A stretch of DNA of 64,000 bases from an uncultured delta proteobacterium (lineage in GTDB: Bacteria > Myxococcota_A > Polyangia > Polyangiales > Polyangiaceae): contig CAVOKF010000004.1 in assembly GCA_963696385.1 (NCBI GenBank), forward strand, positions 1,024,001-1,088,000. Reading direction: 5' to 3'. Shown piece by piece: positions 1 through 64,000 of this stretch. How positions within the stretch are numbered: position 1 is the first letter of the stretch; each line of letters starts with the position of its first letter. Under the pieces are notes generated by a model. The model made no database searches. It saw only the letters and a program-made list of their open reading frames with translations, and was not told the origin of the DNA. Position numbers and translations under genes: made by a program.

Positions 1-15
1 GCGGTCTACAACTGG

Positions 16-1059
16 TTGGCAGTTCGACATCTTCGCAGCATCTACCCGCCTCCGGGCAAGCTCTACGCCGTGAACGGCAAGGCGATGCATCTGTATTGCA
101 CCGGCGAGGGAGCTCCAACGGTCGTCCTCGAAGCAGGCATGGGCAATGACTCGCTCATTTGGGTGAAGGTGCAGCCTCCCCTCTCCAAGACCACCCTAGT
201 ACCTCGATTCCGCGGAATGGAAGGGTCGTTTTCCGCGATATTCCCGACGGGATCGGGTGGTCTCACCCCTCCGTTTCATGGAATCGGGGTACTAGTTTGC
301 TCGTACGACCGCATCGGCGTTGGCTGGAGCGAAGCGCAAGACGGAGGACACGACTCCAACAGCGTCGCCGATCGACTGCATGTTCTTCTATCGGAGGCAG
401 AAGTTCGAGGATCGATCGTGTTGATGGGGCACTCCATCGGCGGAATTCACATCCGATCTTACGCCTTCCGCTTTCCTCGCGAGGTAGCGGGGTTGGTCCT
501 CGTTGACTCTCCCACGCCGCTTGAAGTGACGAACGTTTCCGCTGAGGTTCGAGCGCTCCGCCACGACGCCGACAGGGACATCTCGATGAGAAAGTGGCGA
601 ACTGCGCTGGGTATGGCACGCCTGATGGGCGAGTGCTCGCGGGTGCAGTCGGGGTTCGAGCCCTATACCGATTGGGTCAAGGCGGATAGCTGTATTCCGT
701 CGCAGTTCGACGCCCTCTTGGCGGAGGCTTCGGCAAGCGAAGCGTCCGGACAGGAGACTCTCGGCACGGGTCCATTCGGGGATCTGCCCGTCCTTGTCGT
801 CTCGTCGGACCTGACCGTATCGCCCCCGGGTTCGCCTTTTTCAGCCGAAGTCCTTCAGCGAATGGCCACTGTCCGGAACGCGGGACAGGAAGACCTCAAG
901 AAGCTATCGACACGCAGCCGCCGCATCATCGCGAAAGGCAGCGGTCACTACGTCCAGATCGATCGGGCGGACCTGCTGAACCGCGAGGTGCCGGTCTTCA
1001 TCGACGAGATCCGTACCCATGCGATGCCATCCAAGAACGGCACGACGGAGACAGAGTGA
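16..1059 (+). CDS. alpha/beta hydrolase (5' end possibly beyond the window), carrying an in-frame 32-aa insertion
   Basis: HLYCTGEGAPTVVLEAG, CSYDR, GHSIGG nucleophile elbow, SGHYVQ catalytic His. Confidence 0.85.
   Translation: MAVRHLRSIYPPPGKLYAVNGKAMHLYCTGEGAPTVVLEAGMGNDSLIWVKVQPPLSKTTLVPRFRGMEGSFSAIFPTGSGGLTPPFHGIGVLVCSYDRIGVGWSEAQDGGHDSNSVADRLHVLLSEAEVRGSIVLMGHSIGGIHIRSYAFRFPREVAGLVLVDSPTPLEVTNVSAEVRALRHDADRDISMRKWRTALGMARLMGECSRVQSGFEPYTDWVKADSCIPSQFDALLAEASASEASGQETLGTGPFGDLPVLVVSSDLTVSPPGSPFSAEVLQRMATVRNAGQEDLKKLSTRSRRIIAKGSGHYVQIDRADLLNREVPVFIDEIRTHAMPSKNGTTETE
196..295. mobile_element. 96-bp MITE-like palindromic insertion with CTAG duplication
   Basis: CTAG at 196-199 and 292-295. 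~30-bp imperfect terminal inverted repeats. Removal restores TTLVCSYDR in frame. Confidence 0.8.
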
Positions 1060-1500
1060 CCAGAAATCGGGTCTTCCCGCTCTGCCTCGACAGACCTTCG
1101 TGACGGGCCTTCGTTTTCAGTGAAGCGCCGTCTGCTCGGCGCGGTCTCGGCATTTTCGGCTAGGCTTTGCTCACGAAGGGGAAAGCCAAATCGGATTCTG
1201 AACCGGTGGCCGTGGCAGAGAGTTTTCTTTTCTTCGTTTCGGAGTGGGCTGGGTTCTTGGAATTCAATGGCCGTACCCCTTCTCGGCGCTTTGTCGCGTT
1301 CAACGTTCCTCCAGATGGGGTGCTCTTGGACTATAGACTAGCCCTGGGAAGGCGGACGACCGCTCTCACGCTTTAACTCCCGTAATCCTAGCCCTACTTT
1401 CGCAAAATCGCGACGCGGAGCGAGGCATTGCCGTCACGGGAGGCTTACGTTTGCGGCGTTTTCTCTTTCCATCGCTAGCGACACGGGATAGTGGAAAGAA

Positions 1501-1704
1501 ATGCACTTCACGGAGAAGGTCGTCAATGGCAACCGTTACCGCATCGCTGCGCAAGCGGTCTGGGACGCGGCCGCCGGGCAGTCGTATTCTCGGCAGCTTG
1601 GACCGGCGGAGATGCCCGTGAGCGTGAAGCTCGCACAGCTGCGGACGGTGGGCCGACGTCCTATCGGCGACGTTGGGGCTCTGGTCTGGGTGGCGGGCGA
1701 GTAG
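1501..1704 (+). pseudogene. transposase N-terminal remnant (IS1634-like)
   Basis: HFTEKVVNGNRY...VWDAAAGQSYSRQ...GDVGAL resembles IS1634-family N-termini; stops after 67 aa. Confidence 0.45.
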
Positions 1705-1722
1705 TAAGCCCAAAGCACGTCG

Positions 1723-1810
1723 GTCGACGAAGAGCCCGCGGAAGCCACCGCGGAAACATATCGCGTCTTAGGGGCGTTCGTTATCGCTGAATCGGCGAAC
1801 CGATTTGAGC
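1723..1810 (+). repeat. dispersed repeat copy 1
   Basis: gacgaagagcc..cgg-hairpin..GGGGCG..GCGAACCGATTTGA, shared with copies at 3336 and 5851. Confidence 0.75.
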
Positions 1811-1848
1811 TCGCCGCGGAGACCGAGGCGGATTAGACTTTGATCACG

Positions 1849-2085
1849 ATGCAACCGCTCAAGGCCCGCGTGCACAACGGACGTCTCGTGCTCGATGAGC
1901 CTACCGAGTTGCCCGAGGGTGAGATTGTCGAGCTCGTGCCGCGCGAGCCCACGCTCGACGACGAGTTTGACGACGAAGAGCGCGCGCAGCTCCGCCAGGA
2001 GCTCGACGAGGGCATCAAGCAGATGAAGGCCGGCCAGACGATCGACGTGGCCGAAGCGATGGCCGAGTTACGCGCTCACCGATGA
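1849..2085 (+). CDS. antitoxin (AF2212/DUF104-like N-terminus)
   Basis: MQPLKARVHNGRLVLDEPTELPEGEIVEL; acidic; ATGA overlap with the toxin. Confidence 0.7.
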   Translation: MQPLKARVHNGRLVLDEPTELPEGEIVELVPREPTLDDEFDDEERAQLRQELDEGIKQMKAGQTIDVAEAMAELRAHR

Positions 2086-2393
2086 GGCTGCGCCTCGTCC
2101 GGCGCGCACTCGCGGACGCCAAGCGCAGGAAGACCTGGTGGCAGCGTAACCGGCCTGACGCCACCCACCTCTTCGAGCAGGAGCTCGGGGCAACTCTCGA
2201 ACGCATCGCCGCGTCGCCCGGAATCGGACAGCGAGTCGAGCAGCGTGACGGAGACGTCTGGGTGCGCCGGTGGCTGATGCCGAAAACGCACAACCACGTC
2301 TACTACGCGATCGAGGGGACCGAGATCGTCGTGCTCGCCATCTGGGGGGCCCCGAGGGGCCGCGGACCCAAGCTGTGGCTCTCGATCGAGTGA
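2082..2393 (+). CDS. RelE/ParE family toxin
   Basis: basic ~100 aa; RALADA...P.IG...HVYYAIEGTEIVVLAIW. Confidence 0.75.
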   Translation: MRLRLVRRALADAKRRKTWWQRNRPDATHLFEQELGATLERIAASPGIGQRVEQRDGDVWVRRWLMPKTHNHVYYAIEGTEIVVLAIWGAPRGRGPKLWLSIE

Positions 2394-2419
2394 TTTCGGT
2401 CGGCCACGTGCTGCGCGAG

Positions 2420-2712
2420 GGGAGATCCGTGATTTCGATCGCCTGACTCTCGTTACCTCGCTTACACACCGCGACGTTGCGGTTGTCGCCGCGATGTTCA
2501 ATCGCCTCGACGGCAACGCGCACGCCAAGCACCTGAGTCTCGAACGGCAGATCGAGATGGTTCTCGAACATCGTGAACCGGCCCATGACCTGTTCGGACT
2601 CGTCGTGCGCGTCGACCGTCGCCTCCTCGATCATCTCGGCGAGCCTCGCCGCACTGATCCCGCTCCGCGTTTTGCGAGCCTTCGCGTTCTTCCTCGTCTT
2701 GCCCATCGTCAT
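2420..2712 (-). pseudogene. CcbP-like calcium-binding family protein, 3'-truncated
   Basis: MIEEATVDAHDESEQ...LPFETQVLGV...DLP, then similarity is lost; TGATG coupling to the helicase fragment. Confidence 0.6.
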
Positions 2713-3315
2713 CACGGCACCCACTCCGCGAGGTCGTCGTCCCGATCCGTCGCCGATTCGTGATCCAGCGCGCGGAGCACATCCTCGTCGTACTCGATGA
2801 TCAGGTCGTCCTTCGGCTCGGCGTAGCCGAGCGGGGCCTCGCCGCGCGCGTAGCCGATCGCGCGGTACCCCCGGAGCCGTTTCTCGAACATTCGGAGGAG
2901 CATCGGCACCTCGCGATCGACATAGTCAAAGATGCGGACCTCGCGCTTGCCCGGATGGAGCCGATGCAGCCGTCCCGTGTACTGCACGAGCGTGCCCTTC
3001 CACGAGACGGGGAGCGCGAGGAAGAGCGTGTCGAGCCGCGCGTCGTCGAAGCCTTCGCCGATGTAGCGCCCGGTCGCGAGCAGGAGGCGCTCCTCGTTCG
3101 GCGGAATCGCCTCGAGCCGCGCGCGCACCTCGCGATCCGCTTTCGCGCCCATGCCGCCTTGGAGCACGACGAGATTCCGTGCCACGCGCTCGAGGCGGCT
3201 CGCGAAGTACTCGATGTGGTCCTTGCGCTCCGTGAGGAGGATCGGCGAGCGCCCTTCCTCGAGCGCGCGCACCACGTCGTTCAGGATCATCGCATTCCGC
3301 GATTCGTCGCGAATA
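2712..3315 (-). pseudogene. C-terminal fragment of an SF2 (ResIII/DEAD-like, TOTE-type) helicase
   Basis: LATGRYIGEGFDDARLDTLFLALPVSWKGTLVQYTGRLHR; no N-terminal Walker A or DExH motif. Confidence 0.75.
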
Positions 3316-3335
3316 GGTAAAGCAAAGCCTGGCGG

Positions 3336-3423
3336 ACGACGAAGAGCCGCGGAAACCACCGCGGTCCCATATAACGCCTTTGGGGCGAGTCCGTTGTCAC
3401 TGCAACAGCGAACCGATTTGAAC
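3336..3423 (+). repeat. dispersed repeat copy 2
   Basis: gacgaagagccgcggaaaccaccgcgg...ttggggcg...gcgaaccgatttgaa. Confidence 0.75.
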
Positions 3424-3588
3424 ACATCCAAAGCACACGTCGCCCGTCGACGCTCTGGCCGCGTTCCGCCAGTTCCGGCAAAGCCTCCCGCGCCTCGCGC
3501 TCCGTCCACTGTTCCCAGGGCCCAGGTACGTCAAAACGCCCTCCCGTTGGCAACCATCTCCGACCCGCATCTGGCGTATCGTACCCCG

Positions 3589-4236
3589 ATGATTCGAGTC
3601 CTCCTCGTCTGCGGGAGCCTCCAGCGAACCTCGACGAACCGCGCCGCGCTCGACGTCGCCCGCGTGGCGCTGTCGGCGCATGGCGTCGAGGTGAGCGCGT
3701 TCGAAGGTGTCGGGTCGATTCCACCGCTGAATTCCGATCGCGACGACGACCCTGGCGATGCAGTGCAGGCCTTTCGCGCTCAGATCCGGGCCGTCGACGC
3801 CGTGCTGATCGCCGCGCCCGAGTATGCCGGCGCGATCGCCGGCGTGATGAAGAACGCGCTCGACTGGATCGTGGGCTCCGGCGATCTTTACGGCAAGCCG
3901 GTGGCGCTCCTCAGCGCAGGTACGAGCGGCGGCGCCTTCGCCCGGAGGGACCTCATGCGGACGCTGAGTTGGCAGGGCGCGCACGTGGTCGCGAGCCTCG
4001 GCATTGACGCAGCCAGCTCGAGGTCGGTGACCGACGCCAACGGGATGCGCCGGTTTACGGATCCGACGGCCCTCAACGACATCGGACAACTGGTGTCGTC
4101 TCTCCTGGCGTCGGTTGCCAAGAAACCTTCCGATCGGTTCGCCGATATCACTCGGCTCGCGCGCGACGCAGGCATCGAGCAAGGCCCTCTGGCCGACCAC
4201 ATTGCCGCGCAGGACGAAGCCTGGCTCCGGCGTTGA
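3589..4236 (+). CDS. NADPH-dependent FMN reductase
   Basis: VCGSLQRTSTN, APEYAGAIAGVMKNALDW, GKPVAL. Confidence 0.9.
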   Translation: MIRVLLVCGSLQRTSTNRAALDVARVALSAHGVEVSAFEGVGSIPPLNSDRDDDPGDAVQAFRAQIRAVDAVLIAAPEYAGAIAGVMKNALDWIVGSGDLYGKPVALLSAGTSGGAFARRDLMRTLSWQGAHVVASLGIDAASSRSVTDANGMRRFTDPTALNDIGQLVSSLLASVAKKPSDRFADITRLARDAGIEQGPLADHIAAQDEAWLRR

Positions 4237-4545
4237 TTTTGCGGCGTACGAGCCGACCCGCCGAACTGGCCCACCTCCCGCCGGTCCATGATGCGCGTTC
4301 GCTCCGATGGCCCCAAGCCGCGCGCGCAACCCTTCCGCGTCGCATAACCAGATGCCGACCGCGACCTGACCCCGACCTCGACGCTTGAGATTGTTCGTTC
4401 AACTGCCGCGACTTGCACACGAGCTCTTCGCGACGGCCGATCGATACACCGACCGGCTTCGCGTGGAGCGTCGTTCCAATCGCGGCCAGCGTCGCCACCG
4501 CGATCGTGCTCGCGCGCACATGGGGTAGCGAAATGCTCTTCAATG

Positions 4546-4558
4546 GGTCAATATGACC
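4546..4558. promoter_or_regulatory. palindromic TA operator GGTCA-N3-TGACC
   Basis: perfect inverted repeat immediately before the antitoxin start. Confidence 0.5.
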
Positions 4559-4561
4559 TTT

Positions 4562-4828
4562 ATGCGAAAGACCTCCGTCGCGAACGCCAAAGCCCACTTT
4601 TCCGAGCTCGTCGACCTCGCTGAACACAAGGGGCAACGCATATTGATTCTTCGTCATGGCAAGCTTGCAGCAGCCATCGTCCCGGTGAACGTTGCGATGG
4701 GAAATCGTCCGCGCCTGAGCCTCGATGCGTTCGACACGCTGATCGATCGCATGACCGCGGAGGGGCCCGAGACCGCGATGACGATCGAGGAGGCGCTCGG
4801 GCGCGATCGACTCGACGGGATCGGCTAA
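4562..4828 (+). CDS. Phd/YefM family antitoxin
   Basis: SVANAKAHFSELVD...ILILRHGKLAAAIVPV. Confidence 0.85.
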   Translation: MRKTSVANAKAHFSELVDLAEHKGQRILILRHGKLAAAIVPVNVAMGNRPRLSLDAFDTLIDRMTAEGPETAMTIEEALGRDRLDGIG

Positions 4829-5232
4829 TGCGGCTCGTGCTCGACGCTAGCGTTGCCGTCGCGTCGCTTCGGCCGCATGAGCCGGATTACCGCGCCGCTC
4901 GAGCCCGTTTGCGCAGGATAGCGAACGGTGACGATCTCGCTGTCGTTCCGTCGATCTTCGTAACGGAGGTTGCAGGAGCGCTGGCGCGACTCGGGTTCGA
5001 GAGGGCGGCCATCGACGCATTCGTCGCAGCGCTCACGAGCACGCCGCACGAAGTGATGACGATCGGGCCAAAGCGCGCGCTCGCAGCAGCCGGCATCGCG
5101 GTATGTACGAAGCTTCGTGGAGCGGACGCGATGTACGTGTGGCTCGCGGCTCGCGAAGGGGTCCCGCTATGCACGCTGGATCGTGAAATGCTCGCGCGGA
5201 GTGCAGCTATTTGCGAGGCGATCGTTCCCTGA
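4828..5232 (+). CDS. PIN-domain (VapC) toxin
   Basis: LVLDASV...EV...LRGADAMYV...LCTLD acidic PIN motifs. Confidence 0.85.
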   Translation: MRLVLDASVAVASLRPHEPDYRAARARLRRIANGDDLAVVPSIFVTEVAGALARLGFERAAIDAFVAALTSTPHEVMTIGPKRALAAAGIAVCTKLRGADAMYVWLAAREGVPLCTLDREMLARSAAICEAIVP

Positions 5233-5251
5233 GAGAAACTGTTGGCGCCCC

Positions 5252-5782
5252 ATGACCGGAGACGATATCGCTGTGCTGCTAGGTTTCCTTGCGGGCGCCA
5301 TTGCCCTGGCTGGATTCGCTGGAATCGTCACGTCCATCGACCGAGGGGCAGCCGTTGCCTCCAACGAGGTCATCTCGTTTCGGGTGCGCAACCTCGTCAC
5401 TTCCGCGGTGGCGCAGGTCTTTCTGTCCCTGCTGCCAGTCCTGCTCGAAGCGCTGGAGCTATTTCGGTCCAGCCTCTGGCAGTGGTGCTGTGTCGTCTCC
5501 GCCCTCGGCATCAGCGCACTCCTCTTCTCGTTGCTGTCGGCGCGGCTCCGGATGAGGGGCGGCAAGGACGCCGGACTGTCGCATTCTCTGTTTGCCGCCA
5601 ACATGACGTTCGGCGCGCTCGCGCTCGGTGTACTGATCGCCGGTGCGTCCGGAGCCGTTGCCGGGCGGGGCGCCTACTTCACGGGGCTCTGTTACCTGAT
5701 GTACCTCATGTGCACGTTGTTCCATCGTATGGTCGCCATGGCCGACGCCGCCGCAAGCCATGCGGCGAAAAGGAAGCCGTGA
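5252..5782 (+). CDS. hypothetical membrane protein
   Basis: several hydrophobic segments; AIALAGFAGIV. Confidence 0.6.
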   Translation: MTGDDIAVLLGFLAGAIALAGFAGIVTSIDRGAAVASNEVISFRVRNLVTSAVAQVFLSLLPVLLEALELFRSSLWQWCCVVSALGISALLFSLLSARLRMRGGKDAGLSHSLFAANMTFGALALGVLIAGASGAVAGRGAYFTGLCYLMYLMCTLFHRMVAMADAAASHAAKRKP

Positions 5783-5850
5783 CCCTAGAGTCGCGAGCGT
5801 TCGGCCACGCTGATGTTCCCGAATGACCCGAGGGTCATCCAGGTGAGCGC

Positions 5851-5908
5851 TTCAAATCGGTTCGCCGTCCAGTGACAAGGGACGCCCCAAAGGGATCTTA
5901 GCGTCGAC
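5851..5908 (-). repeat. dispersed repeat copy 3 (inverted, lacks the hairpin)
   Basis: reverse complement reads ggtcgacg...ttggggcgtcccttgtcactggacggcgaaccgatttgaa. Confidence 0.7.
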
Positions 5909-5988
5909 CCACATCTTGCTCTCCGACGCGATCGCGGGCGGGCTGACGACGCGCGCGTTCAGGGCGTGAGTGATGCGGGGATGCGACG

Positions 5989-6899
5989 TCAGAGGCCTTC
6001 TTTCGCCACGTACTCGCGCACCGTGGTTGGCCGAATGGTGGGGTAGCGGTCGTTCATGAGCCCCCCGAGCTGCCCCTCGCCGCTCATGATCGAACGGAGG
6101 TAGGTGAGCGGTAGGTATGCGATGAGGTTGTGCGGGTTCGCTTCGCGGATCGCCGCGATGCGCGCGCTGAGGTCATCAACGGACCCGAGCCGCTCGATCT
6201 TGAGCTTCTTGTCCGAGCCCGCTTCGTACTCGGCGACCAGTTGGTCGAAGTCGAGGATGCAGCCCGCAACGTACAGTTTGCGCGGCACCGGGCGCTCGTC
6301 GGTTGCGGCTTCGGCTGTGTAGCGTGCGGTGTCCGCGTACGTGGTCCAGGCCATCGGCGCCTTCCCGTCGCCCCAGACGTAGGCGGTCTGCTTCTCCGCA
6401 TCGATGACACGGATGAAGCCGAACAGCACGCCGCGATCCATGAAGCCACCGTTGAGCACGTGGACCACCTCCACGTCGCCGCGCTTCTTTTCCTCGAGCA
6501 GCGCAAACTGGCGGCGCATCTCGGAGGTAAGGATGTTTCCGGGCTTCACGTCGAAGAGGTCGAGCGAGTAGTCGGAGGGGATGAAGCGGTGCACGCCCGC
6601 GTCGCGTGCTGCGCTCACCAGGCGTCGCTGCCCTCGACGATGACGTCGGGGCCACCCTGCACCGCCGAGACGAGGGCGAAGCCCCCCTTGCAGAGCGCGG
6701 CGAGGGCTGCGCCGTCTTCGGCTCCGAGCCCGCCCTCGACGACCTCCGCGCCACGCTGCTCGAGCCCTCCGACCTTCGCGCGACTCCCAGCGCGAACGAG
6801 GAGCCGGAGCTGCACGTCGGGCTTGTCGAGCAGCGCGTTGGCGATGAGGGCTCCGAGGTGGCCGGTGCCGCCTACGAGCGCGATGAGCTTCTTGGTCAT
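5989..6899 (-). pseudogene. NmrA/isoflavone reductase-like oxidoreductase, frameshifted near 6620
   Basis: IALVGGTGHLG in one frame; AGVHRFIPSDY onward in another. Confidence 0.75.
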
Positions 6900-7080
6900 G
6901 GACTTCCTTCGAGGTTGGGCGTGTGCGTGATGAGCGAGGCCTCGGACGTGAGCGAGCCCATGCCGCCCGCGCGGTAGCGCTCGAAGGCTTGTGAGATCTG
7001 CTGCTCGGTGTTCATGACGAAAGGGCCGTGGGAGACGAGCGGCTCCCGGAGCGGCCGGCCCGCGAGCAGCCCAGCCACCG
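6896..7080 (-). pseudogene. pirin C-terminal fragment
   Basis: LLAGRPLREPLVSHGPFVMNTEQQISQAFERY. Confidence 0.75.
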
Positions 7081-7686
7081 GTACAGGCATTCCGCGCACT
7101 CGTTGCGTGGATAGAGCGCGCGTAAAGCCGGGGACGATTGGGCGACTGCGACGCCAATACGTTGGCGTCGACGGTCCTCGCCGCGCTACACGGCTGGGCG
7201 CTCACGGCGCGCGTCTGTGGTGAATCGACGGCTCCCTCCGCCGAAGGGCGCTTCGTCGAACGCTTCGTCACGCTGTTGTGGAACGGAATCGGCTTGAGCG
7301 CACGACGAGCTCTGGTCGTAGAGGATAGCCGCTCCGGAGTTTAGCAGTGAGACGATCCGCCAAGGACCGAGCCGTAGATCGACGATTCGACATTGATTGT
7401 CGACGTCGGCGCATAGATCATGCCGAAGAGTGAGCCGTTGCTGCGCCCTCGCCGAGGCCGGGCGTTTCGACGCTGCGAGCGGGCACGGCTGGAGCAACAG
7501 CCGCCGCGCAGGAAATGACATCCGGGTCGAGACAGGGGTAGACGACGGGAGGGCTCGCACGAACCGCCGTTCGCGGCCGCGGTCGGCGACAACGTGGAAA
7601 ACACAGAGTGGGGGCGCCCAGGCCGCGTTTGACCGACGCCCCGAGCCGGGTCAAGACAGGCACAATCGGGGTGGTACAGTACGTCC

Positions 7687-8178
7687 ATGCCGAGGTTGGG
7701 GCGCCACCTTGTTTGCTTCACGATGGTCCTGTCGACGGCCTGCGGCGGGTCCATCACGGCCACGGATTCCACGGATCACGTGGACGCTGGCGACGCGCAG
7801 GACGCTGGCGACGCGCAGGACGCGCAGATCGATGCGAGCCTATCCGCGGATGTTGCGGCGGATGTGCTCGACGGGGGCAATGCAGGGCAGTTCACTTGCG
7901 GAGATGCGATGTGCGAGGCGGCGCAGATATGTTTCCATCTGCCGCCCTGCATATCTTGGAGTGGCCCGAGCGACGGCGGAGACTGCCCTAAGGGGACGGA
8001 GTACTCGGACGCGCAGTCCGAATGCATCGGACTTCCACCGCCGTATTATTGCATTTCCCGGGAGGCTGCCGAGAACGCGTCGCTCAACTGTTCTCTTGCG
8101 GATGGATCTCCCTGCTCGATTGGCGCGTCGCTCAATCCTTCATTGCTTTGTAATAGGTGCACGGGAGCGTGCAACTGA
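7687..8178 (+). CDS. Cys-rich lipoprotein of myxobacterial style
   Basis: lipobox STAC; DAGDAQ repeats (18-bp tandem at 7783-7818); FTCGDAMC...C-rich domain. Confidence 0.7.
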   Translation: MPRLGRHLVCFTMVLSTACGGSITATDSTDHVDAGDAQDAGDAQDAQIDASLSADVAADVLDGGNAGQFTCGDAMCEAAQICFHLPPCISWSGPSDGGDCPKGTEYSDAQSECIGLPPPYYCISREAAENASLNCSLADGSPCSIGASLNPSLLCNRCTGACN

Positions 8179-8209
8179 GCCGCTCCGGTCTCGCCGGAAC
8201 ATGTCGCCG

Positions 8210-8435
8210 CAAAGCTCTTTTCCGAAAAGGAGCGAAAGACGATCGAGGACGTAATCGCAGCAAACCCCGACCACTGGCCGGTCATTCCAGGTACCGGCGG
8301 ACTGCGCAAGGCCCGCGTCCCCAGGCCAGGCATGGGCAAACGCGGCGGAGCGCGCACGATCTATTTCTACTGGTCGGCAAGTCGGTCTTGTTGCTGCTCC
8401 ACGTCTACGCGAAGAACGTCCAGGAGGACATCGAT
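8210..8435 (+). pseudogene. RelE/HigB-2-like toxin remnant
   Basis: PVIPGTGGLRKAR...GKRGGARTIYFY, then LLHVYAKNVQEDI in another frame. Confidence 0.7.
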
Positions 8436-8558
8436 GCACATCATCGCTCGCCATCCCGAGATCGTCCGGGAAGTGCTAGAACGGCGTGAACCGCCGGCTG
8501 CAACGTGCTCATAGAGCACGGCGAAAGCGGACTGAACAACCGTTTATAGGACAAACGC

Positions 8559-8729
8559 ATGGTAGGAAGACAGGCCGTCGTCGTGCTCTACGTGCTCGCA
8601 CTCGTAACCGTCGTGGTCGGCGTGGACATCCTGTTCTTCCGGAACCGGTTCTGGGAGCGTCTGATGGCAAACGTCGGAATCGTTCTGGTATTCACGGCGT
8701 TTTATTTAAGGTTCTTGAAGCACCCATGA
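8559..8729 (+). CDS. small 56-aa membrane protein (not in the ORF track)
   Basis: MVGRQAVVVLYVLALVTVVVGVDILFFRNRFWERLMANVGIVLVFTAFYLRFLKHP; AGGA RBS. Confidence 0.65.
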   Translation: MVGRQAVVVLYVLALVTVVVGVDILFFRNRFWERLMANVGIVLVFTAFYLRFLKHP

Positions 8730-8849
8730 GCGCACGCAGGTGCCTCGGTTCCCCCGGTGCCTCAAAAAGCCCCCGGATCGGCGAACCGCATGCCTCCGTA
8801 AATCCGGGAACGAGCGACCCCCGCCAGCTGGATCTCGATCTCTGACCAG

Positions 8850-9233
8850 GTGCCAAATGTCGTCGCCCAGATCGATGGCAGCGGCAATCTCGTGGCGAGG
8901 TTTGTTTTCGGCAGCAAGCCCAAAGTGCCCGACTACTATTCGACCAACGCAGGCACGTTCCGCATCCTGAGCGATCACCTCGGCAGCCCCAGGGTCATCA
9001 TCAACGCGTCCACGGGTGCCGTCGTCGAGGAGATTGACTACGACGAGTTCGGAAACGTCACCAACGACACCAACCCGGGGTTCGTTCCGTTCGGGTTCGC
9101 GGGCTGGTTGTACGATCCGCACACGGGCTTGGTGAGGTTCGGTGCGAGAGATTACGACGCGAGCACGGGGAGGTGGACAAGTAAGGATCCGACCCAAAGG
9201 GTAAGGCTGTTTGGGACTGCACGGTCCCGTTGA
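8850..9233 (+). pseudogene. RHS repeat-associated core fragment
   Basis: DHLGSPR...YDEFG...PFGFAG...[18 protein letters not shown]. Confidence 0.85.
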
Positions 9234-9278
9234 CGTCGATGAACCCGTTCCAGTCCACCGGGTCACCACCCGCTTATG

Positions 9279-10130
9279 TCATCGGAACGCGGCGACGTGG
9301 CGCTGCGCCCAATCATCGAAGGGCCGAGCCTTTCGGCCCGTCACCTTCTCGACGCCGTCGGTGACCACGTCGAGCTTGCCGGCCTTGATCGTCGCCATGA
9401 GGTCCAGCAGCGCATCGATCAGGACCGGGGGGAGGCTGGCCTTGACCAGCCCCTGACGCATCCCTTCGGCCGGAATGTCCATGAAGCGGACCGGCTTGCC
9501 GATCACCGAGGCCATCTTCGCTGCGTACTGCGCGGCACTCAGCGACTCCGGACCACTCAGTTCGTACGCCATGCCCTCGTGGCCTGGTTCCGTGAGGGCC
9601 TTGACGGCGCATGCACCGATGTCGGCAGGATCGATCGCGGCAAACCGCCCTTCGCCGGTCGGCTGGTAGAACGCTCCGTGGGCGCGGATGGTGTCACCCC
9701 ACTGCAGAGCGTTCGTCATGAAGAAGTGCGGGCGGAGCATGGTCCAAGCGAGCCCCGAGCTACGCAAGCGGGCCTCCGCCTGGGCGTGCCACTTCGAGAA
9801 CTGGTCGTGCGTCTCGGGGGCCTCTGCACCCACGACGGACAGCTTCACGACGTGCTTCACGCCGGCCTTCTTCGCCGCATCGATCGCGTTGCCCTCGAGC
9901 TCGATGGTGTGTGCCGCCGCCGAGACGAGATAGAGCCTCTCGATCCCCGTCATGGCGGCTCTCAGCGACTCGGGGCGGTCGAGATCGCCCTGCACGATGT
10001 CGGCCTTGCCCTCGAACGCGCCGGCCTTCGCCGGGCTCCGAACGAGCAGCCGCGGGCGTTGGCCCGCCTGAATCAGTTGCCGTGCGACTTCACCACCGGT
10101 CACGCCAGTTGCTCCGAGTACGAGAATCAT
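9279..10130 (-). CDS. NmrA/SDR family NAD(P)H oxidoreductase
   Basis: MILVLGATGVTGG; WTMLRPHFFM. Confidence 0.9.
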   Translation of the reverse strand: MILVLGATGVTGGEVARQLIQAGQRPRLLVRSPAKAGAFEGKADIVQGDLDRPESLRAAMTGIERLYLVSAAAHTIELEGNAIDAAKKAGVKHVVKLSVVGAEAPETHDQFSKWHAQAEARLRSSGLAWTMLRPHFFMTNALQWGDTIRAHGAFYQPTGEGRFAAIDPADIGACAVKALTEPGHEGMAYELSGPESLSAAQYAAKMASVIGKPVRFMDIPAEGMRQGLVKASLPPVLIDALLDLMATIKAGKLDVVTDGVEKVTGRKARPFDDWAQRHVAAFR

Positions 10131-10242
10131 GGGTTTCTCCTTGGTTGTTCGTCGTCTGGGATTGTCGTCCGCGTTGCACGACGGAAGATGAAGCCGAAGG
10201 TCGCTTCGAACAATCATGTGAGTTCGCACTAGACTGGAACGC

Positions 10243-11160
10243 ATGCCGTACCAATCGGAGCGCTCTCTCGCGGAGCTCGCGGCGTTTGTCGCCGTCGTGG
10301 AATCGAACGGCTTCTCTGCTGCCGCGCGCGCGTCGGGCGCGAGGAAGGCCACTCTGAGCTTGCGTGTCTCGGATCTCGAGACGCGGCTCGGGGTTCCTTT
10401 GCTGGTGCGCACGACGCGCTCTCTCCGGTTGACGGAAGAGGGGCGCGCCTACCTAGAGCACGCTCGCCGCTCCCTCGCTGCGGCGCGGGACGCGGATGCC
10501 GTGGTGACTGCCGCCAAGTCGGAGCCGAACGGGCTACTGCGTGTTACTGCGCCAGGATCGCTCGCCGACATGCTGTTCAACGCCGTGGTCGTCGCCTACC
10601 TGACAAAGTATCCCGGCGTTTCGGTGAGTCTGGACACGTCGATGCGCCGCATTGATCTCACGCGCGAGGGCTTCGATCTCGCAGTGCGCATCGGTCCCCT
10701 TGCCGAATCCGGGCTCGTCGCTCGGCGGCTCGGGAAGACGAGCGGCGGCTACTACGCGAGCCCCCGTTACCTCGAACAGCGTGGCAAACCGCGTCGCCCC
10801 GCGGATCTACGCGGACACGATACGATCGCGATCGCCACGGCCGAAGGTCCGACGGAGTGGGCCTTCGTCATCGATGGCAAGCGAAGCTTCGTAGCAGTTC
10901 GACCGCGGTTGGTCGCGAGCAACTTCGAACTGGGGGTCCGCGCGGCTGCAGCGGCCGTCGGCATCCTTCGCGCGCCGCGGCACTTCGTCGAGCCGCTCCT
11001 CGCGAAAAGGCAGCTCGTCCCCGTCCTGCGTGAGTGGTCGCCCCCCGGTGCGGACGTGCATGCCGTCATGCCGCCGGGGGGCGCTCTCGTTCCGAAGACC
11101 CGCGTCTTTCTCGACATGCTCGTGGCGTGGTTCGCGAAACGGGAGAAGGCTGCTCAATGA
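10243..11160 (+). CDS. LysR family regulator (CrgA-like)
   Basis: FVAVVESNGFSAAA...LLVRTTRSLRLTEEG; divergent from the oxidoreductase. Confidence 0.92.
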   Translation: MPYQSERSLAELAAFVAVVESNGFSAAARASGARKATLSLRVSDLETRLGVPLLVRTTRSLRLTEEGRAYLEHARRSLAAARDADAVVTAAKSEPNGLLRVTAPGSLADMLFNAVVVAYLTKYPGVSVSLDTSMRRIDLTREGFDLAVRIGPLAESGLVARRLGKTSGGYYASPRYLEQRGKPRRPADLRGHDTIAIATAEGPTEWAFVIDGKRSFVAVRPRLVASNFELGVRAAAAAVGILRAPRHFVEPLLAKRQLVPVLREWSPPGADVHAVMPPGGALVPKTRVFLDMLVAWFAKREKAAQ

Positions 11161-11269
11161 GACCGTGTGAGCTCGGCTGCGCCTCGCGCCCGGATCCATC
11201 AGTCACGCCGAGGGCCGGCGGTGCTCGCAACGAGGCGCCCGCTCACCCTATCTGCCCGATTGCATCTCC

Positions 11270-11469
11270 CGCCCCGTCCCGTCGACGCGCTCGCGACCCT
11301 CGTCGGCAAACAGCCCGGGTACATCGCCTTGAGTTGTCTCAAGAGCAAGGACGGCCGTCGGATACGCCCGGTGGCGCAGCGGAAGCACGTCCGGGCCTAT
11401 CGCATCAACCCCGAGGTGGTCGAGTACTTCGAGGGAGTGCTTGCGGTGGCTCGTCGCGGCCCATGGTAA
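11270..11469 (+). pseudogene. possible ABM monooxygenase fragment
   Basis: KQPGYIALSCLKSKDGRRI resembles the ABM core; degraded. Confidence 0.3.
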
Positions 11470-11629
11470 CCGAGGCACGAAGTCTCCGCGGAAGCGCCAT
11501 CGGAATGGACGGCGTTCCACCTGGTTCCACACCGCCCCTTCGCTCCGTCCTTCCTTGCCTCCCCCCGGCGCGGTATCGCGACGACCGTAACCGACGCCAG
11601 CAACATGGCATCGCTCGCCGTGGACTGCT

Positions 11630-12100
11630 TCACTTCTCGCCAGCGCGTATGGCGGCAATCACGACTTCGGCTGCCTCGCAGAGCTCGCCCAAGGCTCGTT
11701 CGAAAAACGCGAGGTCGTCGTCGTCGTAGCGCGCCAAGACCCGCGTCACGGCCCGGCGCATTCGCTCGCGCCACGGATCGGCGCGCCGGGTCGCGGGCGT
11801 GCCGCCGACGATCACCTTGCGCCTATCCATCTCGTCTCTGCGGCGCTTGACGAGCCCGGCTCGCTCGAGCCGATCTATGGCACCCGTGATCGCGCCCGTC
11901 GTCAACCCAGTCCTCTCGGCAAGCGCACCGGCGGTTACGTCCGAGCCGAGAGCCACGAGGTCGAGGCACTCGAGGTCGGTCATGCCAACGCCCAACCGCG
12001 ACGCCATCGCCTCGCTGAAGAGAAGGGTGAGCCGGCTCACCTCTTTGATCTGCAGGTTGATCGCATCGAGCCGTGCCCGTCGATCGCGTGTCCGCGCCAT
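11630..12100 (-). CDS. MarR family regulator
   Basis: TAGALAERTGLTTGAITGAIDRLERAGLVKR...DRRKV. Confidence 0.92.
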   Translation of the reverse strand: MARTRDRRARLDAINLQIKEVSRLTLLFSEAMASRLGVGMTDLECLDLVALGSDVTAGALAERTGLTTGAITGAIDRLERAGLVKRRRDEMDRRKVIVGGTPATRRADPWRERMRRAVTRVLARYDDDDLAFFERALGELCEAAEVVIAAIRAGEK

Positions 12101-12132
12101 TGGCTCGCCTCTCGCTGGTGGTCCGTTGACGA

Positions 12133-12157
12133 ATGTATCTTATCCACTAAGATACAT
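12133..12157. promoter_or_regulatory. MarR operator ATGTATCTTA-N5-TAAGATACAT overlapping a sigma70-like promoter
   Basis: perfect 10-bp inverted repeat between divergent genes; TTGACG at 12126. Confidence 0.7.
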
Positions 12158-12191
12158 GGGGGAAAAGATAACGGACCTGGAAGGCGGTGAG

Positions 12192-12653
12192 ATGGTTCCT
12201 GAATCCGTCGTGATCGTTCCGCTCGTCGCGTTGGCTTTGGGGGCCGTTTGCCTCGGCGGGGGCATCTACGAGACGCTCCTCGTCGACCCGGTCTGGCCAG
12301 GGAACCCCGCGATAATCCAACCGAGCCGCGGCGGCCTGGACCGCAAGCGCTTTTGGGCTCCGATTCACACGCTCTTCGAGATCGCGCTCCTCGTCAGCGC
12401 GTGGATGGCGTGGAGCGGGCCCGCGGCCCGCCCGTGCATCGTCCTTGCGTTGTCCGCGCACTTCGGGGCGAGGGTCTGGTCCTTCGCGTACTTCATTCCG
12501 AGGGCTCTACGGTTCGAGAAGATGGGCGAACTCTCGGAAGAACAAGTGCGCCTCGCCCGAAGATGGACGCGCCTCAGTCCCTGTCGCTCCCTCATCGAGC
12601 TCGTATCAATCGCGGCGCTCGGGGCGGTCGTCGTGCACCTGGGGCGCGGGTAA
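12192..12653 (+). CDS. DUF1772-like membrane protein
   Basis: GGGIYETLLVDPVWP...FWAPIH...RVWSFAYFIP. Confidence 0.65.
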   Translation: MVPESVVIVPLVALALGAVCLGGGIYETLLVDPVWPGNPAIIQPSRGGLDRKRFWAPIHTLFEIALLVSAWMAWSGPAARPCIVLALSAHFGARVWSFAYFIPRALRFEKMGELSEEQVRLARRWTRLSPCRSLIELVSIAALGAVVVHLGRG

Positions 12654-12810
12654 GCTTGGGGCAAGCGATTCTCGAAATTCCCATCGCCAAGCTCGCCTAC
12701 TCGATTGCAGCCGTCGTTCGACGGGTTTATCGATGTTGAGCCTCGGCGATCTTGCGCGTGACCGAGCCATGACAACAGGAGTCGCGAGACGGCCGCTACG
12801 GTGTGATGCC

Positions 12811-13422
12811 GTGCGCGAGCTCACGTTCCTCCAATCCAAGGTCCTGGAGTGGCGGGATGTTCCCGAGCCCACCTTGACGTCGGAAACGGACGCGATCGTG
12901 CGCCCTTTCATCGCCGCCCGATGCGACGCTGACCCCTTCTATCTTCGGCATAATTTTGAGCAGCTTCTTCGGGTCGGTGCCATGATGCATGTATTGGACG
13001 AGGCCTTTCGCGGCCCGTCTACCAATCCATTCGCCGCTCCCTTTGCCTACGGTCACGAAGGCGTGGCGGAGGTGATGGCATGCGGCGCAGAAGTGCGACG
13101 CTTTGGCATTGGCGACCTCGTAATCGTTCCGTGGGCGCTTTCTTGCGGCGCATGTTTTCCATGTGCGGCCGGATACACGACGAAGTGCGCGCCGGCGCGC
13201 GGCGACAAACCGCTGGCTGCCTTCGGTTTCGGCAAGGCGTTTGGTCGACACGGTGGAATGGTCAGTGACGCTCTGCGCGTCCCGTGGGCCGATGCGATGC
13301 TCGTGCGCGTTCCGGCTGAGGTCGAACCCTTGGCGCTGGCGAGTGCAAGTGACGATATTCCCGACGCCTATCGAACCGTCGCACCGTTTCTCGAACGAGG
13401 GACGGGGTCTCGGGCGATTTGA
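12811..13422 (+). pseudogene. Zn-dependent alcohol dehydrogenase, 3'-truncated
   Basis: GHEGVA, CGACFPC; stops before the Rossmann GxGxxG domain. Confidence 0.75.
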
Positions 13423-13536
13423 CCCCATCGGCATGACGTCGAAGGCGATCGGTAGTGAATTTCGCCAACGCCGGGCGCGTCCCCGTGCGATTCGAGCGTT
13501 GGCGCGCAGCGCGGTGCGTCATGGTACATCGGGGGG

Positions 13537-14346
13537 ATGCGATTCGCGCTGACGATGTCGTGTCTCTTCGTGGTCGCGTTGGCAAGCACACCGGCCAGCG
13601 CCAGCGACGTCCAAGTTGCCGTGGCCGCAAACTTCGATGCGCCGATGCAGCGCATCGCAAGCGAGTTCGAGAAAGAGTTGGGGCATCGTGTCCTGATCGT
13701 CACGGCCGCGACCGGCGCACTGTTCGCGCAAATCGAGAACGGCGCGCCATTCGAACTGCTGCTTGCGGCGGACGAAGCCACGCCGAGACGGCTCGAGTCC
13801 GACGGAAGGGCCGTCGCCGGGAGCCGCTTTACGTATGCGCTCGGCCGGTTGGTTCTGTGGAGCTCCCGCCCGGACTACGTAGACGGAAGCGGCGCGGTCC
13901 TTCGCGAAGGTCGCTTCGCGCACCTGGCCGTCGCCAACCCCGCCCTAGCCCCTTACGGCGCAGCGGCGTTCGAGGTTCTCCGAGCCCTGGGGCTGCTCGA
14001 CCCGCTGCGCGCGAAGCTCGTTCAGGGCGAAAGCATCGCCCAGACGGCCCAGTTCGTCGCGAGTGGCAGTGCGGAGCTCGGGTTCGTCGCATTGTCGCAG
14101 GTGGCCTCACAAGTGCAGGCGTCCGTCGGCAGCTACTGGCTCGTGCCTCAGCACCTGTACGCCCCGATTCGTCAGCAAGCCGTTCTTCTGCGCCCGGGCG
14201 CGAGCAATCCGGCTGCCCGGGCGCTCTTCGAGTACCTCCGGAGCGCCGCGGCGAAAACCGTCATTCGCGCGTTCGGCTACGGGCTGGAAGAGCCGGTGCC
14301 GACCGCGGGTGTCGAAGACGGCTCCAGTCCCAGCCCGAGGCTCTAG
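13537..14346 (+). CDS. modA: molybdate ABC transporter periplasmic protein
   Basis: signal peptide; VAVAANF, QIENGAPF, ANPALAPYG. Confidence 0.92.
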   Translation: MRFALTMSCLFVVALASTPASASDVQVAVAANFDAPMQRIASEFEKELGHRVLIVTAATGALFAQIENGAPFELLLAADEATPRRLESDGRAVAGSRFTYALGRLVLWSSRPDYVDGSGAVLREGRFAHLAVANPALAPYGAAAFEVLRALGLLDPLRAKLVQGESIAQTAQFVASGSAELGFVALSQVASQVQASVGSYWLVPQHLYAPIRQQAVLLRPGASNPAARALFEYLRSAAAKTVIRAFGYGLEEPVPTAGVEDGSSPSPRL

Positions 14347-14353
14347 GATCCGC

Positions 14354-15028
14354 GTGCCGAGCGACACCGATCTCGCAGCCGTCCTCGTCACGCTGAAGCT
14401 CGCGACGACCACCACGTTCGTCCTGCTCCTCATCGGGACCCCCATCGCGTGGTGGCTTGCCCGGTCGACGTCGCATTGGCGGGGGTCGATCGGCGCCGTC
14501 GTGGCTCTTCCGCTGGTGCTGCCTCCGACGGTCCTCGGCTTCTACCTTCTCGTTTTGCTGGGGCCGAACGGACCGGCGGGTCGGCTCACGCAAGCCATCG
14601 GGATGGGCACGCTGCCATTTACGTTCGGGGGGCTCGTCGTGTCCTCGACCGTGGCATCGCTGCCATTCGTCGTGCAACCCTTGCAGAACGCATTCGAAGC
14701 CCTGGGAGCTACGCCGCTCGAGATCGCCGCGACTCTCGGCGCGGGTCCTTGGGACCGTTTCTTCACGGTGGCCGTTCCCTTGGCGCGGCCGGGGTTCCTC
14801 GTGGCCTCGGTGTTGGGATTCGCACACACCGTCGGCGAGTTCGGCGTGGTGCTGATGATGGGCGGCAACGTTCCGGGCAAGACGCGCGTGCTCTCGGTCG
14901 CGCTCTACGACCACGTCGAGGCGATGGAGTACCCTGACGCTCACCGACTCGCGGGCGTCCTCGTCGCTTTCTCCTTTGCGCTGCTCGTCGCCCTCTACTC
15001 CCTTCGTGCTCCCGCCAAGCTCGTGTAG
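14354..15028 (+). CDS. modB: molybdate ABC transporter permease
   Basis: LPLVLPPTVLGFYLL; FAHTVGEFGVVLM. Confidence 0.92.
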   Translation: MPSDTDLAAVLVTLKLATTTTFVLLLIGTPIAWWLARSTSHWRGSIGAVVALPLVLPPTVLGFYLLVLLGPNGPAGRLTQAIGMGTLPFTFGGLVVSSTVASLPFVVQPLQNAFEALGATPLEIAATLGAGPWDRFFTVAVPLARPGFLVASVLGFAHTVGEFGVVLMMGGNVPGKTRVLSVALYDHVEAMEYPDAHRLAGVLVAFSFALLVALYSLRAPAKLV

Positions 15029-15650
15029 TGCCGATCGAATTCGGGCGTCGCTTCGATTCGCCCGCGGCCGTTTTCAGCTCGGCGCCCAGCTGGACCTTTC
15101 CGGAAGGGAATCGCCGCGCTGTTTGGACCGTCCGGCTCGGGCAAGTCGACGTGCTTGCGCTTGCTCGCCGGACTCGATCGCGGAGTCGGCTCCGTCGAGG
15201 TTCTGGGCGAATGCTGGCAAGATGATTCGCACGGCATCTTCGTGCCCGTGCATCGCCGACCGCTCGGCTTCGCGTTCCAGGATCATGCCCTTTCTCGCAT
15301 GTGCGCGTAGCCTGCCATCTCGAATACGCGCGGGTTCGGGCGCGGGGCGGCTTTCTCTGGGTCGCACCCATCGAGCGCGCAGTCGGCTCCAAGGTCCGGG
15401 TGCGTGCGCGTGCAAGTGACATCAGCGTGGCGCTCGAAATGCCGGGGCCGTCGAGCATCCTGAACGTCCTGCCGTCCGGGTCATCGAAGTGAGCGATCGG
15501 GGGCCCCATCGCGTGTACGTTCGATTGAGCGTGGGCGACGGCGCCGTCCCCCTCGTCGCCCGCATCACGCGACGCTCCCAGGCGGAGCTCGGTTTGACCT
15601 CTGGGCTAGCGGTCGCGGCTCAGATCGCGAGCGTGTCGGTCGTGATCTGA
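15028..15650 (+). pseudogene. modC: decayed modC (frameshifts plus internal deletion)
   Basis: ALFGPSGSGKSTCLR in one frame; ASDISVALE..SSILNVL and ARITRRS TOBE parts in others; core ATPase missing. Confidence 0.8.
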
Positions 15651-15709
15651 AGTCGGAAGGGGGCGCAAAGGGAATCTATCGACGAAGTCGGCTTGGAGAT
15701 CCGGAGTCG

Positions 15710-15919
15710 TCATTCGACGCCGATGATGACGTCCGACGACTTCACGATCGCCTTCGCCGCCTTGCCGACGGCAATCCCGAGGTCGTCCACAGACTCGTTG
15801 GTGATGGACGCGGTGATGACGAAGCCCGGTGCCACTTCAATCTTGACGTGGGCGGTGGTGGCCCCGCGGGTAACGGCGACGACTTTGCCCGGCATGACGT
15901 TTCGCGCGGAGAGCTTCAT
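15710..15919 (-). CDS. mop: molbindin / TOBE (Mop) protein
   Basis: MKLSARN...ITASITNESVDDLG...AIVKSSDVIIG. Confidence 0.88.
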   Translation of the reverse strand: MKLSARNVMPGKVVAVTRGATTAHVKIEVAPGFVITASITNESVDDLGIAVGKAAKAIVKSSDVIIGVE

Positions 15920-15998
15920 GGAACCTCGGCCTTGTTCGTAGCACGTGACGAGCTTTCGGAGCCACGGATCACGGGCAACGGCGAGAAATTGGAGCACG

Positions 15999-16029
15999 AT
16001 GGTTCGCGAAACCCTCTTTCGCAAACCAT
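15999..16029. terminator. 13-bp-stem hairpin between iscS and mop
   Basis: ATGGTTCGCGAAA-CCCTC-TTTCGCAAACCAT (1 mismatch). Confidence 0.4.
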
Positions 16030-16073
16030 TCCATGGGCAAGAAGATCCAGCCGGGCCGCGAGAATCCGCGTGG

Positions 16074-17297
16074 TCAATGAGCGGCCCACTGCACGCTATC
16101 GAGGTCGATTCCCTCTTTGTGCATCTCGTAGAGCGGCGAAAGCTCGCGAAGGCGCGTCACCTTTTCGACCACCAGGTCGGCGACGTAGTCGACCTCCTCT
16201 TGCGTGTTGAAGCGGCCGAGACCGAAGCGGATGCTCGAATGGGCGAGCTCGTCGCCAACCCCGAGTGAGCGCAATACGTAGCTCGGCTCGAGGCTCGAAG
16301 ATGTGCACGCCGAGCCGGAACTCACGGCGACATCTTTGATGGCCATCATCAGACCTTCGCCTTCCACGAACTTGAAGCTCAGGTTCAGGTTGCCGGGCAG
16401 CCGGTGCTCGATCGACCCGTTCACGTAGACCTCGTCCAGTCTCTCCGTCACACGCGCGTGGAGCCGGTCTCGAAGGCTTCGCACGCGCGCCGACTCGGTC
16501 TTGCCCTCGTGCACGAGAATGTCGCACGCTTTTCCGAAACCCACGATCAGAGGCACAGCCAGCGTCCCCGACCGCATGCCCCTCTCGTGACCGCCACCGT
16601 CCATTTCGGCGACGACACGGACGCGCGGTCGGTTCCGCCGCACATAAAGCGCCCCGACGCCCTTCGGGCCGTAGATCTTGTGCGCCGAAAGGGACGCGAG
16701 ATCGACGTTCATCTTCTGGACGTCGAATTCGACCTTGCCGATGCCTTGCACGGCGTCGGTATGGAACAGAACGCCGCGGTCGCGCGTGAGCCGTCCGATG
16801 GCTTCGAGCGGCTGAACCGTGCCGATTTCGTTGTTGGCGAGCATCACGCTCACGAGGATGGTCCGCGAGCCGATGGCACGCTTCACGTCATCCGGATCGA
16901 CGCGGCCTTCCTTGCCGACGTCCAGGTAAGTGACCTCGTAGCCCTTCTTTTCGAGGCGCTTGCACGTGTCGAGCACGGCCTTGTGCTCGATCACGGTCGT
17001 GATGATATGGTTGCCCTTGTCCTTGTAAAACTCGGCCACGCCCTTGATGGCCAGGTTGTCGCTCTCCGTAGCGCCACTCGTCAGGACAATCTCCTTGGCG
17101 TCGCAACCACCGATGACGCGCGCGATGCGGTGACGTGCGCTCTCGATAGCTTCCTCCGCCTCCCAGCCGAACTTGTGACTTTTGCTCGCGGCATTGCCGA
17201 ACTTGGTGGTGAAGTACGGCCACATTTCGTCGAGCACGCGCGGGTCGACCGGCGTCGTCGAGTGGTTGTCCATGAAAATGGGGAGGTTCAAGGCCAT
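16074..17297 (-). CDS. iscS: cysteine desulfurase IscS
   Basis: [19 protein letters not shown]-terminal SPLYEM...QWAAH typical of IscS. Confidence 0.93.
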
Positions 17298-17493
17298 CGG
17301 CGGTCTCTGGGATAGAGGTCAACGAGATCGGGATCGACCCGCGGGTCCTCGCGAGGTCGGCTTTCGTACGATCGGTGGTCGTCAGGGAGGATCCACTGCA
17401 AGCCTCGGGCCCGATCCGAGAATGCAACGACGAGTCGAACGATTCGGCGTGTTTCTCGATTTGCGCCCATGCGGTTCTGCTGCGGGGTCCCGC

Positions 17494-18339
17494 TCATGGC
17501 CAACAGTCCTGGGGCGGCTCCGCCGAGCCCAGTGCGGCAAGGCGGATCCCCGCGGCCATTCGAACTTCCTGCTCGACGTCCTTGGCGAGGTGCCCTGCGA
17601 GTGCGCGGTCGGCGCGGCGGGCGACCTCCCAGCGAACCTCCCAAGCCGGGTCTTTTGCGAGGCGCCTCAGCAGAGCTGCACCGGCGCGCTCGGCGACGAG
17701 GCGACGCACGACCAGATCTTCGTCGCCGGCCAGCTGTTCGAGCAAGGCCGGCTGCACCCGGCGCGCAACCTCTTGCCGAACCTGGTCGTCTGGGTCGCCG
17801 GCCATCCGCGAGAGCCACTGGGGCGGCAGTCGCCGCGCGACCCAGGTTCGGACTCCGTAGTCGTCGTCGCAACAAAGGGCCGTCAGGAGACGTGGGGCGA
17901 GGCGCTGCGCAACCCGAATGCGCACCTCGCGATGCGGGTCCTTGGCCATGCGAACGAGCATTTTTTGAGGCAACCGCAGTGCGATCGATGCGCGCACGGT
18001 CTCGTCCGGATCGGTCATCAAGGCCGTGAGACGGAAGATCGTGGCGTGTCGCACAGAAATCGCCCGGACCTCGAAGTACGGGTGGCCGAGCCAAGCGTCG
18101 GCCGCGTCCGGATTCCAACGGAAGAATCGGTCCACCCGCCGCGCATAGCGATCCTGGACGCACGCGTGTCCGATCTGGCACGGCGCCCGATCGCGTTTGG
18201 ACGCGTGCGCGCATCGTGCACAGTCGACCGGTTGCCCCTCCCAGTCCACCGCCTCGGGCACGTCCCCTTGCGCGTCCGAGTCGACGGGCGGCCGCGTGGC
18301 GCCCCCTGAAGCTCTTCGCTTCATGGCCTCGCGCCTCAT
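17494..18339 (-). CDS. nif-associated 4Fe4S-binding leucine-rich variant (LRV) repeat protein, copy 1
   Basis: DW.GQPVDC..C.H...C..GHACVQDRYARRVDRFF; HPYFEVR; D.D..VR repeats; start uncertain. Confidence 0.85.
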   Translation of the reverse strand: MRREAMKRRASGGATRPPVDSDAQGDVPEAVDWEGQPVDCARCAHASKRDRAPCQIGHACVQDRYARRVDRFFRWNPDAADAWLGHPYFEVRAISVRHATIFRLTALMTDPDETVRASIALRLPQKMLVRMAKDPHREVRIRVAQRLAPRLLTALCCDDDYGVRTWVARRLPPQWLSRMAGDPDDQVRQEVARRVQPALLEQLAGDEDLVVRRLVAERAGAALLRRLAKDPAWEVRWEVARRADRALAGHLAKDVEQEVRMAAGIRLAALGSAEPPQDCWP

Positions 18340-18510
18340 CTGCCGCGTCAACGAAGTGGACTGAACGACGGCCGTACGCACACCGTCGCGCACGACATGG
18401 CTGCATTCGGGCTAGGGGACGGGATCGGGCGCGACATGAAAACCTTCGCTTCAGTCAGCTTTCGATCTGGCGCGGTCGGGGAGGCCAAAAGCTGCTTCTC
18501 CCAGAGGCTA

Positions 18511-18526
18511 CGCAATCGGTATGCCA
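18511..18526 (-). promoter_or_regulatory. sigma54 promoter for LRV1-iscS(-mop)
   Basis: TGGCAT-accga-TTGCG on the minus strand; NifA UAS TGT-N10-ACA at 18636-18651. Confidence 0.75.
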
Positions 18527-18775
18527 CGCCTCTTCGAACCGCGCCGCGCCGGCCGGTTTCGCGGTGGACCACGCGCCGGTGCACTGCCAGGCTGCGTGGT
18601 CTTCGCACGAAGAAGGAACGAGCCCGTGTCGCCTTTGTCGAGTTCACAACAATGCCGTCCCCCCCAGGAGATTCGTCTCATGCCGTGACCTCCAGGCCAT
18701 GGCCCGGAAACACGGGACAGCGAGAGAGAGAGCCTGCTTGCCGACCGGTGCCATGGGGTGCTCTGGTGTGACGCC

Positions 18776-19255
18776 ATGAAGGGCGACCCACGCATCATCG
18801 ATTTGCTCAACGAGATCCTCACCGGAGAGCTGACGGCGATCAACCAGTACTTTCTGCACGGCAAAATGTGCCTCAATTGGGGTTACCAGCATCTGGGCAA
18901 GAAGATTTACGAGGAGTCCATCGACGAGATGAAGCACGCGAACAAGCTCGTGGAGCGGGTCCTCTTCCTCGACGGTCTGCCGAACCTGCAGAAGCTCGAC
19001 AGGCTGAACATCGGTCAGACGGTCATCGAAATCCTGAAGAACGATCTCACGTTCGAGCTGGGTACCGTGCCGCGCCTCAACAAGGGCATTCAGCTTTGCC
19101 GCGACGTGGGCGACAACGGGAGCGAGCACCTTTTAACCGGCATTCTGGTGGACTCGGAGGGACACGTCGACTGGCTCGAGTCGCAGCTCGAGCTCGTGAA
19201 GCAGGCGGGCGAGGCCCAGTATCTTGCCCAGCAGATTCGCGAATCGTCCTCCTGA
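18776..19255 (+). CDS. bfr: bacterioferritin
   Basis: MKGD...ELTAINQYFLH...ESIDEMKHA. Confidence 0.95.
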   Translation: MKGDPRIIDLLNEILTGELTAINQYFLHGKMCLNWGYQHLGKKIYEESIDEMKHANKLVERVLFLDGLPNLQKLDRLNIGQTVIEILKNDLTFELGTVPRLNKGIQLCRDVGDNGSEHLLTGILVDSEGHVDWLESQLELVKQAGEAQYLAQQIRESSS

Positions 19256-19320
19256 ACACGAGACCCTGAACACGAGACCCTGAACACGAGACCCTGAACA
19301 CGAGACCCTGAACACGAGAC
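19251..19320. repeat. tandem repeat 5 x CCTGAACACGAGAC (14 bp)
   Basis: five perfect copies starting at the bfr stop codon. Confidence 0.95.
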
Positions 19321-19367
19321 GAAGGGTGGCCGTGCGGTTCTCCGGCGAGAACGCTACCCTGGACTTT

Positions 19368-19386
19368 GAAAATGCTTTTCACTATC
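19368..19386. promoter_or_regulatory. Fur-box-like site upstream of bfd
   Basis: GAAAATGCTTTTCACTATC, 14/19 to the GATAATGATAATCATTATC consensus. Confidence 0.55.
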
Positions 19387-19399
19387 CTTATCGAGTAGC

Positions 19400-19606
19400 A
19401 TGTACGTCTGCGTTTGCCGGGCAGTCACCGCGTGTGAGCTCAGGGCTGCGATCGACCGCGGGGCCACAACGGTGAAGACGGTCATCGAGCGCTGCGGTGC
19501 GGGAGATGACTGCGGTGCCTGTCATGGCGTCATCGAAGACATGATCGACGCGGGCATGCGATGCCTCGATCGGCCGCTCGGGACCGGGCGTGCTCCTGCG
19601 GCTTAG
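19400..19606 (+). CDS. bfd: bacterioferritin-associated ferredoxin
   Basis: MYVCVCRAVT...CGAC. Confidence 0.88.
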   Translation: MYVCVCRAVTACELRAAIDRGATTVKTVIERCGAGDDCGACHGVIEDMIDAGMRCLDRPLGTGRAPAA

Positions 19607-19769
19607 GCGTCGCCCATGAATTACGGACCTGTCCTCTCGCTCTCCCATATCGAGGAAAAGTCCGTCGGCACGCGCGGTCCTCAGAATTTCTCGACGTCGA
19701 TCGCGGGCCTTACGCACCGCGCAGTTAGGGGGGGAGCCGTGGCCCGCCCGCGAGCCATCGCCGCTCGAT

Positions 19770-20630
19770 TCAGGGCGTCGTCGCTATCGCGACCGTGCGA
19801 AGCTCCCCTTCGAGTGCGGGCTTGTGCGCGAAAATGGCCTCTACCACCGCAACCGCCAGTTCGCCATGGGAGGCTCCGGCGGTCGGAATCTGCTTCGCCT
19901 TCTCCGCCCGCGCAGGCGGTGCGAAGACGCTTTTGACAATGGTGGGCGAGCCGCGCAAGCCGCATTGGCCAAGATCAGCGATTCCGGCATCGACGGCACT
20001 CCACTTGACGACCTCGGCGCGCGCCGCGCGCAGGGCATCGCCAACCGTGCCTCGGCGGATTTCGTTCGTGCCCTCGAGCATCGTAATCAGGACCGGCAGG
20101 CGGCTCTGAAGCACCTGGGTGCCGCCTTCACCGCGACGCTGCACGCAGATGATGCCCGTCGAGCGGTCGAGGTCATCGATGCGCGAGACATAGGTGAGCT
20201 GGGTGAGCCCCAATCGCTTCGCGATCCCCGGCCCAACCTGCGCCGTGTCGCCGTCGATCGTCTGTTTGCCCGTGAACACAATCGACGGCGCTCCCCATGT
20301 CTCGGAGATCTTGCCGATGGCCGTCGCCAGAGCGTAGGTCGTCGCGAGCGTGTCCGAACCCGCGAACTGACGGTCGGTCAGAAGCACGGCACGGTCGGCG
20401 CCGAAGGTAAGCGCCTTGCGAAGCGCGTCCTCGGCCATCGCTGGACCCATGGTCAGGACGGTCACCTCTCCGCCAAGCCGGTCGCGGAGGACGAGGGCCT
20501 GCTCTAACGCAAAGAGATCGTAAGGGTTGATGATGGCCGGCACGCCCTGGCGCATGATGGTGTTGGTCACCGGATGCACGCGGATCTGAGCGCTGTCGGG
20601 GACTTGCTTCATGCACACGACGATTCGCAC
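19770..20630 (-). CDS. fixA: electron transfer flavoprotein beta FixA
   Basis: VVCMKQVPDSAQIRVHPVTNTIMRQGVP; GKQTIDGDTAQVGPG. Confidence 0.93.
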   Translation of the reverse strand: MRIVVCMKQVPDSAQIRVHPVTNTIMRQGVPAIINPYDLFALEQALVLRDRLGGEVTVLTMGPAMAEDALRKALTFGADRAVLLTDRQFAGSDTLATTYALATAIGKISETWGAPSIVFTGKQTIDGDTAQVGPGIAKRLGLTQLTYVSRIDDLDRSTGIICVQRRGEGGTQVLQSRLPVLITMLEGTNEIRRGTVGDALRAARAEVVKWSAVDAGIADLGQCGLRGSPTIVKSVFAPPARAEKAKQIPTAGASHGELAVAVVEAIFAHKPALEGELRTVAIATTP

Positions 20631-20632
20631 GG

Positions 20633-21943
20633 CTAGGCTCCCACCGCCGCGCGCACAGAGCGGGGGCCGATGACTTGCTTGTAGAACTCGAGGACCTCTG
20701 TGAGCCCGACGGGGTTCTTGGTAACGGCGGCTCTCGCACGAATCTGTTCGAGAACGAGAGCCACATCGCCCGGGGCGGCAACGACCCCCAACGAGCTCAG
20801 TGCGTGAGCGACCGCAGCGCGGCCCGAGTGCTTGCCGAGGACGATTCGGCGTGTTCGACCGAAGCGCTCGGGCCGCAGTGCCTCGTAGGACTGGGGGTCG
20901 CGCAGCAGGCCTGCGACATGAATGCCCGATTCGTGCGTGAAGGCGGCTGCCCCCACGATGGATTTGCCCTCCGGGATGGGGCGCCGTGCCGTCCGAGCGA
21001 CGAGCTCCGCCAACGCGGGCAGCTGATCGGTGCGAACGCGGGTCGTGCGGCCTGCGATTTCGTCGAGGGCCACAACGACCTCTTCGAGCGCGGCGTTGCC
21101 GGCCCGCTCGCCCAGCCCCAAGACACAAACGCTCACGTGGGTTGCGCCGCCCTGTACCGCGGCGAGCGTATTGGCGGTGGCCAAGCCCAGGTCGTCATGG
21201 CCGTGAAACTCAAGCTCCATGTCCGTCTCGCGGCAGAGACGGCGGAAAATGGAATACGCCTGGAACGGGTCGAGCACGCCGAGCGTGTCGGCGAAGCGAA
21301 ACCGGTGCGCCCCCGCGTCTTCCGCCGCCAGGACCACATCGCAGACGAAGTCGGAAGCGGCGCGGCTCGCGTCCTCGCCGCCCACCGAGACTTCGAAGCC
21401 GTGGTCGCGCGCGTAGCGGACCACGCGTCGAATTCGCGCGAGAACGTCGGCGTGCCTCTCTCCGAGCTTGGCCGCGATTTGGCGCTCGGAGACCGGCACC
21501 GATAGATGCACCCGGCGGAGGCCGGTATGCGTAGCCGCCTTGACGTCCGCCTCGGTCATACGGCACCACGCAATGGCCTGGGACCGATGGAGCGCCGTGC
21601 CAACCGCGGCGACGGCCTCGATTTCGGCGCGTCCCATGGCCGGAATCCCCGCTTCGATTTCTTCGACGCCGGCTTGCTCGAGGGCTCGCGCAATCGCCAC
21701 TTTCTCTTCGAGGTCGAACACGACTCCAGGCGCCTGCTCGCCATCACGTAGCGTGCTGTCGTTGACGACGACGAGCGGCGGCGCCATGCGCGAGACAAAC
21801 GATTGCACCCGATCGAGCGTGGCGGAGACGGCACTCGAGGATGCGCTCGTCGTTGGCTTGTCGGTGCGGCTTGCCCTTGTGCTGTCGGTCCGCGCGGCCT
21901 TGTCCTGCCGCTGGGTGGTCGGACGGTTCTTGCCGTGAATCAT
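20633..21943 (-). CDS. nifV: homocitrate synthase
   Basis: DSTLRDGEQAPG, HGHDDLG, THESGIH, LGKHSG; start uncertain. Confidence 0.92.
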   Translation of the reverse strand: MIHGKNRPTTQRQDKAARTDSTRASRTDKPTTSASSSAVSATLDRVQSFVSRMAPPLVVVNDSTLRDGEQAPGVVFDLEEKVAIARALEQAGVEEIEAGIPAMGRAEIEAVAAVGTALHRSQAIAWCRMTEADVKAATHTGLRRVHLSVPVSERQIAAKLGERHADVLARIRRVVRYARDHGFEVSVGGEDASRAASDFVCDVVLAAEDAGAHRFRFADTLGVLDPFQAYSIFRRLCRETDMELEFHGHDDLGLATANTLAAVQGGATHVSVCVLGLGERAGNAALEEVVVALDEIAGRTTRVRTDQLPALAELVARTARRPIPEGKSIVGAAAFTHESGIHVAGLLRDPQSYEALRPERFGRTRRIVLGKHSGRAAVAHALSSLGVVAAPGDVALVLEQIRARAAVTKNPVGLTEVLEFYKQVIGPRSVRAAVGA

Positions 21944-21978
21944 GGCGGTCGTTTCCTGTTCGGTATCGCCCCGGGTAA

Positions 21979-23286
<1,308 letters not shown>

Positions 23287-23388
23287 ACTCCGCTGCACCG
23301 CCGTCGGTCGGGGTCCTCCGGCCTCGGCCGGCGGCGCGCGCATTCGCTCCCTGTCTGATTCCCGTCTGAACGAAAAGAGAAACGTGCC

Positions 23389-24900
23389 ATGGGCCTCGAA
23401 TACTCGAACGATATCGAATTGCACAAGCGCCTCATCGCTCAGGTCCTCGAGGCGTATCCGGACAAGCTGAAGAAGAAACGCCAGAAGCACCTCGGCGTCG
23501 CCGCACCGGGAGCCCCCGCGGTCGGCTCGGAGCCAGAAGCCGATGAAGCGCATGCGGGGGGAACCGAGTGCGACGTCAAGTCCAACATCAAGTCCGTACC
23601 CGGTGTGATGACGATTCGTGGCTGCGCGTACGCCGGCTCCAAGGGCGTCGTTTGGGGCCCCGTCAAAGACATGGTGCACATCAGCCACGGGCCGGTCGGC
23701 TGCGGGCAATACTCGTGGTCGCAGCGGCGCAATTACTACATCGGCACGACGGGCATAGACACGTTCGTCACCATGCAATTTACGTCCGACTTTCAGGAGA
23801 AAGACATCGTCTTCGGTGGCGACAAAAAGCTCGAGAAGATCATCGACGAGATCAACGTTCTCTTCCCGCTCAACAAAGGGATCACGATCCAATCGGAGTG
23901 CCCTATCGGCCTCATCGGCGACGACATCGAAGCGGTCTCCAAGAAGAAGAACAAGGAAACGGGCAAGACCATCGTTCCGGTTCGCTGCGAAGGGTTCCGC
24001 GGAGTCTCCCAGTCGCTCGGGCACCACATCGCCAACGACTCGATTCGCGATTGGGTCTTCGACAAGCGGCCCGTGGAGCACGAGTCGACGCCGTACGACG
24101 TCAACGTTATCGGCGACTACAATATCGGTGGCGACGCGTGGTCGTCGCGCATTTTGCTCGAGGAAATGGGGCTGCGCGTAGTGGGCAACTGGTCCGGAGA
24201 CGCGACGCTCAGCGAGATCGAGCGGGCGCCCAAGTCCAAGCTCAATCTTATCCACTGCTACCGGTCGATGAACTACATCTGCAGGCACATGGAAGAGAAG
24301 TACGGCATGCCCTGGATCGAGTACAACTTCTTCGGCCCTTCGCAGATTTCCGACTCGATCCGCCGTATCGCCAATCTCTTCGACGACAAGATCAAAGAAG
24401 GTGCCGAGCGGGTGATTGCGAAGTATCAGCCTCTGGTCGACAAGATCATCGCGCGGTACCGCCCGCGCCTCGAGGGCAAGCGGGTGATGCTCTACGTCGG
24501 CGGCCTCCGGCCGAGGCACGTCATCACCGCGTACGAAGACCTGGGTATGCAGATCATCGGCACCGGCTACGAGTTCGGGCACAACGACGACTACCAGCGT
24601 ACAGGCCATTACGCCAAAGAGGGCACGCTCATTTACGACGACGTCACAGCCTTCGAGCTCGAGAAGTTCATCGAGACGCTGCGGCCCGACCTCGTGGGCT
24701 CGGGAATCAAAGAGAAGTACCCCGTACAGAAGATGGGCATTCCGTTTCGGCAGATGCATTCATGGGACTACTCGGGTCCGTACCACGGATACGATGGCTT
24801 CGCGATCTTCGCGCGCGACATGGACCTTGCCATCAATAACCCCGTCTGGAACTACTTCAAGGCGCCGTGGAAGGCCAAGGTCGCCGCGGCCGCCGAGTGA
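23389..24900 (+). CDS. nifD: nitrogenase MoFe protein alpha chain
   Basis: RGCAYAG, HGPVGCG, HCYRS (Cys ligand), MHSWDY (His ligand), GYEF. Confidence 0.99.
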
Positions 24901-25109
24901 GTGCACTCGACTGACTTGTCTTCGCTTCGCAAGCGGGCCCCGCGGAAGCGGGGCGCCGGGGCCTCGTGAGCGCGCACAGTGGCTTGCCCGCGCGGCATGG
25001 CTCGCGCCGCCGCCACCCGTATCCCTCTGAAATCGATTGGACGACTCACGTGTAAGAAGGCGGTCGCGAAGGGCGACGCCCCGTTTCCAGGAAAGCCGAG
25101 GATTTGGTC

Positions 25110-26645
25110 ATGCCGCAATCAGCCGATGACGTGCTCGATCACGCGCCGCTCTTCCGAGAGCCGGAGTATCGCGAGATGCTCGCCCGAAAAGGGGCAACCG
25201 AAGGGATGCCGCCCAAGGACCAGGTGAAGGAGATCGCCGACTGGACCAAGTCGTGGGAGTACCGCGAAAAAAACCTGGCGCGCGAGTCGCTGACGGTCAA
25301 CCCGGCCAAAGCGTGTCAACCCCTTGGTGCGGTTTTTTGCTCCGCGGGTTTCGAGAAGACGATGAGCTTCGTGCACGGGTCGCAAGGCTGCGTCGCCTAC
25401 TACCGGTCGCATCTGGCGCGCCACTTCAAGGAGCCCTCGTCGGCCGTCTCGTCGTCGATGACCGAGGACGCGGCCGTCTTCGGTGGATTGAACAACATGG
25501 TCGATGGATTGGCCAATACGTTCAAGCTCTACGAACCGAAAATGATCGCGGTGTCGACGACGTGCATGGCAGAGGTCATCGGGGACGACTTGAACGCCTT
25601 CATCAACACGTCGAAGCAAAAGGGGTCGGTTCCCCAGGACTTCGACGTTCCCTTCGCGCACACTCCAGCGTTCGTCGGCAGCCACGTCACGGGCTACGAC
25701 AACATGCTCAAAGGAATTCTCGACAACTTCTGGAAGGGCAAGGAGCGGACCCCGGAGGAGAGAATCAACATCATCCCAGGCTTCGACGGCTTTGCCGTCG
25801 GCAACGTCCGCGAGATGAAACGCGTTCTCGACTTGATGGGTGTCCAGTACACCGTTCTGTCGGATGTCTCCGACCAGTACGACACGCCCTCGGACGGCGA
25901 GTACCGGATGTTCGCGGGCGGCACGACCCTTGACGACACCAAGGCCGCGTTGCATGCGACGGCCACACTGTCGATGCAAGAATATTGCACGAGCAAGACG
26001 TTGGAGTACGCGGCCAGTCACGGACAAGCGGTCAGCGCGCTCCACTACCCTATGGGCGTGGGGGGGACCGACGAGTTCTTGATGAAAGTCTCGGAGTTGA
26101 CGGGCAAGGCCATTCCGCCGGCGCTCGAGCTCGAGCGGGGGCGCCTGCTCGACGCCATGGCCGACAGCCAGGGGTGGCTTCACGGTAAGACGTATGGAAT
26201 CTACGGCGATCCCGACTTCGTCTACGGCATGGCGCGCTTCATCCTGGAGACGGGCGGCGAGCCCGTGCACTGTCTATCCACCAACGGGAGCAAGGCCTGG
26301 GCGGAGCAAATGCAAGCCCTCTTCGACTCGTCACCTTTCGGAAATTCGTGCAAGGCCTGGCCGGGCAAAGATCTCTGGCACATGCGGTCGCTGCTTGCGA
26401 CGGAGCGGGTCAACCTGCTCATCGGCAATAGCTACGGCAAATACCTCGAGCGCGACGTCGGCACGCCGCTCATCCGCCTCATGTTCCCCATCTTCGACCG
26501 CCATCACCATCATCGTTTTCCGGTCTGGGGGTATCAGGGCGCGCTCCGCGTCCTGGTCATGCTTCTCGACAAGATCTTCGACAAGCTCGACGACGACACG
26601 ATCGTCCCGGCCGAGACCGACTATTCGTACGACCTGACGCGTTGA
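25110..26645 (+). CDS. nifK: nitrogenase MoFe protein beta chain
   Basis: [35 protein letters not shown] end. Confidence 0.99.
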
Positions 26646-26728
26646 CGCGGCCCTCCGGTGCCGTCTGATCGACGGGCGCCCGTGGATTGCCCTGGTCTGC
26701 TGCCGTTTTGCCCTTTGAGGAGGACCCT

Positions 26729-28199
26729 GTGAGCGATGCACTGAAGGTCAAGATCGCCGATGTCTTCAATGAGCCCGGTTGCGAAAAGAACAAGGACAAA
26801 GGGGCGAAAGAGAAGAAGAAGGGGTGCTCCAAAGCGCTCACTCCCGGCGCCGCCGCAGGGGGTTGCGCATTCGACGGGGCAAAGATCGCGCTTCAGCCGA
26901 TTACCGACGTCGTGCATCTGGTGCACGGGCCTCTGGCCTGCGAAGGCAACGGATGGGACAATCGCCACGCCGCGAGCTCGGGGCCAACGACCTACAGGCA
27001 GGGGTTCACGACGGACATTTCCGAGATGGACATCGTGATGGGCAATGGCGAAAAGCGCCTTTACCGCGCGATCAAGGAAATCGTCAGCAAAGTACGCGCC
27101 GCCGGCCATTTTCGTCTATTCGACCTGCGTCACCGCGCTCATCGGAGACGACCTCGATGCCGTGTGCAAGCACGCGACCGAGAAATATGGAACGCCCGTC
27201 GTACCGGTGAACGCGCCGGGGTTCGTCGGATCGAAGAACCTCGGAAATAAACTCGGAGGCGAGGCCCTGCTCGACCACGTCATCGGAACGATCGAGCCCG
27301 ACGACGTGACGCCGCTCGATATCAATATTCTGGGCGAATACAACCTGTCGGGCGAGCTTTGGCAGGTCCTGCCGCTGTTCGAAAAGCTCGGGATCCGGGT
27401 ACGCGCGTGCATCACCGGCGATGCCCGCTACAAGGACGTAGCGTCGTCCCACCGCGCAAACGTCAATATGATGGTGTGCTCGACGGCGCTCATCAATCTG
27501 GCCCGCAAGATGGAGGAGCGGTACGGGATTCCGTACTTCGAGGGGTCGTTCTACGGGATCGAAGACACGTCGACGGCGCTCCGCACCACGGCGCGGATGC
27601 TGGTCGAACGCGGAGCGCCCCCGGACCTTCTGGCACGTACCGAAGCGCTCGTCGCGGCCGAGGAGGCGCGGGCCTGGGCCCGCATCGGCTCGTTCAAGGA
27701 ACGACTTCAGGGAAAGCGCGTGCTGCTCTACACGGGAGGCGTCAAATCTTGGTCGGTCGTGTCCGCTCTGCAGGAGATGGGCATGATCGTCGTGGGAACG
27801 TCGGTCCGCAAGTCGACCAAGGAGGACAAGGAGCGCATCAAAGAGATCATGAAAGGCGACCCGCACTTGGTCGAATCGATCCCACCGCGCGAGATGTACG
27901 CCCAGTTGAAGAGGGGCGATGCCGACATTTTGCTCTCGGGCGGACGCACGCAATTCGTGGCGCTCAAGGCCAAGATGCCCTGGCTCGATATCAACCAAGA
28001 ACGGCACCACGCGTATGGGGGATACGACGGGATGGTGGAGCTCGTCCGACAGCTCGACCTCGAGATCAATAGTCCGATCTGGGACGACGTGCGCCGGCCG
28101 GCGCCATGGGACTGCCCGGCCCCGAACGCGAGGCGAGACTCACAGGAGGGTGCGAAGGCGGACCGTGCGATGTCCCTCGCATCCACCGCTCGGAGCTAG
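26729..28199 (+). pseudogene. nifE: FeMo-co scaffold NifE, split by a +1 frameshift at 27089-27091
   Basis: GGCAFDGAK...IKEIVS in one frame and KYAPPAIFVYSTC... in the next; deleting one A from 'agcaaagtac' restores the reading frame. Confidence 0.9.
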
Positions 28200-28203
28200 C
28201 GCC

Positions 28204-29604
28204 ATGGGCCGTGTGACACCGTCGAAGAAAGCGTGCGCGGTCAATCCGCTCAAGTCGTCGACGCCGCTCGGGGCGGCGCTGGCGTACCTGGGTGTCGAAG
28301 GGGCCGTCCCGCTCTTTCACGGGTCGCAAGGTTGCACATCGTTCGCCCTGGTGCTGTCGGTTCGCCATTTCAAAGAAGCCATTCCGCTTCAGACGACGGC
28401 GATGGACGAGGCGGCGACCGTCCTCGGCGGCGCCGACAACCTCGAAGAGGCCATCATGGTCCTCAAGACCCGAATGAAACCATTGTTTATCGGGGTGGCA
28501 TCGACCGCCCTGGTGGAGACCCAAGGAGAAGACTTCGTAGGCGAATTGGCGTCCATCCTCGAGCGCCGGGGGCCCGAGCTCGAAGGCACGCAAGTCGTCT
28601 TCGCCTCGACCCCGGACTTCAAAGGGGCGCTCGAGGACGGATGGGCCAAAGCCACGACGGCGATTATCGAGGCGCTCGTCGCCGCCACCCCCTCGACGGG
28701 GCCCGCGGCCGCCTTGCCGAAGGTCAACGTCCTGCCCGGGGTGCACCAAACGCCCGCCGACATCGAGGAGCTCGCCGACGTGATTCGGAGCTTCGGGCTC
28801 GCCCCCATGTTTCTGCCCGACGTCTCCGGGTCGCTCGATGGCCACGTGCCCGACGCCTACGTCGGCACGAGCATGGGGGGAGCCCGCCTGGCAGAGATCG
28901 CGCGCATGGGCGAGGCGGTCCACACGATCGCCATCGGCGAGCACATGCGAGCGCCCGCCGAGGCGCTCGCCAAACGCACGGGCGGGACGGCCACGGTCCT
29001 CTCGACACTCACGGGATTGGAACCGTCGGACCGTCTGGTGGCGCTTCTGCAGGAGGTGTCGGGTCGGCCAGCCGGCGCGCGCTTGCGGCGGCAGCGCAGC
29101 CAGCTGATCGACGCGATGCTCGACAGCCACTTTCACTTCGGGGGCAAGCGCGTCGCCATTGCGGCAGACCCCGACCTTCTCTACACGCTCGTCAACCTGT
29201 TCGTGGCCATGGGCTCGGACGTCTGCGTGGCCATCGCGTCGACCGACGCCTCCCCGCTCCTGGAGCACCTGAAGTGCAACGTGGTGGTCGGCGATTTGGC
29301 CGACCTCGAGGAAGCTGCGGGGTGCGCGAAGGTCGACCTGCTCGTCGCCCACAGCCATGGCCGGCAAGCTGCCCACCGCCTCGGAATCCCGCTCTTTCGC
29401 GTGGGCTTTCCGGTCTTCGATCGGCTCGGCGTTCAGCATCGTTGCAGCGTGGGATACAGCGGAACGCGCCAGCTCATCACCGAACTCGCCAACATTCTCA
29501 TGGCCCAGATGCACGAGCACGCGCCGGCGGACTTCGCCGACGCCGTGCCACCCGATCCCATCGTGGAGGATACCCGGTATGGCCATGCGATTGCACAGCC
29601 TTGA
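28204..29604 (+). CDS. nifN: FeMo-co scaffold NifN
   Basis: NPLKSSTPLG, HGSQGCTSF, RVGFPVFDRLG. Confidence 0.96.
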   Translation: MGRVTPSKKACAVNPLKSSTPLGAALAYLGVEGAVPLFHGSQGCTSFALVLSVRHFKEAIPLQTTAMDEAATVLGGADNLEEAIMVLKTRMKPLFIGVASTALVETQGEDFVGELASILERRGPELEGTQVVFASTPDFKGALEDGWAKATTAIIEALVAATPSTGPAAALPKVNVLPGVHQTPADIEELADVIRSFGLAPMFLPDVSGSLDGHVPDAYVGTSMGGARLAEIARMGEAVHTIAIGEHMRAPAEALAKRTGGTATVLSTLTGLEPSDRLVALLQEVSGRPAGARLRRQRSQLIDAMLDSHFHFGGKRVAIAADPDLLYTLVNLFVAMGSDVCVAIASTDASPLLEHLKCNVVVGDLADLEEAAGCAKVDLLVAHSHGRQAAHRLGIPLFRVGFPVFDRLGVQHRCSVGYSGTRQLITELANILMAQMHEHAPADFADAVPPDPIVEDTRYGHAIAQP

Positions 29605-30067
29605 AGTCACCGAGAATGGTTGCGACGAGGAACCGGGGCCGAGACTCCGTATCGCCATTGCAAGCCGTGATGGGCAAGCGCTCAACGCGCACTTCGGATC
29701 GGCCGAGAAGTTCATGGTTTACGACGTGAGCCCCCGGAGCCACGCATTCGTCAAGACGATCGAGATGAGCCAGGTGTCGGACGAATCGGGCGATCACAAG
29801 GCCGAGAGCGAGGACAAAAACGAGCGTAAAATCGCGTCGCTTGCCGGGTGCAACATCGTGTTCGTCCTCGCCATCGGGGGTCCGGTCGCGGCCAAAGTCA
29901 TTGCGGCCAAGATTCATCCCATCAAGATTGCCGAGCCCGAATCCATCGATTCGGTGATTTCGAACGTTCAGAAACTCATCAAGGCGGATCCGCCGCCGTG
30001 GCTTCGCAAAGTGCTCGCGACGAACCCGTCGCGGTCGATGACATTCTTGGACGACGACGACGGATGA
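29579..30067 (+). CDS. nifX: NifX, copy 1
   Basis: IAIASRDGQALNAHFG; AIGGPVAAKV; PPPWLRK. Confidence 0.92.
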   Translation: MAMRLHSLEVTENGCDEEPGPRLRIAIASRDGQALNAHFGSAEKFMVYDVSPRSHAFVKTIEMSQVSDESGDHKAESEDKNERKIASLAGCNIVFVLAIGGPVAAKVIAAKIHPIKIAEPESIDSVISNVQKLIKADPPPWLRKVLATNPSRSMTFLDDDDG

Positions 30068-30166
30068 CGGTTCAAGGATGGCGCGTTTGTGGGATACCGC
30101 ACGTTCTCTTTGTTGCACTCATGACACCGCACTGCGCGAAATGCGTCGGAGCGCAGGTTTTTCGCT

Positions 30167-30182
30167 TGGCGCGAGGATTGCT
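30167..30182 (+). promoter_or_regulatory. sigma54 promoter for the nifB operon
   Basis: TGGCGC-gagga-TTGCT; UAS at 30111-30126. Confidence 0.78.
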
Positions 30183-30235
30183 CGTCTCTCGTGGCATCGT
30201 TTTTCCTGGACCCTCACCCTAAGGCGTAAACCCAC

Positions 30236-31840
30236 ATGGCTCAGCTCATTTCGCTTGATAGCCTCAAAGGCCCTGTGTCCAGCGTCGGCATGCAGCAGGC
30301 GGTCGCCAAGACGGCTTCGCCGATGGTGTCGCTCGACGCGTTGACCGGTCCCGTCACCTCCGAGGACATGCGCAAGGCCCTTTCGTCCAAGTCGGGGTGC
30401 GAGTCCACGTCGAGTTGCGGCACCTCGGACACCAAAGACGACATGGCGGCGGAGATCTGGGAGAAGGTCAAAGACCATCCTTGCTACTCGGAAGAAGCGC
30501 ACCACTACTTCGCACGCATGCACGTGGCGGTGGCGCCAGCGTGCAACATCCAGTGCAACTACTGCAATCGCAAGTACGACTGTTCCAACGAGAGCCGCCC
30601 AGGCGTCGTTTCGGAGAAGCTCACGCCGGAGCAAGCCATGCGCAAAGTGATCGCCGTCGCGAGCGAGGTGCCGCAGCTCTCGGTCCTCGGGATCGCAGGC
30701 CCCGGCGACGCTTGCTACGACTTCAAGAAGACCAAGGCCACCTTCGAGGGCATCGTCAAGCACATTCCCGACATCAAGCTCTGCATCTCGACCAACGGCC
30801 TCGCGCTGCCCGATCACGTGGACGAAATCGCGAAGATGAACATCGACCACGTGACGCTCACGATCAACATGGTCGACCCGGAGATCGGAACGAAGATCTA
30901 CCCGTGGATCTATTACAAGAACAAGCGCTGGACCGGCCTCGAGGCGTCCAAGATCCTTCACGAACGCCAAATGCAGGGGCTCGAGATGCTCACGGAGCGG
31001 AAGATCCTTTGCAAGGTCAACTCCGTCATGATTCCCGGAGTCAATGACGAGCACCTCGTCGAGGTCAACCAGGTCGTCAAAAAGAAAGGGGCTTTTTTGC
31101 ACAACATCATGCCGCTCATCTCCGCCCCGGAGCACGGCACCGTCTACGGCCTCAACGGACAGCGCGGACCGCGGGCCATGGAGCTCAAGGCCCTGCAAGA
31201 CAAGCTTTCGCACGGCACGAAGCTCATGCGCCACTGCCGTCAGTGCCGGGCCGACGCGGTGGGACTCCTCGGCGAAGATCGCGGGCAAGAGTTCACGATG
31301 GACCAAGTGCCCGACGAGGTGTCGTACGACCCGACCAAGCGCGAGAAATACCGCGAGCTCGTCGCCCAAGAGCGCGGCGAGCACGTGGCCACGCGAGAAG
31401 CAGCCAGCGAGCAGCTCGCCGGTCTGGCCCTGGGAGCCTCGGTCCTCGTGGCGATCGCCACGAAGGGCAACGGCCGGATCAATCAGCACTTCGGACACGC
31501 CAAGGAGTTTCAGGTCTACGAAGTGTCGCGCAAGGGCGTGGAATTCATCGGCCATCGCAAAGTCGACGAGTACTGCAAGGGCGGATGGGGCGAGGACGCG
31601 TCGCTGGACGGCGTGATTGCGGCCTTGGAGGGCGTCACGGTCGTCCTCTGCGCAAAGATCGGGGAGTGCCCCAAAGACAGCCTGACCCAGGCCGGCATTC
31701 AGGCGACCGACAAGTACGCGCACGACTGGATCGAGGGCGGCATCGTGGCGTGGTACGAGGCCACCTACGGATCCGCGCCCGCGCGGGCGTCCACACCGCC
31801 GACTGCAACGTCGGCTCCTACCGTGGCCCATGTCGCGTAA
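30236..31840 (+). CDS. nifB: radical SAM FeMo-co biosynthesis protein NifB with C-terminal NifX-like domain
   Basis: HPCY, CNIQCNYC, NESRPG, AGPGD, CRQCRADA, HFGHA. Confidence 0.98.
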   Translation: MAQLISLDSLKGPVSSVGMQQAVAKTASPMVSLDALTGPVTSEDMRKALSSKSGCESTSSCGTSDTKDDMAAEIWEKVKDHPCYSEEAHHYFARMHVAVAPACNIQCNYCNRKYDCSNESRPGVVSEKLTPEQAMRKVIAVASEVPQLSVLGIAGPGDACYDFKKTKATFEGIVKHIPDIKLCISTNGLALPDHVDEIAKMNIDHVTLTINMVDPEIGTKIYPWIYYKNKRWTGLEASKILHERQMQGLEMLTERKILCKVNSVMIPGVNDEHLVEVNQVVKKKGAFLHNIMPLISAPEHGTVYGLNGQRGPRAMELKALQDKLSHGTKLMRHCRQCRADAVGLLGEDRGQEFTMDQVPDEVSYDPTKREKYRELVAQERGEHVATREAASEQLAGLALGASVLVAIATKGNGRINQHFGHAKEFQVYEVSRKGVEFIGHRKVDEYCKGGWGEDASLDGVIAALEGVTVVLCAKIGECPKDSLTQAGIQATDKYAHDWIEGGIVAWYEATYGSAPARASTPPTATSAPTVAHVA

Positions 31841-32645
31841 CGAGGCCAGGGATAGGTCGAAGCCTTCCGAGTCGCGGCGCGACGAAGCCGACGACATTGG
31901 CGAAAAGGTCGATTGGCTCGGCCAGCCCGTCCGTTGCTCGGATTGCCCTCACCACGGGCTTCGCGACGTGGGGGGCTGCCAGGAGGGCCGCGCGTGCGTG
32001 CGCGATCGATGCGCGCGCCGCGTGGACCGCTTTTTCGCGAGTCAGCCCGAGCTGGCCGACGAGTACCTCGACCACCCGTACTTCGAGGTCCGCACGGTCG
32101 CTGCGAAGTACGCGAGCGTCTTCCGGCTGCCGGTCCTGCTCCACGACGCCGAGCCGGAGGTCCGGGCCATCGCCGTGTTGCGCCTTCCGGAGCGACAGGC
32201 GGCGCAGCTACGCCGCGAGCCGGACCGCCGCGTGCGCCTGGCCGTGGCGAGCCGCATAGCGGGCGCTCTGCTGCTCGAGATGCTTTCCGACGAGGACTAC
32301 GCGGTGCGGGCCATGGTCGTTCGGCGGCTGCCGGCGGCCAGCCTCATTCTCGCCGTGGACGACCCGGAGCCTGAAGTGCGACGGTGGGTCGCGCGTCGTA
32401 TCCCCGAGGAGCAGCTCGGGTACCTCGCGACCGACACGGAGCCGCTCGTGCGTCTCGAGGTCGCGCGTCGGCTTGCCCCCGAGCTTCTCCAGGGGCTCGC
32501 GAAGGACGAGGATTTGCGCGTCCGCTTCACGGTCGCGGAGCGGATCGAGGCCAAGCATCTGTCGCTCTTGGCTTTCGACCGGGACGAAGCCGTTCGCCAG
32601 GCGGTGCATCGGCGACTCTGCGAAGGCCAATCGGAGGAACAATAG
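31830..32645 (+). CDS. 4Fe4S-binding LRV repeat protein, copy 2
   Basis: DWLGQPVRCSDCPH...RRVDRFF; HPYFEVR. Confidence 0.87.
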   Translation: MSRNEARDRSKPSESRRDEADDIGEKVDWLGQPVRCSDCPHHGLRDVGGCQEGRACVRDRCARRVDRFFASQPELADEYLDHPYFEVRTVAAKYASVFRLPVLLHDAEPEVRAIAVLRLPERQAAQLRREPDRRVRLAVASRIAGALLLEMLSDEDYAVRAMVVRRLPAASLILAVDDPEPEVRRWVARRIPEEQLGYLATDTEPLVRLEVARRLAPELLQGLAKDEDLRVRFTVAERIEAKHLSLLAFDRDEAVRQAVHRRLCEGQSEEQ

Positions 32646-32647
32646 TC

Positions 32648-32977
32648 ATGGGACTCGGCAAAGAAGAAGAGGTCGAGATACGGGCGAACCCCCTGTTTAT
32701 GCCGGGGACCAAGGTCGTATCGATCCGGTACGTGAAGAACGACGGCACGTTCGCCGGGCGCGACGTGGGCGAAGTTCTCGTGCGAAAGGGAGATGTCGGG
32801 TACGTCCGGGACATCGGGACGTTTCTTCAGCGCTATTACATTTACGCCGTGGAGTTCATCGAAACGGGCGTGGTCGTAGGGATGCGAGGGCGGGAATTGG
32901 AAGCCCTGGATGCGACCGGCAAACCGATCAAGCGACCGAAAACCACTCGCGTCGTCGAGGAGATTGAACCGCAATGA
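32648..32977 (+). CDS. nifZ: NifZ
   Basis: NDGTFAG..VGEVLVRKGDVGYVRDIGTFLQ..YIYAVEF. Confidence 0.93.
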   Translation: MGLGKEEEVEIRANPLFMPGTKVVSIRYVKNDGTFAGRDVGEVLVRKGDVGYVRDIGTFLQRYYIYAVEFIETGVVVGMRGRELEALDATGKPIKRPKTTRVVEEIEPQ

Positions 32978-33195
32978 AAGTCCTCATTCGCAGGTCGGCA
33001 GCGGGACTGTCGGCGTACGTTCCCAAGAAGGATCTGGAAGAGGCGATCGTCGCCGTCGAGCACGAGGGCTTGTGGGGCGGGTGGGTCCGTCTGAAGAACG
33101 GGTGGACGCTCGACCTACCCGTGATGGCGCCGGAGACGCGGCTGCCCATCACCGTGAATGCCAAAAAACGCGGTGCAGAACCCGAGGAATCGTAA
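32974..33195 (+). CDS. nifT: NifT/FixU
   Basis: MKVLIRR...YVPKKDLEE...WGG...LPITV. Confidence 0.93.
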   Translation: MKVLIRRSAAGLSAYVPKKDLEEAIVAVEHEGLWGGWVRLKNGWTLDLPVMAPETRLPITVNAKKRGAEPEES

Positions 33196-33278
33196 ACCCG
33201 TACCGGCGAGGCAGGATGGCACGTACCGAGTGTACGGCATCGCGCCTGCGCGGGTGCTTCTCAACGTGGAGTGGTCAA

Positions 33279-33671
33279 ATGGCGGCGAGCAAAATCAGCA
33301 TTGAAGGCGCGGGTTCGGTGATCATCAGTGAAGGGGCGGAGAAGTTCATGCGACGCATGACCCGCTTCGGTGGGCTGGGCCCTGGCGCCGGCTTTCGACT
33401 CGTCGTCAGCCCCGGGGGCTGCTCGGGACTGAGCGCCGAGTTCAGCATCGAGCAAGCGGCAAAACTCGGGGACGAGACGCTCGCGCTCAACGGGCTGCCC
33501 GTCTTTGTGCCTCCGCACAGCGCGAAGCTCTTGGCGGGCGTGACCATCGACTTCGTCGACACGCCGACGCAACAAGGGCTCACGTTCTACAATCCGAATG
33601 CGTCTTCGTCGTGCTCGGACAGTGCACGGCCCGCGGTCGTCCAGTTGTCCGAGCTGGTCACGCGCCCGTGA
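33279..33671 (+). CDS. HesB/IscA-like A-type carrier (atypical C-terminus)
   Basis: FRLVVSPGGCSGL; TIDFVD; single C-terminal Cys. Confidence 0.8.
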   Translation: MAASKISIEGAGSVIISEGAEKFMRRMTRFGGLGPGAGFRLVVSPGGCSGLSAEFSIEQAAKLGDETLALNGLPVFVPPHSAKLLAGVTIDFVDTPTQQGLTFYNPNASSSCSDSARPAVVQLSELVTRP

Positions 33672-33708
33672 AGCGCTTCCCCGAAGAAAGGCGGCTTTTG
33701 CGCGAACC

Positions 33709-34875
33709 ATGAAGACGGTTTACCTCGACAACAACGCGACTACGCGAGTCGACCCCGACGTCGTCCTAGCGATGCTTCCATTCTTCACGGAGCAGTATGG
33801 CAACCCGTCGTCGATCCACGCATTCGGCGCGTCGGTCGGCGGCGCGATCAACGGGGCTCGCCGTAGCGTTCAAGCGCTCCTGGGCGCCCAATTCGACCAC
33901 GAGATTGTGTTCACCTCGGGTGGAACCGAGTCCGACAGCACCGCACTCCTCTCGGCCCTCGAAACGGCTGACGGGCGCAACGAGATTGTGACCACCGCCG
34001 TCGAGCATCCGGCCATCCTCGCCCTCTGCAAGCACCTCAGCGACACGCGGGGCGTGAAGGTCGTGCTCGTGCCAGTCGATTCCGCCGGTCGTCTCGACCT
34101 CGACGCCTATCGGAAGGCGCTCGGTCCCCAAACGGCCATCGCCTCCGTCATGTGGGCGAACAACGAGACGGGAACGTTGTTTCCTATTCCGCTGCTGGCC
34201 GAGTGGGCCCACGAAGCGGGGGCCTTGTTCCACACGGACGCCGTGCAGGCGGTCGGCAAAGTCGCCATTTCTTTGAAGAGCACGCAGATCGACATGCTCT
34301 CGCTGTCCGGCCACAAGTTTCACGGCCCCAAGGGCGTCGGAGCCCTCTTCGTCCGGCGTGGAACACGGCTCCGGCCCATGCTGCGCGGCGGTCACCAGGA
34401 ACGCGCGCGGCGCGCGGGAACGGAAAACACCGCCAGCATCGTGGGGCTTGGCAAAGCCGCCGAGCTCGCCGCAGAAAGACTGCAAGGCGAGCAGACCCGC
34501 GTGCGTGCGCTGCGCGACCGACTGGAGACGGCTCTGCTCGCCCGCATCGCCGGCACTCTCAGCGTGGGCGACCGAGAGCACCGGCTGCCCAATACGTCCA
34601 ACGTCGCGTTCGAGTTTCTCGAAAGCGAAGCACTCCTCGTCCACCTGAGTCGCGCCGGAATTGCGGCTTCCTCGGGTTCCGCCTGCACGTCGGGTTCGAT
34701 GGAGCCGTCGCACGTGCTCCGGGCCATGAACGTCCCCTTTACGGCGGCTCACGGCGCCGTTCGGTTCTCCTTTTCACGGGACAACGACGACGCGGACGTC
34801 GACCGCGTGCTCGAAGTGATGCCCGGCATCGTTGAAACGCTGCGCGAAGGATCTTCCATCGGGACGGACGGGTGA
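33709..34875 (+). CDS. nifS: cysteine desulfurase NifS
   Basis: [42 protein letters not shown]. Confidence 0.93.
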   Translation: MKTVYLDNNATTRVDPDVVLAMLPFFTEQYGNPSSIHAFGASVGGAINGARRSVQALLGAQFDHEIVFTSGGTESDSTALLSALETADGRNEIVTTAVEHPAILALCKHLSDTRGVKVVLVPVDSAGRLDLDAYRKALGPQTAIASVMWANNETGTLFPIPLLAEWAHEAGALFHTDAVQAVGKVAISLKSTQIDMLSLSGHKFHGPKGVGALFVRRGTRLRPMLRGGHQERARRAGTENTASIVGLGKAAELAAERLQGEQTRVRALRDRLETALLARIAGTLSVGDREHRLPNTSNVAFEFLESEALLVHLSRAGIAASSGSACTSGSMEPSHVLRAMNVPFTAAHGAVRFSFSRDNDDADVDRVLEVMPGIVETLREGSSIGTDG

Positions 34876-34942
34876 GACCGTTCCGCCGTCGTTGCCCGCT
34901 TCCCCGTGAGGCCGCCACTCCCTTTGTTCTGGGGCGGTGTAC

Positions 34943-35308
34943 TTAGGTCCCCGTCAAGCGGCCCTTGGTGTACTTGCCGCGCTCTTTGGGGTGTTCGTTT
35001 TCGTAGGCCTCGAGACTCTCGGAGGCAATCTCCAGTTCAATCGTGCCTTCTCCGGTCACGCGGGCTTGGCACCCGAGTCGAGACGTTGCCCGTACGTCGA
35101 ATGCCTTGTCGAGCGCATCGGACTCCTCGTTCTGCTCGGCGCTGAGCAGCTCGGCCCCTCGCGCAACGTACACGTGGCAGGTGGAACAGGCGCACGCGCC
35201 GCCGCAGGCGCTGCCTACGGGAGCGCGTGCCTTCGTCGCAGCGTCGAGCACGGACGTGCCAGCGCCGACGGTCACCTCGCCGAAGCCCGCAAAGCGAATC
35301 GTCGCCAT
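34943..35308 (-). CDS. fdx: ISC-type 2Fe-2S ferredoxin
   Basis: ACGGACACSTCHVYV; SRLGCQ. Confidence 0.9.
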   Translation of the reverse strand: MATIRFAGFGEVTVGAGTSVLDAATKARAPVGSACGGACACSTCHVYVARGAELLSAEQNEESDALDKAFDVRATSRLGCQARVTGEGTIELEIASESLEAYENEHPKERGKYTKGRLTGT

Positions 35309-37221
35309 CAGCCGAGCTCTTGCGGGTGTGGGCCGTGGGCGTACTCGACGCCCTTGGCGTGCTCGACAGTCCGCGCGATCGCGTCCACGCGCTGACCCCC
35401 AATCGCGCGGGCCATCGCGCGATTCATTCGCCGCGCGGCGAACGCCTTGGTGGCTTCATCCAGCGCATCGATGCTGGCCTGAATGAGCGACGGCTGCTCG
35501 CCGCGCGAGGCTTGCTCGAGTTTCGCGTACGCCCGCTCGATCCTCTCCCTCTCTGCAACGTCGAGCAGGTCCGCATCGGAGTCGATTGCCTTCTGCGTCG
35601 CCAGGAGAATTCGAGCCGCCTCCACGCGATTCTCCGCCAGTCGCCGCCGGTTCAAGTCCTCCTCGCCGTGGTCGAGCGCCTCGGTGAGCATCCGTTCGAC
35701 GGTCGCGTCGTCGAGCCCGTAAGTGGGTCGGACCGTGACCTTCTGCTCGATGCCGGTCGTCGATTCCTTCGCGTGCACGCCGAGAAGACCGTCCGCGTCG
35801 ACCTGGAATTTGACTTCGAGGCGCGCCATTCCGGCGGCCATCGGCGGGATCCCTTTCAGGGTGATGCGCGCGAGACTTCGGCTGTCCGCGACGAGTTCGC
35901 GTTCGCCCTGGACCACGTGAATATCGAACCCGGTCTGGTTGTCTTCTTGCGTCGTGTAGGTGGCGCGAGCGGCGCAGGGGATCGACGAGTTGCGCGCCAG
36001 GATCTTATCGACGACGCCGCCTCCCACTTCGATTCCGAGCGATAGGGGGATCACGTCGAGCAGGAGCACGTCTTCCCGCCGCCTCGGGCCCGCCAACAGA
36101 TCCGCCTGGACGGCGGCGCCGAGCGCCACGACGCGGTCCGGGTCGATGTCGGCGAGCGGTTCTTTGCCGAAAAGCGCCCCCACATACCGTCTCACGAGCG
36201 GAACACGCGTCGCCCCACCCACGAGGATGACCCCATCGAGATCCTTCGGCGCCAACCCCGCGTCCTTCAGCGCGCGGCGACAGGCCACCCCCGTGCGCTC
36301 GAGAAGCGGGCCGATCAGCTCTTCGAACCCCCGGCGATGGACCACGACACGCCCGTGGCCGGCGACTTCGACTTCCACTTCGTCCTGGGTCGTCAGTTCG
36401 TGCTTGACCTTGCGCGCCTGGTCGAGGACCCATCGAACGAGTTGCGGCGTCTGCCGGGCAGAATCCAGCCCGACTTTCTCGAGAAGGTGGTGAGCGATGG
36501 CGCGATCCATGTCGTCGCCTCCAAGCTGGCTGTCGCCGCCGGTCGATCGCACCTGAAAGACGCCGTCGTCCAGCACAAGCACCGTGACGTCGAACGTCCC
36601 GCCGCCCAAGTCGTAGACCGCGAAGGTGCCATTCTGTTTCTTCTCGAGGCCGTACGCCAGAGCGGCTGCCGTCGGCTCGTTCAGGAGCCGCAACACGGTG
36701 AGCCCCGCAAGCCGTGCCGCGTCTTTGGTGGCCTGGCGCTGCGCGTCGTCGAAGTAGGCGGGCACGGTGATGACCGCGCCCCCGACGTTCTGAAGCTCGT
36801 CCTCGGCGAGGGCCTTGAGAGCGCGGAGAATTTCCGCGCTGACTTCGACGGGCGTGACCACTCGCCCGTCCGCAACCCGGAATCGGACCGTGTTCGACTG
36901 ACCCGGCTTGGGAGCGACAAATTCGTAGGGGCCGAGGCGCCGCGTTTCAGCGTCGTCGTTGCCGCGGCCCATCATTCGCTTCACGCTCACGATCGCGTCG
37001 CGCGGATGGTGGCTCGCAAATTCCGCCGCGAGACGCCCGACGATCACGTCACCGGCGGGCAAGTACGCGACGACGCTTGGAAGGAGGACGACCGAATCGC
37101 AATCGGCGATGGCGACGGGCCGCTCGTTCGTCACGTGGGCGACCAGCGAATGGGTCGTTCCCAGATCGATTCCGATCGGCCGCGGGGGCGCTTTGGGATC
37201 GAAGATCTCGAGCAATGCCAT
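35308..37221 (-). CDS. hscA: Fe-S assembly chaperone HscA
   Basis: [32 protein letters not shown] operon context. Confidence 0.93.
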
Positions 37222-37306
37222 TGGAACACCATCGCGGGGGATCCGCGCTCTGCCAGGTTTGTCGTCCGGTCTCTCGCCTCGCTCGAGCCTGCCGGCTCCA
37301 AGCCGA

Positions 37307-37816
37307 CTACGTAAGCTCGTCTTCGATGGCGCCTACTTCGTCCAGAAAGCGCCGGTAGAATCTCAACTTGCCGAGTTTGCCGACGAGGGGCTCGCATAGC
37401 CCGCTGGCGAGGCCGTCGCAGAGCTCTCGCTCCGTTTTGGTCCAGCGCGCCCGGACACCCTCGGCGAGGCTCGAAACCGCCTGTCGATCACGCGCGTCTT
37501 TCGCGTTCGACAGGGCTTCGCGCTGCTCGAGCATCTCCATGAGAAACTCCGGCTCGGGATTCGGCTCGCGGTCGTCGCCAAGGGCGATCCCGCTCAACGC
37601 AAGGAGGGCCTCGGCGCGCCGGAGCGGGTCGCGAACGATTCGCCACGCCTCGTTCACCTCGACCGCTCTGGCGAGCGCCTCTCGCCTCACGCCGGCGGTG
37701 GTCGCGAGGTGGCGGTCGGGGTGAAGCACCCGCGACAGCTCGCGATGGGTCTTTTCGAGCGCCCGCATGTCCACATCGTAGCGGCGAGCAATGCCGAGGG
37801 TCGCGAATGGGTCCAT
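37307..37816 (-). CDS. hscB: co-chaperone HscB
   Basis: J-domain [14 protein letters not shown]. Confidence 0.92.
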
Positions 37817-37831
37817 AGCGAGCGTGTCTCC

Positions 37832-38230
37832 TCACACGGTAAACGAATTGCCGCAGCCGCAGCTGCTCTTCTCGTTCGGGTTGGCGAACTTGAACCCCTG
37901 ATGCATCAGCGTCTGTTCCCACACGAGCTCCGACCCGTTCAAATAGAGGAGGCTCTTTGGGTCGACGAGGACGCGCACATGGCTTCCGTCAGTCGCCACG
38001 CAATCGAGCACGTGGTCGCGCTCGTGCGGGGGGCCGTCGTGGTACTCGATCACGTACGAAAAGCCGGAACAGCCCCCTCCGCGAATCCCGACCCGCAGAC
38101 TTCCCTCCGGGGTGTGGCGCTTCTGCATCTGGCGAGCAATGACGTCGACCGCCGGTTGCGAAACGGAAATGCCGGGCAGCTTCGAGTCCGGGCCCCGCAC
38201 GTGCCCAGGCGCCTCGACGACGGATTCCAT
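37832..38230 (-). CDS. iscA: IscA
   Basis: GGGCSGFSY; NPNEKSSCGCGNSF. Confidence 0.9.
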   Translation of the reverse strand: MESVVEAPGHVRGPDSKLPGISVSQPAVDVIARQMQKRHTPEGSLRVGIRGGGCSGFSYVIEYHDGPPHERDHVLDCVATDGSHVRVLVDPKSLLYLNGSELVWEQTLMHQGFKFANPNEKSSCGCGNSFTV

Positions 38231-38235
38231 GGCGT

Positions 38236-38655
38236 TCACTCGCCGACGCGGGCGACATCCGCGATGGCCACGCGCTCCGACTGTTTTTTGCGGTAGTCCG
38301 CGATGGCGCTCTTGATCGCGTCTTCGGCGAGCACCGAGCAGTGAATTTTCACCGGGGGCAAGTTCAGTTCGTCCACGATCGCCGAATTCTTGATGCTCGC
38401 GGCCTCGTCCACCGTCTTGCCCTTGATCCACTCGGTGGCGAGCGACGAGCTCGCGATGGCCGATCCGCAGCCGAACGTCTTGAACTTCGCGTCTTCGATG
38501 ACGCCTTGCTCGTTCACCTTGATCTGCAATCGCATCACGTCACCGCAGGCGGGCGCCCCGACGAGCCCCGTGCCGACGCTGGGATCGGCCTTGTCGAGCG
38601 TCCCGACGTTGCGCGGATTCTCGTAATGCTCGATGACTTTCTCGCTGTATGACAT
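38236..38655 (-). CDS. iscU: Fe-S scaffold IscU
   Basis: GAPACGD, FGCGSAIASSS, LPPVKIHCS; single domain. Confidence 0.95.
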   Translation of the reverse strand: MSYSEKVIEHYENPRNVGTLDKADPSVGTGLVGAPACGDVMRLQIKVNEQGVIEDAKFKTFGCGSAIASSSLATEWIKGKTVDEAASIKNSAIVDELNLPPVKIHCSVLAEDAIKSAIADYRKKQSERVAIADVARVGE

Positions 38656-38714
38656 GGCTCGACCCTTTGTGGCTGAGATTCTTCGCCTCGCACGCAATTC
38701 AAATGGGCGACTCA

Positions 38715-39458
38715 TCAGGTGCAGTCGCTCGCGGCGCCCGTGTAATTCTTGACGCGCTCGCCTTCGGTGGCGCCGAGAATCTTGGCGAGCCACGGCGGGG
38801 GCGACTTGGCAAGCACGCGCTGCAAGTCGGTCAGAATCGCTCGCGCCGGACCGCCGTCGGGAACGGGAAGCAAATGAATGTCCGCCTTGATCACTTTGGC
38901 GGCCGCGGGGCCACCGATCGAGACGATGTAGAGAACTCGGCAGTCTCGAATGAGGTCGACGCGAAAGGCGTTCTTGTCGCCCGAAGCATCGGCTTGTGCG
39001 GCGGACCGGATGTCGATCAGGCGAATCTCGGAAGCCGACACCTGGTAGACGAGATAGAAACAGGCCGACCCGAAGTGGCCGTTCAACTCTTCGCCGCGGT
39101 TCGATGCCATGGCGACGCGAACCGACCGCGGCATGTCTCCATCTGTGTAGGCCTCGATGATCCGTGCGTCGTCTTTGCCGGCTTCTCCCCAGAGAATCCG
39201 CACGGCCTCTTTGAACGCCGCCATGTCGGCGGTGCGGTATTGTTCGCTCCCGTCCTCTTCGCCATCGAGATTGTACGAACCACCGAACGACGCTTTGAGG
39301 TTCGCCACCGTGACCCGGCTCAAGGCCGCTTCGTCAAGCTCGTCGCCGAGGCACGTGTGCAAGGCATCAATCAGGCTCGGCAGAGGAACGTCGTGCAAAG
39401 CCTTTGCGGCAAACGCAATTCTCAAGGCGACGTCGTTGGTAATGGCTGCTTCGGGCAT
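38715..39458 (-). CDS. NifY/NafY-like FeMo-co protein
   Basis: N-terminal ALRIA.AA domain plus NifX-like HFGSA domain. Confidence 0.8.
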   Translation of the reverse strand: MPEAAITNDVALRIAFAAKALHDVPLPSLIDALHTCLGDELDEAALSRVTVANLKASFGGSYNLDGEEDGSEQYRTADMAAFKEAVRILWGEAGKDDARIIEAYTDGDMPRSVRVAMASNRGEELNGHFGSACFYLVYQVSASEIRLIDIRSAAQADASGDKNAFRVDLIRDCRVLYIVSIGGPAAAKVIKADIHLLPVPDGGPARAILTDLQRVLAKSPPPWLAKILGATEGERVKNYTGAASDCT

Positions 39459-39536
39459 GATTCCGATCCTCCTCTTCCGATGCGCATCGGGTCTTCGAGT
39501 CGCTTCTCGCTAGGTCGAAGCCGGTCGTGTCATTTT

Positions 39537-39731
39537 TCAGGCGGGCACGCAGGTGTCGGCCACCGGACAGACCGCGGCGCATTGCGCGGTGTCGAAGTGG
39601 CCTTCGCACTCGGTGCATAGTTTCGGGTTAATGACGTACATTTCGTTCTTGAGCGAGATCGCAGCATTGGGGCATTCGAACTCGCACGCACCGCACACGG
39701 TGCACTGGGATGCGACAATCTTGTAGGCCAT
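39537..39731 (-). CDS. fdxN: nif 2[4Fe-4S] ferredoxin
   Basis: [12 protein letters not shown]...CTECEG...CAAVCP. Confidence 0.9.
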
Positions 39732-39742
39732 GGGAAACCTTC

Positions 39743-40075
39743 TCAGTCCTTGTGTTGTAGAGCGGTGAGCCTTACGAACGGCGGTGGTTGGGGGACCTTT
39801 TCTTTGACCGCGTCCTTGTGAACTTTGAACACGCGCTGGTCGATGGGCGACCGAGCGACGAAGTCGTCATAGGCCATTTGCAGGTGGGCGCGGCAGCGCT
39901 CGCGCACCAGGCCCTCGCCCAGCCCGGCCAACGGCTCCTTGGCGAGGTACTCGCCCATGCGTCGAAGAATGTGCAGACGCGCGACGTTGACGACGCCGAC
40001 TTCGAAGGGCACATCGAGGTAGACAAAGATCTCTTCGGCAGACGAGAGCCGGCGCAGGTCATCGAGTACACTCAT
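39743..40075 (-). CDS. nifW: nitrogenase-stabilising protein NifW
   Basis: LSSAEE...VNVARLHIL...VFKVH. Confidence 0.9.
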
Positions 40076-40118
40076 CTTCGTCTCTTCTCCGTTGGAACTC
40101 GGTTGCGGTCGCGGCCGG

Positions 40119-40439
40119 TCAGCCGAACGATTTGCCGCAGGCGCAGCTCGACGTTGCATTCGGATTGATAAATGTGAATCCGGCGCCTTCGGCGCTGACG
40201 AGGAAATCCACCGTCACCCCCTGGAGAAGGGGCGCGCTGGACGCGTCGACAAATACTTTGATCTCGCCCTTTTCGACGGTCACGTCGCCGGGCAGCGGCT
40301 CGGCGACGAGCCCCATCATGTATTTGTTGCCGGCGCAGCCCCCCGTCTCCACCATGAGGCGGAGGCCCTGGACGGGTGCGTTGGAACCGGCGATTGCCGT
40401 ACGAATGGCGTTTGCAGCGCTGTCGGTGATTTCGATCAA
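40119..40439 (-). CDS. nif-type IscA (HesB family)
   Basis: GGCAG.KY; NPNATSSCACGKSF. Confidence 0.88.
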   Translation of the reverse strand: MIEITDSAANAIRTAIAGSNAPVQGLRLMVETGGCAGNKYMMGLVAEPLPGDVTVEKGEIKVFVDASSAPLLQGVTVDFLVSAEGAGFTFINPNATSSCACGKSFG

Positions 40440-40492
40440 GGCATTCTCCTTTCGCCCCGCCGCCTACGATTGGGGCGACGTGACGGCCCTAT

Positions 40493-40508
40493 CGCAACGG
40501 ACGTGCCG
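40493..40508 (-). promoter_or_regulatory. sigma54 promoter for iscAnif-nifW-fdxN-nifY-iscUA-hscBA-fdx
   Basis: CGGCAC-gtccg-TTGCG; UAS at 40582-40597. Confidence 0.78.
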
Positions 40509-40713
40509 GCGACGAAGAGCGTGAGTTCATCCACGATTTGCGCGCGATACGGCTCTCCGGCGCACGTCGCGTTTATGCCAATGTACGTTTTGCGACACGA
40601 CGAAAAGGACGCACCGGTGCGGGACTTGGCCACGGGCCACCGTCGCCCCCAGACGTGACCCTCCGGCAAGGCGGCGAACTTCACGAGCCCTGTCGCTTTT
40701 GTGCTGGTCATGA

Positions 40714-41778
<1,065 letters not shown>

Positions 41779-41962
41779 AGCGCATGACCGAACCCCTCGC
41801 CGGCGCCCCGCGGCCCGGCGAGGCGGTCGGCATCTTCTGACTCTCACGTTCGGCTTGTTCGGCTTGTTCGGTTTGTCGCAGTCGCGACAGCGCTCGGGAG
41901 AGCCCAGGGCGCGCTCTTCGTCCACCAAGGAATATTCGCACAAACCGTGAACGAGAGACGGA

Positions 41963-41978
41963 TGGCACAGTCCATGCG
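41963..41978 (+). promoter_or_regulatory. sigma54 promoter for the nifX2-nifQ operon
   Basis: TGGCAC-agtcc-ATGCG; UAS at 41874-41889. Confidence 0.72.
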
Positions 41979-42008
41979 ACCGACACGATAGACCCCGGAC
42001 TTCGGACC

Positions 42009-42488
42009 ATGGCCACAACAGTACGACAGCTACGGCTCATCGACGGCGGCACCCGCAACGCCGCCGTCCCGACGAAGACGGGTGCCGGTCCGCGCGTCCG
42101 CGTCGCGATCGCGAGCCGGGACGGCAAGGCGCTCAACGCGCACTTCGGGTTCGCCGAGAAGTTGATGGTCTACGACGTGACTCCGCGAACCCATCGTCTG
42201 GTGCAAGTGGTCACGTCCGTGGCCGACGACTCCCGGTCCCGTACGGCCGAGAGCGAAGACGACGCGATTGGACCCAAGGTGGCCGCGCTCGCCGGTTGCG
42301 ACCTCTTGTTCGTTCTCGCCATCGGACCGCCCGCGGCGGCCAAGGTCATTCGGGCGAACATTCATCCCATCAAGGTAAAAGACCCGGAAGAGATTGAGAC
42401 AGTCATTGCGCGCGTTCAAACGATGATGAACGGCGAGCCGCCGTCGTGGCTTCGGAGAGCTCTCGCCGAGAGTCGGGCACAACCATGA
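42009..42488 (+). CDS. nifX: NifX, copy 2
   Basis: VAIASRDGKALNAHFG; PPSWLRRAL. Confidence 0.88.
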   Translation: MATTVRQLRLIDGGTRNAAVPTKTGAGPRVRVAIASRDGKALNAHFGFAEKLMVYDVTPRTHRLVQVVTSVADDSRSRTAESEDDAIGPKVAALAGCDLLFVLAIGPPAAAKVIRANIHPIKVKDPEEIETVIARVQTMMNGEPPSWLRRALAESRAQP

Positions 42489-42513
42489 CATTCAAGAAGA
42501 AGGCAGACTGACC

Positions 42514-42990
42514 ATGACTACCCAAGACGTGCTCTCCCTACCGCAGAACGAGGCCCAGACCGCTTCGCCCTTCCTCGGGTCGCTGGCCCGCCTGGTTCGC
42601 TCCGAAGACACCTTCGGGGCCTGGGACAAGAAGCGCGACGTCGACCTTCTAGCGCCATTTATTGTGACGAAAGAAGCGCGCCGTACCCTTCCGATCATTG
42701 GAGACCCCGACCCCGACGTTCTGCATCGCGTCGAGCAGTTCTATCAAGCTGTGGGCCTGGCGATCGAGCACAAGATCGGCCTCATGGCGTGCCCGATGAT
42801 GAAGATGAGCCACGAGGGGTTCGGGCGCGTGATTCTCACTGTCGGGAGCCTGGTGGCCTTCGCGAAGAGCCTGCGCGACGTACACCGTTTCGGCTTCGAG
42901 AGTCTCGAAGCCCTGGCCCGTGAAGGGGACAAGGCCGTGGACCAGGCCATTGCTACCGTGAACACCTATCCGGACGTTGCGCGGGCCTAA
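42514..42990 (+). CDS. NifX-associated protein (DUF269)
   Basis: PIIGDPDP; SHEGFGR; LRDVHRFGF. Confidence 0.9.
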   Translation: MTTQDVLSLPQNEAQTASPFLGSLARLVRSEDTFGAWDKKRDVDLLAPFIVTKEARRTLPIIGDPDPDVLHRVEQFYQAVGLAIEHKIGLMACPMMKMSHEGFGRVILTVGSLVAFAKSLRDVHRFGFESLEALAREGDKAVDQAIATVNTYPDVARA

Positions 42991-43019
42991 AAGGACCGTC
43001 CACTGTCGAGGAGACCGCC

Positions 43020-43229
43020 GTGAGCGAACTCGAAGTCCTCAAAGCAGAAATCAAGAAGCTGTCCCCGAAGGCCATGCAGCTCAAGATGGATCTGCACGAC
43101 CTATCGGAGGAGCTGCCCCAGAACTGGCAGTCGATTCCCGACATCGCCAAGGCGGCCTACGATGCGTTCGCGCAGCTCGACGCCAAACGGGCAGAGCTCA
43201 AGGCCCTCGAAGTCCAAGTCGCGCCATAA
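43020..43229 (+). CDS. nif-associated Rop-like / CCE_0567 family protein
   Basis: KMDLHDLSEELP.NW. Confidence 0.88.
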   Translation: MSELEVLKAEIKKLSPKAMQLKMDLHDLSEELPQNWQSIPDIAKAAYDAFAQLDAKRAELKALEVQVAP

Positions 43230-43245
43230 GCTGGAGAATCAGACG

Positions 43246-43539
43246 ATGAACTCCATCACGCGCGACGGGCGCTCCTGGACACCGGAATATCTGCACGCGA
43301 TCAATGCGCAAGTCTGCATCGGGTGCGGCCGGTGTTTCAAGGTGTGCGGGCGACACGTAATGACGCTCAAGGGGGTGGGCGACGAGGGCCAGCTCGTGTC
43401 GCTCGACGAAGACGACGAAGACATCGAGCGCAAGGTGATGGCCATGGATGACGCGGGTGCATGCATCGGGTGCGGAGCGTGTGCGCGAGTCTGTCCAACG
43501 AATTGTCAGACACACGGCACCGAGCGCGCCGCCGAATGA
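43246..43539 (+). CDS. fdxB: ferredoxin III, nif-specific
   Basis: TRDG..WTP; CIGCGRCFKVC; CIGCGACARVCP. Confidence 0.9.
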   Translation: MNSITRDGRSWTPEYLHAINAQVCIGCGRCFKVCGRHVMTLKGVGDEGQLVSLDEDDEDIERKVMAMDDAGACIGCGACARVCPTNCQTHGTERAAE

Positions 43540-43587
43540 CCGTCGGCCCAGGGGGACGAGGCAACAAGGACCGAACAGGACGGCAAG

Positions 43588-44214
43588 ATGCAAAGCGCGG
43601 ACGTATACGGATGGTCGATGAGCGGGGGGCCGCAATCGGCCTGTGACCGCTTCGACGCCCACGTTGTGGCTTCCACGCTCAGCTTGGCCATGCTGGAAAG
43701 CGCGGGGGAGCGACGATCGCTGGCCGCCGCGATGGGTCTGGAGTCGGCCACAGTGACCCGCCTGGTGGGCGCGACGTTCCCGCATGCGCGCGACGTCTTC
43801 GCTCGGCTCGAGACGACCGACCCGGTCGTCGTCGCCCCGGACGAAGCTTGCCTGCGCCAGCTTCTCGTTCGGTGCACCACCCATGGTAGTCCATTCCAAG
43901 AACAGCTGGCGTCGATCGTCGCCCGCCGCGCCCAGCGCCCCAACCACCTGTGGCAGGACCTCGGCTTGCGCAATCGGCGCGAGCTCTCGTGGTTGATGGA
44001 CCGCCACTTCGAGTGGCTTGCCGCGCGCAATGCGCGCGACATGAAGTGGAAGAAGTTTCTGTACCGTACCATCTGTCGCGACGGCAGCTTCCCGATCTGC
44101 ACAGCGCCGAGCTGCGCCGCATGCTCGGATTTCGACGGCTGCTTCGGCGACGAGAGCGGCGAGAGCTTGCTCGCCGTCGTTCGCCGGGAGGCCGAGGGCT
44201 CGGCGGTCCGCTAA
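43588..44214 (+). CDS. nifQ: Mo-processing protein NifQ
   Basis: NHLWQDLGL; MKWKKFLY; CxxxxCxxCxxxxxCFG. Confidence 0.93.
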   Translation: MQSADVYGWSMSGGPQSACDRFDAHVVASTLSLAMLESAGERRSLAAAMGLESATVTRLVGATFPHARDVFARLETTDPVVVAPDEACLRQLLVRCTTHGSPFQEQLASIVARRAQRPNHLWQDLGLRNRRELSWLMDRHFEWLAARNARDMKWKKFLYRTICRDGSFPICTAPSCAACSDFDGCFGDESGESLLAVVRREAEGSAVR

Positions 44215-44384
44215 CCCGGCCGATTTCTTCTTGCGTCTCGGACGCAGCCTACGAAATTGGAGATGCAACGCCCTTTCGTCGAGACGATGATCGGCGCCGT
44301 TCCGCGTTTTCGGCTCCTGGAGAGAGCAGGCGCGGCTCGGACGAAAGATTCGAAGGCGCTCGATTTTGCCTCTGGCTGAAGTCT

Positions 44385-45485
44385 TCAAGCGACGAGCGCG
44401 ACGCTCTTGACCAGGGCGTGAACGACGAGCCCCGGTGCAAGCTCCAGCACATCGCGCGAGCGCCTCGTGATTCGCGCCAAGAGGGGGGTCTCCAAAGTCC
44501 CGACGGCAAGGCGAATGTTCACCCGGTCGGGACCGTCATCTTGCAGATCCACGATGCGCGCCGCGAGGACGTTGAGAATGCTGGTGCGGCCCGGTGGTTC
44601 ACGCGCAAGGCTGACGTCGCGGGCGAGCACGCGGACACGAACGTGCGCACCGTTCGGTCGATCGACCCGCCCGATCCAGAGCGACACGTCGCCGAACACC
44701 ACTCGGGTGAGCTGATCCGTCTCGTCGTATTCTGCCACCTCCGCGCCAATCACCACGCCACTCTCGTCGAATCGTGCGATCGGAAGGTCGAGCCGCGCGA
44801 GCATGTCCGCGGTGGGTCCGCTCGCGACGGCGCGACCGCTCTCGAGAAGCACGAAATGGTCGGCGAGCCGAGCAACCTCTTCGAGCGCGTGGCTGACGTA
44901 GATGATAGGAATCGACAGTCCATCGCGGAGCCGTTCCAGGTACGGGAGGAGCTCCGCTTTGCGGGCCAGATCTTGAGAAGCCAGCGGCTCGTCCATGAGC
45001 AAGAGCCGGGGGCCCGCGAGCAGAGATCGCGCGATGGCCACGCGCTGCCCCTCGCCACCGGAAAGGTGCGACGACGACCGATCAAGCAGGTGTCCAATGC
45101 CGAGAAGTTCGACCACGGACTGAACGTTGGCGAGGGCCCGGGCCCCGCCGCGTTTGCGACCGTAGGCGAGATTGCCTCGGACCGAGAGGTGGCGAAAAAG
45201 GCTCGGGTCTTGGAATACGTATCCCACGGCACGTTCGTGCGTCGGCACGAACACCCCGCGGTCATCGTCTTGCCAACAATCGTCGCCCACATGAACGGCG
45301 CCACTCGCACGCTCGAGTCCCGCGAGCACACGCAGGCACGTGGTCTTGCCCGAGCCGGAGGGCCCGAACAATGCCGTGATTCCACCGCCAGGCAGATCCA
45401 ACGCGACGCTAAGCCGAAAGCTGCCAAGCGAGAGGTCAAATGTCGCCCGAACGCGGCGGGATTCAGAACGGTCTTGGCTTGGCAC
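44385..45485 (-). CDS. modC: molybdate ABC transporter ATPase
   Basis: GPSGSGKT, LSGGE, MDEPLAS, TOBE tail. Confidence 0.93.
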   Translation of the reverse strand: MPSQDRSESRRVRATFDLSLGSFRLSVALDLPGGGITALFGPSGSGKTTCLRVLAGLERASGAVHVGDDCWQDDDRGVFVPTHERAVGYVFQDPSLFRHLSVRGNLAYGRKRGGARALANVQSVVELLGIGHLLDRSSSHLSGGEGQRVAIARSLLAGPRLLLMDEPLASQDLARKAELLPYLERLRDGLSIPIIYVSHALEEVARLADHFVLLESGRAVASGPTADMLARLDLPIARFDESGVVIGAEVAEYDETDQLTRVVFGDVSLWIGRVDRPNGAHVRVRVLARDVSLAREPPGRTSILNVLAARIVDLQDDGPDRVNIRLAVGTLETPLLARITRRSRDVLELAPGLVVHALVKSVALVA

Positions 45486-45559
45486 GGAAACGAGTGCAAC
45501 GCGAAAAGGACGAGGAGCGAGAAGGCCACCAGGCGACCCGTCGGGTCACGAACATCTTC

Positions 45560-45856
45560 TCAACCAAACTTGAACATGACTCCGTAGCCGCCGCGAGGGT
45601 AGCTCCATTCGACCTCGCCGCTGGGACCGCAGAGGACGCGGCAGGTTCCGCATTCAAGGCATCCGTCGACGCTGATCTCCACTTGCCCGGCGTCGTTGAC
45701 GTCGTAACAGCCCGCGGGGCAGGCCTTGGTCAGCGAGAGAAGTGCCTTGGACGGCTTGGCGTGTGGCTTTACTTTGATGTGAGGCCGGGCTGCGTCGACC
45801 TGATAGCGGTTCTGGAAAAGCTTCTGCTCAATCTTGACCGGAGTTGTCATCGCCAT
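45560..45856 (-). CDS. fixX: ferredoxin-like FixX
   Basis: [30 protein letters not shown]. Confidence 0.93.
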
Positions 45857-47151
45857 ACCCTCGCCAGTTTGAACGCATCCCCGAGAAGTCCAGTCATTGT
45901 TCGCCCCTTGCGAAAGGATGACACGATCTCCCTTTCTTTCGTTAGCTTGTCCGTGCCGTCGACGCGAAACCATGTCTGCGAGGCTTGGCTCATCAGCCTC
46001 GGATACAAGTCGACCATGTGCCGGTTGCGGTGCATGAAGTTGGGCATGTCCTTGTACTTTTTCATGTCCTTCATCACGAACGTGGCGTCGAGGCGCCGCT
46101 TGTATTCGGCCAGGTTGGCGCTCGTGCATGCGGCTCCACGCCGATGAAGCTCGATGACGGTTTCGGCCGCGACGCACCCGGTCGTCATGGCCAGGTTCGA
46201 CCCCTCGCGGTGAAGGCCATTGACGAAGTGCCCGGAATCGCCCACGACAATCCAGCCGTCGCCGTACAGCTTGGGAATCGCGCGGTAGCCGCCCTCCGGA
46301 ATCAGATGCGCCGAGTACTCCTTGATTTCCGAACCAGTCAGCAGCGGCTTGAGGCTCGGATGGCTCTTGAATTTCTCGAGGAGCGCATAGGGTGTGATGC
46401 CCTTTTCCGCGAAGTCGGACACGAGACACCCGATCCCGACCGAAAGCGACTCTTTGTTCGTGTAAATGAATCCCATGCCGACCATTCCGTCGGTCACGGT
46501 GCCCATGGCTTCGATGACAACGCCTTCGTTGTCTTTCAGGTTGAAGCGATGGTCGATGACCTCTTGCGGCAAGAAGTGCATCTCTTTGACGGCCAAGGCC
46601 ACCGTTTCCGGTTTGAGCTCGGGGCGCAGTCCTGACCGTTGACCCACGAGGCCGTTGACTCCGTCGCCCAGGACGACGACGTTCGCAAGCAGGGGTCCGC
46701 CTTCGCGATCGGTCGTGACGCCGATGACCCGCCCGGAGGCGTCCTTGACGAGATCCGTCACCGTGGTCTCGCAAATGAGTGCTGCTCCAGCTTGGCGCAC
46801 GCGGCGACTGAACCACTTGTCGAAGGGGGCTCGAATGATCGTGTAGCGATTCGGCCGCTCCTCGTTGAAGTCTTCGGACCGGTAGTGCATGCCCATGTGC
46901 GAAGAGTCGTCGAGCATCCAGAGTCGCTGTTCAATCACGTGGCGTTCAAGCGGCGCGTCTTCGCGAAAATCCGGGATGATTTTTTCGAGCGCGTCCGCGT
47001 AGAGAATGGCCCCTTGGACATTCTTCGATCCGGGGTACTCCCCTCGTTCGAGCTGCAGGACGTTCAGCCCCGCTTTGGCCATCGTGTAGGCGGCGGCATT
47101 GCCCGCCGGCCCGGCGCCTACCACGATGGCGTCGAAGCGTTCACTTTCCAT
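45847..47151 (-). CDS. fixC: FAD oxidoreductase FixC
   Basis: [29 protein letters not shown]. Confidence 0.95.
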
Positions 47152-47166
47152 GGGCGTTCTCCTGGG

Positions 47167-48261
47167 TCATCCCGCCAAGCGCACCGCCGAAAGGCGTTTG
47201 CGAAAGGCTTCCGTCAGTGCGGGGAGCAAGTGCACCGCGTCTGCCACGATGCCGACGTGGGCGAAGTCGAAGATGGGGGCGTTCGGGTCCGTGTTGATGG
47301 CCACGATGAGGTCGGCCCCCTCGACCCCCACGCGATGTTGGACGGCGCCGGAGATGCCGGCAGCGACGTACAATTTGGGGCGAATCGTCTTACCTGTTTG
47401 ACCGATCTGCCGTTCTGCGGGGATCCACCCCTTTTGCATGACCGGCCGGCTGCCGCCGTGTTCCGCCCGAAGGACGGCCGCCAGGTCCTTCACCAGGCGG
47501 AAGTTCTCGGGCGATTTCAGGCCAAGCCCTCCGGCGACGACGATGTCCGCGTACGCGAGCTCGACCTGATCCGACGCGTGGTCGGGGATGAAGGAAAGAA
47601 CCTTGGTGACGATCGATTCCTCCGGCATGTCGACCGCAAGCTCGACGATCTGGCCCCTGCGTCCCGGCGTTCGCTGGGGCATCGAAAGGACGCGGGGCCG
47701 GACCGTGGCCATTTGCGGGCGGTAGTTCAACGTGAGAATCGTGCACAGGAGCGAGCCACCGAACGTGGGGCGCGTCGCGGCCAACGAACGTTCGTCGTCG
47801 ATGGCCAGGGCCGTGCAGTCCGCGGTCAATCCGGTCAGCAGGGTTGTCGCGACGGAGCCAGCCAAATCGCGTCCGAGTGTGGTAGCACCGAGAAGCAAGA
47901 TCTCCGGCTTATACGCGTGGACCAGCTCGGTCATGGCCTTGGTGAAAGGCTCATTGCGGTAGTCGGCCAGCACGGGGTCCGTCACGAGGTACATCACGTC
48001 AGCGCCGTGCTCGAAGCCTTCGTTGGCGGCGTGCAAAAGGCCGGAGCGGCTCGAGCCCAAGACAACACCCGCCAGCTCCACCCCCAGCTTGTCGGCGAGC
48101 TTTCGGCCCTCACCGAGCAGTTCGAGAGAGACAGGGTGGATTGCCTGCCGTTCGTACTCGACGAAGACCCAAACGTGCCGATAGACCTTCAGGTGCTCGG
48201 GAAGCTCCTTCTTCTTGGAGGCGCGTCCGCTGGCGGCCGCTTTCGCAGGAGCTTGCGTCAT
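47167..48261 (-). CDS. fixB: ETF alpha FixB
   Basis: [29 protein letters not shown]. Confidence 0.95.
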
Positions 48262-48277
48262 GGGTGACGGGTGCTTG

Positions 48278-48293
48278 AGCAACGTTCGTTCCA
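48278..48293 (-). promoter_or_regulatory. sigma54 promoter for fixBCX-modC
   Basis: TGGAAC-gaacg-TTGCT; twin UAS at 48442-48457 and 48464-48479. Confidence 0.65.
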
Positions 48294-48527
48294 GCCCTGG
48301 CGTCAGGCCGACCCCGGTGAATTCCGCGGAGTGCCGAACCGTCCCCTTTTGCAGCCAAGCCCCGAGCCTCGTGAGGTTTCGGACCACGCGGGGTGCACCG
48401 GAGGGCCCTCGTCCGCTCAAGCGGTGGCCCGATCGCCGGATTGTTGGACACCGCACACGGTCTTGTCGATCATCCGACAACTCGCGTTTTGGGCGTCGCA
48501 TTCCCGGCCAAAGGCCCGGCTTTGCCC

Positions 48528-48543
48528 TGGTACGCGAGTTGCT
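48528..48543 (+). promoter_or_regulatory. sigma54 promoter for the SIR2-like gene
   Basis: TGGTAC-gcgag-TTGCT. Confidence 0.75.
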
Positions 48544-48654
48544 GGGTCGAGAGCGCGCCGCTCCATCCGCTTCCCGAAGGGGGCCAGGGGGCGCGCATGC
48601 GTGATGACGCGACTCGTGTTCCAAAGCCCCGCTTTCTCGAAAGGAAGAAAAGAC

Positions 48655-49545
48655 GTGACCCTAGCCGCCCCCACCGTGGAGCCGCTTTCCTGGACCGCGA
48701 TCGAGCCCCACCCGGACAGTTGGTTTCGGGAAGTCAGCGAGGGCCTACGCGCGGGAAGGTTGGCTCCGTATCTGGGTCCGGGAGTCATCGAACTTGCGCG
48801 CGCCTCCGTCCCATCGACGCAAGAGGCGCTCGCGGCGTTTTTGGGAGGCAAGGTCGCGCTGCCGCGCCGCGCGCGGGGTAACCTCGGGGCGGCCGCCCAA
48901 TACATCGAAAGCCACCGGCACAGGAGCGTGGTCGTTCAATTGATGGCGGAGGCCTTCGCCGTGCCGGTGTCGCCTCTTGCCATTCATCGGTACCTCGCCG
49001 AGCTGCCGCTGCCCCTCGTCGTCGACACCTGGTACGACGGCGCGATGCGCGCGGCCTTGGCGGGCCGGGCTAATTGGGGCGAAATTCAGGGCGTTCGCCG
49101 CTCGGGACTCGGCGGGGATCCGTACTACGCGACGTACGACGCAACCGGAGTGGCGTGCCCGATCGAGGTGGCAGACGGGTGGAAAACGGTTCTCTATAAG
49201 CCGCATGGTGCGAGCACGCCGGCGAAAAACTTCTTGGTCTCGGACTCGGACTACGTAGAAGTTTTGACCGAGATCGATATTCAGACCCCCATTCCTGAAG
49301 TGGTCAAGACGCGGCGTTCTCGCGTTGGCTTCGTGTTTCTCGGTTGTCGCCTCAACGACCAAACTTTGCGCTGCTACGCTCGTCAGCTGCTCAAGCGATC
49401 GGGCGAACGCCACTTCATCGTGATCGAGCCGGGTGTCGCAACCAGAAACGAGCGGCGTTTCATCAGCGAGCACGGCCTGATGGCGCTCGTGAGCCCGTTG
49501 GCCGCCGCCCTCGATCAGTTGACGGCCTTTCCGCGTGCGGCTTGA
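48655..49545 (+). CDS. nif-associated SIR2-like domain protein
   Basis: [35 protein letters not shown]. Confidence 0.8.
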
Positions 49546-49662
49546 CCCCTTGTCAGTTGATGACTGAGGCTTGGCTGGCTTGGACATGGGGGAGGCAACG
49601 CGACCCGGAATGGCCCTTGCTTGGGTAGCTCGCATGGTTCCGACTGCAACCGCCGGTATGCC

Positions 49663-50181
49663 ATGAAACTGAGCGCCGACGTTCGGCTGCCGTTTGGGCG
49701 TGAAACCGTATACGTCGCGTATCGCGACGAGATGGGCAAGGTGCTCGAATTTTTGCCGAGCGTTCGGGCCGTCGACCTGAAAGCGCGACGTGAGGACGCG
49801 TTGGGGGTGCATCTGGTCCGCGAGTGGCACGGAGGAGGGGAGGTTCCCGCCGCCGTTCGCGGGATCGTGACCGAGTCCATGCTTGCGTGGGACGACTACG
49901 CGACTTGGGACGCGACGTCGTACTCCTGTGACTGGCAGATCGAATCGCGCAGCTTCCCGGACGCTCTTCGCTGCCGCGGCCGCACGTCATTCGTCGACGA
50001 GGGCGCAGGACAAACTCTCCTTGCCCTCCGCGGCACTATCGAGGTGCAGGCCCGCAGGCTCCCTGGAGTCCCGCCATTTCTGGCGGTTTCCGTGGCTCGT
50101 TCGGTGGAGGAGTTCTTGGTGGACAAAATTGAATCGAACGTGCGGCACGCGGTCGGCTGGTTCGAGAGGAATCGACCATGA
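49663..50181 (+). CDS. DUF2505/SRPBCC-like protein
   Basis: VYVAYRD...W.GGGEVP...WDDYATWD; myxobacterial-style family. Confidence 0.55.
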   Translation: MKLSADVRLPFGRETVYVAYRDEMGKVLEFLPSVRAVDLKARREDALGVHLVREWHGGGEVPAAVRGIVTESMLAWDDYATWDATSYSCDWQIESRSFPDALRCRGRTSFVDEGAGQTLLALRGTIEVQARRLPGVPPFLAVSVARSVEEFLVDKIESNVRHAVGWFERNRP

Positions 50182-51182
50182 ACGCCCCGCCTCGCTCGAC
50201 CGGCTCCGGCGAGAGCCACGTTCTGCCGGTCCGTCTGCGGGAACTCCAATCGAAGTTTGAGGATCATGTCATCCTTGCGGTGCAAGGTTGGAATAAGCAC
50301 ATTGTCGACGAGACCCAACTCGAGGGCATGAGCGCGTACGCGAAGGCCGACGCCCGGGCCAAAGCCAGAGCGGAGGGCCTCGACGGATTCCTGCTCACGC
50401 TGGACTCTGCGAGTTACGATGCCGTGATGCGGGGCGCTGACGACCGCGCGCTCCGGCACGAAATGTACGAGGCCTATGCGACCCGCGCCTCCGATCGCGG
50501 ACCCCGGGCCTACCGGTTCGACAACGGCCCGATCATCGAGAACATCTTGGCCTTCCGTCACCAGGAGGCCACCCGGCTCGGCTTTCCGAACTATGCGGAG
50601 TGGTTGCTGCAAACGGAGGTGGGCGGGACGGCAGACGACGTGGAGCGCCTTCTGCTCGAGCTCAATGCGAAGGTGCGCGGGCGTGCCCAGGCCGAGCTAC
50701 ACGAGGTGTGGGCGTTCGCCAAGGCGGAGCACGGATTGAAGGGATTTCGCCCCTGGGATCTTCGGTATTACACAGAAAGGCTGGAACGAACGAAGCACGG
50801 TGTCGCTGACGTTCAGACAGGTGAATCGTTGCCCGGCACGATCCGCGGGCAGCCGATCTCCGGCGGCTCGTGCGATGTCGCGCTGACGCGGCTTTATGAG
50901 ATCGAAGCGGCGCTCTTCGATCTGCGAGTGCACCGCGACTATGTCCCCGCCGAGAAGGCATCTCGGCTACGCTCGCACGTCTTGGACACGCTGGCCCAGG
51001 CCCGTCGAGAGGTTAGCCTGCTGCCGCCGCCCCCGTGGGACCGGTTCGCCAGTAGCTTCGGGGTCGGCTTTGGCAACCGCTCGGCGCCCACCTGGGTCAT
51101 GGGCCTTTTTCTGCAATCCGGGCACGCCGACGATCCCGTCGGACGATTTAACGAGGGCGCTGGCGGGCTTACCAATGGCTAG
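50178..51182 (+). CDS. M3 oligopeptidase A-like protein with large internal deletion (no HExxH)
   Basis: LRHEMYEAYATRAS..DNGP, LGFPNYAE, PWDLRYY, FDLRVH; metalloprotease motif absent. Confidence 0.65.
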   Translation: MNAPPRSTGSGESHVLPVRLRELQSKFEDHVILAVQGWNKHIVDETQLEGMSAYAKADARAKARAEGLDGFLLTLDSASYDAVMRGADDRALRHEMYEAYATRASDRGPRAYRFDNGPIIENILAFRHQEATRLGFPNYAEWLLQTEVGGTADDVERLLLELNAKVRGRAQAELHEVWAFAKAEHGLKGFRPWDLRYYTERLERTKHGVADVQTGESLPGTIRGQPISGGSCDVALTRLYEIEAALFDLRVHRDYVPAEKASRLRSHVLDTLAQARREVSLLPPPPWDRFASSFGVGFGNRSAPTWVMGLFLQSGHADDPVGRFNEGAGGLTNG

Positions 51183-51311
51183 CCGGAACCGCGACGATGC
51201 GCTCTCGCCATCATGCGCCCCGCATTCGGCGTACGGACATTCCGTGTGAAGTTTGTCGGAACTGCGACACGAGGCATGAACGAAGAGAGCGGATTCTCGC
51301 CGGCTGGGCTG

Positions 51312-51327
51312 TGGCACGTATCTCGCT
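51312..51327 (+). promoter_or_regulatory. sigma54 promoter for the HesB-globin genes
   Basis: TGGCAC-gtatc-TCGCT; UAS at 51254-51269. Confidence 0.72.
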
Positions 51328-51340
51328 ACGAGTCTAAACG

Positions 51341-51748
51341 ATGGCGCCCAATTCGATGACAAGCGACACGCTTTCCCTCTCGCCCTCGGCATCGCCCTCG
51401 AACTCGCCCGCCGTAACGGCCGCAGCGGAACAATTCATGCGGCGCATGGTGCGGTTCGGGGGCGCCGGCGCCGGCTTTCGACTCGTGGTGAGTCTCGGTG
51501 GGTGTTCGGGGTTGGGTTCGGAGTTCAGTCTCGAATCCGGGCCGAGGCCGGGCGACCGCGTTCTCGAGGTGAACGGCCTGAAGATTTTTCTCCCCGCCCA
51601 AAGTTACGAGCTTCTCGATGGGGTCACCATCGACTTCGCCGACACGCGAATACAAACGGGGTTGACCTTTCTGCATGCGAAGGCGAGTGGCGGATGCCAG
51701 ACGAGCAGCGCGCCCAAGTTGGTGCAGCTCGCGCCGCTCCGCTCCTGA
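51341..51748 (+). CDS. HesB/IscA-like carrier (paralog of 33279-33671)
   Basis: AEQFMRRMVRFGG..GFRLVVSLGGCSGL. Confidence 0.8.
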   Translation: MAPNSMTSDTLSLSPSASPSNSPAVTAAAEQFMRRMVRFGGAGAGFRLVVSLGGCSGLGSEFSLESGPRPGDRVLEVNGLKIFLPAQSYELLDGVTIDFADTRIQTGLTFLHAKASGGCQTSSAPKLVQLAPLRS

Positions 51749-51804
51749 CCGCGGACGGTGGATGGGCGCATGCTGCTGCGAGGCCAGCCTCGGACACGAA
51801 CCCC

Positions 51805-52218
51805 ATGGCGGCGATGGAATTGAAAACGGCGGAGGTGCCCAACCCGCACTTTGCCCGGATAGGCGGCGCGCCCGTCGTTCGTCTCCTTGTGGAGTCGTTC
51901 TATCGCCGGATGGACACGTTGCCCGAGGCGGCCGGTATCCGTGCGATGCACGCCGAGGATCTCACCGAGATTAAATTCGTGCTCCAGCTCTATCTCGTGG
52001 AGTGGCTGGGCGGTCCGAAGGACTACAGTCAGCGTCGCGGTCCCCCGAGACTGCGCGCGCGGCACTCGATGTTCCCCATCGGCGTCGCGGAGCGCGACGC
52101 ATGGATGCTGTGCATGCGCGGCGCGCTCGACGAGGTCGTCGCGGACGCGGAGCTCCGGAATCAGCTCGAGAACGCGTTCTTGCGGACCGCGAACGCGATC
52201 GTGAACACGCGCCCCTGA
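51805..52218 (+). CDS. group II truncated haemoglobin
   Basis: IGG...LVESFY..MD, WLGGP..YS..RG.PRLRARH..FPIG..ERDAW. Confidence 0.9.
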   Translation: MAAMELKTAEVPNPHFARIGGAPVVRLLVESFYRRMDTLPEAAGIRAMHAEDLTEIKFVLQLYLVEWLGGPKDYSQRRGPPRLRARHSMFPIGVAERDAWMLCMRGALDEVVADAELRNQLENAFLRTANAIVNTRP

Positions 52219-52344
52219 GTGAGACCGTCAGCCCTCCTCCCGCGTGGAGCAGGTCCCAAAGTGGCGTAGACGCGTAAGAAAGGCCCACGTGATTCACGCG
52301 GCATCGGGTTTCTGGCTCCAGGGCGCTTTCCTACGCAGGCAATC

Positions 52345-52360
52345 CGGCACGGTTCGTGCT
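52345..52360 (+). promoter_or_regulatory. sigma54 promoter for the FeSII-rubrerythrin genes
   Basis: CGGCAC-ggttc-GTGCT; no clean UAS seen nearby. Confidence 0.6.
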
Positions 52361-52395
52361 GAGCCGGATCGAACGAACAGGAGCGCGAATCCGAT

Positions 52396-53304
52396 ATGGC
52401 CAACGTAACATTCTCTTCTCCGGTGATGGCGCGGGACATCACCGTCTATGCCGTCGCGGGGGATCGCGGAACCATCCTCGCACTCGCCAAGGAGCACAAG
52501 ATTCCCATCCCTTTCGATTGCCAGGACGGCGAGTGCGGATCCTGTCTCGTCGAAATCAAGCACCTATCGGTCGGCGCGCGGTACGGCATCGCACTCACCG
52601 AGAAGGAGAAGGAACTCCTCCGGCAACTCGGCAGGATTAGCCGGGAAGAGATCAAGGACGCCGAGGTCAACGACATGCCGCCGCGGTTCCGACTGGCGTG
52701 CCAGTGCTTCGTTCGAAACGAGGATATTATCGTGTCCTTCGAGGGGGATACGACGCTGCCCCCCAAGGGGCCGGCTCTCTCGATCGCCGCGGCCGTTTAC
52801 CGGGGCGGCGTCTCGATCCGAACGCTGGAGGAGTTCTTGAGCTATGCGGTCAAAGTCGAGGAGGACGCGGCTATCCACTTCGAACGCCTCGCAGAGGCAA
52901 TGGATGCTTGCGGCAATCGGGATGTGGCCGTGCTGTTTCGCCAACTCGGTGGGTATTCTCGCCTCCATCTCGAAGAGGCCAAAGCGAAGTCCGTGGCGCA
53001 CGGAGTCGTGGTGACCCTTCCTGCCAACTCCGCATGGCCCGATCACGAGACACCGGAGCGTACGGCGTTCTGGGCGGGGCACCCCTCGCGCTCGCGGCTC
53101 GACGCGCTCAAGGCCGCGCTCCAAGGCGAGCGGCGCGGCTTCGAATTCTATTTTGCCGTCGCCGGGACCACGACGGATGCGGGCATCCGTGCCGTGGCCA
53201 AAGAGTTCGTCAAAGAAGAAACGGAACACGTCGATACGCTCAAACAGTGGATCGCGAAAGAAGAAGCCTCGCTGCGAGCGCCGTTCGAGGGCGTCACCTC
53301 ATGA
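52396..53304 (+). CDS. FeSII (Shethna II)-like 2Fe-2S ferredoxin fused to a rubrerythrin/ferritin-like domain
   Basis: TFSSP..VAGDRGT..IPFDCQDGECGSCLV..LTEKE..DMPPRFRLACQ..ED; C-terminal four-helix bundle with EETEH. Confidence 0.85.
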   Translation: MANVTFSSPVMARDITVYAVAGDRGTILALAKEHKIPIPFDCQDGECGSCLVEIKHLSVGARYGIALTEKEKELLRQLGRISREEIKDAEVNDMPPRFRLACQCFVRNEDIIVSFEGDTTLPPKGPALSIAAAVYRGGVSIRTLEEFLSYAVKVEEDAAIHFERLAEAMDACGNRDVAVLFRQLGGYSRLHLEEAKAKSVAHGVVVTLPANSAWPDHETPERTAFWAGHPSRSRLDALKAALQGERRGFEFYFAVAGTTTDAGIRAVAKEFVKEETEHVDTLKQWIAKEEASLRAPFEGVTS

Positions 53305-53332
53305 TGCGGGCGGAGGCGAAGGAAAAGTCGCG

Positions 53333-53788
53333 ATGAACGACGTGAACACCTTTCTGGCGCACGCCATCCAACTCGAACGCGACGCGGCGCGGCGTTTCGA
53401 AGACTTGTCGCATTCGATGCAAACCGCCGGCAACCGTGAGGTCGAAGCGCTCTTTCGTCGCCTCGGGGAGTTTTCGAGGCTACACCTCCAGACGGCCCTG
53501 GCGCGCGGCGGCTTCCGGAGCCTGCCGGAGATTTCACCGGCCGAATTTCAGTGGCCCGACGGCGTCACACCCGAAGCGGCGGGGTGGCAAGGTGTCGACG
53601 CCGGGCTCGACGTGCACGGCGCGTTGCAGGTCGCGCTCGAAGGCGAGCGCAGCGGCCACGCCTACTACGAGGCGATTGCCCACACCTCGGACGATCCCGA
53701 AGTGGCCACGATGGCGCTCTCGTTCGCGGAGGAAGAGGCGCAACATGTCTCCGAACTGGAGCGCTGGGTCGCACGTTTTTCGCCCTGA
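53333..53788 (+). CDS. rubrerythrin/ferritin-like protein
   Basis: AIQLERDA..F, ALEGE...YY, EEEAQH. Confidence 0.85.
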   Translation: MNDVNTFLAHAIQLERDAARRFEDLSHSMQTAGNREVEALFRRLGEFSRLHLQTALARGGFRSLPEISPAEFQWPDGVTPEAAGWQGVDAGLDVHGALQVALEGERSGHAYYEAIAHTSDDPEVATMALSFAEEEAQHVSELERWVARFSP

Positions 53789-53908
53789 CACCGCGGTCCG
53801 AAAAATGTCGTACGCTCAGTGTTCGCGGCTCCGGCGCTCGGCGCAGCGCTGGCGAATGTTCGTTTGTCATTTGCAGTTGGGCGATCAGCCCAGCACGCGA
53901 GGCTCGCC

Positions 53909-54115
53909 ATGACGGACCATGTGTACAAGATTGAAGAGTTCGTGGGATCGTCTCCGATTGGACAAGATGAGGCGATTCGAAACGCGATCAAGCGGGCGGC
54001 CGAGACGCTGCACCGTCTTCGATGGTTCGAGGTGACGGAAACTCGGGGCCAGATCACGGACGGCCGTATCGTGCATTGGCAAGTTACGGTGCGCGTGGGT
54101 TCGACGCTCGAATAG
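53909..54115 (+). CDS. dodecin (flavin-binding)
   Basis: DHVYK.EEFVGSS...LRWFEV.E.RG...HWQVT. Confidence 0.9.
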
Positions 54116-54401
54116 TGCCTTCTCACGGCGACCCGCCCGATGAGATCGAGCGGGGGGCGCGTCACGGCCTTCATTGCCCGCCGTCCCGTGTCGCGACACC
54201 GACAAGACCTGGAACGAACGACATCGCTCCAGCCGGAAGTTGCCTCTCGTCACTTATGGACCGGCGCCAGAGCTCGGTCGGCGCCTTCTTCGATCTCATC
54301 GTCGACGAACGCCCTTGTCAGGAACCGTACAGGGTCGCAAACCTCGCAAAGGCAACGCCGTCGACGCGACGAATGCAGCGGTAAAACAAGGCACTCCTGG
54401 C

Positions 54402-54417
54402 TGGCACGGGCGTTGCG
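54402..54417 (+). promoter_or_regulatory. sigma54 promoter for FeSI-ygfZ
   Basis: TGGCAC-gggcg-TTGCG; UAS at 54189-54204 and 54316-54331. Confidence 0.8.
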
Positions 54418-54438
54418 CTCAGGATGGGATGGAGCACG

Positions 54439-54783
54439 ATGGACGCCCCCGCAGCACTCGAATTACCGGTCGTTTTCCGACACCATGCGTTTTGCTGCTT
54501 TCAGCAACGCCCGCCGGGGCACCCACGCGGGAGCTGCTCCGGCCTGGGTGCCGGCCCGCTCTGGGAGCGCCTCAGCGGACAACTGCAAGCAAAGGGGCTC
54601 GCCGACGCTTCGCTGGTCGCGACGGGCTGCCTCGGCTTTTGCGGGGCCGGTCCGCTCATGGTCGTGTACCCCGCCGGGGTCTGGTACCAGCCGCGAACGC
54701 CCGCCGACATCGACGAGATCGTGCAGTCGCATTTCGTCGAGGGCAAACCGGTCGAGAGGCTCATCGTCGTGCTGAAGGGCTAG
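54439..54783 (+). CDS. thioredoxin-like 2Fe-2S ferredoxin (FeSI/Shethna I family)
   Basis: HAFCC.Q.RPPGHPRGSC; GCLGFC..GP.MVVYP.GVWY. Confidence 0.88.
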   Translation: MDAPAALELPVVFRHHAFCCFQQRPPGHPRGSCSGLGAGPLWERLSGQLQAKGLADASLVATGCLGFCGAGPLMVVYPAGVWYQPRTPADIDEIVQSHFVEGKPVERLIVVLKG

Positions 54784-54808
54784 CGCACGCGAAGGAGACC
54801 CATTGCAG

Positions 54809-55795
54809 GTGATCCCTCTTGCTCTGCCCCGGCCGTGGCTCGACGCTCCCGCAGCCGTGCACTTGACGGGCGACCGGCTGCTTCGCATCGAAGGAAGTGG
54901 CAGTCGGCGCTGGCTCAACGCGATGCTGACCGCGGACCTTCGCACGGCGGCTCCCGGCGTCGCACGCTACGCCCTGTTGCTCTGCGCAACCGGCGGGATT
55001 GTCAGCGACGCCTGGGTCGTCGAGCACGCTGTCGGGGAGCCCGAACGACTGACGCTCGTCCTGCCCGAAGCGTGCGCGGAGCGCGCCGCGAGGGAGCTGA
55101 CGAGATTCGTGGTCAATGAGGAGATTGCCCTGACTTTCGACGACGACGTCCGCGTCGTCTCCCTGCAAGGCCCCCGCGGCCGCGACCTGCTCGACATCGA
55201 CGGTCCGGTGGCCGTTGCAAACGCCTACCCTTGCGCCCGGCTGGGTCCGCAGGGACTCGACGTGTGGGTTCGAGCGCCGCAGGTCGACCTCGCGATGGCA
55301 CTCCTGTCGGCGAGCGCGTCCCGGCTCGGCGGCGGGGCGATGAACGCCATCGAATGGTGCTCGGCTCGAGTCGCACTCGGGGTTCCGCAGGCCGGAACCG
55401 ACTTCAACGAGACCACGTCCCCGCACGAGGCGGGGATCGAGGCGCGCGCCATCTCGTTCACCAAGGGCTGCTATTTGGGCCAGCAAACCGTGGCCAGGCA
55501 ACATCGCCGTGGTGGGCTCACGCAACGGCTCGTCCAGCTGGACGTCGAAGGCCCCCAGGGGGTCGAAAAAGGCTCGGGGGTGCGTGGCCCAAGTGGCGAA
55601 GAGGTGGGCCGCGTCACGTCGGTGGCCTCGGCGAGCGACGAGGGCAGCAGCGCTTTGGCGCTCGTCTACCTGACTGCGCCCTTCGCACAGGTCGGCGCTC
55701 GCGTGATGGTGGGTGAACGGCAAGCTCAGGTCCGAAGCATCGTGGGCCGGCTCGGGACTGCCGCGCCACCACACCACGCGACGGCAGGATGGTGA
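54809..55795 (+). CDS. ygfZ: folate-binding Fe-S repair protein YgfZ
   Basis: signature ISFTKGCYLGQ; start uncertain. Confidence 0.85.
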   Translation: MIPLALPRPWLDAPAAVHLTGDRLLRIEGSGSRRWLNAMLTADLRTAAPGVARYALLLCATGGIVSDAWVVEHAVGEPERLTLVLPEACAERAARELTRFVVNEEIALTFDDDVRVVSLQGPRGRDLLDIDGPVAVANAYPCARLGPQGLDVWVRAPQVDLAMALLSASASRLGGGAMNAIEWCSARVALGVPQAGTDFNETTSPHEAGIEARAISFTKGCYLGQQTVARQHRRGGLTQRLVQLDVEGPQGVEKGSGVRGPSGEEVGRVTSVASASDEGSSALALVYLTAPFAQVGARVMVGERQAQVRSIVGRLGTAAPPHHATAGW

Positions 55796-55985
55796 TCTGC
55801 CGCTTTGCGTCCGGCTTCTCCGGAGCCCGAGCCCTCCATCGCATCTTCGTCGCTTGCTGCCATGGGCAACGATATGGCGACAAGTGCTTTCCGGGCACTC
55901 AGGCCGTCCATCATGGGATTACGTTGCGTCGACGACGAGAGTTCGCGCCGCGAATACTTGGGGCGCGGAAACGTTTCGGCAACAC

Positions 55986-55999
55986 TTGATTAACATCAA
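55986..55999. promoter_or_regulatory. FNR/FixK box upstream of nifA
   Basis: perfect TTGAT-taac-ATCAA. Confidence 0.8.
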
Positions 56000-56129
56000 A
56001 GGTAGTCTTCGCACGCTTTTCAGTTATGGGCCGATTTTTACTCGGCGGACGATTGCGAGGCGGCCCAGCGGGTGTAACGTGATTGGGTGACACGGAAACG
56101 GCAACCGTGGAACTGAGCGCAGCCGATTG

Positions 56130-57923
56130 ATGCGATCCTCGACCCTTTCGCCCGTTCCTTCCTATTCGGATGGCGAAGCCGTGCCGGATTCCGATGAGCG
56201 AGCTGAGCCCGGCTCTGCGAACTCGGAGATCGCGCTCTACGGTGTCTATGAGATCTCCAAAGTGCTCAACGAGCCAGGACGCCTGGAGGTCACACTCGGA
56301 AAGGTGGTCCATCTGCTGTCGAGCTTTCTCGACATGCGACATGGCTTGATCGCTCTTCTCGGGGAGCGCGGCGATCCGGAGATTGTCGTGGGAAGCGGAT
56401 GGAGCGAGGCCACGGCAAAGCGGTATTTCGATCGCCTGCCCGAGCGCGCCATCGGACAGATTGTCGTCACGCAGATGCCTCTCGTCGTCCCCAACATGAG
56501 GGACGAGGCGCTCTTCGAAGGGTGGGACTTCTCGGGCGACCGGGATGTGGCCGGCGACATTGCGTTCATCGGGGTCCCCATCAAGGACCGGGGAGAGGTG
56601 GTGGGGACGCTCACGATCGATCGAGAACTGGGGCCGCAGCGAGCCGTCCCGCTCGATGACGATGTGCGTTTCCTCGCGATGGTCGCGAACCTCGTCGGGC
56701 AGACGGTTCGCCTCCAGCGTATGATTGCTCGCGATCGCGAACGGCTCATGGTCGAGCGAGCGCGTCTCGAGAAGAGCGTCGAGCGGAAGACGTCGCCGGA
56801 CGAGAGCCACGCGCTCGGCGACATTTTCGGTGGGAGCAAGGCTCTCCATGCCGTCGTCGAGAAGGTGCGCATCGTTGCCCGGAGCAACTCGACGGTTCTT
56901 TTGCGAGGCGAGTCCGGCACGGGCAAGGAACTCTTCGCTCGCGCCGTCCACGATCTGTCGCCACGCCGCGATCGGGCGTTCGTGTCGGTCAACTGCGCCG
57001 CGTTGCCTGAGGCCGTGCTCGAGTCCGAGCTTTTCGGGCACGAGAAGGGAGCGTTTACGGGGGCGGCTTCGCAGCGCAAGGGGCGCTTCGAACTCGCCGA
57101 CGGCGGCACGTTGTTTTTGGACGAGATCGGAGAGATCTCACCTGCTTTTCAGGCCAAACTCCTTCGGGTGCTCCAAGAGGGGGAATTCGAGCGCGTCGGA
57201 GGGACGACGACGCTGAAAGTCAACGTGCGCCTCGTCGCGGCCACCAATCGCAATCTCGAGGAAGCGGTAAGTCAGCGCGAGTTTCGCGCCGACCTCTACT
57301 ACCGGATCAGCGTCGTGCCCATCTTCCTGCCGCCGCTGAGGGACCGGCCCAGCGATATCCCGCCGCTCGCCGAAGAATTTCTTCGGCGGTTCAACGAGGA
57401 GCACGCCACGGGACTCACCCTCGGGGCCGGTGCGATTTCCGTGCTCACGTCGTGTTCGTTTCCCGGCAACGTGCGTGAGCTCGAGAACTGCGTGCGTCGC
57501 ACCGCAACGCTCGCGGCAGGAACCACCCTGGTCGCGGACGACTTCGCCTGCAAGCACGACGAGTGCTTGTCGGCCGTCCTGTGGAAAAAGCCGATGCAGC
57601 CGCCCGACGTCGGCTTTGTCCCGTTGCCGATTACTCGTGCGCGAAGCGTTGCGCACGGCAGCGTGTCCGCGCCGGCGGGCCCGGGCTGCCAACCATCCGC
57701 CTCACCTGAGGGTGAATCCGAATCCGTCACGATCTCGCTGTCAGGGTCGGATCGTCCGGCGCCGGTCGCCCAGGGGGCCAACAAGAGCGATCGAGATCGA
57801 CTCATCGAGGCCATGGAATCCGCAGGCTGGGTTCAAGCGAAGGCGGCGCGTCTTCTTGGAATCAGTCCGCGACAGATCGGCTATGCGCTGCGCAAGTACG
57901 ACATCGAAATCAAGAGGTTTTGA
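56130..57923 (+). CDS. nifA: nif-specific sigma54 activator NifA
   Basis: GAF domain, [16 protein letters not shown]11-C-X19-C-X4-[12 protein letters not shown]...RQIGYAL. Confidence 0.97.
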
Positions 57924-57967
57924 AAGCCACGCGCAGCGATGCCTACGCGTGTCTCGTCAGCAAGCCC

Positions 57968-58720
57968 TCAAGACTCGAGCGACGTCACGCGATACTCGAC
58001 CGCGTCGTCGAAAATGCGTGTTCCGCCGCCTTCGGCGACGATTTGCATGAGCCTCTCGGGATCTCGGACGACGACCCCGGCGAGGTAATTCACGCCGAAA
58101 TCCGACCATTCGGACATCCAAGGAACGCTCGGACCGAGAAGCACCACAGTGGCTTTTCGGCTGAGATCCAGCAGGCGCGGCATGGTTTTGTTCGCGATCG
58201 CGCTTGCCGTCACAAAGACCCAGTCCGCCTTCGGAAGTACGGTTTCAGCCGCCGTGTCCGGCAGCGTGCCGGGGGTCGCGCGCCGTTCGATGCAGATGTA
58301 CCGGAATCCCGCCCACAGCATATCGAGGCCTGGATAGCGCCCGATGACCACGACCTCGGCGCCGTCCAGTCGGGGAGCGAAGTGCGCGAACACGCGCAAG
58401 TGAGCGGGCGCTTGCGCGACGATGGCTTGCGACCGCGCCATGCAACGATTGTCCGGGTCGTTGACCACGGCATTGATCGCGGCGCAGCCGACGGCCGCTT
58501 CGCAGGGATCGAAGCTTCGAACCCAAGGAGCGACTTCGGCGACCGGGCGACCGGCGAGCGTTCCAGGGAATGCGAGGGTCCGCGGCGGATCGACGGGGCT
58601 AAAGCAGAGGCCCGATTCGCGTACTTCGGCCACGCTCCAGTTCAAGCCGAGGAGCACGCGTCGGAGCGGCTGGGTAGAGCGCGCTCGGTCGACGAGCAGG
58701 TCGTAAAGGTCCCAAGGCAC
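57968..58720 (-). CDS. DUF364 / Rossmann-like putative metal-chelation protein
   Basis: AAVGCAAINA, VVVIGRYP, VTASAIANKT, LLGPS.P. Confidence 0.75.
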   Translation of the reverse strand: MPWDLYDLLVDRARSTQPLRRVLLGLNWSVAEVRESGLCFSPVDPPRTLAFPGTLAGRPVAEVAPWVRSFDPCEAAVGCAAINAVVNDPDNRCMARSQAIVAQAPAHLRVFAHFAPRLDGAEVVVIGRYPGLDMLWAGFRYICIERRATPGTLPDTAAETVLPKADWVFVTASAIANKTMPRLLDLSRKATVVLLGPSVPWMSEWSDFGVNYLAGVVVRDPERLMQIVAEGGGTRIFDDAVEYRVTSLES

Positions 58721-58724
58721 CGAC

Positions 58725-59289
58725 TCAGCCCACTCGTGCGCTCACGCGGTCGCCCCCCCTCGCGATCTCGCCCCACCAGTTTTTGAGAACCCAGAGATGG
58801 GCGTCGAGCATCGTTGCCATTCCGTCGCGCAAGGATAGCCAGTTGTGGACCATCCCGCGAGGCACGGCGGTCAGGACCGGGCAGCCACTGAATGTGGCCC
58901 GTGCCAGCTCCCGTCTGAGCCCGTGTCCACGTCCTTCCTCTTTACCGAAGCGTGAGACGAAAATGAGAATCCGCGTCGGAGTCAATCGCGGCTCGAATTC
59001 GGCCGGCCGCGTGCCGGAGCGCAGTCGGGTTCAGCGCACAGTCCTCCGCCCCCCGTCCGAGGTCTCGACAAATCGAGAACGTCTCGCCCGTGGCGACGTC
59101 GCGCAACATCCTCGGCGCGTTGGGCCCGCATCCCGGGCTGCCCCGCGGAAGCTGAATGACTCCCCCCAATCGAACGCCTTCGGTCGCAAGGTCACGTGCG
59201 AATACGAGCAGGAGCTCGTCCACCGCGACGCCCACGTCGTAAACCACGGCGGCGAGCTTACGCGGGTCCATCGTCACTGCGTCGTCCAT
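58725..59289 (-). pseudogene. DUF2478 family protein, frameshifted near 58970
   Basis: DLGRGAEDCALNP in one frame; SRFGKEEGRGHGLR...PVLTAV in another. Confidence 0.7.
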
Positions 59290-59640
59290 CTCTCTCTCCG
59301 CTCCCCCGGTTCGTACAGTCACCGACACAACGACGGCCGCTCGGCGGTCTTGTCCGCCTCTGTGGCGTTCGCAAGCGCCGCGCCAGATCCCGGGCACCCG
59401 CTCGCCGGCTCGGCCTGGACACCGCACACCCGTGTGCGAGCTCACTCATTTCCCTCATCGCGGCTCACGGCCCATCGCGGCTCAACCCGCCGGGGTGCTT
59501 CTCTTAGGCCTCGCAGCCGGAGGCCGGGCTGCACGTGCGCCGGCCCTGCGGTCGAATGGAGGGTCGGAAATGTTACAAAAAGCCGTGTCGCAATTGTTGC
59601 TTTTGCGACCTGCGAGCGCAGGGAGCCGCGTTCGTTCGCG

Positions 59641-59695
59641 ACCTTAGAAGGCCTAAATCGTCCGTGCCTCTAGGAGCCACCTTACAAGGCCTAAA
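59641..59695. repeat. direct repeats ACCTTA(G/C)AAGGCCTAAA x2, 38 bp apart
   Basis: 59641-59657 and 59679-59695, 16/17 identical; degenerate AAGGCC copies near 59719 and 59854. Confidence 0.7.
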
Positions 59696-59892
59696 AGGAA
59701 ACCAGGTCATGTTCTACGTAAGGCCGATTTCGCGCGAGCTTGCCGCCCGCGCAACGGACAATTGAGCCGTTTCCTTCGGGACGGTGTCCGTGCCGAGTCT
59801 CGACGGATACCGCGGCCACGCATCCCCGAAAGTGTTTCTTTTTAGTTCCCATTAAGGCCTGACTGTTGCACACGGGTGCTACCACCTCACCG

Positions 59893-60837
59893 ATGAAGCG
59901 CGCTCGGCCCCCTCTGTCACCTCAGGACGTTCATCGCGGGGAGGCCCTGCTCACCACAACGGAGGTGGCGGGGCTTCTGCGCGTTCACCCGAAGCATATC
60001 TACCGACTGCTGCGCAGGGGCCTCCCGGGGCACCGCGTCGGCGGCGAATGGAGGTTCTTCTCCGAAGAGGTTCTGCGATGGTCGGGTGCCCCGCCCGCGC
60101 CGAGGCGGCCCGGGCGTCGTGCCGACCCCGTGCCACGAACGGAGGTGCTTCGTTCGGATCCCGCGCCGCTCGTTGCGGCCAACGGCGATCTCGTGGTGGA
60201 GTACCTCCTGTCGCGGCTGACGGCCACGGGTCTCCTTTTGTTCGGTCATGTGCAGGCCGATCGGAGTGAGGGGCTCGAGCTCTTGAAGCAAGGCAAGGTC
60301 CTTGCTGCCGGCTGTCATGGAAACGAGATCCCCGGCGAGCTCGCCAATCAGCGTTTGGCCTTCATCCATCTCGTCGATCGCCAAGTGGGCCTGGCTGTGC
60401 GTCGGGGCCTGCGCGTACGCAGTCTGCGCACCCTGGGACGCCTCAGGCTGGCGAGCCGCCCGCGAACAGCGGGCGTACGTGTCCGCTTCGACCACGAGCT
60501 CCGCCGGCTGGGTGTCGACCCGGATGCGGCGCACGCGGGCGCCGTCGTTTTGCCTTCGCATCGTGAGGTCGTGTGCGCTGTCGCCCGGGGCGAGGCCGAC
60601 GTCGGTCTCGCTTCGCTCGCGTGGAGCGGTCGCGTCGGGTTGGACTGCCTGCCGCTCTGCCGCGAGCCGTACGGCCTTCTCGTGCGCGCGAGCCTGCTTG
60701 GCGACCCTCGCGTGGTTCGACTTTGCGAGGTCGCGCAGGACTCCGTGTTTCGCCGCGAGGTCGGCACAACCCCCGGATACGACGCCCGATTAACGGGCAC
60801 CATTTCCTATCTGTCACCCACGAAGAGCCCATCATGA
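59893..60837 (+). CDS. excisionase-type HTH plus PBP-like domain regulator (oxyanion-sensing type)
   Basis: LLTTTEVAGLLRVHPKHIYRL...LPG.RVGGEWRF; RPRTAGVR; VARGEADVG. Confidence 0.82.
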   Translation: MKRARPPLSPQDVHRGEALLTTTEVAGLLRVHPKHIYRLLRRGLPGHRVGGEWRFFSEEVLRWSGAPPAPRRPGRRADPVPRTEVLRSDPAPLVAANGDLVVEYLLSRLTATGLLLFGHVQADRSEGLELLKQGKVLAAGCHGNEIPGELANQRLAFIHLVDRQVGLAVRRGLRVRSLRTLGRLRLASRPRTAGVRVRFDHELRRLGVDPDAAHAGAVVLPSHREVVCAVARGEADVGLASLAWSGRVGLDCLPLCREPYGLLVRASLLGDPRVVRLCEVAQDSVFRREVGTTPGYDARLTGTISYLSPTKSPS

Positions 60838-62486
60838 AGAATGCGACGACACGATCGGTGGTCCAAAGAGTGCGCGCGCGCGGCTTCGGCGTTCTCGTCG
60901 GCGCGCTCCTTGCCACGGCGGCCGTGTACGCGTGCTCGAGCAGCACCACGAGCCCGGCCGCCTCAACGGGCAACGACTCGGGTGCGGAGGCGGCGAGCGC
61001 GAGCGATAGCGGCGGCGCAGACGTCGGCAGTGACTCCACCACTCTGCCGGTGAACGATTCGGGCGCTTCGCTCGATAGCGAGTCGGGTTCGATCGCGCAG
61101 AGCGGCAGCGACAGCGCTGGCAGCGACAGCGCTAGCAGCAGCTCCAACTGCAATCAGGATGGTGGATCGCTGCCTTTGTGCAGCAGTTTGCCAGGCACCC
61201 TCGTGTACATCCAGTCGGCCGACACGCAGGAGACTGTGCTCGACATCGTGGGTCGCGAGCTCCGCGACAGCGCAAACATCACGCTCGCCTTCGAGCTCAC
61301 CGGGTCGTGCACCGTCGTGCCGGACCTTTACCAGGCGACCCCGTTCCCGACGAACACGAACCTGCTCTACATCCCTTCGACGGCGGAGTGCCCAACGTGG
61401 ACGAGCTCGGATCCCGAGCTCACGTGCGTGACGAGCGCGAGCGACACCACCCCGATCGACCTTGGCATTGCGGCGCTTTTTCCCGCCAGCTGCGACGACG
61501 GTCCGCCGCCGGCGGGTATCGGCACCTTCATCGGGCCCATCCAGGCGTACACGTTCGTCGTTCCGACGGCGGAGTTTCAAACCCAGACCGCCATCTCGGC
61601 CGAGGAGGCCTACTACGCATTCGGCGACGGCCTGAACAACCCGGTCACTTGGAATGGCAACGCCGAGTGGAACGTGCCATCGCAGTTCTACCTCCGCCCC
61701 TCCAGCAAAAGCACGTTGGTCTCTACCGCCCTCAACATCGGCCTCACGCCGACGCAGATGACGCTCGCGACCGCGGACGGCGGGACGTCGGACGGGCGGC
61801 AACTCTTGGCGAGCTCGACCGATGTCGTCACTGCGGTGGCGGCTGCAACGAGCCCCCAGGCCATCGGCATTCTGGGATCGGAGGTGTACGACGGCGACCG
61901 TGGCAAGGGAATCAACGTCCTGGCCTTCAGTGGCTTCGGGCAAACCAACCAGTATTTCCCCGACTCGACGACGACATCGTTCGACAAGCAGAACATCCGC
62001 AACGGAAACTACACCCTTTGGTCGCCCGCGGTCCTCATTGCCCCGGTCAGCGCCGACGCGGGAGTTCCGTCCAACCCGACCGTGAAGTACCTCACTGATG
62101 TCATTCTCGGGAACCCGGGCGCAACGCCGCCCGGCGGGTTCGTGGACGGCGGAGAGCCGATCGACGGGCTCGGAGCGACCGTGAGTGCCGGGCTCACGCC
62201 AGACTGCGCGATGCAAGTCCAAAGGTCCGCCGACGGGGCGCCTGTGACCTCGTACACCCCACCGGCGCCCTGCACGTGCTACTTCCTGAGCAAAGTTCCG
62301 AGCGCGGCGGCACTTCCGGCGAGCTGCGTGGCGTGCTCCGCCAGCACCCCCTGTGCGACCGGGAGCTGTTTCAACGGCTACTGCGAAGTCACGCCGCCCC
62401 CTGCCGTCACCGCGACGCAGATCACCAAGACGGGCCTGGTGTTCCCGACGACCGCCGACGGCGGCCTTGCGCCACTCAATCCCTAG
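60834..62486 (+). CDS. Cys-rich lipoprotein with a PstS-like binding domain
   Basis: lipobox AVYAC; Ser/Asp/Gly linker; R..SKST, AIGILG, NIRNGNYTLW. Confidence 0.6.
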   Translation: MKNATTRSVVQRVRARGFGVLVGALLATAAVYACSSSTTSPAASTGNDSGAEAASASDSGGADVGSDSTTLPVNDSGASLDSESGSIAQSGSDSAGSDSASSSSNCNQDGGSLPLCSSLPGTLVYIQSADTQETVLDIVGRELRDSANITLAFELTGSCTVVPDLYQATPFPTNTNLLYIPSTAECPTWTSSDPELTCVTSASDTTPIDLGIAALFPASCDDGPPPAGIGTFIGPIQAYTFVVPTAEFQTQTAISAEEAYYAFGDGLNNPVTWNGNAEWNVPSQFYLRPSSKSTLVSTALNIGLTPTQMTLATADGGTSDGRQLLASSTDVVTAVAAATSPQAIGILGSEVYDGDRGKGINVLAFSGFGQTNQYFPDSTTTSFDKQNIRNGNYTLWSPAVLIAPVSADAGVPSNPTVKYLTDVILGNPGATPPGGFVDGGEPIDGLGATVSAGLTPDCAMQVQRSADGAPVTSYTPPAPCTCYFLSKVPSAAALPASCVACSASTPCATGSCFNGYCEVTPPPAVTATQITKTGLVFPTTADGGLAPLNP

Positions 62487-62496
62487 AGCCCCGAAC

Positions 62497-63906
62497 GTGT
62501 TGGCTCCCCTCGTCGGCCAGCCTGTTCGGCGCTCTAGGATACCGCAACGCATCACCTTCGGCGCCCTGGCGGTGGCGACGCTCACCCCGAACGCCCGCGC
62601 CGAGGACACCCAGCAGGCTCCTGTGCCCTCGACGGCATCGCTTCCGCCGGGCGACCCGCTCCAAGCCGAGGTCGCACGGCAGGGGGCTGCCATCGACGAG
62701 CTGCGAGCGCTGCTCGACACGGAAAGACGCGAGGCCGACAACGCGGGCGTGCACGTTTCCGGTTTCGTCCAGGCCGATTGGGTCATTCACGACCAGGAAT
62801 CGCAGAACGAGATCAACGGCTCGGGCGAGCCTCTCAACGAGGACCGCTTCACGCTGCGTCGCGGGCACGTGCGCGTCGACGCCGAGAAAGGGCTGGTGCT
62901 CGGCTCCCTCGAAATCGACGCGAACACCACGAGCGGGCCCCAAGTCCGGCCCATCGACGCCGAAGTATCGCTTCGCTGGCCCGAAAAGCCCGACGGCCGC
63001 CTGCCGTCGCTCATGGCCACGATCGGCTTGATGCGCATCCCGTTCGGCTACGAGGTGCAGGAGCTCGATTGGGTGCGTCCGTTTCTCGAGCGGGCAACCA
63101 TGCTTCAAGCGCTCTTCCCGGGCGAGTTCGATCTTGGGATGCGCTTCAAGGTGAAATACCGTTTTGTCGATTGGGCGCTTGCCGTCATGAACGGCAACCC
63201 GATCGGCGACAAGGTATTTCCCGATCTCGACCCCGTTCAGGCGAAAGACATGGTCGGCCGCCTCGGTGTAGATTTCAAGATCGCGCCGGGGGTCCGCTTT
63301 CAGGCCGGCGTCTCCGCCGATACCGGGACTGGCTTCCATGCGGGGACGCCGGCCACGAAGAGCCAGCTGGTCTGGCAGGACCAGAACGGCGACGGGGTAG
63401 TCCAGCCGAACGAGATCACGGCCATCGGGGGAGCGCCCGCGACCCCCTCGCAGATGTTCCATCGATTCGCCCTTGGTGGAGACGCGCGTCTCGTCGTACG
63501 CCTCGCTGCGCTCGGTGACCTGTCGTTTCGCGGCGAGGCGCTCGACGCACTCAACCTCGATCGCGGGCTCGAGGTCGCCGATCCGATCGGCGCCGGTCAC
63601 AACTTGCGCGAGATGGGGTACGCCGGGGGCGTGACGCAGGAGATCACGCGATGGGCGATGATCGGTGTGCGCCATGATCTCTACAATCCGGACGCCGACG
63701 CGAGCGAAAATCGCGCAGCCAACCTCGTCCCGATCAACCGCTCGTACTCGACCCTCGCACTGATGGGAATGCTTCGTTACGGCGCGGGACAGCGTCTCCT
63801 GCTCGAATACGACATCATCCGGAACCCTCTTGGCATCGGAGCCAACGGCGTACCGACGACGCTCGCGGACAACGCCTTGACTCTACGAGGGCAGTTGGTG
63901 TTCTGA
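62497..63906 (+). CDS. outer-membrane porin-like protein (OprO/P-like)
   Basis: coiled-coil N-terminus, VSGFVQAD, RIPFGYE..., terminal aromatic LRGQLVF; start uncertain. Confidence 0.65.
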   Translation: MLAPLVGQPVRRSRIPQRITFGALAVATLTPNARAEDTQQAPVPSTASLPPGDPLQAEVARQGAAIDELRALLDTERREADNAGVHVSGFVQADWVIHDQESQNEINGSGEPLNEDRFTLRRGHVRVDAEKGLVLGSLEIDANTTSGPQVRPIDAEVSLRWPEKPDGRLPSLMATIGLMRIPFGYEVQELDWVRPFLERATMLQALFPGEFDLGMRFKVKYRFVDWALAVMNGNPIGDKVFPDLDPVQAKDMVGRLGVDFKIAPGVRFQAGVSADTGTGFHAGTPATKSQLVWQDQNGDGVVQPNEITAIGGAPATPSQMFHRFALGGDARLVVRLAALGDLSFRGEALDALNLDRGLEVADPIGAGHNLREMGYAGGVTQEITRWAMIGVRHDLYNPDADASENRAANLVPINRSYSTLALMGMLRYGAGQRLLLEYDIIRNPLGIGANGVPTTLADNALTLRGQLVF

Positions 63907-64000
63907 TGCAGGCTCCGGTCTTCGTTCTCGGATGCGCCCTGACGGCTTGGCTTGCCGCGGCGTGCTTGAGCGGCGTGCGAGCGGACACGGGCTCCGACGC
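63906..64000 (+). CDS. 5' end of a probable lipoprotein (runs off the window)
   Basis: MQAPVFVLGCALTAWLAAAC; TGATG coupling. Confidence 0.45.
   Translation, partial: MQAPVFVLGCALTAWLAAACLSGVRADTGSD

Follow-up and report, generated by a model that had tools for sequence, protein, structure and literature searches.

Between 13.5 and 59.4 kb, the window (the whole 64-kb stretch of DNA that was analysed) carries a full Mo-nitrogenase regulon. As a joint explanation we consider it very likely that this is a chromosomal NifA/sigma-54 regulon of the aerobe-associated proteobacterial type, of alphaproteobacterial origin and residing in a Polyangiaceae host. The nitrogen-fixation gene set is complete and, judged from its sequence, apparently working, and the gene content suggests an oxygen-tolerant diazotroph.

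Genes were called with Pfam and NCBIfam profile scans and by direct translation (Table 1). The inventory comprises nifH in two copies (99.45% identity across 910 bp), nifDKENXBVQWZTS, fixA and fixBCX, fdxN (the ferredoxin III profile TIGR02936 is matched in the cluster), two LRV genes, DUF269, modABC and a NifA with a Cys motif. All nif and fix genes except nifE are open and full-length by profile score. A full-length NifU is absent from the window, which holds only an IscU-type N domain. Every gene class named in an earlier note on this DNA was found in its place, and the two NifH peptides (13 and 14 residues) and the HscA start (10 residues) quoted there occur in the translation. Its span of 13537-59289 is also about right, as the cluster begins with modA and ends between DUF2478 and an HTH/PBP gene that starts at 59866. 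The second nifH, the separation of fixA from fixBCX and a one-base frameshift of nifE in the assembly go beyond that note. Among the less familiar members, the NifX-family protein at 38715..39458 has a domain build that we take to be NafY/NifY-like. The SIR2_2-domain gene is a conserved nif neighbour, as it lies beside nif in the congener G008 and in Sorangium and near nif in 20 of 86 nif loci, Roseomonas and Gluconacetobacter among them.

Table 1 Features of the nitrogen-fixation cluster and their coordinates in the window.
Feature	Position	Strand	Evidence or remark
modA, molybdate-binding protein	13537..14346	+	TIGR01256, 215 bits, above cut-off; PF13531; cluster left end
modB permease	14063..15028 (ORF as listed)	+	TIGR02141, 226 bits, above cut-off; profile begins ~residue 100
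modC remnant, decayed	15029..15647	+	three frames; modC profile positions 40-86, 250-300, 310-352 of 353
Mop/TOBE molybdenum-pterin-binding protein	15710..16024	-	TIGR00638, 69 bits
iscS paralogue, host-derived	16074..17297	-	TIGR02006, 654 bits; 81% to housekeeping iscS on C5
LRV Fe-S protein 1	17494..18393	-	PF05484 + PF01816
upstream of LRV Fe-S protein 1	UAS 18636-18651; -24/-12 site 18526
bacterioferritin	18758..19255	+	TIGR00754, 214 bits
Bfd-like 2Fe-2S protein	19370..19606	+	PF04324
fixA (ETF beta)	19770..20630	-	PF01012, E 5.6e-42; ETF-beta families
nifV, homocitrate synthase	20633..22063 (ORF as listed)	-	TIGR02660, 495 bits, above cut-off; profile from residue 98
nifH1DK control sites	NifA UAS 22176-22191; -24/-12 promoter 22266-22281	+
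nifH copy 1	22378..23286	+	TIGR01287, 450 bits; translation
nifD	23389..24900	+	TIGR01282, 856 bits
nifK	25104..26645	+	TIGR01286, 859 bits
nifE	26669..28199	+	one extra base at 27087 in assembly
nifN	27919..29604 (ORF as listed)	+	TIGR01285, 577 bits; profile from residue 99
nifX copy 1	29357..30067	+	TIGR02663, 150 bits; profile from residue 97
nifB UAS and -24/-12 promoter	30111..30182	+
nifB	30236..31840	+	TIGR01290, 710 bits
LRV Fe-S protein 2	31830..32645	+	PF05484 + PF01816
nifZ	32690..32977	+	PF04319, E 1.5e-29
nifT	32974..33195	+	TIGR02934, 107 bits
HesB/IscA-like protein	33345..33671 (approximate start)	+	PF01521 in frame 32880-33668
nifS	33598..34875	+	TIGR03402, 587 bits, above cut-off
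fdx, isc paralogue	34943-35308	-	TIGR02007; 73% to housekeeping copy on C5
hscA, isc paralogue	35308-37221	-	TIGR01991; 76% to housekeeping copy on C5
hscB, isc paralogue	37307-37816	-	hscB profile; 58% to housekeeping copy on C5
iscU, isc paralogue	38236-38793	-	TIGR01999; 90% to housekeeping copy on C5
NifX-family protein, DIMCO_N and FeMo-co-binding domains	38715..39458	-	PF16844 + PF02579
2[4Fe-4S] ferredoxin, YfhL-like	39537..39731	-	NF033683
nifW	39743..40159	-	NF002009, 135 bits
IscA-type Fe-S carrier	40119..40439	-	TIGR00049, 116 bits
nifH2 control sites	UAS 40700-40715; -24/-12 promoter 40803-40818	+
nifH copy 2	40870..41778	+	TIGR01287, 451 bits
nifX2	42009-42488	+	profile match
DUF269 gene	42514-42990	+	profile match
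Rop-like gene	43020-43229	+	PF05082
fdxN, ferredoxin III	43162-43539	+	profile match
nifQ	43588-44214	+	profile match
modC, intact	44385..45485	-	TIGR02142, 417 bits
fixX	45560-45856	-	NF011993, 95/95 profile positions, 93 bits, below its cut-off; translation
fixC	45847-47151	-	profile match
fixB	47167 to ~48258	-	profile match
fixBCX upstream sites	UAS pair 48442-48479; -24/-12 site 48293
SIR2_2-domain protein	48271..49545 (start uncertain)	+	PF13289
ORF of no assigned family and truncated M3 peptidase fragment	49621..51182	+	oligopeptidase A profile positions 157-353 of 680 only
iscA-like	51341-51748	+
truncated globin	51502-52218	+
Fer2-rubrerythrin fusion	52396-53304	+
second rubrerythrin-like gene	to 53788	+
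dodecin	to 54115	+
thioredoxin-like 2Fe-2S ferredoxin	54424-54783	+
YgfZ-like protein	54803-55795	+
UAS/-24/-12 pairs of the 51-55 kb part	51254/51312 and 54316/54402
nifA	56127..57923	+	TIGR01817, 725 bits; GAF, AAA+, HTH_8 domains
DUF364/DUF4213 gene	57968-58720	-
DUF2478	58728-59445	-	two frames in assembly; cluster right end

The translated NifA carries the motif C-X11-C-X19-C-X4-C, rpoN is present, and none of 82 matches to NifL reaches its cut-off. We found 15 TGT-N10-ACA sites, all between 13162 and 54331, compared with 4.8 +/- 2.3 expected; none of 100 shuffles reached 15. At nine operon fronts such a site is paired with a -24/-12 site. The cbb3 oxidase gene ccoN was also found, while a search for cytochrome bd found none. 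The protein families present suggest how the system would work. When fixed nitrogen and oxygen are both low, NifA with its Cys motif would bind TGT-N10-ACA and open the -24/-12 promoters of nifH1DKENX, nifB, nifH2, fixBCX, LRV-iscS and iscA-nifW, as well as those of the globin, rubrerythrin and ferredoxin units. Electrons would pass from NADH through FixABCX and ferredoxin (FdxN) to NifH. FeMo-co would be assembled by NifB, NifEN, NifX, NifV and NifQ using molybdate taken up via ModABC, with Fe-S clusters supplied by NifS and a dedicated IscS-IscU-IscA-HscBA-Fdx set. The cbb3 oxidase encoded elsewhere in the genome, together with the globin, rubrerythrins and bacterioferritin of the cluster, may keep oxygen and iron stress low.

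The earlier note had assigned HscA to the flanks, which proved incorrect: HscA and IscS belong to an isc set inside the cluster. The iscS-iscU-hscBA-fdx genes of the cluster were not imported but arose by duplication of the isc operon of the host, as evidenced by their identities to the second, housekeeping operon on contig C5 and by the HscA tree. In that tree the nif-linked copies group together (100/99) within the genus, Sorangium being the outgroup. Two HscA copies occur in the nif-bearing congeners G008 and G049 and one each in G004 and in the nif-less G007 and G009; in the G000/G008/G049 group the duplicate is nif-linked. A true HscA is missing from the alphaproteobacterial genomes tested, whose only matches are at DnaK level (42-45%).

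The host is a myxobacterium of the Polyangiaceae, Sorangium's family within the Myxococcota, and not one of the Proteobacteria, an outcome for which the earlier note had allowed. The window's contig, 1.17 Mb long, also carries a 16S gene that matches Sorangium sp. So ce513 at 91% identity and Bradyrhizobium betae at 76%; RpoB is 83% identical to Sorangium versus 58-62% to the alphaproteobacteria compared. Two genomes labelled with the same family as the window's genome recur in the Sorangium-family sample, at the same contig places. The habitat of the host is soil and peat. Binning or assembly could have joined an alphaproteobacterial nif cluster to a myxobacterial contig, as alphaproteobacterial proteins match NifH, NifD and NifK at 80-91% identity and the left flank (1-13500) is repeat-rich and lacks conserved synteny to any congener. 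Such a chimera, also raised in the earlier note, is very unlikely, to the point that we give it almost no weight, since the cluster lies inside a contig with a Polyangiales rRNA gene, a shared core block and host-like tetranucleotides. From the HTH/PBP gene onward, the right flank corresponds to a core block of the genus that nif-less congeners share, and nif adjoins that same block in G008 and G049; DUF2478 is matched next to it there and unmatched in the regions fetched from G007 and G009. Nine 5-kb windows across the cluster fall between the 5th and 86th percentile of the genome in tetranucleotide distance, with 63.1-65.7% GC around a genome mean of 65.8%. The host-type isc paralogues and a cluster of the same type on the complete Sorangium sp. 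So ce513 chromosome likewise argue against a chimera. The 64-kb window contains no tRNA gene, no direct repeats flanking the cluster and, among the ORFs scanned, no integrase families. A genuine host cluster might still be degrading and no longer functional, given the nifE frameshift, the split DUF2478, the modC remnant and the truncated M3 peptidase fragment, which is part of an insert missing from the corresponding place in G008 and Sorangium. We regard such decay as improbable. The N part of nifE matches PF00148 positions 1-73 and the C part, in another frame, positions 69-395, but three public runs cover the extra base, and the contigs of all of them lack it (X1 with two contigs, X2 and X7; one of these runs is a metatranscriptome), and nifE is a single frame in G008 and Sorangium; the frameshift most likely arose as an error of assembly. 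Contigs of X1 and X2 similarly omit a base near the end of nifS (34854), and DUF2478 is a single frame in G008. The other nif and fix genes are open, an intact modC is also present and the pairs of UAS and promoter are retained. Among the runs listed, the stretch was found in 20 from 14 soil, peat and wetland studies, three of them RNA. Of 30 bins, 29 are covered by RNA contigs, which at >=95% identity span most of the part compared (49 of 75 contigs at >=99%), although these are assembled contigs whose depth cannot rank genes, from libraries that may contain DNA.

The trees show that Polyangiales acquired the nif and fix genes from an alphaproteobacterium whose lineage is, in this sample, nearest Acetobacterales. 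Of at least 573 NifD relatives the best 80 were taken, and 32 of these entered the concatenated NifHDKN tree (41 rows and 1754 columns; LG+G4, no mixture model); this sampling and model limit how closely the donor can be named. Eight Polyangiales rows, Sorangium included, form one clade (100/99) with two Acetobacterales rows, Roseomonas and Gluconacetobacter, as sister (97/96). Hyphomicrobiales join next (100/99) and a Rhodospirillaceae bin lies outside, so that the Polyangiales clade is nested in Alphaproteobacteria. Nesting and host-like composition point to an old transfer, ameliorated as the earlier note had proposed; in the comparison of genes that it suggested, the concatenated NifHDKN falls within Alphaproteobacteria, apart from the anaerobe type, and HscA is of host type. 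Its picture of an alphaproteobacterial type in a myxobacterium holds, but the case is not unique, as seven further Polyangiales genomes share the clade. Besides the window's genome these are Sorangium sp. So ce513 and six others. Alternatively, the type could be ancestral in Myxococcota and merely resemble the proteobacterial one, consistent with the host-like composition, the single Polyangiales clade and a divergence from Sorangium (NifD 88, NifK 83, NifN 73%) close to that of RpoB. Vertical descent is contradicted by the nesting, on starred branches, and we find it highly improbable: Roseomonas NifD is 85% identical while its RpoB reaches 62%, NifD of any kind is rare, with 2 carriers among 401 members sampled from the phylum, 10 among 401 sampled from the order (8 with this type) and 5 among 31 congeners, and in two genomes of the family NifD is of a different type, only 42-43% identical. 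The genes have since taken on the host's base composition and been lost from most lineages. A single entry is probable. Separate transfers or spread among Polyangiales, or a reverse passage to Acetobacterales at the sister node, are possible but unlikely. G208 clearly acquired a different proteobacterial type (NifD 74%, another clade), NifD of the congener G004 (83%) is less similar than that of Sorangium, another genus, whose cluster occupies another chromosomal site and has no linked isc set, and branching within the clade is a polytomy, which makes one entry with losses indistinguishable from later spread within the order. Against this stand the support of the eight-row clade and an AU test in which one clade for the genus is not rejected (p 0.48). 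Because the Polyangiales clade is sister to Acetobacterales and not inside them, direction at that node rests on the wider alphaproteobacterial nesting, and the position of Hyphomicrobiales and the Rhodospirillaceae bin outside the pair favours passage from Alphaproteobacteria to Polyangiales.

Compared with known systems, the cluster is far from the anaerobe-type Myxococcota nitrogenase, which we take to be the Anaeromyxobacter kind and which is represented here by G341 and G370; these share phylum and family with the window's genome, yet their NifD is only 42-43% identical to the window's, and the branch between the two types is 3.89 changes per column long. The rhizobial/Bradyrhizobium NifA-FixABCX regulon, the oxygen-sensitive NifA class, is similar in the GAF, AAA+ and HTH domains and Cys motif of NifA, the lack of NifL, the TGT-N10-ACA and -24/-12 promoters, fixABCX and the duplicated nifH. 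It differs in that the window has no tRNA gene, flanking direct repeat or integrase family among scanned ORFs and has fixA apart from fixBCX; NifD is 77-81% identical. Acetobacterales (Gluconacetobacter azotocaptans DSM 13594 and Roseomonas acroporae NAR14) are closer, with NifD 84-85% and NifH 88-91% identical and LRV, SIR2_2-like, nifZ, nifT, fdxN and nifB shared as neighbours at 49-81%, but belong to another phylum (RpoB 60-62%), and the alphaproteobacterial genomes tested lack the true HscA of the window's host-type isc set. The closest system is that of Sorangium sp. So ce513 (NZ_CP150344, ~2.86-2.90 Mb), in the same Polyangiales Nif clade with NifH 91% identical, which has in common fixB, fixC, fixX, fixA, nifA, LRV, SIR2_2-like, nifZ/T, DUF269, the Rop-like gene, fdxN, nifQ and modABC. 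Its gene order is unlike the window's, the flanking core block is not nearby, hscA, hscB and iscS paralogues are unlinked (HscA ~7 Mb away) and a single nifH match lies within the 120 kb examined. The kind is already known in that a public Sorangium genome carries such a cluster, and a 2026 paper lists Polyangiales bins bearing nifH. A complete, apparently working gene set in a myxobacterium suggests that some myxobacteria are probably overlooked nitrogen fixers.

Nitrogen-fixation genes follow one another without a break from modA to a DUF2478 gene, as identified by scans against Pfam (110 and then 57 candidate ORFs) and NCBIfam (54 and then 7). The scans bear out the Mo-nitrogenase gene set that had been read from the DNA by eye, and the peptides quoted in the earlier note are found in the translated window. 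The structural proteins score above the cut-offs of the Mo-type equivalog models (NifH TIGR01287, 450 bits; NifD TIGR01282, 856 bits; NifK TIGR01286, 859 bits), and the Vnf and Anf models of NCBIfam score far below these. The FeMo-co assembly proteins NifB, NifE, NifN, NifV, NifQ and NifX are all encoded, with nifE frameshifted in the assembly. All four parts of FixABCX are present: an ETF beta (FixA, PF01012), an ETF alpha (FixB, PF01012 and PF00766), an ETF-QO-like FixC and a ferredoxin-like FixX, the last of which was missed by the ORF filter and identified by direct reading of the sequence. FixC (NF007450, NF007542) and FixX (NF011993) give full-length matches with scores below the cut-offs of those models. 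The two nifH copies share 99.45% identity along 910 bp, precisely the extent of the coding region.

Genes and features of the window, in order from left to right (window positions)
Feature	Position	Remark
~320-bp repeat	1378-1696	left mosaic
Phd/YefM antitoxin and PIN toxin pair	4553-5229	left mosaic
Duplicated segment	7291-8205	includes Cys-rich ORF 7687-8175
TGT-N10-ACA sites	13162-54331	span of all 15 sites
nif cluster	13537-59445	
modA, modB, decayed modC remnant	modA 13537; modC remnant 15029-15647	left end of cluster
mop, iscS, LRV gene, bfr, bfd		
fixA, nifV		
nifH1-D-K-E-N-X, nifB	nifH1 22378-23287	extra base in nifE at 27087
second LRV gene, nifZ, nifT, HesB-like gene, nifS		
fdx-hscA-hscB-iscU		
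NifX-family gene with DIMCO_N, 2[4Fe-4S] ferredoxin, nifW, iscA		
nifH2, nifX2, DUF269, Rop-like gene, fdxN, nifQ	nifH2 40870-41779	
modC, fixX-fixC-fixB	modC 44385-45485	intact modC
SIR2_2-like gene	48271-49545	
Insert: unknown ORF and truncated M3 peptidase fragment	49621-51182	
IscA-like, truncated globin, two rubrerythrin-like genes, dodecin, thioredoxin-like 2Fe-2S ferredoxin, YgfZ-like gene		
nifA, DUF364, DUF2478	right end 59445	DUF2478 split at ~58985-59030
Core block	from ~59.9 kb	~8 kb

The second modC lies 29 kb from the remnant beside modAB, next to fixX, and in the nif-bearing congener G008 modAB adjoin DUF2478 and the core block, the congener-shared DNA to the right of the cluster. 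This layout suggests that the cluster was rearranged around its molybdate-uptake locus. G008 and Sorangium sp. So ce513, the cultured relative with a complete genome, lack at this place the insert that separates the SIR2-like gene from iscA2. The unknown ORF of the insert has a 45% identical paralogue on contig C5 and its M3 oligopeptidase fragment corresponds to profile positions 157-353 of 680.

Completeness of the genome (6.94 Mb in 8 contigs, 65-66% G+C) is estimated at 96% and contamination at 2.8%. The window's contig, C4, carries one 16S gene, 372 kb upstream, which over its full length matches all four Sorangium sp. So ce513 copies at 91% identity and that of Bradyrhizobium betae at 76%. 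RpoB, encoded by an uninterrupted frame of 1420 residues, shares 83% identity with Sorangium against 58-62% with two Acetobacterales, Bradyrhizobium and Derxia. Because two genomes of the same family as the host (G208 and G341) recur, by matches at identical contig positions, in a 61-genome sample of Sorangium's family, the host belongs to the family holding Sorangium, which bears the NCBI name Polyangiaceae. Its genus comprises 31 species genomes of 4.8-8.9 Mb, and the tallies for the genus include two unpublished genomes, G010 and G047, both without NifD.

A scan of named genomes matched at least 600 stretches, of which at least 573 encode a NifD relative; the 80 best were retained. The closest NifD among the matches listed is that of Sorangium sp. 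So ce513 (88%), followed, within the best 80 of at least 573, by an uncultured bin (86%), Roseomonas acroporae (85%), Gluconacetobacter azotocaptans and a Hyphomicrobiaceae bin (84% each), rhizobia (79-82%) and then Bradyrhizobium, methanotrophs and Betaproteobacteria (74-77%). A preliminary NifD tree (90 rows) did not resolve the myxobacterial rows, placing them beside an alphaproteobacterial group. We therefore rely on a concatenated NifH/NifD/NifK/NifN tree of 41 rows and 1754 columns (LG+G4, no mixture model). It holds nine host-side rows (the window, its congeners G008, G049 and G004, further G130, G265, G336 and G208, and Sorangium) and 32 of the best 80 loci, 14 from the alphaproteobacterial group and 18 from another proteobacterial clade; G017, with only NifH at hand, and the distant G341 and G370 were left out. 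Eight Polyangiales rows form one clade (100/99), sister to Roseomonas and Gluconacetobacter (97/96). Hyphomicrobiales join this Polyangiales and Acetobacterales pair next (100/99), with one Rhodospirillaceae bin outside. For any root outside this 22-row group, the aligned proteins place the myxobacterial Nif clade as nested in Alphaproteobacteria. By its gene set and this position, the cluster belongs with the aerobe-associated, proteobacterial Mo-nitrogenase systems.

Vertical descent of the nif genes is excluded, since it is not possible with NifD at 85% against RpoB at about 60%. Together with the nesting in the NifHDKN tree, this contrast supports the earlier proposal that an alphaproteobacterial-type nif cluster was transferred into a myxobacterium. 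The proposal had also held the transfer to be ameliorated, and composition agrees: nine 5-kb windows of the cluster rank from the 5th to the 86th percentile in tetranucleotide distance to the genome mean and their GC of 63.1-65.7% compares with a mean of 65.8% (sd 1.9), a host-like make-up which indicates that the nif genes have been ameliorated.

How often and when transfer took place is a separate matter. NifD is found in 5 of the 31 genomes of the genus (5 of 22 of good quality), in 3 of 61 sampled from Sorangium's family, in 10 of 401 from the order and in 2 of 401 from the phylum. Eight of the ten NifD-bearing order members have the window's type (74-95% identity) and two stand at 42-43%. 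In an AU test, one clade comprising the four congeners is not rejected (p 0.48), and the presence of nif genes beside the same core block in G008 and G049 argues for inheritance within that subgroup. The inner branching of the Polyangiales Nif clade is a polytomy, so one entry followed by many losses is not separable from later spread within the order. Three members of the host's family (loci L122-L124) carry other types. G208 (contig C10:179051-180484) has a different proteobacterial nitrogenase, with 74% NifD identity, and sits on a long branch inside the other proteobacterial clade of the tree, so its acquisition was a separate one; G341 (contig C226) and G370 (contig C2) have the type at 42-43% identity. 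Given these other types, nitrogenase entered the family on three or more occasions, unless one type was retained and two were gained. In another family of the order, the NifD gene of G130 (C273:19659-21122, L121) contains one in-frame TGA.

Part of the cluster has a different source. Its HscA is 69% identical to that of Sorangium, which is encoded some 7 Mb away from nif in that genome, and 53% to that of Derxia; the three alphaproteobacterial genomes tested give DnaK-level matches only (42-45%). The host has a second isc operon on C5, with identities to the cluster copy of 81% (iscS), 90% (iscU), 58% (hscB), 76% (hscA) and 73% (fdx). There are two HscA copies in the nif-bearing G008 and G049, one in the nif-less G007 and G009, and one in G004. 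In a ten-row HscA tree with Sorangium as outgroup, the three nif-linked copies form a clade (100/99) inside the genus, so the isc genes of the cluster arose by duplication of the host's own operon and became linked to the imported nif genes. The earlier note had counted HscA among Polyangiaceae-like flanks; it is indeed of host type, but it belongs to a duplicate joined to nif and not to the flank. In G008 the isc copy is still one operon (iscS-iscU-iscA-hscB-hscA-fdx) adjoining nifH, while in the window iscS is displaced ~17 kb from the rest. Neighbours other than isc (SIR2_2-like, LRV, globin) came with nif. A SIR2_2-like gene neighbours nif in 20 of the 86 loci compared, among them Roseomonas, Gluconacetobacter and Betaproteobacteria, and also in G008 and Sorangium; LRV genes occur in 11 and globin in 10 of the 86 loci, the latter mostly beta- and gammaproteobacterial. 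The SIR2_2 family is better known from phage defence; here, the gene has a pair of TGT-N10-ACA sites and a -24/-12 site in front.

NifA contains GAF, AAA+ and HTH_8 domains (TIGR01817, 725 bits) and the motif C-X11-C-X19-C-X4-C between the sigma-54 AAA+ and HTH domains. Such a Cys motif marks the oxygen-sensitive NifA of Alphaproteobacteria. In a genome-wide profile search, none of 82 weak matches to TIGR02938 (NifL) reaches the cut-off, and rpoN is present (424 bits, above cut-off). The NifA site TGT-N10-ACA occurs 15 times in the window, compared with 4.8 +/- 2.3 expected, and none of 100 shuffles reaches 15. Nine operon fronts (nifH1, nifH2, nifB, fixB, LRV1-iscS, iscA-nifW, iscA2, the ferredoxin at 54424 and the SIR2-like gene) have this site ahead of a GG-N10-GC site that matches 9-11 of the 12 consensus letters. 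The strict sigma-54 pattern gave one site and was replaced by a scored GG-N10-GC scan of pre-operon regions; the shuffle control covers the TGT-N10-ACA count, and the GG-N10-GC scan is without a control of its own. By these predicted sites and its NifA, the cluster is a putative NifA/sigma-54 regulon of the oxygen-sensitive NifA class. The genome encodes the cbb3 oxidase subunit CcoN (681 bits, above cut-off); cytochrome bd was not found in this 96% complete genome. G008 has three nifA-like genes in its cluster (contig C3, ~3069500-3082000, L087-L088), which match the window NifA at 67% over the full length, 81% over 410 residues and 47%.

A 139-kb neighbourhood was compared with congeners by blastn and tblastn. 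On the right, the core block (an HTH/PBP regulator, two secreted-looking proteins and one large ORF) is common to the genus, including the nif-less G007, G009, G019 and G021, and it adjoins the nif genes in G008 and G049. No conserved left flank was found, window 1-13500 matching congeners in scattered pieces and repeats only, so the left border rests on gene content. This left part is a mosaic of the ~320-bp repeat, the segment duplicated on C2, the Phd/PIN pair, and Pirin and YD-shell fragments. The repeat recurs at least four more times in the genome (C1, C2, C4, C8; 96-97% identity) and is possibly a small mobile element; pieces 99% identical to it lie at contig ends of G003, a congener without NifD. 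The duplicated segment is 96-97% identical to its C2 copy in DNA and 93% in protein, and 96% identical in G003. Another Phd/PIN pair, also on C4, shares 71% and 53% identity with that of the window.

We compared contigs from public sequencing runs over 16001-36000: X1 and X2 (DNA, different studies), X7 (RNA) and X8 (peat). The extra base in nifE is missing in contigs of all three runs covering the place (X1, with two contigs, X2 and X7; X8 has no contig there), although X1 may be the window's own source sample and so is not independent support. Without it, nifE reads through in frame (...KEIVTKYAPPAIFVYST...), and the gene is a single frame in G008 and Sorangium. As the base is missing in every covering run, the nifE frameshift is either an assembly error or a rare variant. 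Further single-letter differences lie between genes (17317 and 23310) and near the end of nifS (34854), making four within 20 kb. Frameshifts elsewhere in the assembly, such as the split in DUF2478, are not readable as pseudogenes without reads; DUF2478 is a single frame in G008. Apparent skip joins in X1 (22978 to 26454) and X8 (21379 to 22188), with 20-21 letters on the shorter side, were taken as noise.

Of the public runs listed, 20 contain the stretch 22000-30000 nearly unchanged; they come from 14 soil, peat and wetland studies, and three are RNA libraries. RNA-library contigs cover 29 of 30 bins, and 49 of 75 are at least 99% identical to the window. Summed contig depth in RNA is 832 in the nifH bin, 200-333 in nifD and nifK and 0-77 elsewhere, against a flat 27-54 with 124 in the nifH bin for the DNA run from that study; contig depth is no basis for ranking genes, and RNA libraries may contain DNA. 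The LRV1, bfr and nifZ/T bins have little or no RNA contig cover, which is not readable as silence. These data hint at transcription in nature and do not prove it.

Relatives of the Polyangiaceae are known to degrade cellulose. NifH of the window is 88-91% identical to proteins of Gluconacetobacter, Roseomonas and rhizobia, as close as to other Polyangiales, and nifH surveys place reads by nearest cultured relative; such reads would thus be counted as alphaproteobacterial. Tentatively, and with slightly more doubt than confidence, we propose that Polyangiaceae form an overlooked, transcriptionally active (micro-)aerobic diazotroph guild of peat, wetland and soil, which received nif once from an Acetobacterales-like alphaproteobacterium and fitted it with its own ISC duplicate, and whose nifH reads are at present booked to Alphaproteobacteria. 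Should these myxobacteria fix nitrogen, some of the nitrogen entering soil is being attributed to the wrong phylum. With its host-matched composition and linked host isc duplicate, the cluster is an example of an imported pathway that was domesticated. The complete public genome of the cultured Sorangium sp. So ce513 has nif genes of the same clade, which makes the question open to bench work. Overall, the analysis confirms the observation of the earlier note and supports its interpretation.

Excerpts of PMC13479853 report Polyangiales as 8 of 36 nifH-bearing soil bins, and those of PMC11613949 and PMC13055281 attribute nitrogenase to other taxa; PMC6585233 has no bearing on the matter. Full-text searches gave no paper joining Sorangium with nifHDK and none that describes, for Polyangiaceae or Sorangium, an alphaproteobacterial-type nif cluster, where it came from or how it is expressed, although such a description may exist in print.

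Compared with known systems, the cluster differs from a mobile nif island such as a symbiosis island or ICE, whose integrase, tRNA site and flanking repeats were not found here: the window has no tRNA gene and no flanking direct repeat of at least 40 nt, and no integrase or transposase family occurs among the 167 ORFs within the GC3 filter scanned against Pfam, just as no integrase or att site had been seen at first reading. It also differs, as had been claimed, from the anaerobe type of Myxococcota (the Anaeromyxobacter/Geobacter kind), with which the window NifHDK does not branch; judged from G341 and G370, in a compared set with no named Anaeromyxobacter sequence, that type has 42-43% NifD identity and is split from the window's type by a branch of 3.89. 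Systems of this kind are textbook knowledge, and the host group has had passing mention before; new here are the placement of one Polyangiales clade within Alphaproteobacteria, the isc duplicate of host origin and the hint of expression in nature.

Follow-up and report, generated by a model that had tools for sequence, protein, structure and literature searches.

Which machinery builds the iron–sulfur clusters of a nitrogenase whose gene cluster carries ISC genes and no nifU? NifS and NifU are the textbook source of nitrogenase clusters, and ISC is regarded as a weak stand-in. The window, a 64,000-nucleotide stretch of DNA from an uncultured member of the Polyangiaceae, raises this question, and its lack of nifU, reported in the original prediction, extends to the whole genome (96.4% complete, 8 contigs): no NifU was found genome-wide, both matches to PF01592 being single-domain IscU and the one match to PF01106 a stand-alone frame of 106 amino acids. 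The three-domain NifU (IscU-like, central 2Fe-2S, and Nfu domains) is absent from this genome and from 30 other genomes of the genus; in the positive control, G143, all three domains were detected. A SUF system was found neither here nor in G305, G310, G314, G319, or G143. A second, housekeeping isc operon, which had been raised as a possibility, is present in full on contig C5 and is headed by a MerR-family gene. The earlier remark that iscR is missing holds for the nif-linked genes, but not as a nif-specific trait, since the housekeeping operon lacks it too; one Rrf2 gene above the cut-off lies on a different contig. Because the isc operon of Myxococcus xanthus is likewise without iscR, according to the excerpt of PMC9973013 used here, this regulator does not define ISC in the phylum.

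All ISC genes of the window are encoded on the minus strand at the predicted coordinates. One operon starts with iscA(nif) (40119..40439), followed by nifW (39743..40075), an fdxN-type 2[4Fe-4S] ferredoxin gene (39537..39731), and a nifY/nafY-like gene with DIMCO_N and Nitro_FeMo-Co domains (38715..39458). After a gap of 59 bp, as predicted, come iscU (38236..38655), encoding a single-domain scaffold of 139 amino acids with 90% identity to the host copy over 130 residues, the host-type A-type carrier gene iscA (37832..38230), the co-chaperone gene hscB (37307..37816; 58% identity to the host copy), the chaperone gene hscA (35308..37221; 76%), and fdx, encoding an ISC-type [2Fe-2S] ferredoxin (34943..35308). 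The gene for IscS (16074..17297; 407 amino acids, 81% identity to housekeeping IscS) sits 17,646 bp from the end of fdx, behind an LRV-FeS gene that heads its unit (open reading frame 17494..18393, likely start near 18339, minus strand), in agreement with the predicted distance of 17.6 kb. IscS scores above its family cut-offs (TIGR02006, 654 bits against 643; NF010611, 670 against 548) and retains the PLP lysine and the catalytic cysteine. IscU, whose sole domain is NifU_N, scores 229 against 192 for TIGR01999 and contains C37, D39, C63, H105, C106, and the sequence LPPVK, which we take to be the chaperone motif. HscA (TIGR01991, 795 against 709) and HscB (TIGR00714, 76 against 47) also exceed their cut-offs; IscA (81 against an equivalog cut-off of 151) and Fdx (fdx_isc, 75 against 132) fall below theirs and match the host isc genes of the same operon position with 74% and 73% identity, respectively.

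On the plus strand, nifS (33712..34875; 387 amino acids, TIGR03402 587 against 531, catalytic residues intact) is preceded, as originally described, by a gene for a HesB/IscA-family A-type carrier (33318..33671, start approximate). Farther along this strand lie the gene for the activator NifA (56127..57923) and one for a GcvT-fold protein with a KGCY-x-GQ motif (54803..55795), presumably YgfZ/IBA57-like and a possible accessory of the nif-linked ISC pathway. Compared with three relatives, the window's nifE contains one extra base near 27086, and this may be an error or a genuine disruption of the gene.

Both ISC-bearing units of the window are preceded by a predicted sigma54-type −24/−12 site on the minus strand, at 18511..18526 for the LRV–iscS unit and at 40493..40508 for the iscA(nif) operon, where an identical 15-mer occurs in G314; both positions agree with the original prediction. 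Upstream of these lie predicted NifA-type activator sites (TGT-N10-ACA) at 18636..18651, at 40582..40597 (identical in G314, one mismatch in G305), and at 40700..40715, the second of which would be common to the iscA(nif) operon and a divergent second nifH. This arrangement is kept in G305 and G314; in G319, a weak sigma54 site precedes the merR gene of the nif-linked copy, with none within 450 bp before iscS. The sigma54-type scan, with one mismatch allowed, gave 14 matches against a shuffle mean of 5.9, an equally high number arising in 2 of 100 shuffles; the TGT-N10-ACA scan gave 15 against 4.8, a number reached in none of 100. Across 18 housekeeping iscS genes, the preceding 450 bp contained one weak sigma54-like and one activator-like site, never together, but form a poor control because this stretch is mostly MerR gene. 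The pattern supports the assignment of the nif-linked ISC genes to predicted NifA/sigma54 operons.

Metatranscriptome contigs with 0–3 differences, which attest presence only and are informative about neither strand, start, and level nor nitrogen status, tile the region from 40464 to 37853 save for one 77-base gap. One such contig spans the nifY–iscU junction, iscS is covered in runs from two studies, nifS is also found in an RNA contig, and hscA and hscB are partially covered. In a check for DNA carry-over over 19 bins of 2600–15158 at 98% likeness, X1 had depth in 5 bins, never above 1.3, X5 in 2, and X2 and X3 in none; absent RNA-run cover in this region proves nothing on its own.

Among 383 genomes of the family, four have two hscA matches, and each second copy lies inside a nif cluster. 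All four (this genome, G305, G314, and G319) belong to the same genus, are nif-positive, and lack NifU; nifD occurs in five of the 31 genus genomes, these four included. NifU scores above the cut-off in none of the 31 and in all seven genomes from outside the genus that carry this class of NifD. In phylogenetic trees, the nif-linked copies form one clade (support 100/100) inside the housekeeping ISC clade of the genus (100/100), and the branching of the four genomes is the same in the NifD tree. The isc genes are thus host-type, as had been proposed, and the trees show that they were duplicated from the housekeeping operon of the genus with one origin for the four genomes, which count as one event rather than four. 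A recent duplication within this genome was rejected (pairing with its own housekeeping copy, AU p 3.7e-5), as were one within G319 and a proteobacterial source. Ratios of dN/dS of 0.06–0.12 for iscS and 0.03–0.05 for iscU resemble those of the housekeeping copies and show purifying selection on the nif-linked genes.

We consider it probable that the nif-linked ISC copy builds nitrogenase Fe–S clusters in place of NifU. By analogy with ISC biochemistry, IscS would pass sulfur to IscU, Fdx would supply electrons in the role of the middle domain of NifU, and HscA/HscB would release the cluster. IscA and the nif A-type carriers would then deliver [4Fe-4S] clusters to NifH, NifB, NifEN, NifQ, and apo-NifDK, taking the role of the Nfu domain. 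In excess, ISC can mature NifH in E. coli (PMC10746259), and it can do so in yeast mitochondria (PMC4855529); in Azotobacter, the substitution of IscU for NifU is incomplete, as stated in the excerpt of PMC11605450.

The sister genomes suggest how the exchange may have proceeded. In NifU-bearing relatives, iscA(nif) is followed by nifU–nifS; in G319, iscA(nif) abuts nifS, the place of nifU in these relatives. As a first step, nifU would have been deleted from iscA(nif)–nifU–nifS and a whole merR–isc unit inserted, the state in G319, which alone of the four nif-linked copies retains the MerR-family head gene. Loss of merR and joining of the isc operon behind nifY would have followed, as in G305 and G314, and finally iscS would have moved behind the LRV gene with a predicted promoter of its own. 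The detachment of iscS, correctly described for this genome, is therefore not the original state but a late rearrangement, the operon being unsplit in the other three. When island borders were sought by DNA comparison with G311, the nearest relative lacking nif genes, no clean insertion site emerged, and no tRNA was found within the 20-kb flanks.

Alternatively, though we judge this unlikely, housekeeping ISC could mature nitrogenase after the loss of nifU, and the nif copy, neither needed nor adapted, would add only general Fe–S capacity (FixABCX, ferredoxins, repair under oxygen). The 95% complete assembly of G310, in 180 contigs, carries nifD and nifS with neither nifU nor a second ISC, and the nif-linked duplicate may therefore be dispensable. 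In addition, nif and housekeeping copies are separated by just 9 nif-specific substitutions across six proteins, too few columns for specialization of the nif copy to be shown, with dN/dS values resembling those of the housekeeping genes. A general SUF system serves the nitrogenase of Paenibacillus according to the excerpt of PMC8038749, and the predominance of NifUS in aerobic diazotrophs has been rationalized by cluster demand (PMC13066941). However, the nif genes of G310 represent a separate, deeper lineage (NifD 82%) in a fragmented assembly, whereas strong selection has preserved the duplicate in each of the four genomes of its nif lineage across synonymous distances of roughly 1 and above, and it was not seen in the seven NifU-bearing Polyangiaceae (G143, G140, G014, G248, G273, G342, and G366).

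The original prediction was of a chimeric NIF–ISC pathway, in which NifS would give sulfur to host-type IscU and, together with IscU, HscAB, and Fdx, rebuild the NifS–NifU pair. It would fit with a nifS that is intact, scores as NifS, and appears among RNA contigs, with the separation of iscS from iscU in this genome, and with the loading of IscU by Azotobacter NifS in vitro (PMC11605450, in excerpt). In E. coli, IscS contacts IscU through residues 309–316, 347, and 379–391, and deletion of 376–404 abolishes binding (PMC2854127). The matching segments are eroded in all five NifS proteins of NifU-less genomes, but invariant in eight NifU-partnered ones; changes affect 10 of 18 otherwise invariant docking and tail columns versus 10 of 182 elsewhere, and the C-terminal tail is eroded in this genome. 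The nif-linked IscS retains the IscU-contact segments in all four clusters, in three of which its gene directly precedes iscU. Because NifS docking is eroded while IscS is intact, it was probably the complete ISC system that took the place of NifS/NifU, and NifS, although retained, has probably lost its docking to U-type scaffolds; we thus regard the chimera as improbable.

Least credible is that the isc–nif join reflects mis-assembly or a chance insertion read from its own NifA-independent promoter: the assembly does have indel-type breaks and G319 does retain the host regulator gene, but the nifY–iscU junction recurs in metagenome contigs L201 and L223 (99.9% and 99.8% identity to the window) and in the RNA contig, the association of nif with ISC genes is seen again in three other genomes and three additional contigs, a scan of 33000–41000 detected no sigma70-type site, and no terminator-like site or internal promoter was found in the 59-bp gap.

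The nif-resident ISC shares with the housekeeping ISC of E. coli, Azotobacter, and Myxococcus xanthus the same six components (iscSUA–hscBA–fdx) and conserved catalytic and ligand residues, but here it is a second copy behind predicted NifA/sigma54 sites, has lost the MerR-family head gene in three of four cases, and has iscS split off in this genome. Like the NIF systems of Azotobacter vinelandii and NifU-bearing Polyangiaceae, it retains nifS and begins its operon with iscA(nif), preceded by sigma54 and activator sites, and it would do the same job; in contrast to these, it comprises no three-domain NifU, the cluster contains no Nfu domain, NifS docking is eroded, and the scaffold, ferredoxin, and carrier roles would fall to separate ISC proteins with ATP-dependent chaperones.

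Nor is the arrangement unique. ISC operons linked to nif genes also occur in beta- and gammaproteobacteria (Paraburkholderia aromaticivorans BN5 pBN1, a plasmid of Methylococcus sp. EFPC2, Hydrogenophaga, Curvibacter, Herbaspirillum, and Ideonella), likewise with iscS, iscU, an A-type carrier gene, hscA, and fdx within the nif cluster and a sigma54 site upstream. There, the order is iscS–iscU–erpA–iscA–(hscB)–hscA–fdx–nifV–nifW, with hscB often missing; BN5 has a second desulfurase without docking segments in a nifB–LRV–nifZ operon, like the nifS described here. In Leptospirillum ferrooxidans, a nif-regulon operon carries hscBA. The beta/gamma HscA proteins are about 50% identical to ours, and one clade with these loci was rejected (AU p 5.5e-7) when housekeeping proteobacterial sequences were included; without them it was not (p 0.22), because the constraint then merely moves the root. 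The trees thus indicate a separate origin of the ISC-for-NifU swaps in the myxobacterial genus and in beta/gammaproteobacteria; the former differs in that its ISC genes come from the host genus itself and that intermediate stages can still be observed. Operons of this kind have been noted loosely in print, for an H. seropedicae cluster (PMC3093359), group G7 (PMC11773926), and a fosmid (PMC3912193); the excerpts of PMC9628965, PMC8593673, PMC2682760, and PMC8305402 make no mention of nif-resident ISC. Paenibacillus polymyxa WLY78 is also a diazotroph without nifU, but, according to the excerpt of PMC8038749, its general Fe–S system, SUF rather than ISC, serves nitrogenase with no nif-resident duplicate.

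Beyond the replacement of NifU by ISC, a more far-reaching reading can be offered tentatively. The ISC copy may be dedicated to nitrogenase, joined by IscA, three nif A-type carriers, and the YgfZ/IBA57-like protein, and NifH, the P-cluster, and FeMo-co precursors may be fully matured without NifU or any Nfu domain, making this a naturally occurring parallel, in bacteria, to the ISC line of mitochondria. The undocked NifS would then act as a scaffold-independent sulfur donor in the nifB–LRV–nifZ operon, a division of labor possibly reached twice independently, in myxobacteria and betaproteobacteria.

For this lineage, the findings point to the loss of NifU and the retention, under selection, of a nif-resident ISC, an exchange whose stages can be followed in sister genomes, and the erosion of NifS points to a scaffold-independent job for the nif desulfurase. 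The system also offers matched pairs, nif versus housekeeping copies with 58–90% identity and docked versus undocked NifS, with which one may ask whether the specificity of NifU comes down to dose or to sequence. This question is relevant to the engineering of nitrogenase in mitochondria, which themselves rely on ISC.

The source genome (G000; 6.94 Mb, 8 contigs, 96.4% complete) does carry a second ISC gene set within its nif cluster, and the genes lie in the window, positions 1024001-1088000 of contig C4, where the original prediction had placed them. The cluster is of the proteobacterial type, with nifHDKENXB, a second nifH, nifA, nifV, fixABCX and mod. On the minus strand, iscA(nif)-nifW-fdxN-nifY is followed after a 59-bp gap by iscU-iscA-hscB-hscA-fdx; iscS is found downstream of an LRV-FeS gene, 17.6 kb from the other isc genes, and nifS lies on the plus strand downstream of a HesB gene. 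Each of the two ISC-bearing units displays a predicted sigma54-type site and TGT-N10-ACA sites, both motifs being enriched across the window.

Several other features of the window were recorded. Compared with three nif-positive genomes of the same genus (G305, G314 and G319), nifE (26687-28199) has one extra base near 27086 that splits the gene and could be a long-read error. The mod genes around position 15000 look broken, and an intact modC is present at 44385-45485. The two nifH copies (22378-23286 and 40870-41778) encode proteins identical over the compared extent; LRV-FeS, nifZ and nifX-like genes are also duplicated. Genes for a bacterioferritin, the sole such match in the genome, and a Bfd-like ferredoxin (18758-19580) sit beside the LRV-iscS promoter; they also occur near the G319 cluster and possibly contribute to iron supply. 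A sigma54-led run at 51341-54783, likely serving oxygen protection, encodes a third A-type carrier, a truncated globin, a ferredoxin-rubrerythrin fusion and a rubrerythrin-like protein, together with dodecin and a thioredoxin-like ferredoxin. Immediately ahead of nifA lies a YgfZ/IBA57-like GcvT-fold gene (54803-55795); G305, G314 and G319 contain matches to it, and contig C3 of G000 encodes a distant paralog (33%). Positions 1200-13000 hold patchy non-nif DNA with short repeats that also occur in G311. A PIN-domain gene lies at 4828-5232 and an RHS core fragment at 8850-9233, and the stretch further encodes a LysR regulator.

The reported absence of nifU extends beyond the window, as a genome-wide search of G000 detected no three-domain NifU; SufB/D were likewise not detected. 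The gene at the head of the housekeeping isc operon on contig C5 (region L026) is not iscR but a member of the MerR family (L026:5209-5799, before iscS), whose conserved C-terminal tail is rich in cysteines. Such a gene stands ahead of isc in 22/22 housekeeping operons examined from five genera and in 1/4 nif copies; its product is a candidate Fe-S or metal sensor, in the position held by iscR in E. coli. iscR is indeed missing from the nif copy, as predicted, but since the host operon and, according to PMC9973013, the isc operon of Myxococcus xanthus also lack it, this says nothing about splicing; the loss of the MerR gene is informative. The word "MerR" does not occur in that paper, which deals with M. 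xanthus RisR. Upstream of this merR-isc unit, at a distance of ~1.4 kb, is a CyaY/frataxin gene (L026:3482-3808), of which we noticed no counterpart in the nif cluster.

Using the HscA of the window as query, with three candidates scored per genome, we found matches in 316 of 383 family genomes and two matches in only four, G000, G305, G314 and G319, all in one genus. nifD occurs in 5/31 genomes of this genus, these four and G310, and family-wide (E 1e-200) in 19/383, of which 12 fall in a >840-bit class. NifU scored above the cut-off in all seven non-genus genomes of this class, versus none of the 31 genus genomes. hscA gave one match in five of the seven and none at the cut-off in G143, where a contig ends, and in G248, which is 72% complete. 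The gene order in NifU-bearing clusters is iscA(nif)-nifU-nifS; one of them, in the single-contig 12.4-Mb genome G366 (L195), which has the same nitrogenase type, makes a useful NifU-positive control. In G319, nifS adjoins iscA(nif) and a whole merR-isc unit lies between nifB and nifH, and in G305 and G314 six undivided isc genes follow nifY. The predicted detachment of iscS is thus true of G000 but not general, iscS being displaced only there among the four nif copies. Among 23 metagenome loci found via NifY, two share the window's nifY-iscU junction (at >99.7%) and three have a nifY-iscS junction, one possibly on G305's own contig; the remainder mostly have different neighbours or contigs that end too early. 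G310 runs counter to the pattern, with nifS, no nifU and a single isc operon; its nif genes form a deeper branch. This separate nif lineage (L094, L095, L200) has extra nifD/nifE-like genes on other contigs and the most eroded NifS of those compared.

G314 has exactly the same predicted sigma54 15-mer and proximal activator site before iscA(nif), and those of G305 are nearly the same. This arrangement also precedes iscA(nif)-nifU-nifS in G143, G140 and G014, which suggests that transcription of the nif ISC genes uses the promoter from which relatives express nifU. The G319 copy has a weak sigma54 site before merR only. Part of the operon is present in five RNA runs from three studies, four of which were compared with the window. 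Contigs of run X1, with 0-3 differences, cover 39965-40464, 38923-39994, 38422-38952 (spanning nifY-iscU), 37853-38344 (iscU-iscA), 35182-35505 (hscA-fdx) and 33448-34746 (hesB-nifS), those of X3, from a separate study, cover 38936-39632 and 37277-37537, and iscS is covered in 4/4 runs; these contigs attest presence and are silent on strand, start, level, single transcript and nitrogen status.

In a tree built from six proteins and 25 rows, from which G143 and two proteobacterial rows were omitted as long branches (28-row versions were also run), the four nif copies form one clade (100/100), nested within the genus clade (100/100), with the housekeeping operon of G322 as nearest neighbour (99/98). 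Pairing of a genome's own two copies was rejected for G000 and for G319. The NifD tree branches in the same way: G319 splits off first and G000 joins G314 at the end, a join that is weak in the ISC tree. A single clade of the hosts' housekeeping copies and nearest nif-less sisters was rejected (p 0.004), and G311, the closest relative of G000 (listed as 100% complete), lacks nifD; the cluster and its ISC genes have therefore likely moved sideways within the genus or been lost many times. dN/dS between nif copies is 0.06-0.12 for iscS and 0.03-0.05 for iscU at dS of 0.7-2.5, similar to housekeeping copies. Nine substitutions across the six proteins set all four nif copies apart from 18 housekeeping copies, as do a few C-terminal IscU columns where housekeeping rows are uncovered in the alignment.

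Two desulfurases could serve IscU. Of 13 aligned NifS proteins, the 8 partnered with NifU share an invariant helix motif and C-terminal tail; both are altered in the 5 NifU-less ones, which retain the catalytic cysteine and the PLP lysine. In E. coli, the contact between IscS and IscU comprises residues 309-316, 347 and 379-391, and deleting 376-404 abolishes binding (PMC2854127). We mapped these residues onto the 200 columns invariant in NifU-partnered NifS, 18 of which fall in contact segments or tail. The window NifS is altered at 10/18 of these versus 10/182 others, and the other four NifU-less proteins at 9-13/18 versus 9-25/182; with the tail excluded, 6/14 contact columns versus 11/182 others are changed in three or more genomes, although columns and genomes are non-independent and the region was spotted prior to the test. 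Because the IscU-contact segments are kept in 4/4 nif IscS proteins, the working pair is likely IscS-IscU, with NifS probably engaged with another acceptor or drifting.

Nif-linked ISC operons also occur in beta- and gamma-proteobacteria, on two plasmids and at at least six loci (6 of the best 80 matches to HscA of Paraburkholderia aromaticivorans BN5), with a sigma54 site before iscS in 6/8; their origin is separate from that of the myxobacterial copy. The BN5 cluster likewise has a second desulfurase without the same segments, in a matching nifB-LRV-nifZ operon. In the cluster of Herbaspirillum seropedicae, seven NifA/sigma54 operons include nifU, nifS and hsc genes (PMC3093359), group G7 of a survey includes isc genes near nif (PMC11773926), a mine-drainage fosmid carries hscA and erpA alongside nifS, with nifU absent from the cluster as described (PMC3912193), and a Steroidobacteraceae genome is described with a full isc set without nifS (PMC11613949). 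In openly readable main texts we found neither the myxobacterial arrangement described, nor a duplicate of host origin that takes the place of nifU, nor loss of the NifS docking site.

NifU combines scaffold, ferredoxin-like and Nfu carrier domains in one protein (PMC13066941). IscU and Fdx of the nif-linked set would supply the first two roles, IscA and three nif A-type carriers would likely stand in for Nfu, and HscA/HscB would be additions. Maturation of NifH in E. coli with co-expressed isc genes (PMC10746259) and work with mitochondrial ISC in yeast (PMC4855529) support ISC loading of nitrogenase, tempered by the only partial replacement in Azotobacter (PMC11605450). By membership the nif-linked set is an ISC system, not a NIF system; we infer that it works like NifS/NifU and would load nitrogenase in these myxobacteria, and we consider the proposed mechanism likely.

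Follow-up and report, generated by a model that had tools for sequence, protein, structure and literature searches.

The window (the whole 64,000-nt stretch of DNA that was analysed, from a Polyangiaceae-like bacterium) carries seven contiguous genes directly before nifA, encoding an atypical HesB-like protein, a group II truncated globin (glbO), a fusion of an FeSII-like [2Fe-2S] domain to a ferritin-like domain, a free paralogue of that ferritin-like domain (Rbr2), a dodecin, a thioredoxin-like (Trx-like) [2Fe-2S] ferredoxin, and a YgfZ/CAF17-like protein (Table 1). Coordinates and family matches bore out the number, strand, and place of these genes as given in the initial annotation, and its gene identities were right in the main by profile and structure-database matches, with labels corrected for three. 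A degraded peptidase gene borders the block, and nif-specific Fe-S assembly genes (nifS and iscU-hscBA-fdx) lie beside it. No terminator-like sequence was detected between ygfZ and nifA on the + strand. The DUF4213/DUF364 gene that converges on nifA is also seen close to the fusion in L001, L002, L006, and L009. In a sample of 151 genomes from the window's own order, nifD was found in two and the fusion in one, and neither was found in a same-genus genome; the nif island was probably acquired horizontally.

Table 1. Genes and promoter-like elements around the block, numbered by position in the window.
Feature	Position	Strand	Remarks
Seven-gene block upstream of nifA	51254-55795	+	
NifA-type upstream activator site TGTCGGAACTGCGACA	51254-51269		Exact TGT-N10-ACA match
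Sigma-54 -24/-12 element, promoter P1 TGGCACGTATCTCGCT	51312-51327	+	9/11 consensus positions
HesB-like Fe-S biogenesis protein, atypical, 135 aa	51341-51748	+	PF01521 33.3 bits (cut-off 26.3)
Group II truncated globin, glbO type, 137 aa	51805-52218	+	Bac_globin PF01152 E 3e-32
Sigma-54 -24/-12 element, promoter P2 CGGCACGGTTCGTGCT	52345-52360	+	Identical in L001
FeSII-ferritin-like fusion, 302 aa	52396-53304	+	Fer2 + rubrerythrin-like domain
Rbr2, rubrerythrin-like, 151 aa	53333-53788	+	Free paralogue of fused ferritin-like domain
Dodecin, 68 aa	53909-54115	+	NF043052 101.9 bits (cut-off 75); PF07311 E 2.4e-25
NifA-type site TGTCGCGACACCGACA	54189-54204		TGT-N10-ACA match
NifA-type site TGTCAGGAACCGTACA	54316-54331		TGT-N10-ACA match
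Sigma-54 -24/-12 element, promoter P3 TGGCACGGGCGTTGC	54402-54416	+	Exact TGG-N8-TTGC; 10/11 consensus positions
Thioredoxin-like [2Fe-2S] ferredoxin, 119 aa (114 aa from 54439)	54424-54783	+	PDB 1f37 E 6.6e-26
YgfZ/CAF17-like protein, 330 aa	54803-55795	+	TIGR03317 78.9 bits (cut-off 49)
nifA	56127-57923	+	TIGR01817 725.2 bits (cut-off 528.85); GAF, sigma-54 AAA+, HTH_8 domains
DUF4213/DUF364 gene, convergent with nifA	57968-58720	-	PF04016 + PF13938

Residues 1-118 of the fusion form an FeSII (Shethna protein II)-like [2Fe-2S] domain, aligned without gaps to 5ffi_A (E 1.4e-33), and its C-domain is a ferritin-like four-helix bundle (about 144-294) that matched 2oh3_A over residues 143-289 (E 2.5e-17). 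When an AF2 model of the fusion (pLDDT 75.7) was searched with Foldseek, the N-domain best matched FeSII inside the nitrogenase complex (9cu1_N, TM 0.87, rmsd 1.7 A), 2oh3 was recovered at TM 0.71, and the next closest folds to the C-domain were ferritins (E about 4e-4). Comparison was made with A. vinelandii and A. beijerinckii FeSII structures (PDB 5FFI, 8RHO, 9CU0-2, 9IEY), using the residue roles of Franke et al. 2025 (PMC11754109). The fusion and Azotobacter FeSII have in common the four cluster cysteines, the N-loop helices, R24, D44, K70, E71, and R99; changes were conservative at E41D, R72K, K76R, and E118D, and K53, K63, and N73 are replaced by E, Y, and E, respectively. Across 75 fusion sequences, R24, D41, D44, C47, C50, C102, E71, D93, R99, and D118 were invariant and C42 (74/75), K70 (71/75), K72 (73/75), and R or K at 76 (73/75) nearly so, with N92 instead of R92 in 74 of the 75.

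In the solved Azotobacter complex, as reported by Franke et al. (PMC11754109), the free C-terminal carboxylate of FeSII caps the NifH cluster and R92 locks the terminus. Azotobacter FeSII is a free 122-residue protein, whereas the fusion adds a linker and ferritin-like bundle (about 160 residues) after residue 118, and so the capping carboxylate is absent; a conserved sigma-54 element driving the fusion gene is a further difference. The NifH partner residues E68, R100, N107, and E111 (chain numbering) are present in the window's NifH, as is the TEDAAVFG loop in its NifK. Nitrogenase binding by the fusion is predicted from these residues, although, with no free C-terminus and with K63 and N73 replaced, binding in the Azotobacter style is not assured.

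Rbr2 is 40-41% identical to fusion residues 137-302, and a profile of 31 Rbr2 orthologues matched 2oh3_A at E 9.4e-34, this nearest solved member being an uncharacterised COG1633 protein of Magnetospirillum magnetotacticum; encapsulated ferritins, Dps, and TM1526 were matched weakly, and true rubrerythrins marginally (E 0.008-0.02). PF02915 matches lie in the ferritin-like domains, which have the four-helix bundle of the rubrerythrin/ferritin-like di-iron superfamily and, in fused domain and Rbr2 alike, retain its helix A glutamate, H191, E245, and E274-E275-x-x-H278. The plain label of rubrerythrin was rejected for both domains, since neither has a rubredoxin domain and both, like 2OH3, carry S-R-x-H where the rubrerythrin family has its first ExxH. 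The combination in the fusion of an Fe-S or Fe-Cys electron domain with a carboxylate bundle parallels the logic of rubrerythrin; however, because the glutamate of the first ExxH is missing, a di-iron site is not assured, and we infer the chemistry proposed below from sequence.

The HesB-like protein scored 54.6 bits against TIGR00049, under the 58.8 cut-off, and retains two of the three family cysteines only (that of GGCSG and one at the C-terminus), so that the earlier name of A-type carrier was correct as to the HesB family (PF01521) and too definite for so atypical a member; a canonical CxCG carrier is encoded elsewhere in the window (40119-40439, - strand). The best solved relatives of the globin were 2-on-2 group II structures (2xyk, E 3e-27, then 1ngk HbO and 1ux8 YjbI), which, with PF01152, confirmed its assignment. 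A glbO orthologue lay at most 40 kb from nifD, or adjoined the fusion, in 23 of 40 genomes. In 12 genomes (including G005, G007, G010, G012-G015, G017, G019, G020, and G029), glbO and nifD lie on either side of nifH, 1.4-1.6 kb apart; many betaproteobacterial genomes have glbO divergent from nifH, which is not the window's arrangement. Group II globins encoded inside nif islands, with a proposed role in protecting nitrogenase from O2, have been described in Bradyrhizobium, where the carriers are free-living and photosynthetic, and in Azorhizobium (bioRxiv 10.1101/2021.02.03.429501; 10.64898/2026.05.28.728359); unlike in the nif islands described there, glbO here sits downstream of a HesB-like gene and upstream of the fusion.

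Dodecin was found in 13 of 40 genomes and was nif-linked in G001 and G008 only. The Trx-like ferredoxin aligned with Aquifex aeolicus Fd4 (1f37) at all four cluster cysteines and matched A. vinelandii FeSI (5abr) at E 1.1e-18, both of which have the same Trx-like [2Fe-2S] fold and four aligned cysteines; it scored below the NCBIfam equivalog cut-offs for both the Azotobacter and Clostridium types (NF041613, 81.6 bits against 195). The description of this protein as FeSI-like captured the thioredoxin-like [2Fe-2S] type, but the protein is nearer to Fd4 than to FeSI. Homologues occurred on the nifD contig, at most 40 kb away, in 16 of 40 genomes. Like YgfZ/CAF17 (COG0354), the window's YgfZ exceeds the TIGR03317 cut-off and has the KGCY-x-GQ motif with its conserved cysteine, here KGCYLGQQ, ending in Q rather than in that family's E. 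It is the second copy in the genome (the other, on contig C3, is 33% identical), and a close orthologue was found in 2 of 40 genomes only; Methylocystis rosea and a Steroidobacteraceae MAG have nif-linked YgfZ paralogues with sigma-54/UAS signals of their own.

A role in providing nitrogenase maturation with iron and electrons, instead of in oxygen defence, is unlikely for the fusion and the genes around it; in such a scheme the ferritin-like domains would store or deliver iron, the FeSII-like and Trx-like ferredoxins would carry electrons, and the HesB-like and YgfZ proteins would insert clusters. The ferritin folds nearest the C-domain after 2oh3, the weak ferritin, Dps, and TM1526 matches of Rbr2, the proximity of nifS and iscU-hscBA-fdx, and a Methyloversatilis nif region in which an Rbr2-like gene directly adjoins a Trx-like ferredoxin would all fit such a role, but the FeSII-specific N-loop and most NifH/NifDK contact residues are invariant in the 75 sequences, the N-domain best matches FeSII in complex with nitrogenase, and a plain electron carrier would not be expected to conserve nitrogenase contacts in this way.

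Three sigma-54 promoters had been claimed, and three -24/-12 elements are present, two of them accompanied by TGT-N10-ACA sites: P1 with TGTCGGAACTGCGACA, and P3 with TGTCGCGACACCGACA and TGTCAGGAACCGTACA. Promoter P1 has GG and GC at consensus spacing, with the activator site TGTCGGAACTGCGACA 43 nt upstream. The first ATG follows it at a distance of only 29 nt, and the hesB-like gene may therefore start at the ATG at 51356 instead; promoter P3 lies 22 nt before the first ATG, making the ATG at 54439 the more likely ferredoxin start; either these next ATGs, with very short leaders, are the starts, or the motifs are not promoters. No perfect TGT-N10-ACA site was found in the 177-nt spacer of promoter P2. 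This element was the sole conserved block among ten aligned divergent upstream regions (a phylogenetic footprint), being kept across four proteobacterial and myxobacterial groups whose flanks were not kept. Sigma-54 elements that match 9 or more of the 11 consensus positions preceded the fusion at 34 of 78 loci, compared with 56 of 1600 random places, and TGT-N10-ACA at 34 of 78 compared with 53 of 1600, the control being random places and not other gene starts. In the window, TGT-N10-ACA occurred 15 times against 4.8 expected (0/100 shuffles reached 15), and the loose pattern TGG-N8-TTGC alone was not enriched (13 against 6.7, reached by 5/100 shuffles). The earlier term "NifA-driven" suits genes inside a large nif island with sigma-54/NifA-type signals, but promoter P2 has no perfect NifA site; we infer NifA dependence of all three units.

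The fusion was surveyed at 80 loci from other genomes, 45 of them with an adjacent Rbr2. None of the other five block genes was present at 63 loci, one was present at 13, two at 4, and three or more at none; nif/fix genes lay near the fusion at 25 loci and were absent from the fetched flanks at 55, and the neighbours at five sampled loci were unrelated genes. Of the 40 fusion-bearing genomes searched for nifD (L001-L040), 34 had it, and in the order of G039, FeSII-like matches (six full fusions and three FeSII-only) were found in 9/34 nifD+ and 0/217 nifD- genomes; FeSII-like genes are thus confined to diazotrophs in this sampled order.

These counts bear on the proposal in the initial annotation, which we regard as improbable, of a single co-evolved cassette in which all seven genes work as a unit under NifA and are dedicated to O2 defence and Fe-S repair. 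Contiguity on one strand, three sigma-54 elements, and a place directly before nifA speak for it, as do recurring sub-blocks: glbO-fusion-Rbr2 in G002, fusion-Rbr2-dodecin in L008, ygfZ adjoining the Trx-like ferredoxin in G002, ygfZ-nifA in G001, and TrxFd-DUF364-glbO-Rbr2-fusion in two Macondimonas-like gammaproteobacterial MAGs (L006 and L009). Additionally, G001 keeps six of the seven genes within about 58 kb, the HesB-like gene not having been searched for there. The gene-neighbourhood check for conservation of the block nevertheless went against a single unit: beyond the survey counts and the many loci apart from nif/fix genes, the nearest relatives have the block genes scattered, in altered order and orientation, and only a few lineages have dodecin or a close YgfZ orthologue linked to nif. 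The block is a local mosaic rather than a fixed cassette, and the fusion and Rbr2 alone behave as a conserved unit; known family roles fit O2 defence and Fe-S repair. A third alternative is scarcely credible, namely that the genes travelled along with a transferred island, having no nif-specific function, and that the promoter-like motifs are due to chance. The rarity of the island in the order (nifD in 2/151 genomes), the degraded peptidase gene at the block edge, and the unenriched loose sigma-54 pattern might suggest this, but promoter P2 is conserved where its flanks are not, TGT-N10-ACA is enriched in the window, and FeSII-like genes occur only in nifD+ genomes of the sampled order.

We consider it likely that the region comprises three sigma-54 (NifA-type) units of nif accessory genes, juxtaposed in this lineage: the HesB-like protein and glbO from promoter P1; the fusion, Rbr2, and probably dodecin from promoter P2; and the Trx-like ferredoxin and nif-specific YgfZ from promoter P3, with possible read-through into nifA. 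The modules would be independently mobile and drawn from an accessory pool common to diazotrophs, not parts of one machine. The globin would bind or consume O2/NO, and the HesB-like and YgfZ proteins would supply or repair Fe-S clusters under high demand. By analogy with Azotobacter, the FeSII domain of the fusion would, in the state with an oxidised [2Fe-2S] cluster, bind both NifH and NifDK. The attached ferritin-like metal domain would stand in for the free FeSII C-terminus, perhaps reacting with O2, H2O2, or released iron, with electrons drawn or passed via the [2Fe-2S] cluster.

The suggestion that the system was undescribed appears to apply to the fusion, for which a literature search found no paper describing such a protein, but not to glbO in nif islands, which is in print, or to FeSII and FeSI, which are classical Azotobacter proteins. 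The fusion, usually with its paralogous partner gene, is the sole widely conserved and apparently undescribed part of the block.

RNA-library contigs from two studies, which carry no strand, transcript start, or expression level and may include DNA carry-over, hint that parts of the block are expressed alongside nif genes. In RNA study P1, contigs of at least 99% identity spanned hesB-glbO (51607-52212), ran from the fusion into Rbr2 (52384-53425), and spanned ferredoxin-ygfZ (54439-55065), and in RNA study P2 one contig covered the fusion (52398-52963); nifH, nifX-fdxN, and fixBC contigs were found in the same runs.

The window corresponds to a large nif island (G+C about 64%), and the seven plus-strand genes placed at 51254-55795 ahead of nifA by the initial annotation were recovered with identities supported by family and structure matches. 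A-type Fe-S carriers (IscA/SufA/HesB) have a motif of three conserved cysteines, C...CxC; the product of the first gene, labeled an A-type carrier, is indeed HesB-like but retains only two of these, the cysteine of GGCSG and one C-terminal cysteine, with CxC absent, and scored below the NCBIfam cut-off (TIGR00049, 54.6 versus 58.8). Likewise, the protein labeled FeSI-like is a thioredoxin-like [2Fe-2S] ferredoxin, with four cluster cysteines that align with those of 1f37, but it resembles Aquifex Fd4 (E 6.6e-26) more closely than Azotobacter FeSI (E 1.1e-18) and did not reach the FeSI-type equivalog cut-offs. The globin matched PF01152 (Bac_globin, 111.6 bits), and its nearest structures were 2xyk, 5d1v, 2bkm, 1ngk, and 1ux8, all of which we take to be group II truncated hemoglobins. 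The dodecin (NF043052, 101.9 bits) lies above the curated cut-off of 75, and YgfZ matched TIGR03317 at 78.9 bits against a cut-off of 49; the motif of YgfZ (COG0354) is KGC[YF]xGQE, which reads KGCYLGQQ here, with Q as the final residue. In the window's own genome, the island copies of YgfZ, the HesB-like protein, IscU, and HscA are additional to housekeeping ones (island IscU and HscA are 76-81% identical to those of the housekeeping isc region on contig C5), and the globin, fusion, Rbr2, and dodecin genes are each present once.

Features of the nif island and of the block ahead of nifA
Feature	Position	Strand	Remark
nifV, nifHDK, nifEN, nifX			island genes
nifB, nifT, HesB-like gene			island genes
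nifS and nif-specific fdx-hscA-hscB-iscU set (position given for the set only)	34943-38793		island genes
nifW			island gene
canonical A-type carrier	40119-40439		island gene
second nifH, nifX, NifX-associated gene, fdxN, nifQ			island genes
modC, fixCB, SIR2-like gene			island genes
nifH copies	22021-23286; 40807-41778
nifE	26669-28199		in two frames
SIR2-like domain gene (PF13289)	48700-49545		adjoins fixB
oligopeptidase A (M3) remnant	50178-51182		just 5' of the block
P1	51312-51327		predicted -24/-12 element; one TGT-N10-ACA site
HesB-like gene	51341-51748	+
glbO	51805-52218	+
P2	52345-52360		predicted -24/-12 element; zero TGT-N10-ACA sites
FeSII-ferritin-like fusion	52396-53304	+	302 aa
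Rbr2	53333-53788	+
dodecin	53909-54115	+
P3	54402-54416		predicted -24/-12 element; two TGT-N10-ACA sites
Trx-like ferredoxin	54424-54783	+
ygfZ	54803-55795	+
nifA	56127-57923
DUF4213/DUF364 gene ('putative heavy-metal chelation')	57968-58720	-
DUF2478 gene	58725-59445	-	in two ORFs

To assess the conservation of the block, DNA was fetched around relatives of the fusion protein, with one genome per species, and 324 of the 353 candidate stretches encoded a relative. The best 80 of these 324 loci, each covering about residues 1-290 of the fusion, were kept, and the window's proteins were run against them (tblastn, E ≤ 1e-3, ≥45% coverage). The block had been read as a single dedicated, NifA-driven oxygen-defense cassette of nitrogenase, a reading that this search did not support: of the five genes that complete the block besides the fusion and Rbr2 (HesB-like, globin, dodecin, Trx-like ferredoxin, and YgfZ), 63 loci held none, 13 held one, four held two, and none held three or more. 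An Rbr2-type ORF was located within 2.5 kb of the fusion in 45 of the 80 loci (34 on the same strand, 11 divergent), and a core nif/fix gene fell inside the fetched flanks of 25; in five nif-less loci annotated with Pfam, from Methylocystis, Methyloversatilis, Bradyrhizobium, Rhodopseudomonas, and Telmatospirillum, the neighbors were unrelated. The nearest relatives, Polyangiaceae-labeled MAGs with 85-87% identity, possess the block genes in a rearranged order. In one relative (G001), DUF364 is followed first by nifA and ygfZ, both encoded on the other strand and with ygfZ directly upstream of nifA as in the window, and then by fusion-Rbr2, and the ferredoxin, globin, and dodecin genes lie 10-57 kb off; in G002, ygfZ adjoins the ferredoxin and globin-fusion-Rbr2 is found elsewhere; a further relative (L008) has fusion-Rbr2-dodecin. 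These rearrangements, together with the counts across the 80 loci, mark the seven-gene arrangement as a local mosaic, and the block is a lineage-specific mosaic of accessory modules that move separately. What stands of the initial interpretation is that these genes appear to belong to the nif regulon as accessory members, with plausible parts in oxygen protection and Fe-S upkeep; a conserved seven-gene system is not part of it. The useful result on the seven-gene claim is a negative one, and because the block is a mosaic, engineering and knock-outs should be aimed at its modules, namely the fusion with Rbr2, glbO, and the ferredoxin with YgfZ.

The separate modules were surveyed in 40 (G001-G040) of the 80 fusion-bearing genomes. 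A nifD gene was present in 34 of the 40, over the family cut-off in 31, and the six genomes without it are MAGs. A globin ortholog was found in 38 of the 40; in 20 genomes it shares a contig with nifD at a distance of no more than 40 kb, and in three more it is beside the fusion; in 12 genomes the globin lies 1.4-1.6 kb from nifD, across nifH. Homologs of the Trx-like ferredoxin were detected in 33 genomes, 16 of them with the gene within 40 kb of nifD. Dodecin was found in 13 genomes and was nif-linked only in G001 and G008, and close YgfZ orthologs (58-59% identity) were restricted to G001 and G002. More distant nif-linked YgfZ paralogs nonetheless occur: one is divergent from nifH in Methylocystis rosea SV97 (L081:8060-8896, minus strand), where it is preceded by a sigma-54 element and shares two TGT-N10-ACA sites, and another lies shortly after a sigma-54-driven globin in a Steroidobacteraceae MAG (L082:12942-13856, plus strand). 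Both of these paralogs carry a KGCYxGQE motif, and in the MAG an ankyrin/rhodanese gene and a small ORF are situated between glbO and the paralog. Titles and abstracts yielded no paper on YgfZ in nif clusters. In Methyloversatilis, an Rbr2-like gene adjoins the Trx-like ferredoxin in the nif region (G013:C1:3527519-3528285; G010:C32:58432-59199), far from the fusion, which has no Rbr2 next to it; this arrangement is a hint that both Shethna-type ferredoxins have ferritin-like proteins as partners.

Pattern searches bore out the three sigma-54 -24/-12 elements reported within the block. P1, before the HesB-like gene, and P3, before the Trx-like ferredoxin, each consist of a predicted GG-N10-GC element with upstream TGT-N10-ACA, and P2, before the fusion, is a predicted -24/-12 element alone. 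Across the window, TGT-N10-ACA occurs 15 times versus 4.8 expected, a count reached in none of 100 shuffles; the loose sigma-54 pattern was not enriched in the window (13 versus 6.7 expected, with 13 reached in 5 of 100 shuffles). In other genomes, 78 regions upstream of the fusion gene could be used, and 34 of them contained a sigma-54 element that agrees with the consensus at 9 or more of 11 positions, compared with 56 of 1600 random places, and TGT-N10-ACA was likewise present in 34, compared with 53 of 1600. In an alignment of ten such regions, from myxobacteria, gammaproteobacteria, and betaproteobacteria, GGCAC-N5-TGC was the sole conserved stretch. P2 is the best supported of the three predicted elements. 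P1 and P3 are separated from the first ATG by just 29 and 22 nt, so the HesB-like gene and the Trx-like ferredoxin probably start at 51356 and 54439 and would have very short leaders; the 5' ends predicted for P1, P2, and P3 fall near 51337, 52371, and 54428. Between ygfZ and nifA no terminator-like site was seen, and a sigma-70 scan of 51000-58200 revealed no promoter.

The fusion joins an FeSII (Shethna protein II)-like [2Fe-2S] domain to a ferritin-like bundle. Its residues 1-118 align without gaps to FeSII of A. vinelandii (E 1.4e-33), and conservation was assessed in an alignment of 75 fusion sequences, with residue roles as assigned by Franke et al. 2025 (PMC11754109). The cluster ligands C47, C50, and C102 are present in all 75 sequences and C42 in 74; R24, D41 (E41 in FeSII), D44, E71, D93, R99, and D118 (E118 in FeSII) are invariant, and K70 (71/75), K72 (R72 in FeSII, 73/75), and a basic residue, R or K, at 76 (73/75) are also maintained. 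At the positions where FeSII contacts NifH and NifDK, R24 and D44 are kept, E41D, R72K, K76R, and E118D are conservative, and K63Y and N73E are non-conservative; additionally, K53 is changed to E and R92 to N, the latter in 74 of 75. The N-loop with helices hN1 and hN2, a feature of FeSII according to PMC11754109, is kept, as its insertion (about 59-97) falls within the gapless alignment and the model shows helices at 69-77 and 83-91. According to the same paper, R92 of the Azotobacter protein in the reduced state holds the partner's C-terminal carboxylate, and in the protective complex the free terminus, A122, is positioned directly over the [4Fe-4S] cluster of NifH. Azotobacter FeSII ends freely near residue 122; the fusion does not, and its chain runs ~180 residues further, through a linker with invariant P122 and G137 into a four-helix bundle (model helices 144-171, 175-201, 234-258, and 262-294). 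In the structural model (pLDDT 75.7, pTM 0.53), the best match of the N-domain was FeSII inside the nitrogenase complex (9cu1_N, TM 0.87, rmsd 1.7 Å). On the nitrogenase side, the partner residues are kept in the window's NifH and the TEDAAVFG loop is kept in its NifK.

The C-domain and Rbr2, its free paralog, are about 40% identical and share E155, S188-R189-x-H191, W214-P215, P220-E221, E245, Y252, and E274-E275-x-x-H278. The two E...ExxH motifs that form a rubrerythrin-type di-iron site are not both present: the bundle is predicted and E275-x-x-H278 is present, but the first motif reads S188-R-x-H191 in both proteins. A rubredoxin-like Fe(Cys)4 domain is also absent from both; the original rubrerythrin label needs correcting on this point and on the first ExxH. 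The profile of Rbr2 matched 2oh3_A with E 9.4e-34 (positions 4-149), and fusion residues 143-289 did so with E 2.5e-17; judged by sequence, the C-domain and Rbr2 belong with the uncharacterized 2OH3 protein (COG1633). The structures closest in fold after 2OH3 were ferritins; in the profile comparison, encapsulated ferritins, Dps, TM1526, rubrerythrin, and symerythrin were linked only weakly. The Atlas matches of Rbr2 were generic 'ferritin/rubrerythrin family' clusters only.

The putatively sigma-54-driven fusion and its paralog Rbr2 would represent a new variant of conformational protection and are the part of the block deserving follow-up. In the proposed mechanism, a metal-binding bundle would be tethered where Azotobacter FeSII puts its free C-terminus over the NifH cluster and would react with O2 or H2O2, a reaction that could both trigger the [2Fe-2S] redox switch and detoxify the oxidant at the shielded enzyme, and the Trx-like ferredoxin might serve as the second electron partner; conformational protection would then be catalytic and not steric alone. 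That the fusion and Rbr2, perhaps with the Trx-like ferredoxin, constitute a widespread second oxygen guard of nitrogenase under sigma-54 control, including this tethered-bundle chemistry, is a tentative and somewhat doubtful proposal. The protection of nitrogenase from O2 is a main obstacle to bringing nitrogen fixation into crops, and to our knowledge Azotobacter FeSII is the only nitrogenase protein guard understood structurally. A fused variant, for which the evidence base is 80 confirmed loci and 324 candidate stretches, in diazotrophs only where tested, would mean that assumptions so far underrate how widespread conformational protection is, and that it is mechanistically more varied than the Azotobacter protein. 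RPA1927/RPA1928 of R. palustris ('ferredoxin-like [2Fe-2S]'), presumably NifA-regulon genes outside the nif cluster, might be such a fusion/Rbr2 pair; RPA1928 had no match in the literature searched, and the term is missing from PMC13327599.

The block had also been considered undescribed, which does not hold for glbO, since its presence in Bradyrhizobium and Azorhizobium nif islands has been published with a proposed role in oxygen protection (10.1101/2021.02.03.429501; 10.64898/2026.05.28.728359). It appears to hold for the fusion, as no description of an FeSII-ferritin or FeSII-rubrerythrin fusion was found in the literature searched, although the supplementary gene tables of the Bradyrhizobium preprints may list it. 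The Nature 2025 structures of the FeSII complex (Franke et al., PMC11754109; Narehood et al.) are, in their accessible portions, of the free Azotobacter protein, and homologs, fusions, and rubrerythrin go unmentioned in Franke et al.; the passage retrieved from PMC5748707 concerns an unrelated rubrerythrin.

More than 1000 protein clusters matched the fusion at E ≤ 1e-10, with a range spanning alpha-, beta-, and gammaproteobacteria and myxobacteria; culturable carriers of the fusion include Methylocystis, photosynthetic Bradyrhizobium, Rhodopseudomonas, Derxia, and Pelomonas. In the order of Methylocystis, 34 of 251 sampled genomes were nifD-positive, and an FeSII-like match (E ≤ 1e-40) was found in 9 of these 34 versus 0 of the 217 nifD-negative genomes, counts given without a statistic since kinship makes the genomes non-independent; six of the nine were full fusions and three were FeSII-only. 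In one of these three (G222:C13:30736-31089), the FeSII-only gene stands free 1.8 kb from nifD and shares 61% identity with residues 1-119, so unfused and fused forms coexist in one order. An alphaproteobacterial genome (G375:C4:2779198-2780082) has a second fusion-like copy, 52% identical, with two in-frame TGA codons, ~8 kb from nifD. Among 151 sampled genomes of the window's own order, the fusion was found only in the window's genome and nifD only there and in one other, and a same-genus genome had neither; because both genes are this rare in the order and absent from the genus relative, the nif island was acquired by horizontal transfer.

RNA-library contigs were placed on 40500-60499 at ≥99% identity and were taken as presence, not as strand, transcript start, or level, with DNA carry-over possible; read depths were not used to rank genes. 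In one metatranscriptome run of study P1 (an RNA study, distinct from the promoter element), 55% of the sampled words of 51254-56200 were present, and its contigs covered nifH, nifX-fdxN, fixC, fixB, the stretch from the HesB-like 3' end to glbO (51607-52212), all of the fusion and on into Rbr2 (52384-53425), and the ferredoxin into ygfZ (54439-55065). Contigs from a run of the second RNA study (P2) covered nifH, nifX, fixB, and the fusion (52398-52963). Run X1 was without cover at 49838-50504, 56508-57174, and 59176-59842, and runs X3 and X4 had very little cover, neither of which is a sign of silence; run X2 contained a 0.11 share of the sampled words, and only its contig positions were used. 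A contig of run X1 has 21 extra bases at 53318, in the fusion-Rbr2 spacer, probably a strain variant, and an RNA contig at 44349 has one base fewer than the window.

Several further features of the window were noted. The proteins of the two nifH copies are 95% identical. The N-terminal part of nifE lies in the frame of 26669-27250 and the remainder in that of 27039-28199, with the NCBIfam match of the second ORF beginning only at profile position 117, a break due to a genuine frameshift or to an indel in the assembly. A second such event is possible in the DUF2478 gene, of which profile positions 1-95 fall in 58942-59445 and 96-159 in 58725-58985. The oligopeptidase A remnant matches only profile positions 157-353 of 680 and is directly followed by a C-terminal-like stretch, which suggests an internal deletion that would take out the catalytic region. 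The DUF4213/DUF364 gene was seen again by fusion or nif genes in L001, L002, L006, and L009. Relatives of the SIR2-like protein (36-58% identity) occur in 11 of the 80 fusion loci, and the nine at 47-58% with nif genes near are in L011, L016, L018, L057, L058, L061, L062, L066, and L074.

Follow-up and report, generated by a model that had tools for sequence, protein, structure and literature searches.

ORF A (52396–53304, plus strand, 302 aa) fuses a FeSII (Shethna II)-type ferredoxin domain to a ferritin-like bundle and represents a large, conserved, nitrogenase-linked family, this pairing being found almost only in nitrogen-fixing bacteria. The window, i.e. the whole stretch of 64,000 nt that was analysed, is a nif island. 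We propose that ORF A could be a two-domain oxygen switch of the FeSII/FdxD type acting in the nitrogenase system and carrying a built-in redox metal domain, a reading to which we give an even chance of being right; the fusion probably serves nitrogenase as a second type of oxygen guard.

The N-terminal domain of ORF A

The first 118 residues of ORF A align without gaps to residues 1–118 of Azotobacter vinelandii FeSII (5ffi; E = 1.4e-33, 119.5 bits), with 57 of 118 identical residues (ca. 48 %) by count of the match line and 45–48 % identity by Foldseek. The alignment includes all the motifs listed in the original prediction of a FeSII-like domain over residues ~1–118, and the domain groups with FeSII-type proteins and not with ordinary ferredoxins. 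The Pfam matches in ORF A were Fer2 (3.2e-10) and Rubrerythrin, the latter a partial match, and neither ORF A nor ORF B matched any NCBIfam family at E = 1e-5. The ligands C42, C47, C50 and C102 of the adrenodoxin-type [2Fe-2S] domain all align to those of 5ffi and are invariant in the 37 fused sequences compared (37/37), which together with the stand-alone set reach down to 41–60 % identity to those of the window. The best structural match of the domain in Foldseek was 9cu1_N, a FeSII from the nitrogenase complex (TM 0.84), and the same fold, four Cys and full N-loop occur in FeSII from A. vinelandii and A. beijerinckii (PDB 5FFI, 8RHO, 9CU0-2, 9IEY).

The N-loop is an insertion with the helices hN1 (69–78) and hN2 (84–91) that other ferredoxins lack (Franke 2025). 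ORF A is ungapped to 5ffi throughout residues 59–98, and the helices of its N-domain in the AF2 model (69–77 and 83–91) coincide with hN1 and hN2. Within the N-loop, T68, E71, L75 and G79 are invariant among the 37 fused sequences, and K70, K72, E73, Q77 and L78 are conserved in at least 90 % of them. By its sequence, the N-domain genuinely belongs to the FeSII (Shethna II)/FdxD family, and a genome search found no FeSII-like gene besides ORF A in the source genome.

The domain is followed by a linker with a pLDDT of ~58–59 in the AF2 model, in which P122 and G137 are invariant; at least 90 % of the 37 fused sequences also share T120, P126, A131, A132 and G138. The pTM of the model was 0.54, so that it does not predict the mutual arrangement of both domains of ORF A.

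The ferritin-like bundle and its candidate metal motif

Residues 143–289 of ORF A match 2oh3 (COG1633; E = 2.5e-17), and the AF2 model shows four helices in the bundle (144–171, 175–201, 234–258 and 262–294), which agrees, as does the Pfam Rubrerythrin match, with the rubrerythrin-like C-terminal domain proposed originally. In Foldseek, the bundle matched 2oh3 with a TM of 0.71 and cage-forming ferritins weakly (E ~1e-4, 15–18 % identity), and a profile search showed a resemblance of its second half to the encapsulated ferritins EncB (6e-5) and EncFtn (7e-5). Pfam detected no rubredoxin-type FeCys4 domain in ORF A, which has the N-terminal [2Fe-2S] domain in its place.

The replacement of the first ExxH by (Y/F)SRLH, already noted from the sequence, is seen in both ORFs: in ORF A the motif is Y-S188-R-L-H191, and in ORF B it is F-S48-R-L-H51, whereas the second ExxH is intact (E275..H278 and E135..H138, respectively). 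In a profile alignment to TM1526 (1vjx), YSRLH sits over QERIH, so Ser occupies the position expected for Glu. The di-iron set of rubrerythrins (E, ExxH, E, ExxH) is therefore incomplete, with five of the six canonical ligands kept and the bridging Glu changed to Ser. The candidate ligands E155, H191, E245, E275 and H278, as well as S188 and R189, are invariant in all 37 fused sequences, and the equivalent ligand set, the Ser and the Arg are invariant in 30/30 stand-alone paralogs.

The closest solved relative of the bundle and of ORF B is PDB 2OH3, an uncharacterised COG1633 protein from Magnetospirillum magnetotacticum, for which no paper was found in the literature (E = 2.5e-17 and 2.2e-20, respectively; profile, 1.1e-33). 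The similarity extends over the full length: as in ORF A and ORF B, the first ExxH of 2OH3 is an SxxH (FSTLH) and a P-E is present in the W-P...P-E loop; in contrast, 2OH3 has Thr instead of the invariant Arg of the family, and it is a stand-alone protein with no described function.

ORF B, the stand-alone paralog

As originally noted, the fusion is followed by a stand-alone paralog: ORF B starts 28 nt after the stop codon of ORF A and is 40 % identical to its residues 136–297 (E = 1.3e-31). It matches 2oh3 (E = 2.2e-20) and Pfam Rubrerythrin (2e-9), and a search of protein databases returned only generic rubrerythrin or ferritin names. A paralog is present inside the examined flank in 48 of 80 related loci. 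In a sample of 401 Alphaproteobacteria, the nine best scores of the ORF B family (at least 148.6 bits) were those of the nine nifD-positive genomes, with 133.8 bits for the best nifD-negative genome, and this family is nitrogenase-linked in its own right. The four stand-alone FeSII loci in the sample did not show a split arrangement, with no ferritin-like gene within 1.5 kb in any of them (4/4); all four genomes carry a ferritin-like gene elsewhere, which in one (G269) is ca. 5 kb away in the nif region.

Residues of the redox switch and of the nitrogenase contacts

The redox-switch pairs of FeSII, D44:K70 and E71:R99 (Franke 2025), are kept at the sequence level, with D44, E71 and R99 invariant and K70 present in at least 90 % of the 37 fused sequences; D93, a switch or contact residue in the same work, is also kept in ORF A. 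On the points of grouping and contact residues, the refuting test proposed with the original prediction did not refute it. Most of the residues of FeSII contacting NifH (R72, K76, N73, E41 and E118; Franke 2025) are kept in conservative form (K72, R76, D41 and D118), but N73 is replaced by Glu, as is K53, which pairs with D93′ in FeSII (Franke 2025). The contact of FeSII with the MoFe protein, K63:D204(NifD) (Franke 2025), is not kept either, position 63 being a Tyr beside a variable stretch (58–62). Across the 37 fused sequences, the five kept residues (D44, K70, E71, D93 and R99) and the conservative replacements show invariance or a conservation of at least 90 %; the exception is position 76, where, as read by eye from the alignment, R predominates and some sequences have K or L. 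The partner residues in NifH (E69, R101, N108 and E112) are present in the NifH of the window, although they are generally conserved in NifH.

Besides K53, K63 and N73, R92 of Azotobacter FeSII is also not kept. In A. vinelandii FeSII, which has 122 residues, the free C-terminal carboxylate (A122) lies directly over the [4Fe-4S] cluster of NifH, and in the resting state R92 clamps the C-terminus (Franke 2025). ORF A has no free C-terminus near residue 122, since the chain runs on for 180 residues, and position 92 is Asn. An exact copy of the Azotobacter interface with NifH is therefore impossible, and the complex must differ; the appendage of 180 residues may clash there. The loss of R92 as a consequence of the missing free C-terminus was considered and rejected, because Asn92 is also common in the stand-alone relatives of 121–123 aa.

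Distribution of the fusion

The fusion comprises 1064 protein clusters and 324 species genomes, its carriers being Alpha-, Beta- and Gammaproteobacteria and Polyangiaceae, and each of the 80 related loci, which come from independent assemblies, has it as a single open frame of 297–313 aa. Conservation is 70–92 % in the N-domain versus 52–82 % in the bundle, with the N-domain higher in 80/80 loci. Forms of 133 aa without the bundle nest within the fused clade. A plasmid collection contained no fusion and one stand-alone relative.

The genomes of 50 of the 80 loci were taken for a count of nifD, which was found in 46 of them (43 above the curated cut-off), the four nifD-negative genomes being all MAGs; the sequences behind this and the promoter counts are mutually related, and so the counts overstate independence. 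Among the 401 sampled Alphaproteobacteria, FeSII-like genes were found in seven genomes and nifD in nine, and all seven were nifD-positive (Fisher p = 1e-13). As with Azotobacter FeSII, the fusion goes with nitrogenase. A nif or fix marker occurs within 6 kb of the fusion in 25 of 80 loci, and none occurs in that range in the other 55.

Genetic context, promoter-like sites and RNA

The features of the locus are listed in Table 1.

Table 1. Features of the ORF A locus; coordinates refer to the window.
Feature	Coordinates	Strand	Basis
NifA-UAS-like TGT-N10-ACA, ahead of the iscA-like gene	51254–51269	+	Exact match to the consensus motif; a sigma-54-like site follows 43 nt later, at 51312
Sigma-54-like promoter TGGCACGTATCTCGCT, ahead of the iscA-like gene	51312–51327	+	Sequence match, 1 mismatch
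IscA/HesB-like Fe-S assembly protein (putative unit, first gene)	51341–51748	+	Pfam Fe-S_biosyn, 5.9e-8
Truncated (bacterial-like) globin, start inferred at the Met preceding the domain	51805–52218	+	Pfam Bac_globin, 1.1e-31
Sigma-54-like site CGGCACGGTTCGTGCT, 36 nt upstream of the ORF A start codon (ATG)	52345–52360	+	2 mismatches, GG-N10-GC kept
ORF A residues 1–118, FeSII/FdxD-type [2Fe-2S] ferredoxin domain with complete N-loop	52396–52749	+	5ffi alignment, invariant Cys, AF2, Foldseek
ORF A residues 119–142, conserved linker (TLP..GP.LS.AA..YKGG)	52750–52821	+	Conservation in fused sequences; pLDDT
ORF A residues 143–295, 2OH3-type ferritin-like four-helix bundle (candidate ligands E155, S188/H191, E245, E275/H278)	52822–53280	+	2oh3 match, AF2 helices
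ORF B, stand-alone ferritin-like paralog, 151 aa (E15, S48/H51, E105, E135/H138)	53333–53788	+	2oh3, Pfam, ORF A alignment
Dodecin, last gene of the putative unit	53819–54115	+	Pfam Dodecin, 6e-25

The IscA-like gene also matched NCBIfam TIGR00049 (1e-14), under the family cut-off, and the Bac_globin match corresponds to residues 117–234 of the ORF at 51502–52218. Parts of this arrangement recur in related loci: a globin gene is situated just upstream of the fusion in L005 as well, a dodecin gene also follows the paralog in L011, and the same sequence as CGGCACGGTTCGTGCT is found at −44 in L004. The window also carries nifS, iscU, hscA/hscB, a second cysteine desulfurase and bacterioferritin. 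An apparent frameshift is present in nifE of the same window.

The gene for ORF A is situated in the nif island behind sigma-54-like promoters, whereas that of Azotobacter FeSII lies elsewhere in the genome, according to an excerpt of PMC13474568. The consensus motif TGT-N10-ACA has 15 exact matches in the window versus 4.8 expected. Upstream of the fusion, sigma-54-like sites were found in 39 of 78 loci versus 108 of 5926 background windows (1.8 %), and TGT-N10-ACA in 32 of 78 loci versus 3.1 % of the background, counts that come from related sequences; the loci with promoter-like sites include some far from nif genes (e.g. L062 and L063).

ORF A is present in RNA libraries, in that a contig of 1084 nt from one of them covers 52384–53425 and a contig from a second study covers 52398–52963, although such contigs can contain DNA. 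The interval 52270–52366 is uncovered by RNA contigs, and two of these begin at 52384 and 52398. These ends point at most weakly to a transcript 5′ end lying behind the sigma-54-like site, as contigs cannot show starts, and the X10 contig carries adapter letters there.

Possible function of the fusion

We infer the nitrogenase binding, metal content, electron path and chemistry of ORF A as follows. O2 would oxidise the [2Fe-2S] cluster and free the N-loop, as in A. vinelandii, and the freed N-domain would dock on the Fe protein, NifH, leaving nitrogenase switched off and shielded. The bundle would hold a redox-active metal centre trading electrons with the [2Fe-2S] cluster, in the manner of the rubredoxin domain of rubrerythrin, and would reduce, or report on, O2 or H2O2 where ORF A meets NifH. 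ORF B is a stand-alone copy of the bundle from the nitrogenase-linked family, and promoters of the NifA/sigma-54 type would drive ORF A and ORF B together with the genes for the IscA-like protein, the truncated globin and dodecin. A built-in O2 or peroxide sensor or reductase, maybe as a heterodimer with ORF B, as put forward in the original prediction, remains a plausible hypothesis.

Alternatively, ORF A could be a peroxidase or oxidase of the ferredoxin-rubrerythrin type that never binds nitrogenase, with the [2Fe-2S] cluster as an internal relay, and that clears H2O2 and O2 from the cytoplasm of nitrogen-fixing cells; we consider this unlikely. Its architecture parallels that of rubrerythrins such as Desulfovibrio vulgaris Rbr and Anabaena RbrA, which join a four-helix ferritin-like bundle and a small Fe-S electron-transfer domain, and the protection that RbrA gives to nitrogenase in Anabaena consists simply in the removal of H2O2 (both according to an excerpt of PMC6616624). 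The absence of the C-terminus that Azotobacter FeSII uses at the NifH interface and the 55 loci without a nearby nif or fix marker also favour a free enzyme. Unlike in rubrerythrin, the partner of the bundle in ORF A is an N-terminal FeSII domain and not a C-terminal rubredoxin. Against this reading, the di-iron site typical of peroxidase-type rubrerythrins is incomplete, one ligand Glu being Ser. Additionally, the N-loop, which contacts NifH and is missing from ordinary ferredoxins, is kept without indels and is among the most conserved parts of the protein, which argues against a mere relay, as this would not need an N-loop, and in every locus conservation is higher in the N-domain than in the catalytic-looking bundle.

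A role in iron handling or cluster repair, in which the bundle would take up iron, or donate it to rebuild nitrogenase or Fe-S clusters after oxidation, while electrons or targeting would come from the FeSII domain, would fit the IscA-like gene upstream, the other Fe-S assembly and iron genes of the window, and the resemblance to EncB and EncFtn. Nevertheless, ORF A is without similarity to known repair proteins, its Foldseek matches to cage-forming ferritins are weak, and few loci besides this window have the Fe-S assembly neighbours (HesB in 2/80), making this role very improbable.

We regard as equally doubtful that the bundle is a metal-free structural addition that only alters the oligomer state or filament geometry of an ordinary FeSII switch. 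Dimerisation is common among ferritin-like bundles, one canonical ligand has been lost, and the bundle-less forms inside the fused clade indicate that the N-domain can exist alone; however, the five ligand positions together with S188 and R189 are invariant in both the fused (37/37) and the stand-alone (30/30) sequences, and such constancy is not what one expects of a dead site. Lastly, an assembly artefact joining two neighbouring genes, for which the apparent nifE frameshift would speak by making indel errors possible in this assembly, is refuted for practical purposes by the same single frame in the 80 related loci and the 1064 protein clusters, and by one RNA-library contig and one DNA contig spanning the junction.

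The two-domain switch that we favour could be extended to a self-powered oxygen scrubber inside the protected nitrogenase complex, the stand-alone ferritin-like family being a hitherto unrecognised partner of FeSII/FdxD proteins generally, although we find this version rather improbable. The bundle would be tethered exactly where the C-terminus of Azotobacter FeSII caps the [4Fe-4S] cluster of NifH, and electrons from reduced NifH would pass through the [2Fe-2S] cluster, 12.5 Å from the NifH cluster in the Azotobacter complex (Franke 2025), to reduce O2 or H2O2 at the most sensitive spot of the enzyme. If true, the stand-alone family could explain the release of the protected complex, a point left open by Franke 2025.

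Relation to known proteins and significance

Among small ferredoxins, FdxD (ferredoxin V) of Rhodobacter capsulatus is described as fesII-like, NifA-activated and O2-protective (excerpt of PMC8777916), and as a protein that supports Mo-nitrogenase when O2 is present (excerpts of PMC8777916 and PMC11301756); unlike ORF A, it is a small stand-alone protein. The nearest stand-alone relatives of the N-domain are alphaproteobacterial proteins of 121–123 aa with 62–66 % identity (e.g. from Cereibacter, Salipiger and Actibacterium), presumably FdxD orthologues. A fusion of FeSII/Shethna with a ferritin-like or rubrerythrin domain was not found among the best matches of a literature search, although homologues may be mentioned in papers or supplements outside it, and searches for rubrerythrin with NifA, nitrogenase, 2Fe-2S or diazotroph returned nothing on a fusion.

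According to an excerpt of PMC11301756, protection by FeSII has been demonstrated for Azotobacter alone; the structural basis of its mechanism was worked out in 2025. From our results, FeSII-type proteins seem to be common among proteobacterial diazotrophs, with one large clade carrying a conserved ferritin-like, candidate metal domain. As a Rosetta-stone hint, the fusion points to cooperation between the oxygen switch and a widespread ferritin-like family linked to nif, and it offers a concrete, testable candidate for how diazotrophs couple switch-off to the removal of oxygen species. The fusion and its paralog may also be extra parts to consider when moving nitrogenase into aerobic hosts or plant organelles, an application named by Franke 2025.

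Domain architecture and metal site

ORF A, the fused gene, and ORF B, its stand-alone neighbor, lie where the original prediction placed them. In a PDB sequence search, residues 1–118 of ORF A aligned without gaps to residues 1–118 of Azotobacter vinelandii FeSII (5ffi; E 1.4e-33), bearing out the FeSII-like nature claimed for this domain, whereas residues 143–289 aligned to 2oh3, an uncharacterised COG1633 protein (E 2.5e-17), as did ORF B (E 2.2e-20). ORF B is 40% identical to residues 136–297 of ORF A, in agreement with the proposed paralogy. Pfam identified Rubrerythrin in both ORFs and Fer2 in ORF A, and NCBIfam returned no model for either ORF. An AlphaFold2 model of ORF A, with 37 fused homologues as input (mean pLDDT 79.4, pTM 0.54), contains helices 69–77 and 83–91 in the ferredoxin domain, a low-confidence stretch (residues 121–140) and a bundle of four long helices (144–171, 175–201, 234–258 and 262–294). 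In a Foldseek comparison, the top match was FeSII as found in the nitrogenase complex (9cu1_N, TM 0.84), followed by 2oh3 (TM 0.71), with ferritins only after these (E ~1e-4).

Residues E155, S188, R189, H191, W214, P215, P220, E221, E245, E250, E274, E275 and H278 are invariant in the bundles of the 37 fused sequences, and the same set is kept in 30 stand-alone paralogs (E15, S48, R49, H51, W74, P75, P80, E81, E105, E134, E135 and H138). In the paralog profile alignment, YSRLH sits over QERIH of the di-iron-type protein TM1526, and Ser thus stands for Glu of the first ExxH, which was correctly described as non-canonical. 2OH3, from Magnetospirillum magnetotacticum, resembles both families in carrying the identical change (FSTLH). 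Full-text literature searches yielded no paper dealing with either the fusion or 2OH3.

Comparison with the FeSII mechanism

Judged by the residues named by Franke et al. (2025, PMC11754109), ORF A retains the Azotobacter switch pairs D44:K70 and E71:R99, plus D93, shows conservative replacements at NifH contacts (K for R72, R for K76, and D for both E41 and E118), and is altered at N73 (to E), K53 (to E), the NifD contact K63 (to Y) and R92 (to N). The NifH of the window carries the partner residues E69, R101, N108 and E112, as expected of any NifH. The chief structural difference is the C-terminus: in the same study, the terminal carboxylate of Azotobacter FeSII lies over the NifH cluster, whereas the ORF A chain goes on through a conserved linker to the bundle. 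If ORF A docks in the Azotobacter manner, the bundle would therefore be anchored where the protein meets NifH; otherwise, docking would differ.

Distribution and phylogeny of the fusion

The fusion is common. Relatives are encoded in 324 species genomes, out of which 80 loci were kept; these include Methylocystis, Methylocapsa, Rhodopseudomonas, Rhodoblastus, Rhodopila, photosynthetic Bradyrhizobium, Telmatospirillum, Methyloversatilis, Derxia and Pelomonas, as well as MAGs of Steroidobacteraceae and Polyangiaceae, the latter being nearest to the window (86–87%). The closest fusion loci (L004 and L005) are from 'delta proteobacterium' and Polyangiaceae MAGs, and the window may accordingly derive from a myxobacterium that fixes nitrogen. 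The FeSII family as a whole is of small size, clustering at 50% identity into 211 groups (E 1e-3 or better).

In a quick N-domain tree (185 rows, arbitrary root, many unresolved forks, the Azotobacter sequence itself left out), all 37 fused rows fell within a single group of 85 rows (SH-aLRT 91), which also includes 26 short-tailed forms (132–135 aa) and 22 short rows, mostly apparent fragments, and is nested in a larger group with stand-alone forms of 121–123 aa. P0245, a stand-alone protein near the base of the larger group in this arbitrarily rooted tree, scored 130.6 bits against 5ffi, versus 119.5 bits for the N-domain of the window; the latter groups with beta- and gammaproteobacterial domains. 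The 132–135-aa proteins of the Rhodoblastus type (P0145–P0184), whose tail is short and basic, nest inside the fused clade, suggesting duplication accompanied by bundle loss. An extra stand-alone FeSII-like gene adjoins the fusion in some carriers.

Association with nitrogenase and the ferritin-like family

The window is a nif island (nifV, nifHDK, nifENX, nifB, nifS, second nifH, fdxN, nifQ, fixBC and nifA), and a genome search found no further FeSII-like gene elsewhere in its genome. A search for nifD covered 50 of the 80 fusion genomes: 46 were positive at E 1e-50 or better, of which 43 exceeded the curated cut-off, and all four negatives are MAGs. Among 401 evenly sampled Alphaproteobacteria, with a carrier at the centre of the sample, seven genomes have a FeSII-like gene (three fused, four stand-alone) and nine have nifD, including all seven FeSII-positive ones (Fisher p 1e-13; 5e-12 when the central genome is excluded). 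Only 25 of the 80 loci have a nif/fix marker within 6 kb, and the fusion gene is therefore often unlinked, as is the Azotobacter FeSII gene according to PMC13474568.

A paralog of the ORF B type occurs in the examined flank of 48 of the 80 loci: it directly follows the fusion in 35, is divergently oriented upstream in 11, and precedes it in the same orientation in 2. Five genomes that lack a neighbouring copy each carry one elsewhere, three of them at 2–22 kb from nifD. The paralog profile matched 30 of the 401 genomes. The nine nifD-positive genomes took the top nine places with 148.6 bits or more, and the other 21 reached 133.8 at most; since the profile was built from carriers, relatedness adds to this ranking. 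These top scorers include four stand-alone-FeSII genomes and two without FeSII. Relatedness notwithstanding, the ferritin-like family is clearly associated with nif. Methyloversatilis thermotolerans has a gene for a hemerythrin-domain protein after the fusion, in the place of the paralog in other genomes.

Other genes were observed in the island and in related loci. The apparent frameshift in nifE reflects either an indel in the assembly or a disrupted gene. A thioredoxin-like [2Fe-2S] ferredoxin gene, 0.6 kb downstream and with its own sigma-54-like site, precedes a YgfZ-like gene and nifA; it resembles the Azotobacter model NF041613, a ferredoxin type that corresponds to Shethna protein I. 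Homologs of the SIR2_2-domain protein immediately precede the fused gene in L019, L021 and L033, and adjoin a stand-alone FeSII gene in L087. Because of its partial Peptidase_M3 match, one ORF looks like a gene fragment inside the island. The plasmid cluster of Methylococcus sp. EFPC2 shares with the window a group II truncated hemoglobin and YgfZ.

Features of the window and of related loci
Feature	Position	Strand	Details
nifH	22021–23286		TIGR01287, 450 bits
nifE	26669–28199		appears frameshifted: N-terminal frame 26669–27250, remainder 27039–28199, switch near 27090–27110
NifX-like	29357–30067		
NifX-like	38715–39458	−	
second nifH	40807–41778		TIGR01287, 451 bits
NifX-like	42009–42488		
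SIR2_2-domain protein	48271–49545		2.2e-18
Peptidase_M3-like ORF	50178–51182		only positions 2–131 of 457 in the model
better sigma-54-like site and TGT-N10-ACA site	ahead of IscA-like gene at 51341		sequence match
sigma-54-like site	36 nt before ATG of ORF A		CGGCACGGTTCGTGCT; sequence match
RNA contig, first study	52384–53425		1084 nt
ORF A	52396–53304	+	302 aa
RNA contig, second study	52398–52963		
21-nt insertion	behind 53318		ORF A–ORF B spacer
ORF B	53333–53788	+	151 aa
TGT-N10-ACA sites	54189, 54316		before thioredoxin-like ferredoxin
thioredoxin-like ferredoxin	54402–54783		includes sigma-54-like site at 54402; NF041613 4.5e-23, below cut-off
L068, stand-alone FeSII-like gene	5369–5719		adjoins fusion
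L014, stand-alone FeSII-like gene	6918–7271		adjoins fusion
L016, hemerythrin-domain gene	7105–7584		2.7e-17
L091 (NZ_CP070492.1), stand-alone FeSII-like gene	8001–8369		50% identical; between nifK and nifE

Promoter-like sites and RNA-library contigs

Site pairs like that of the IscA-like gene also lie ahead of both nifH copies, of nifB and of the ferredoxin at 54424. Among the 78 loci with 300 nt of upstream sequence, which are related to each other, a sigma-54-like site was found in 39 (108 of 5926 in background 300-nt windows), TGT-N10-ACA in 32 (184 of 5926), a count inflated by a different motif in Methylocystis, and both in 16. This motif, TGTCTGAG(T/A)TCAGACA, is perfectly palindromic, is situated at −31 or −39 (31–39 nt before the fusion start) in eleven Methylocystis-type loci (L040–L042, L045–L048 and L050–L053), and may be an operator for another regulator.

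The stretch is present in 20 public runs, two of them RNA libraries. The first RNA contig contains ORF A in full together with 92 nt of ORF B, and a DNA contig from the same study covers the whole stretch with flat depth. These contigs show that the sequence occurs in RNA libraries, and carry no information on its level, strand or operon organisation. The spacer insertion, found in RNA run X10 and DNA run X2, looks like a strain variant.

Proposed function

We give an even chance to ORF A being a FeSII/FdxD-type oxygen switch with a putative redox metal centre in the fused bundle. According to PMC11301756 and PMC8777916, protective activity is documented for Azotobacter FeSII only, and is proposed for FdxD, the fesII-like ferredoxin of Rhodobacter capsulatus, and for a Gluconacetobacter ferredoxin. 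ORF A could also be a free ferredoxin–rubrerythrin-like peroxidase, a possible but doubtful reading, since the N-loop is strictly conserved and this disfavours a mere relay. A module for iron handling or repair is unlikely, and a metal-free scaffold is equally improbable, with a dead site disfavoured by the invariant set of candidate ligands. The fusion is one open frame of 297–313 aa in all 80 loci, and an artefact is scarcely credible. In the favoured oxygen switch, the metal centre of the bundle would be fed via the [2Fe-2S] cluster, and would reduce or sense O2 or H2O2 locally. The fusion itself suggests that FeSII-type proteins and the ferritin-like family act together.
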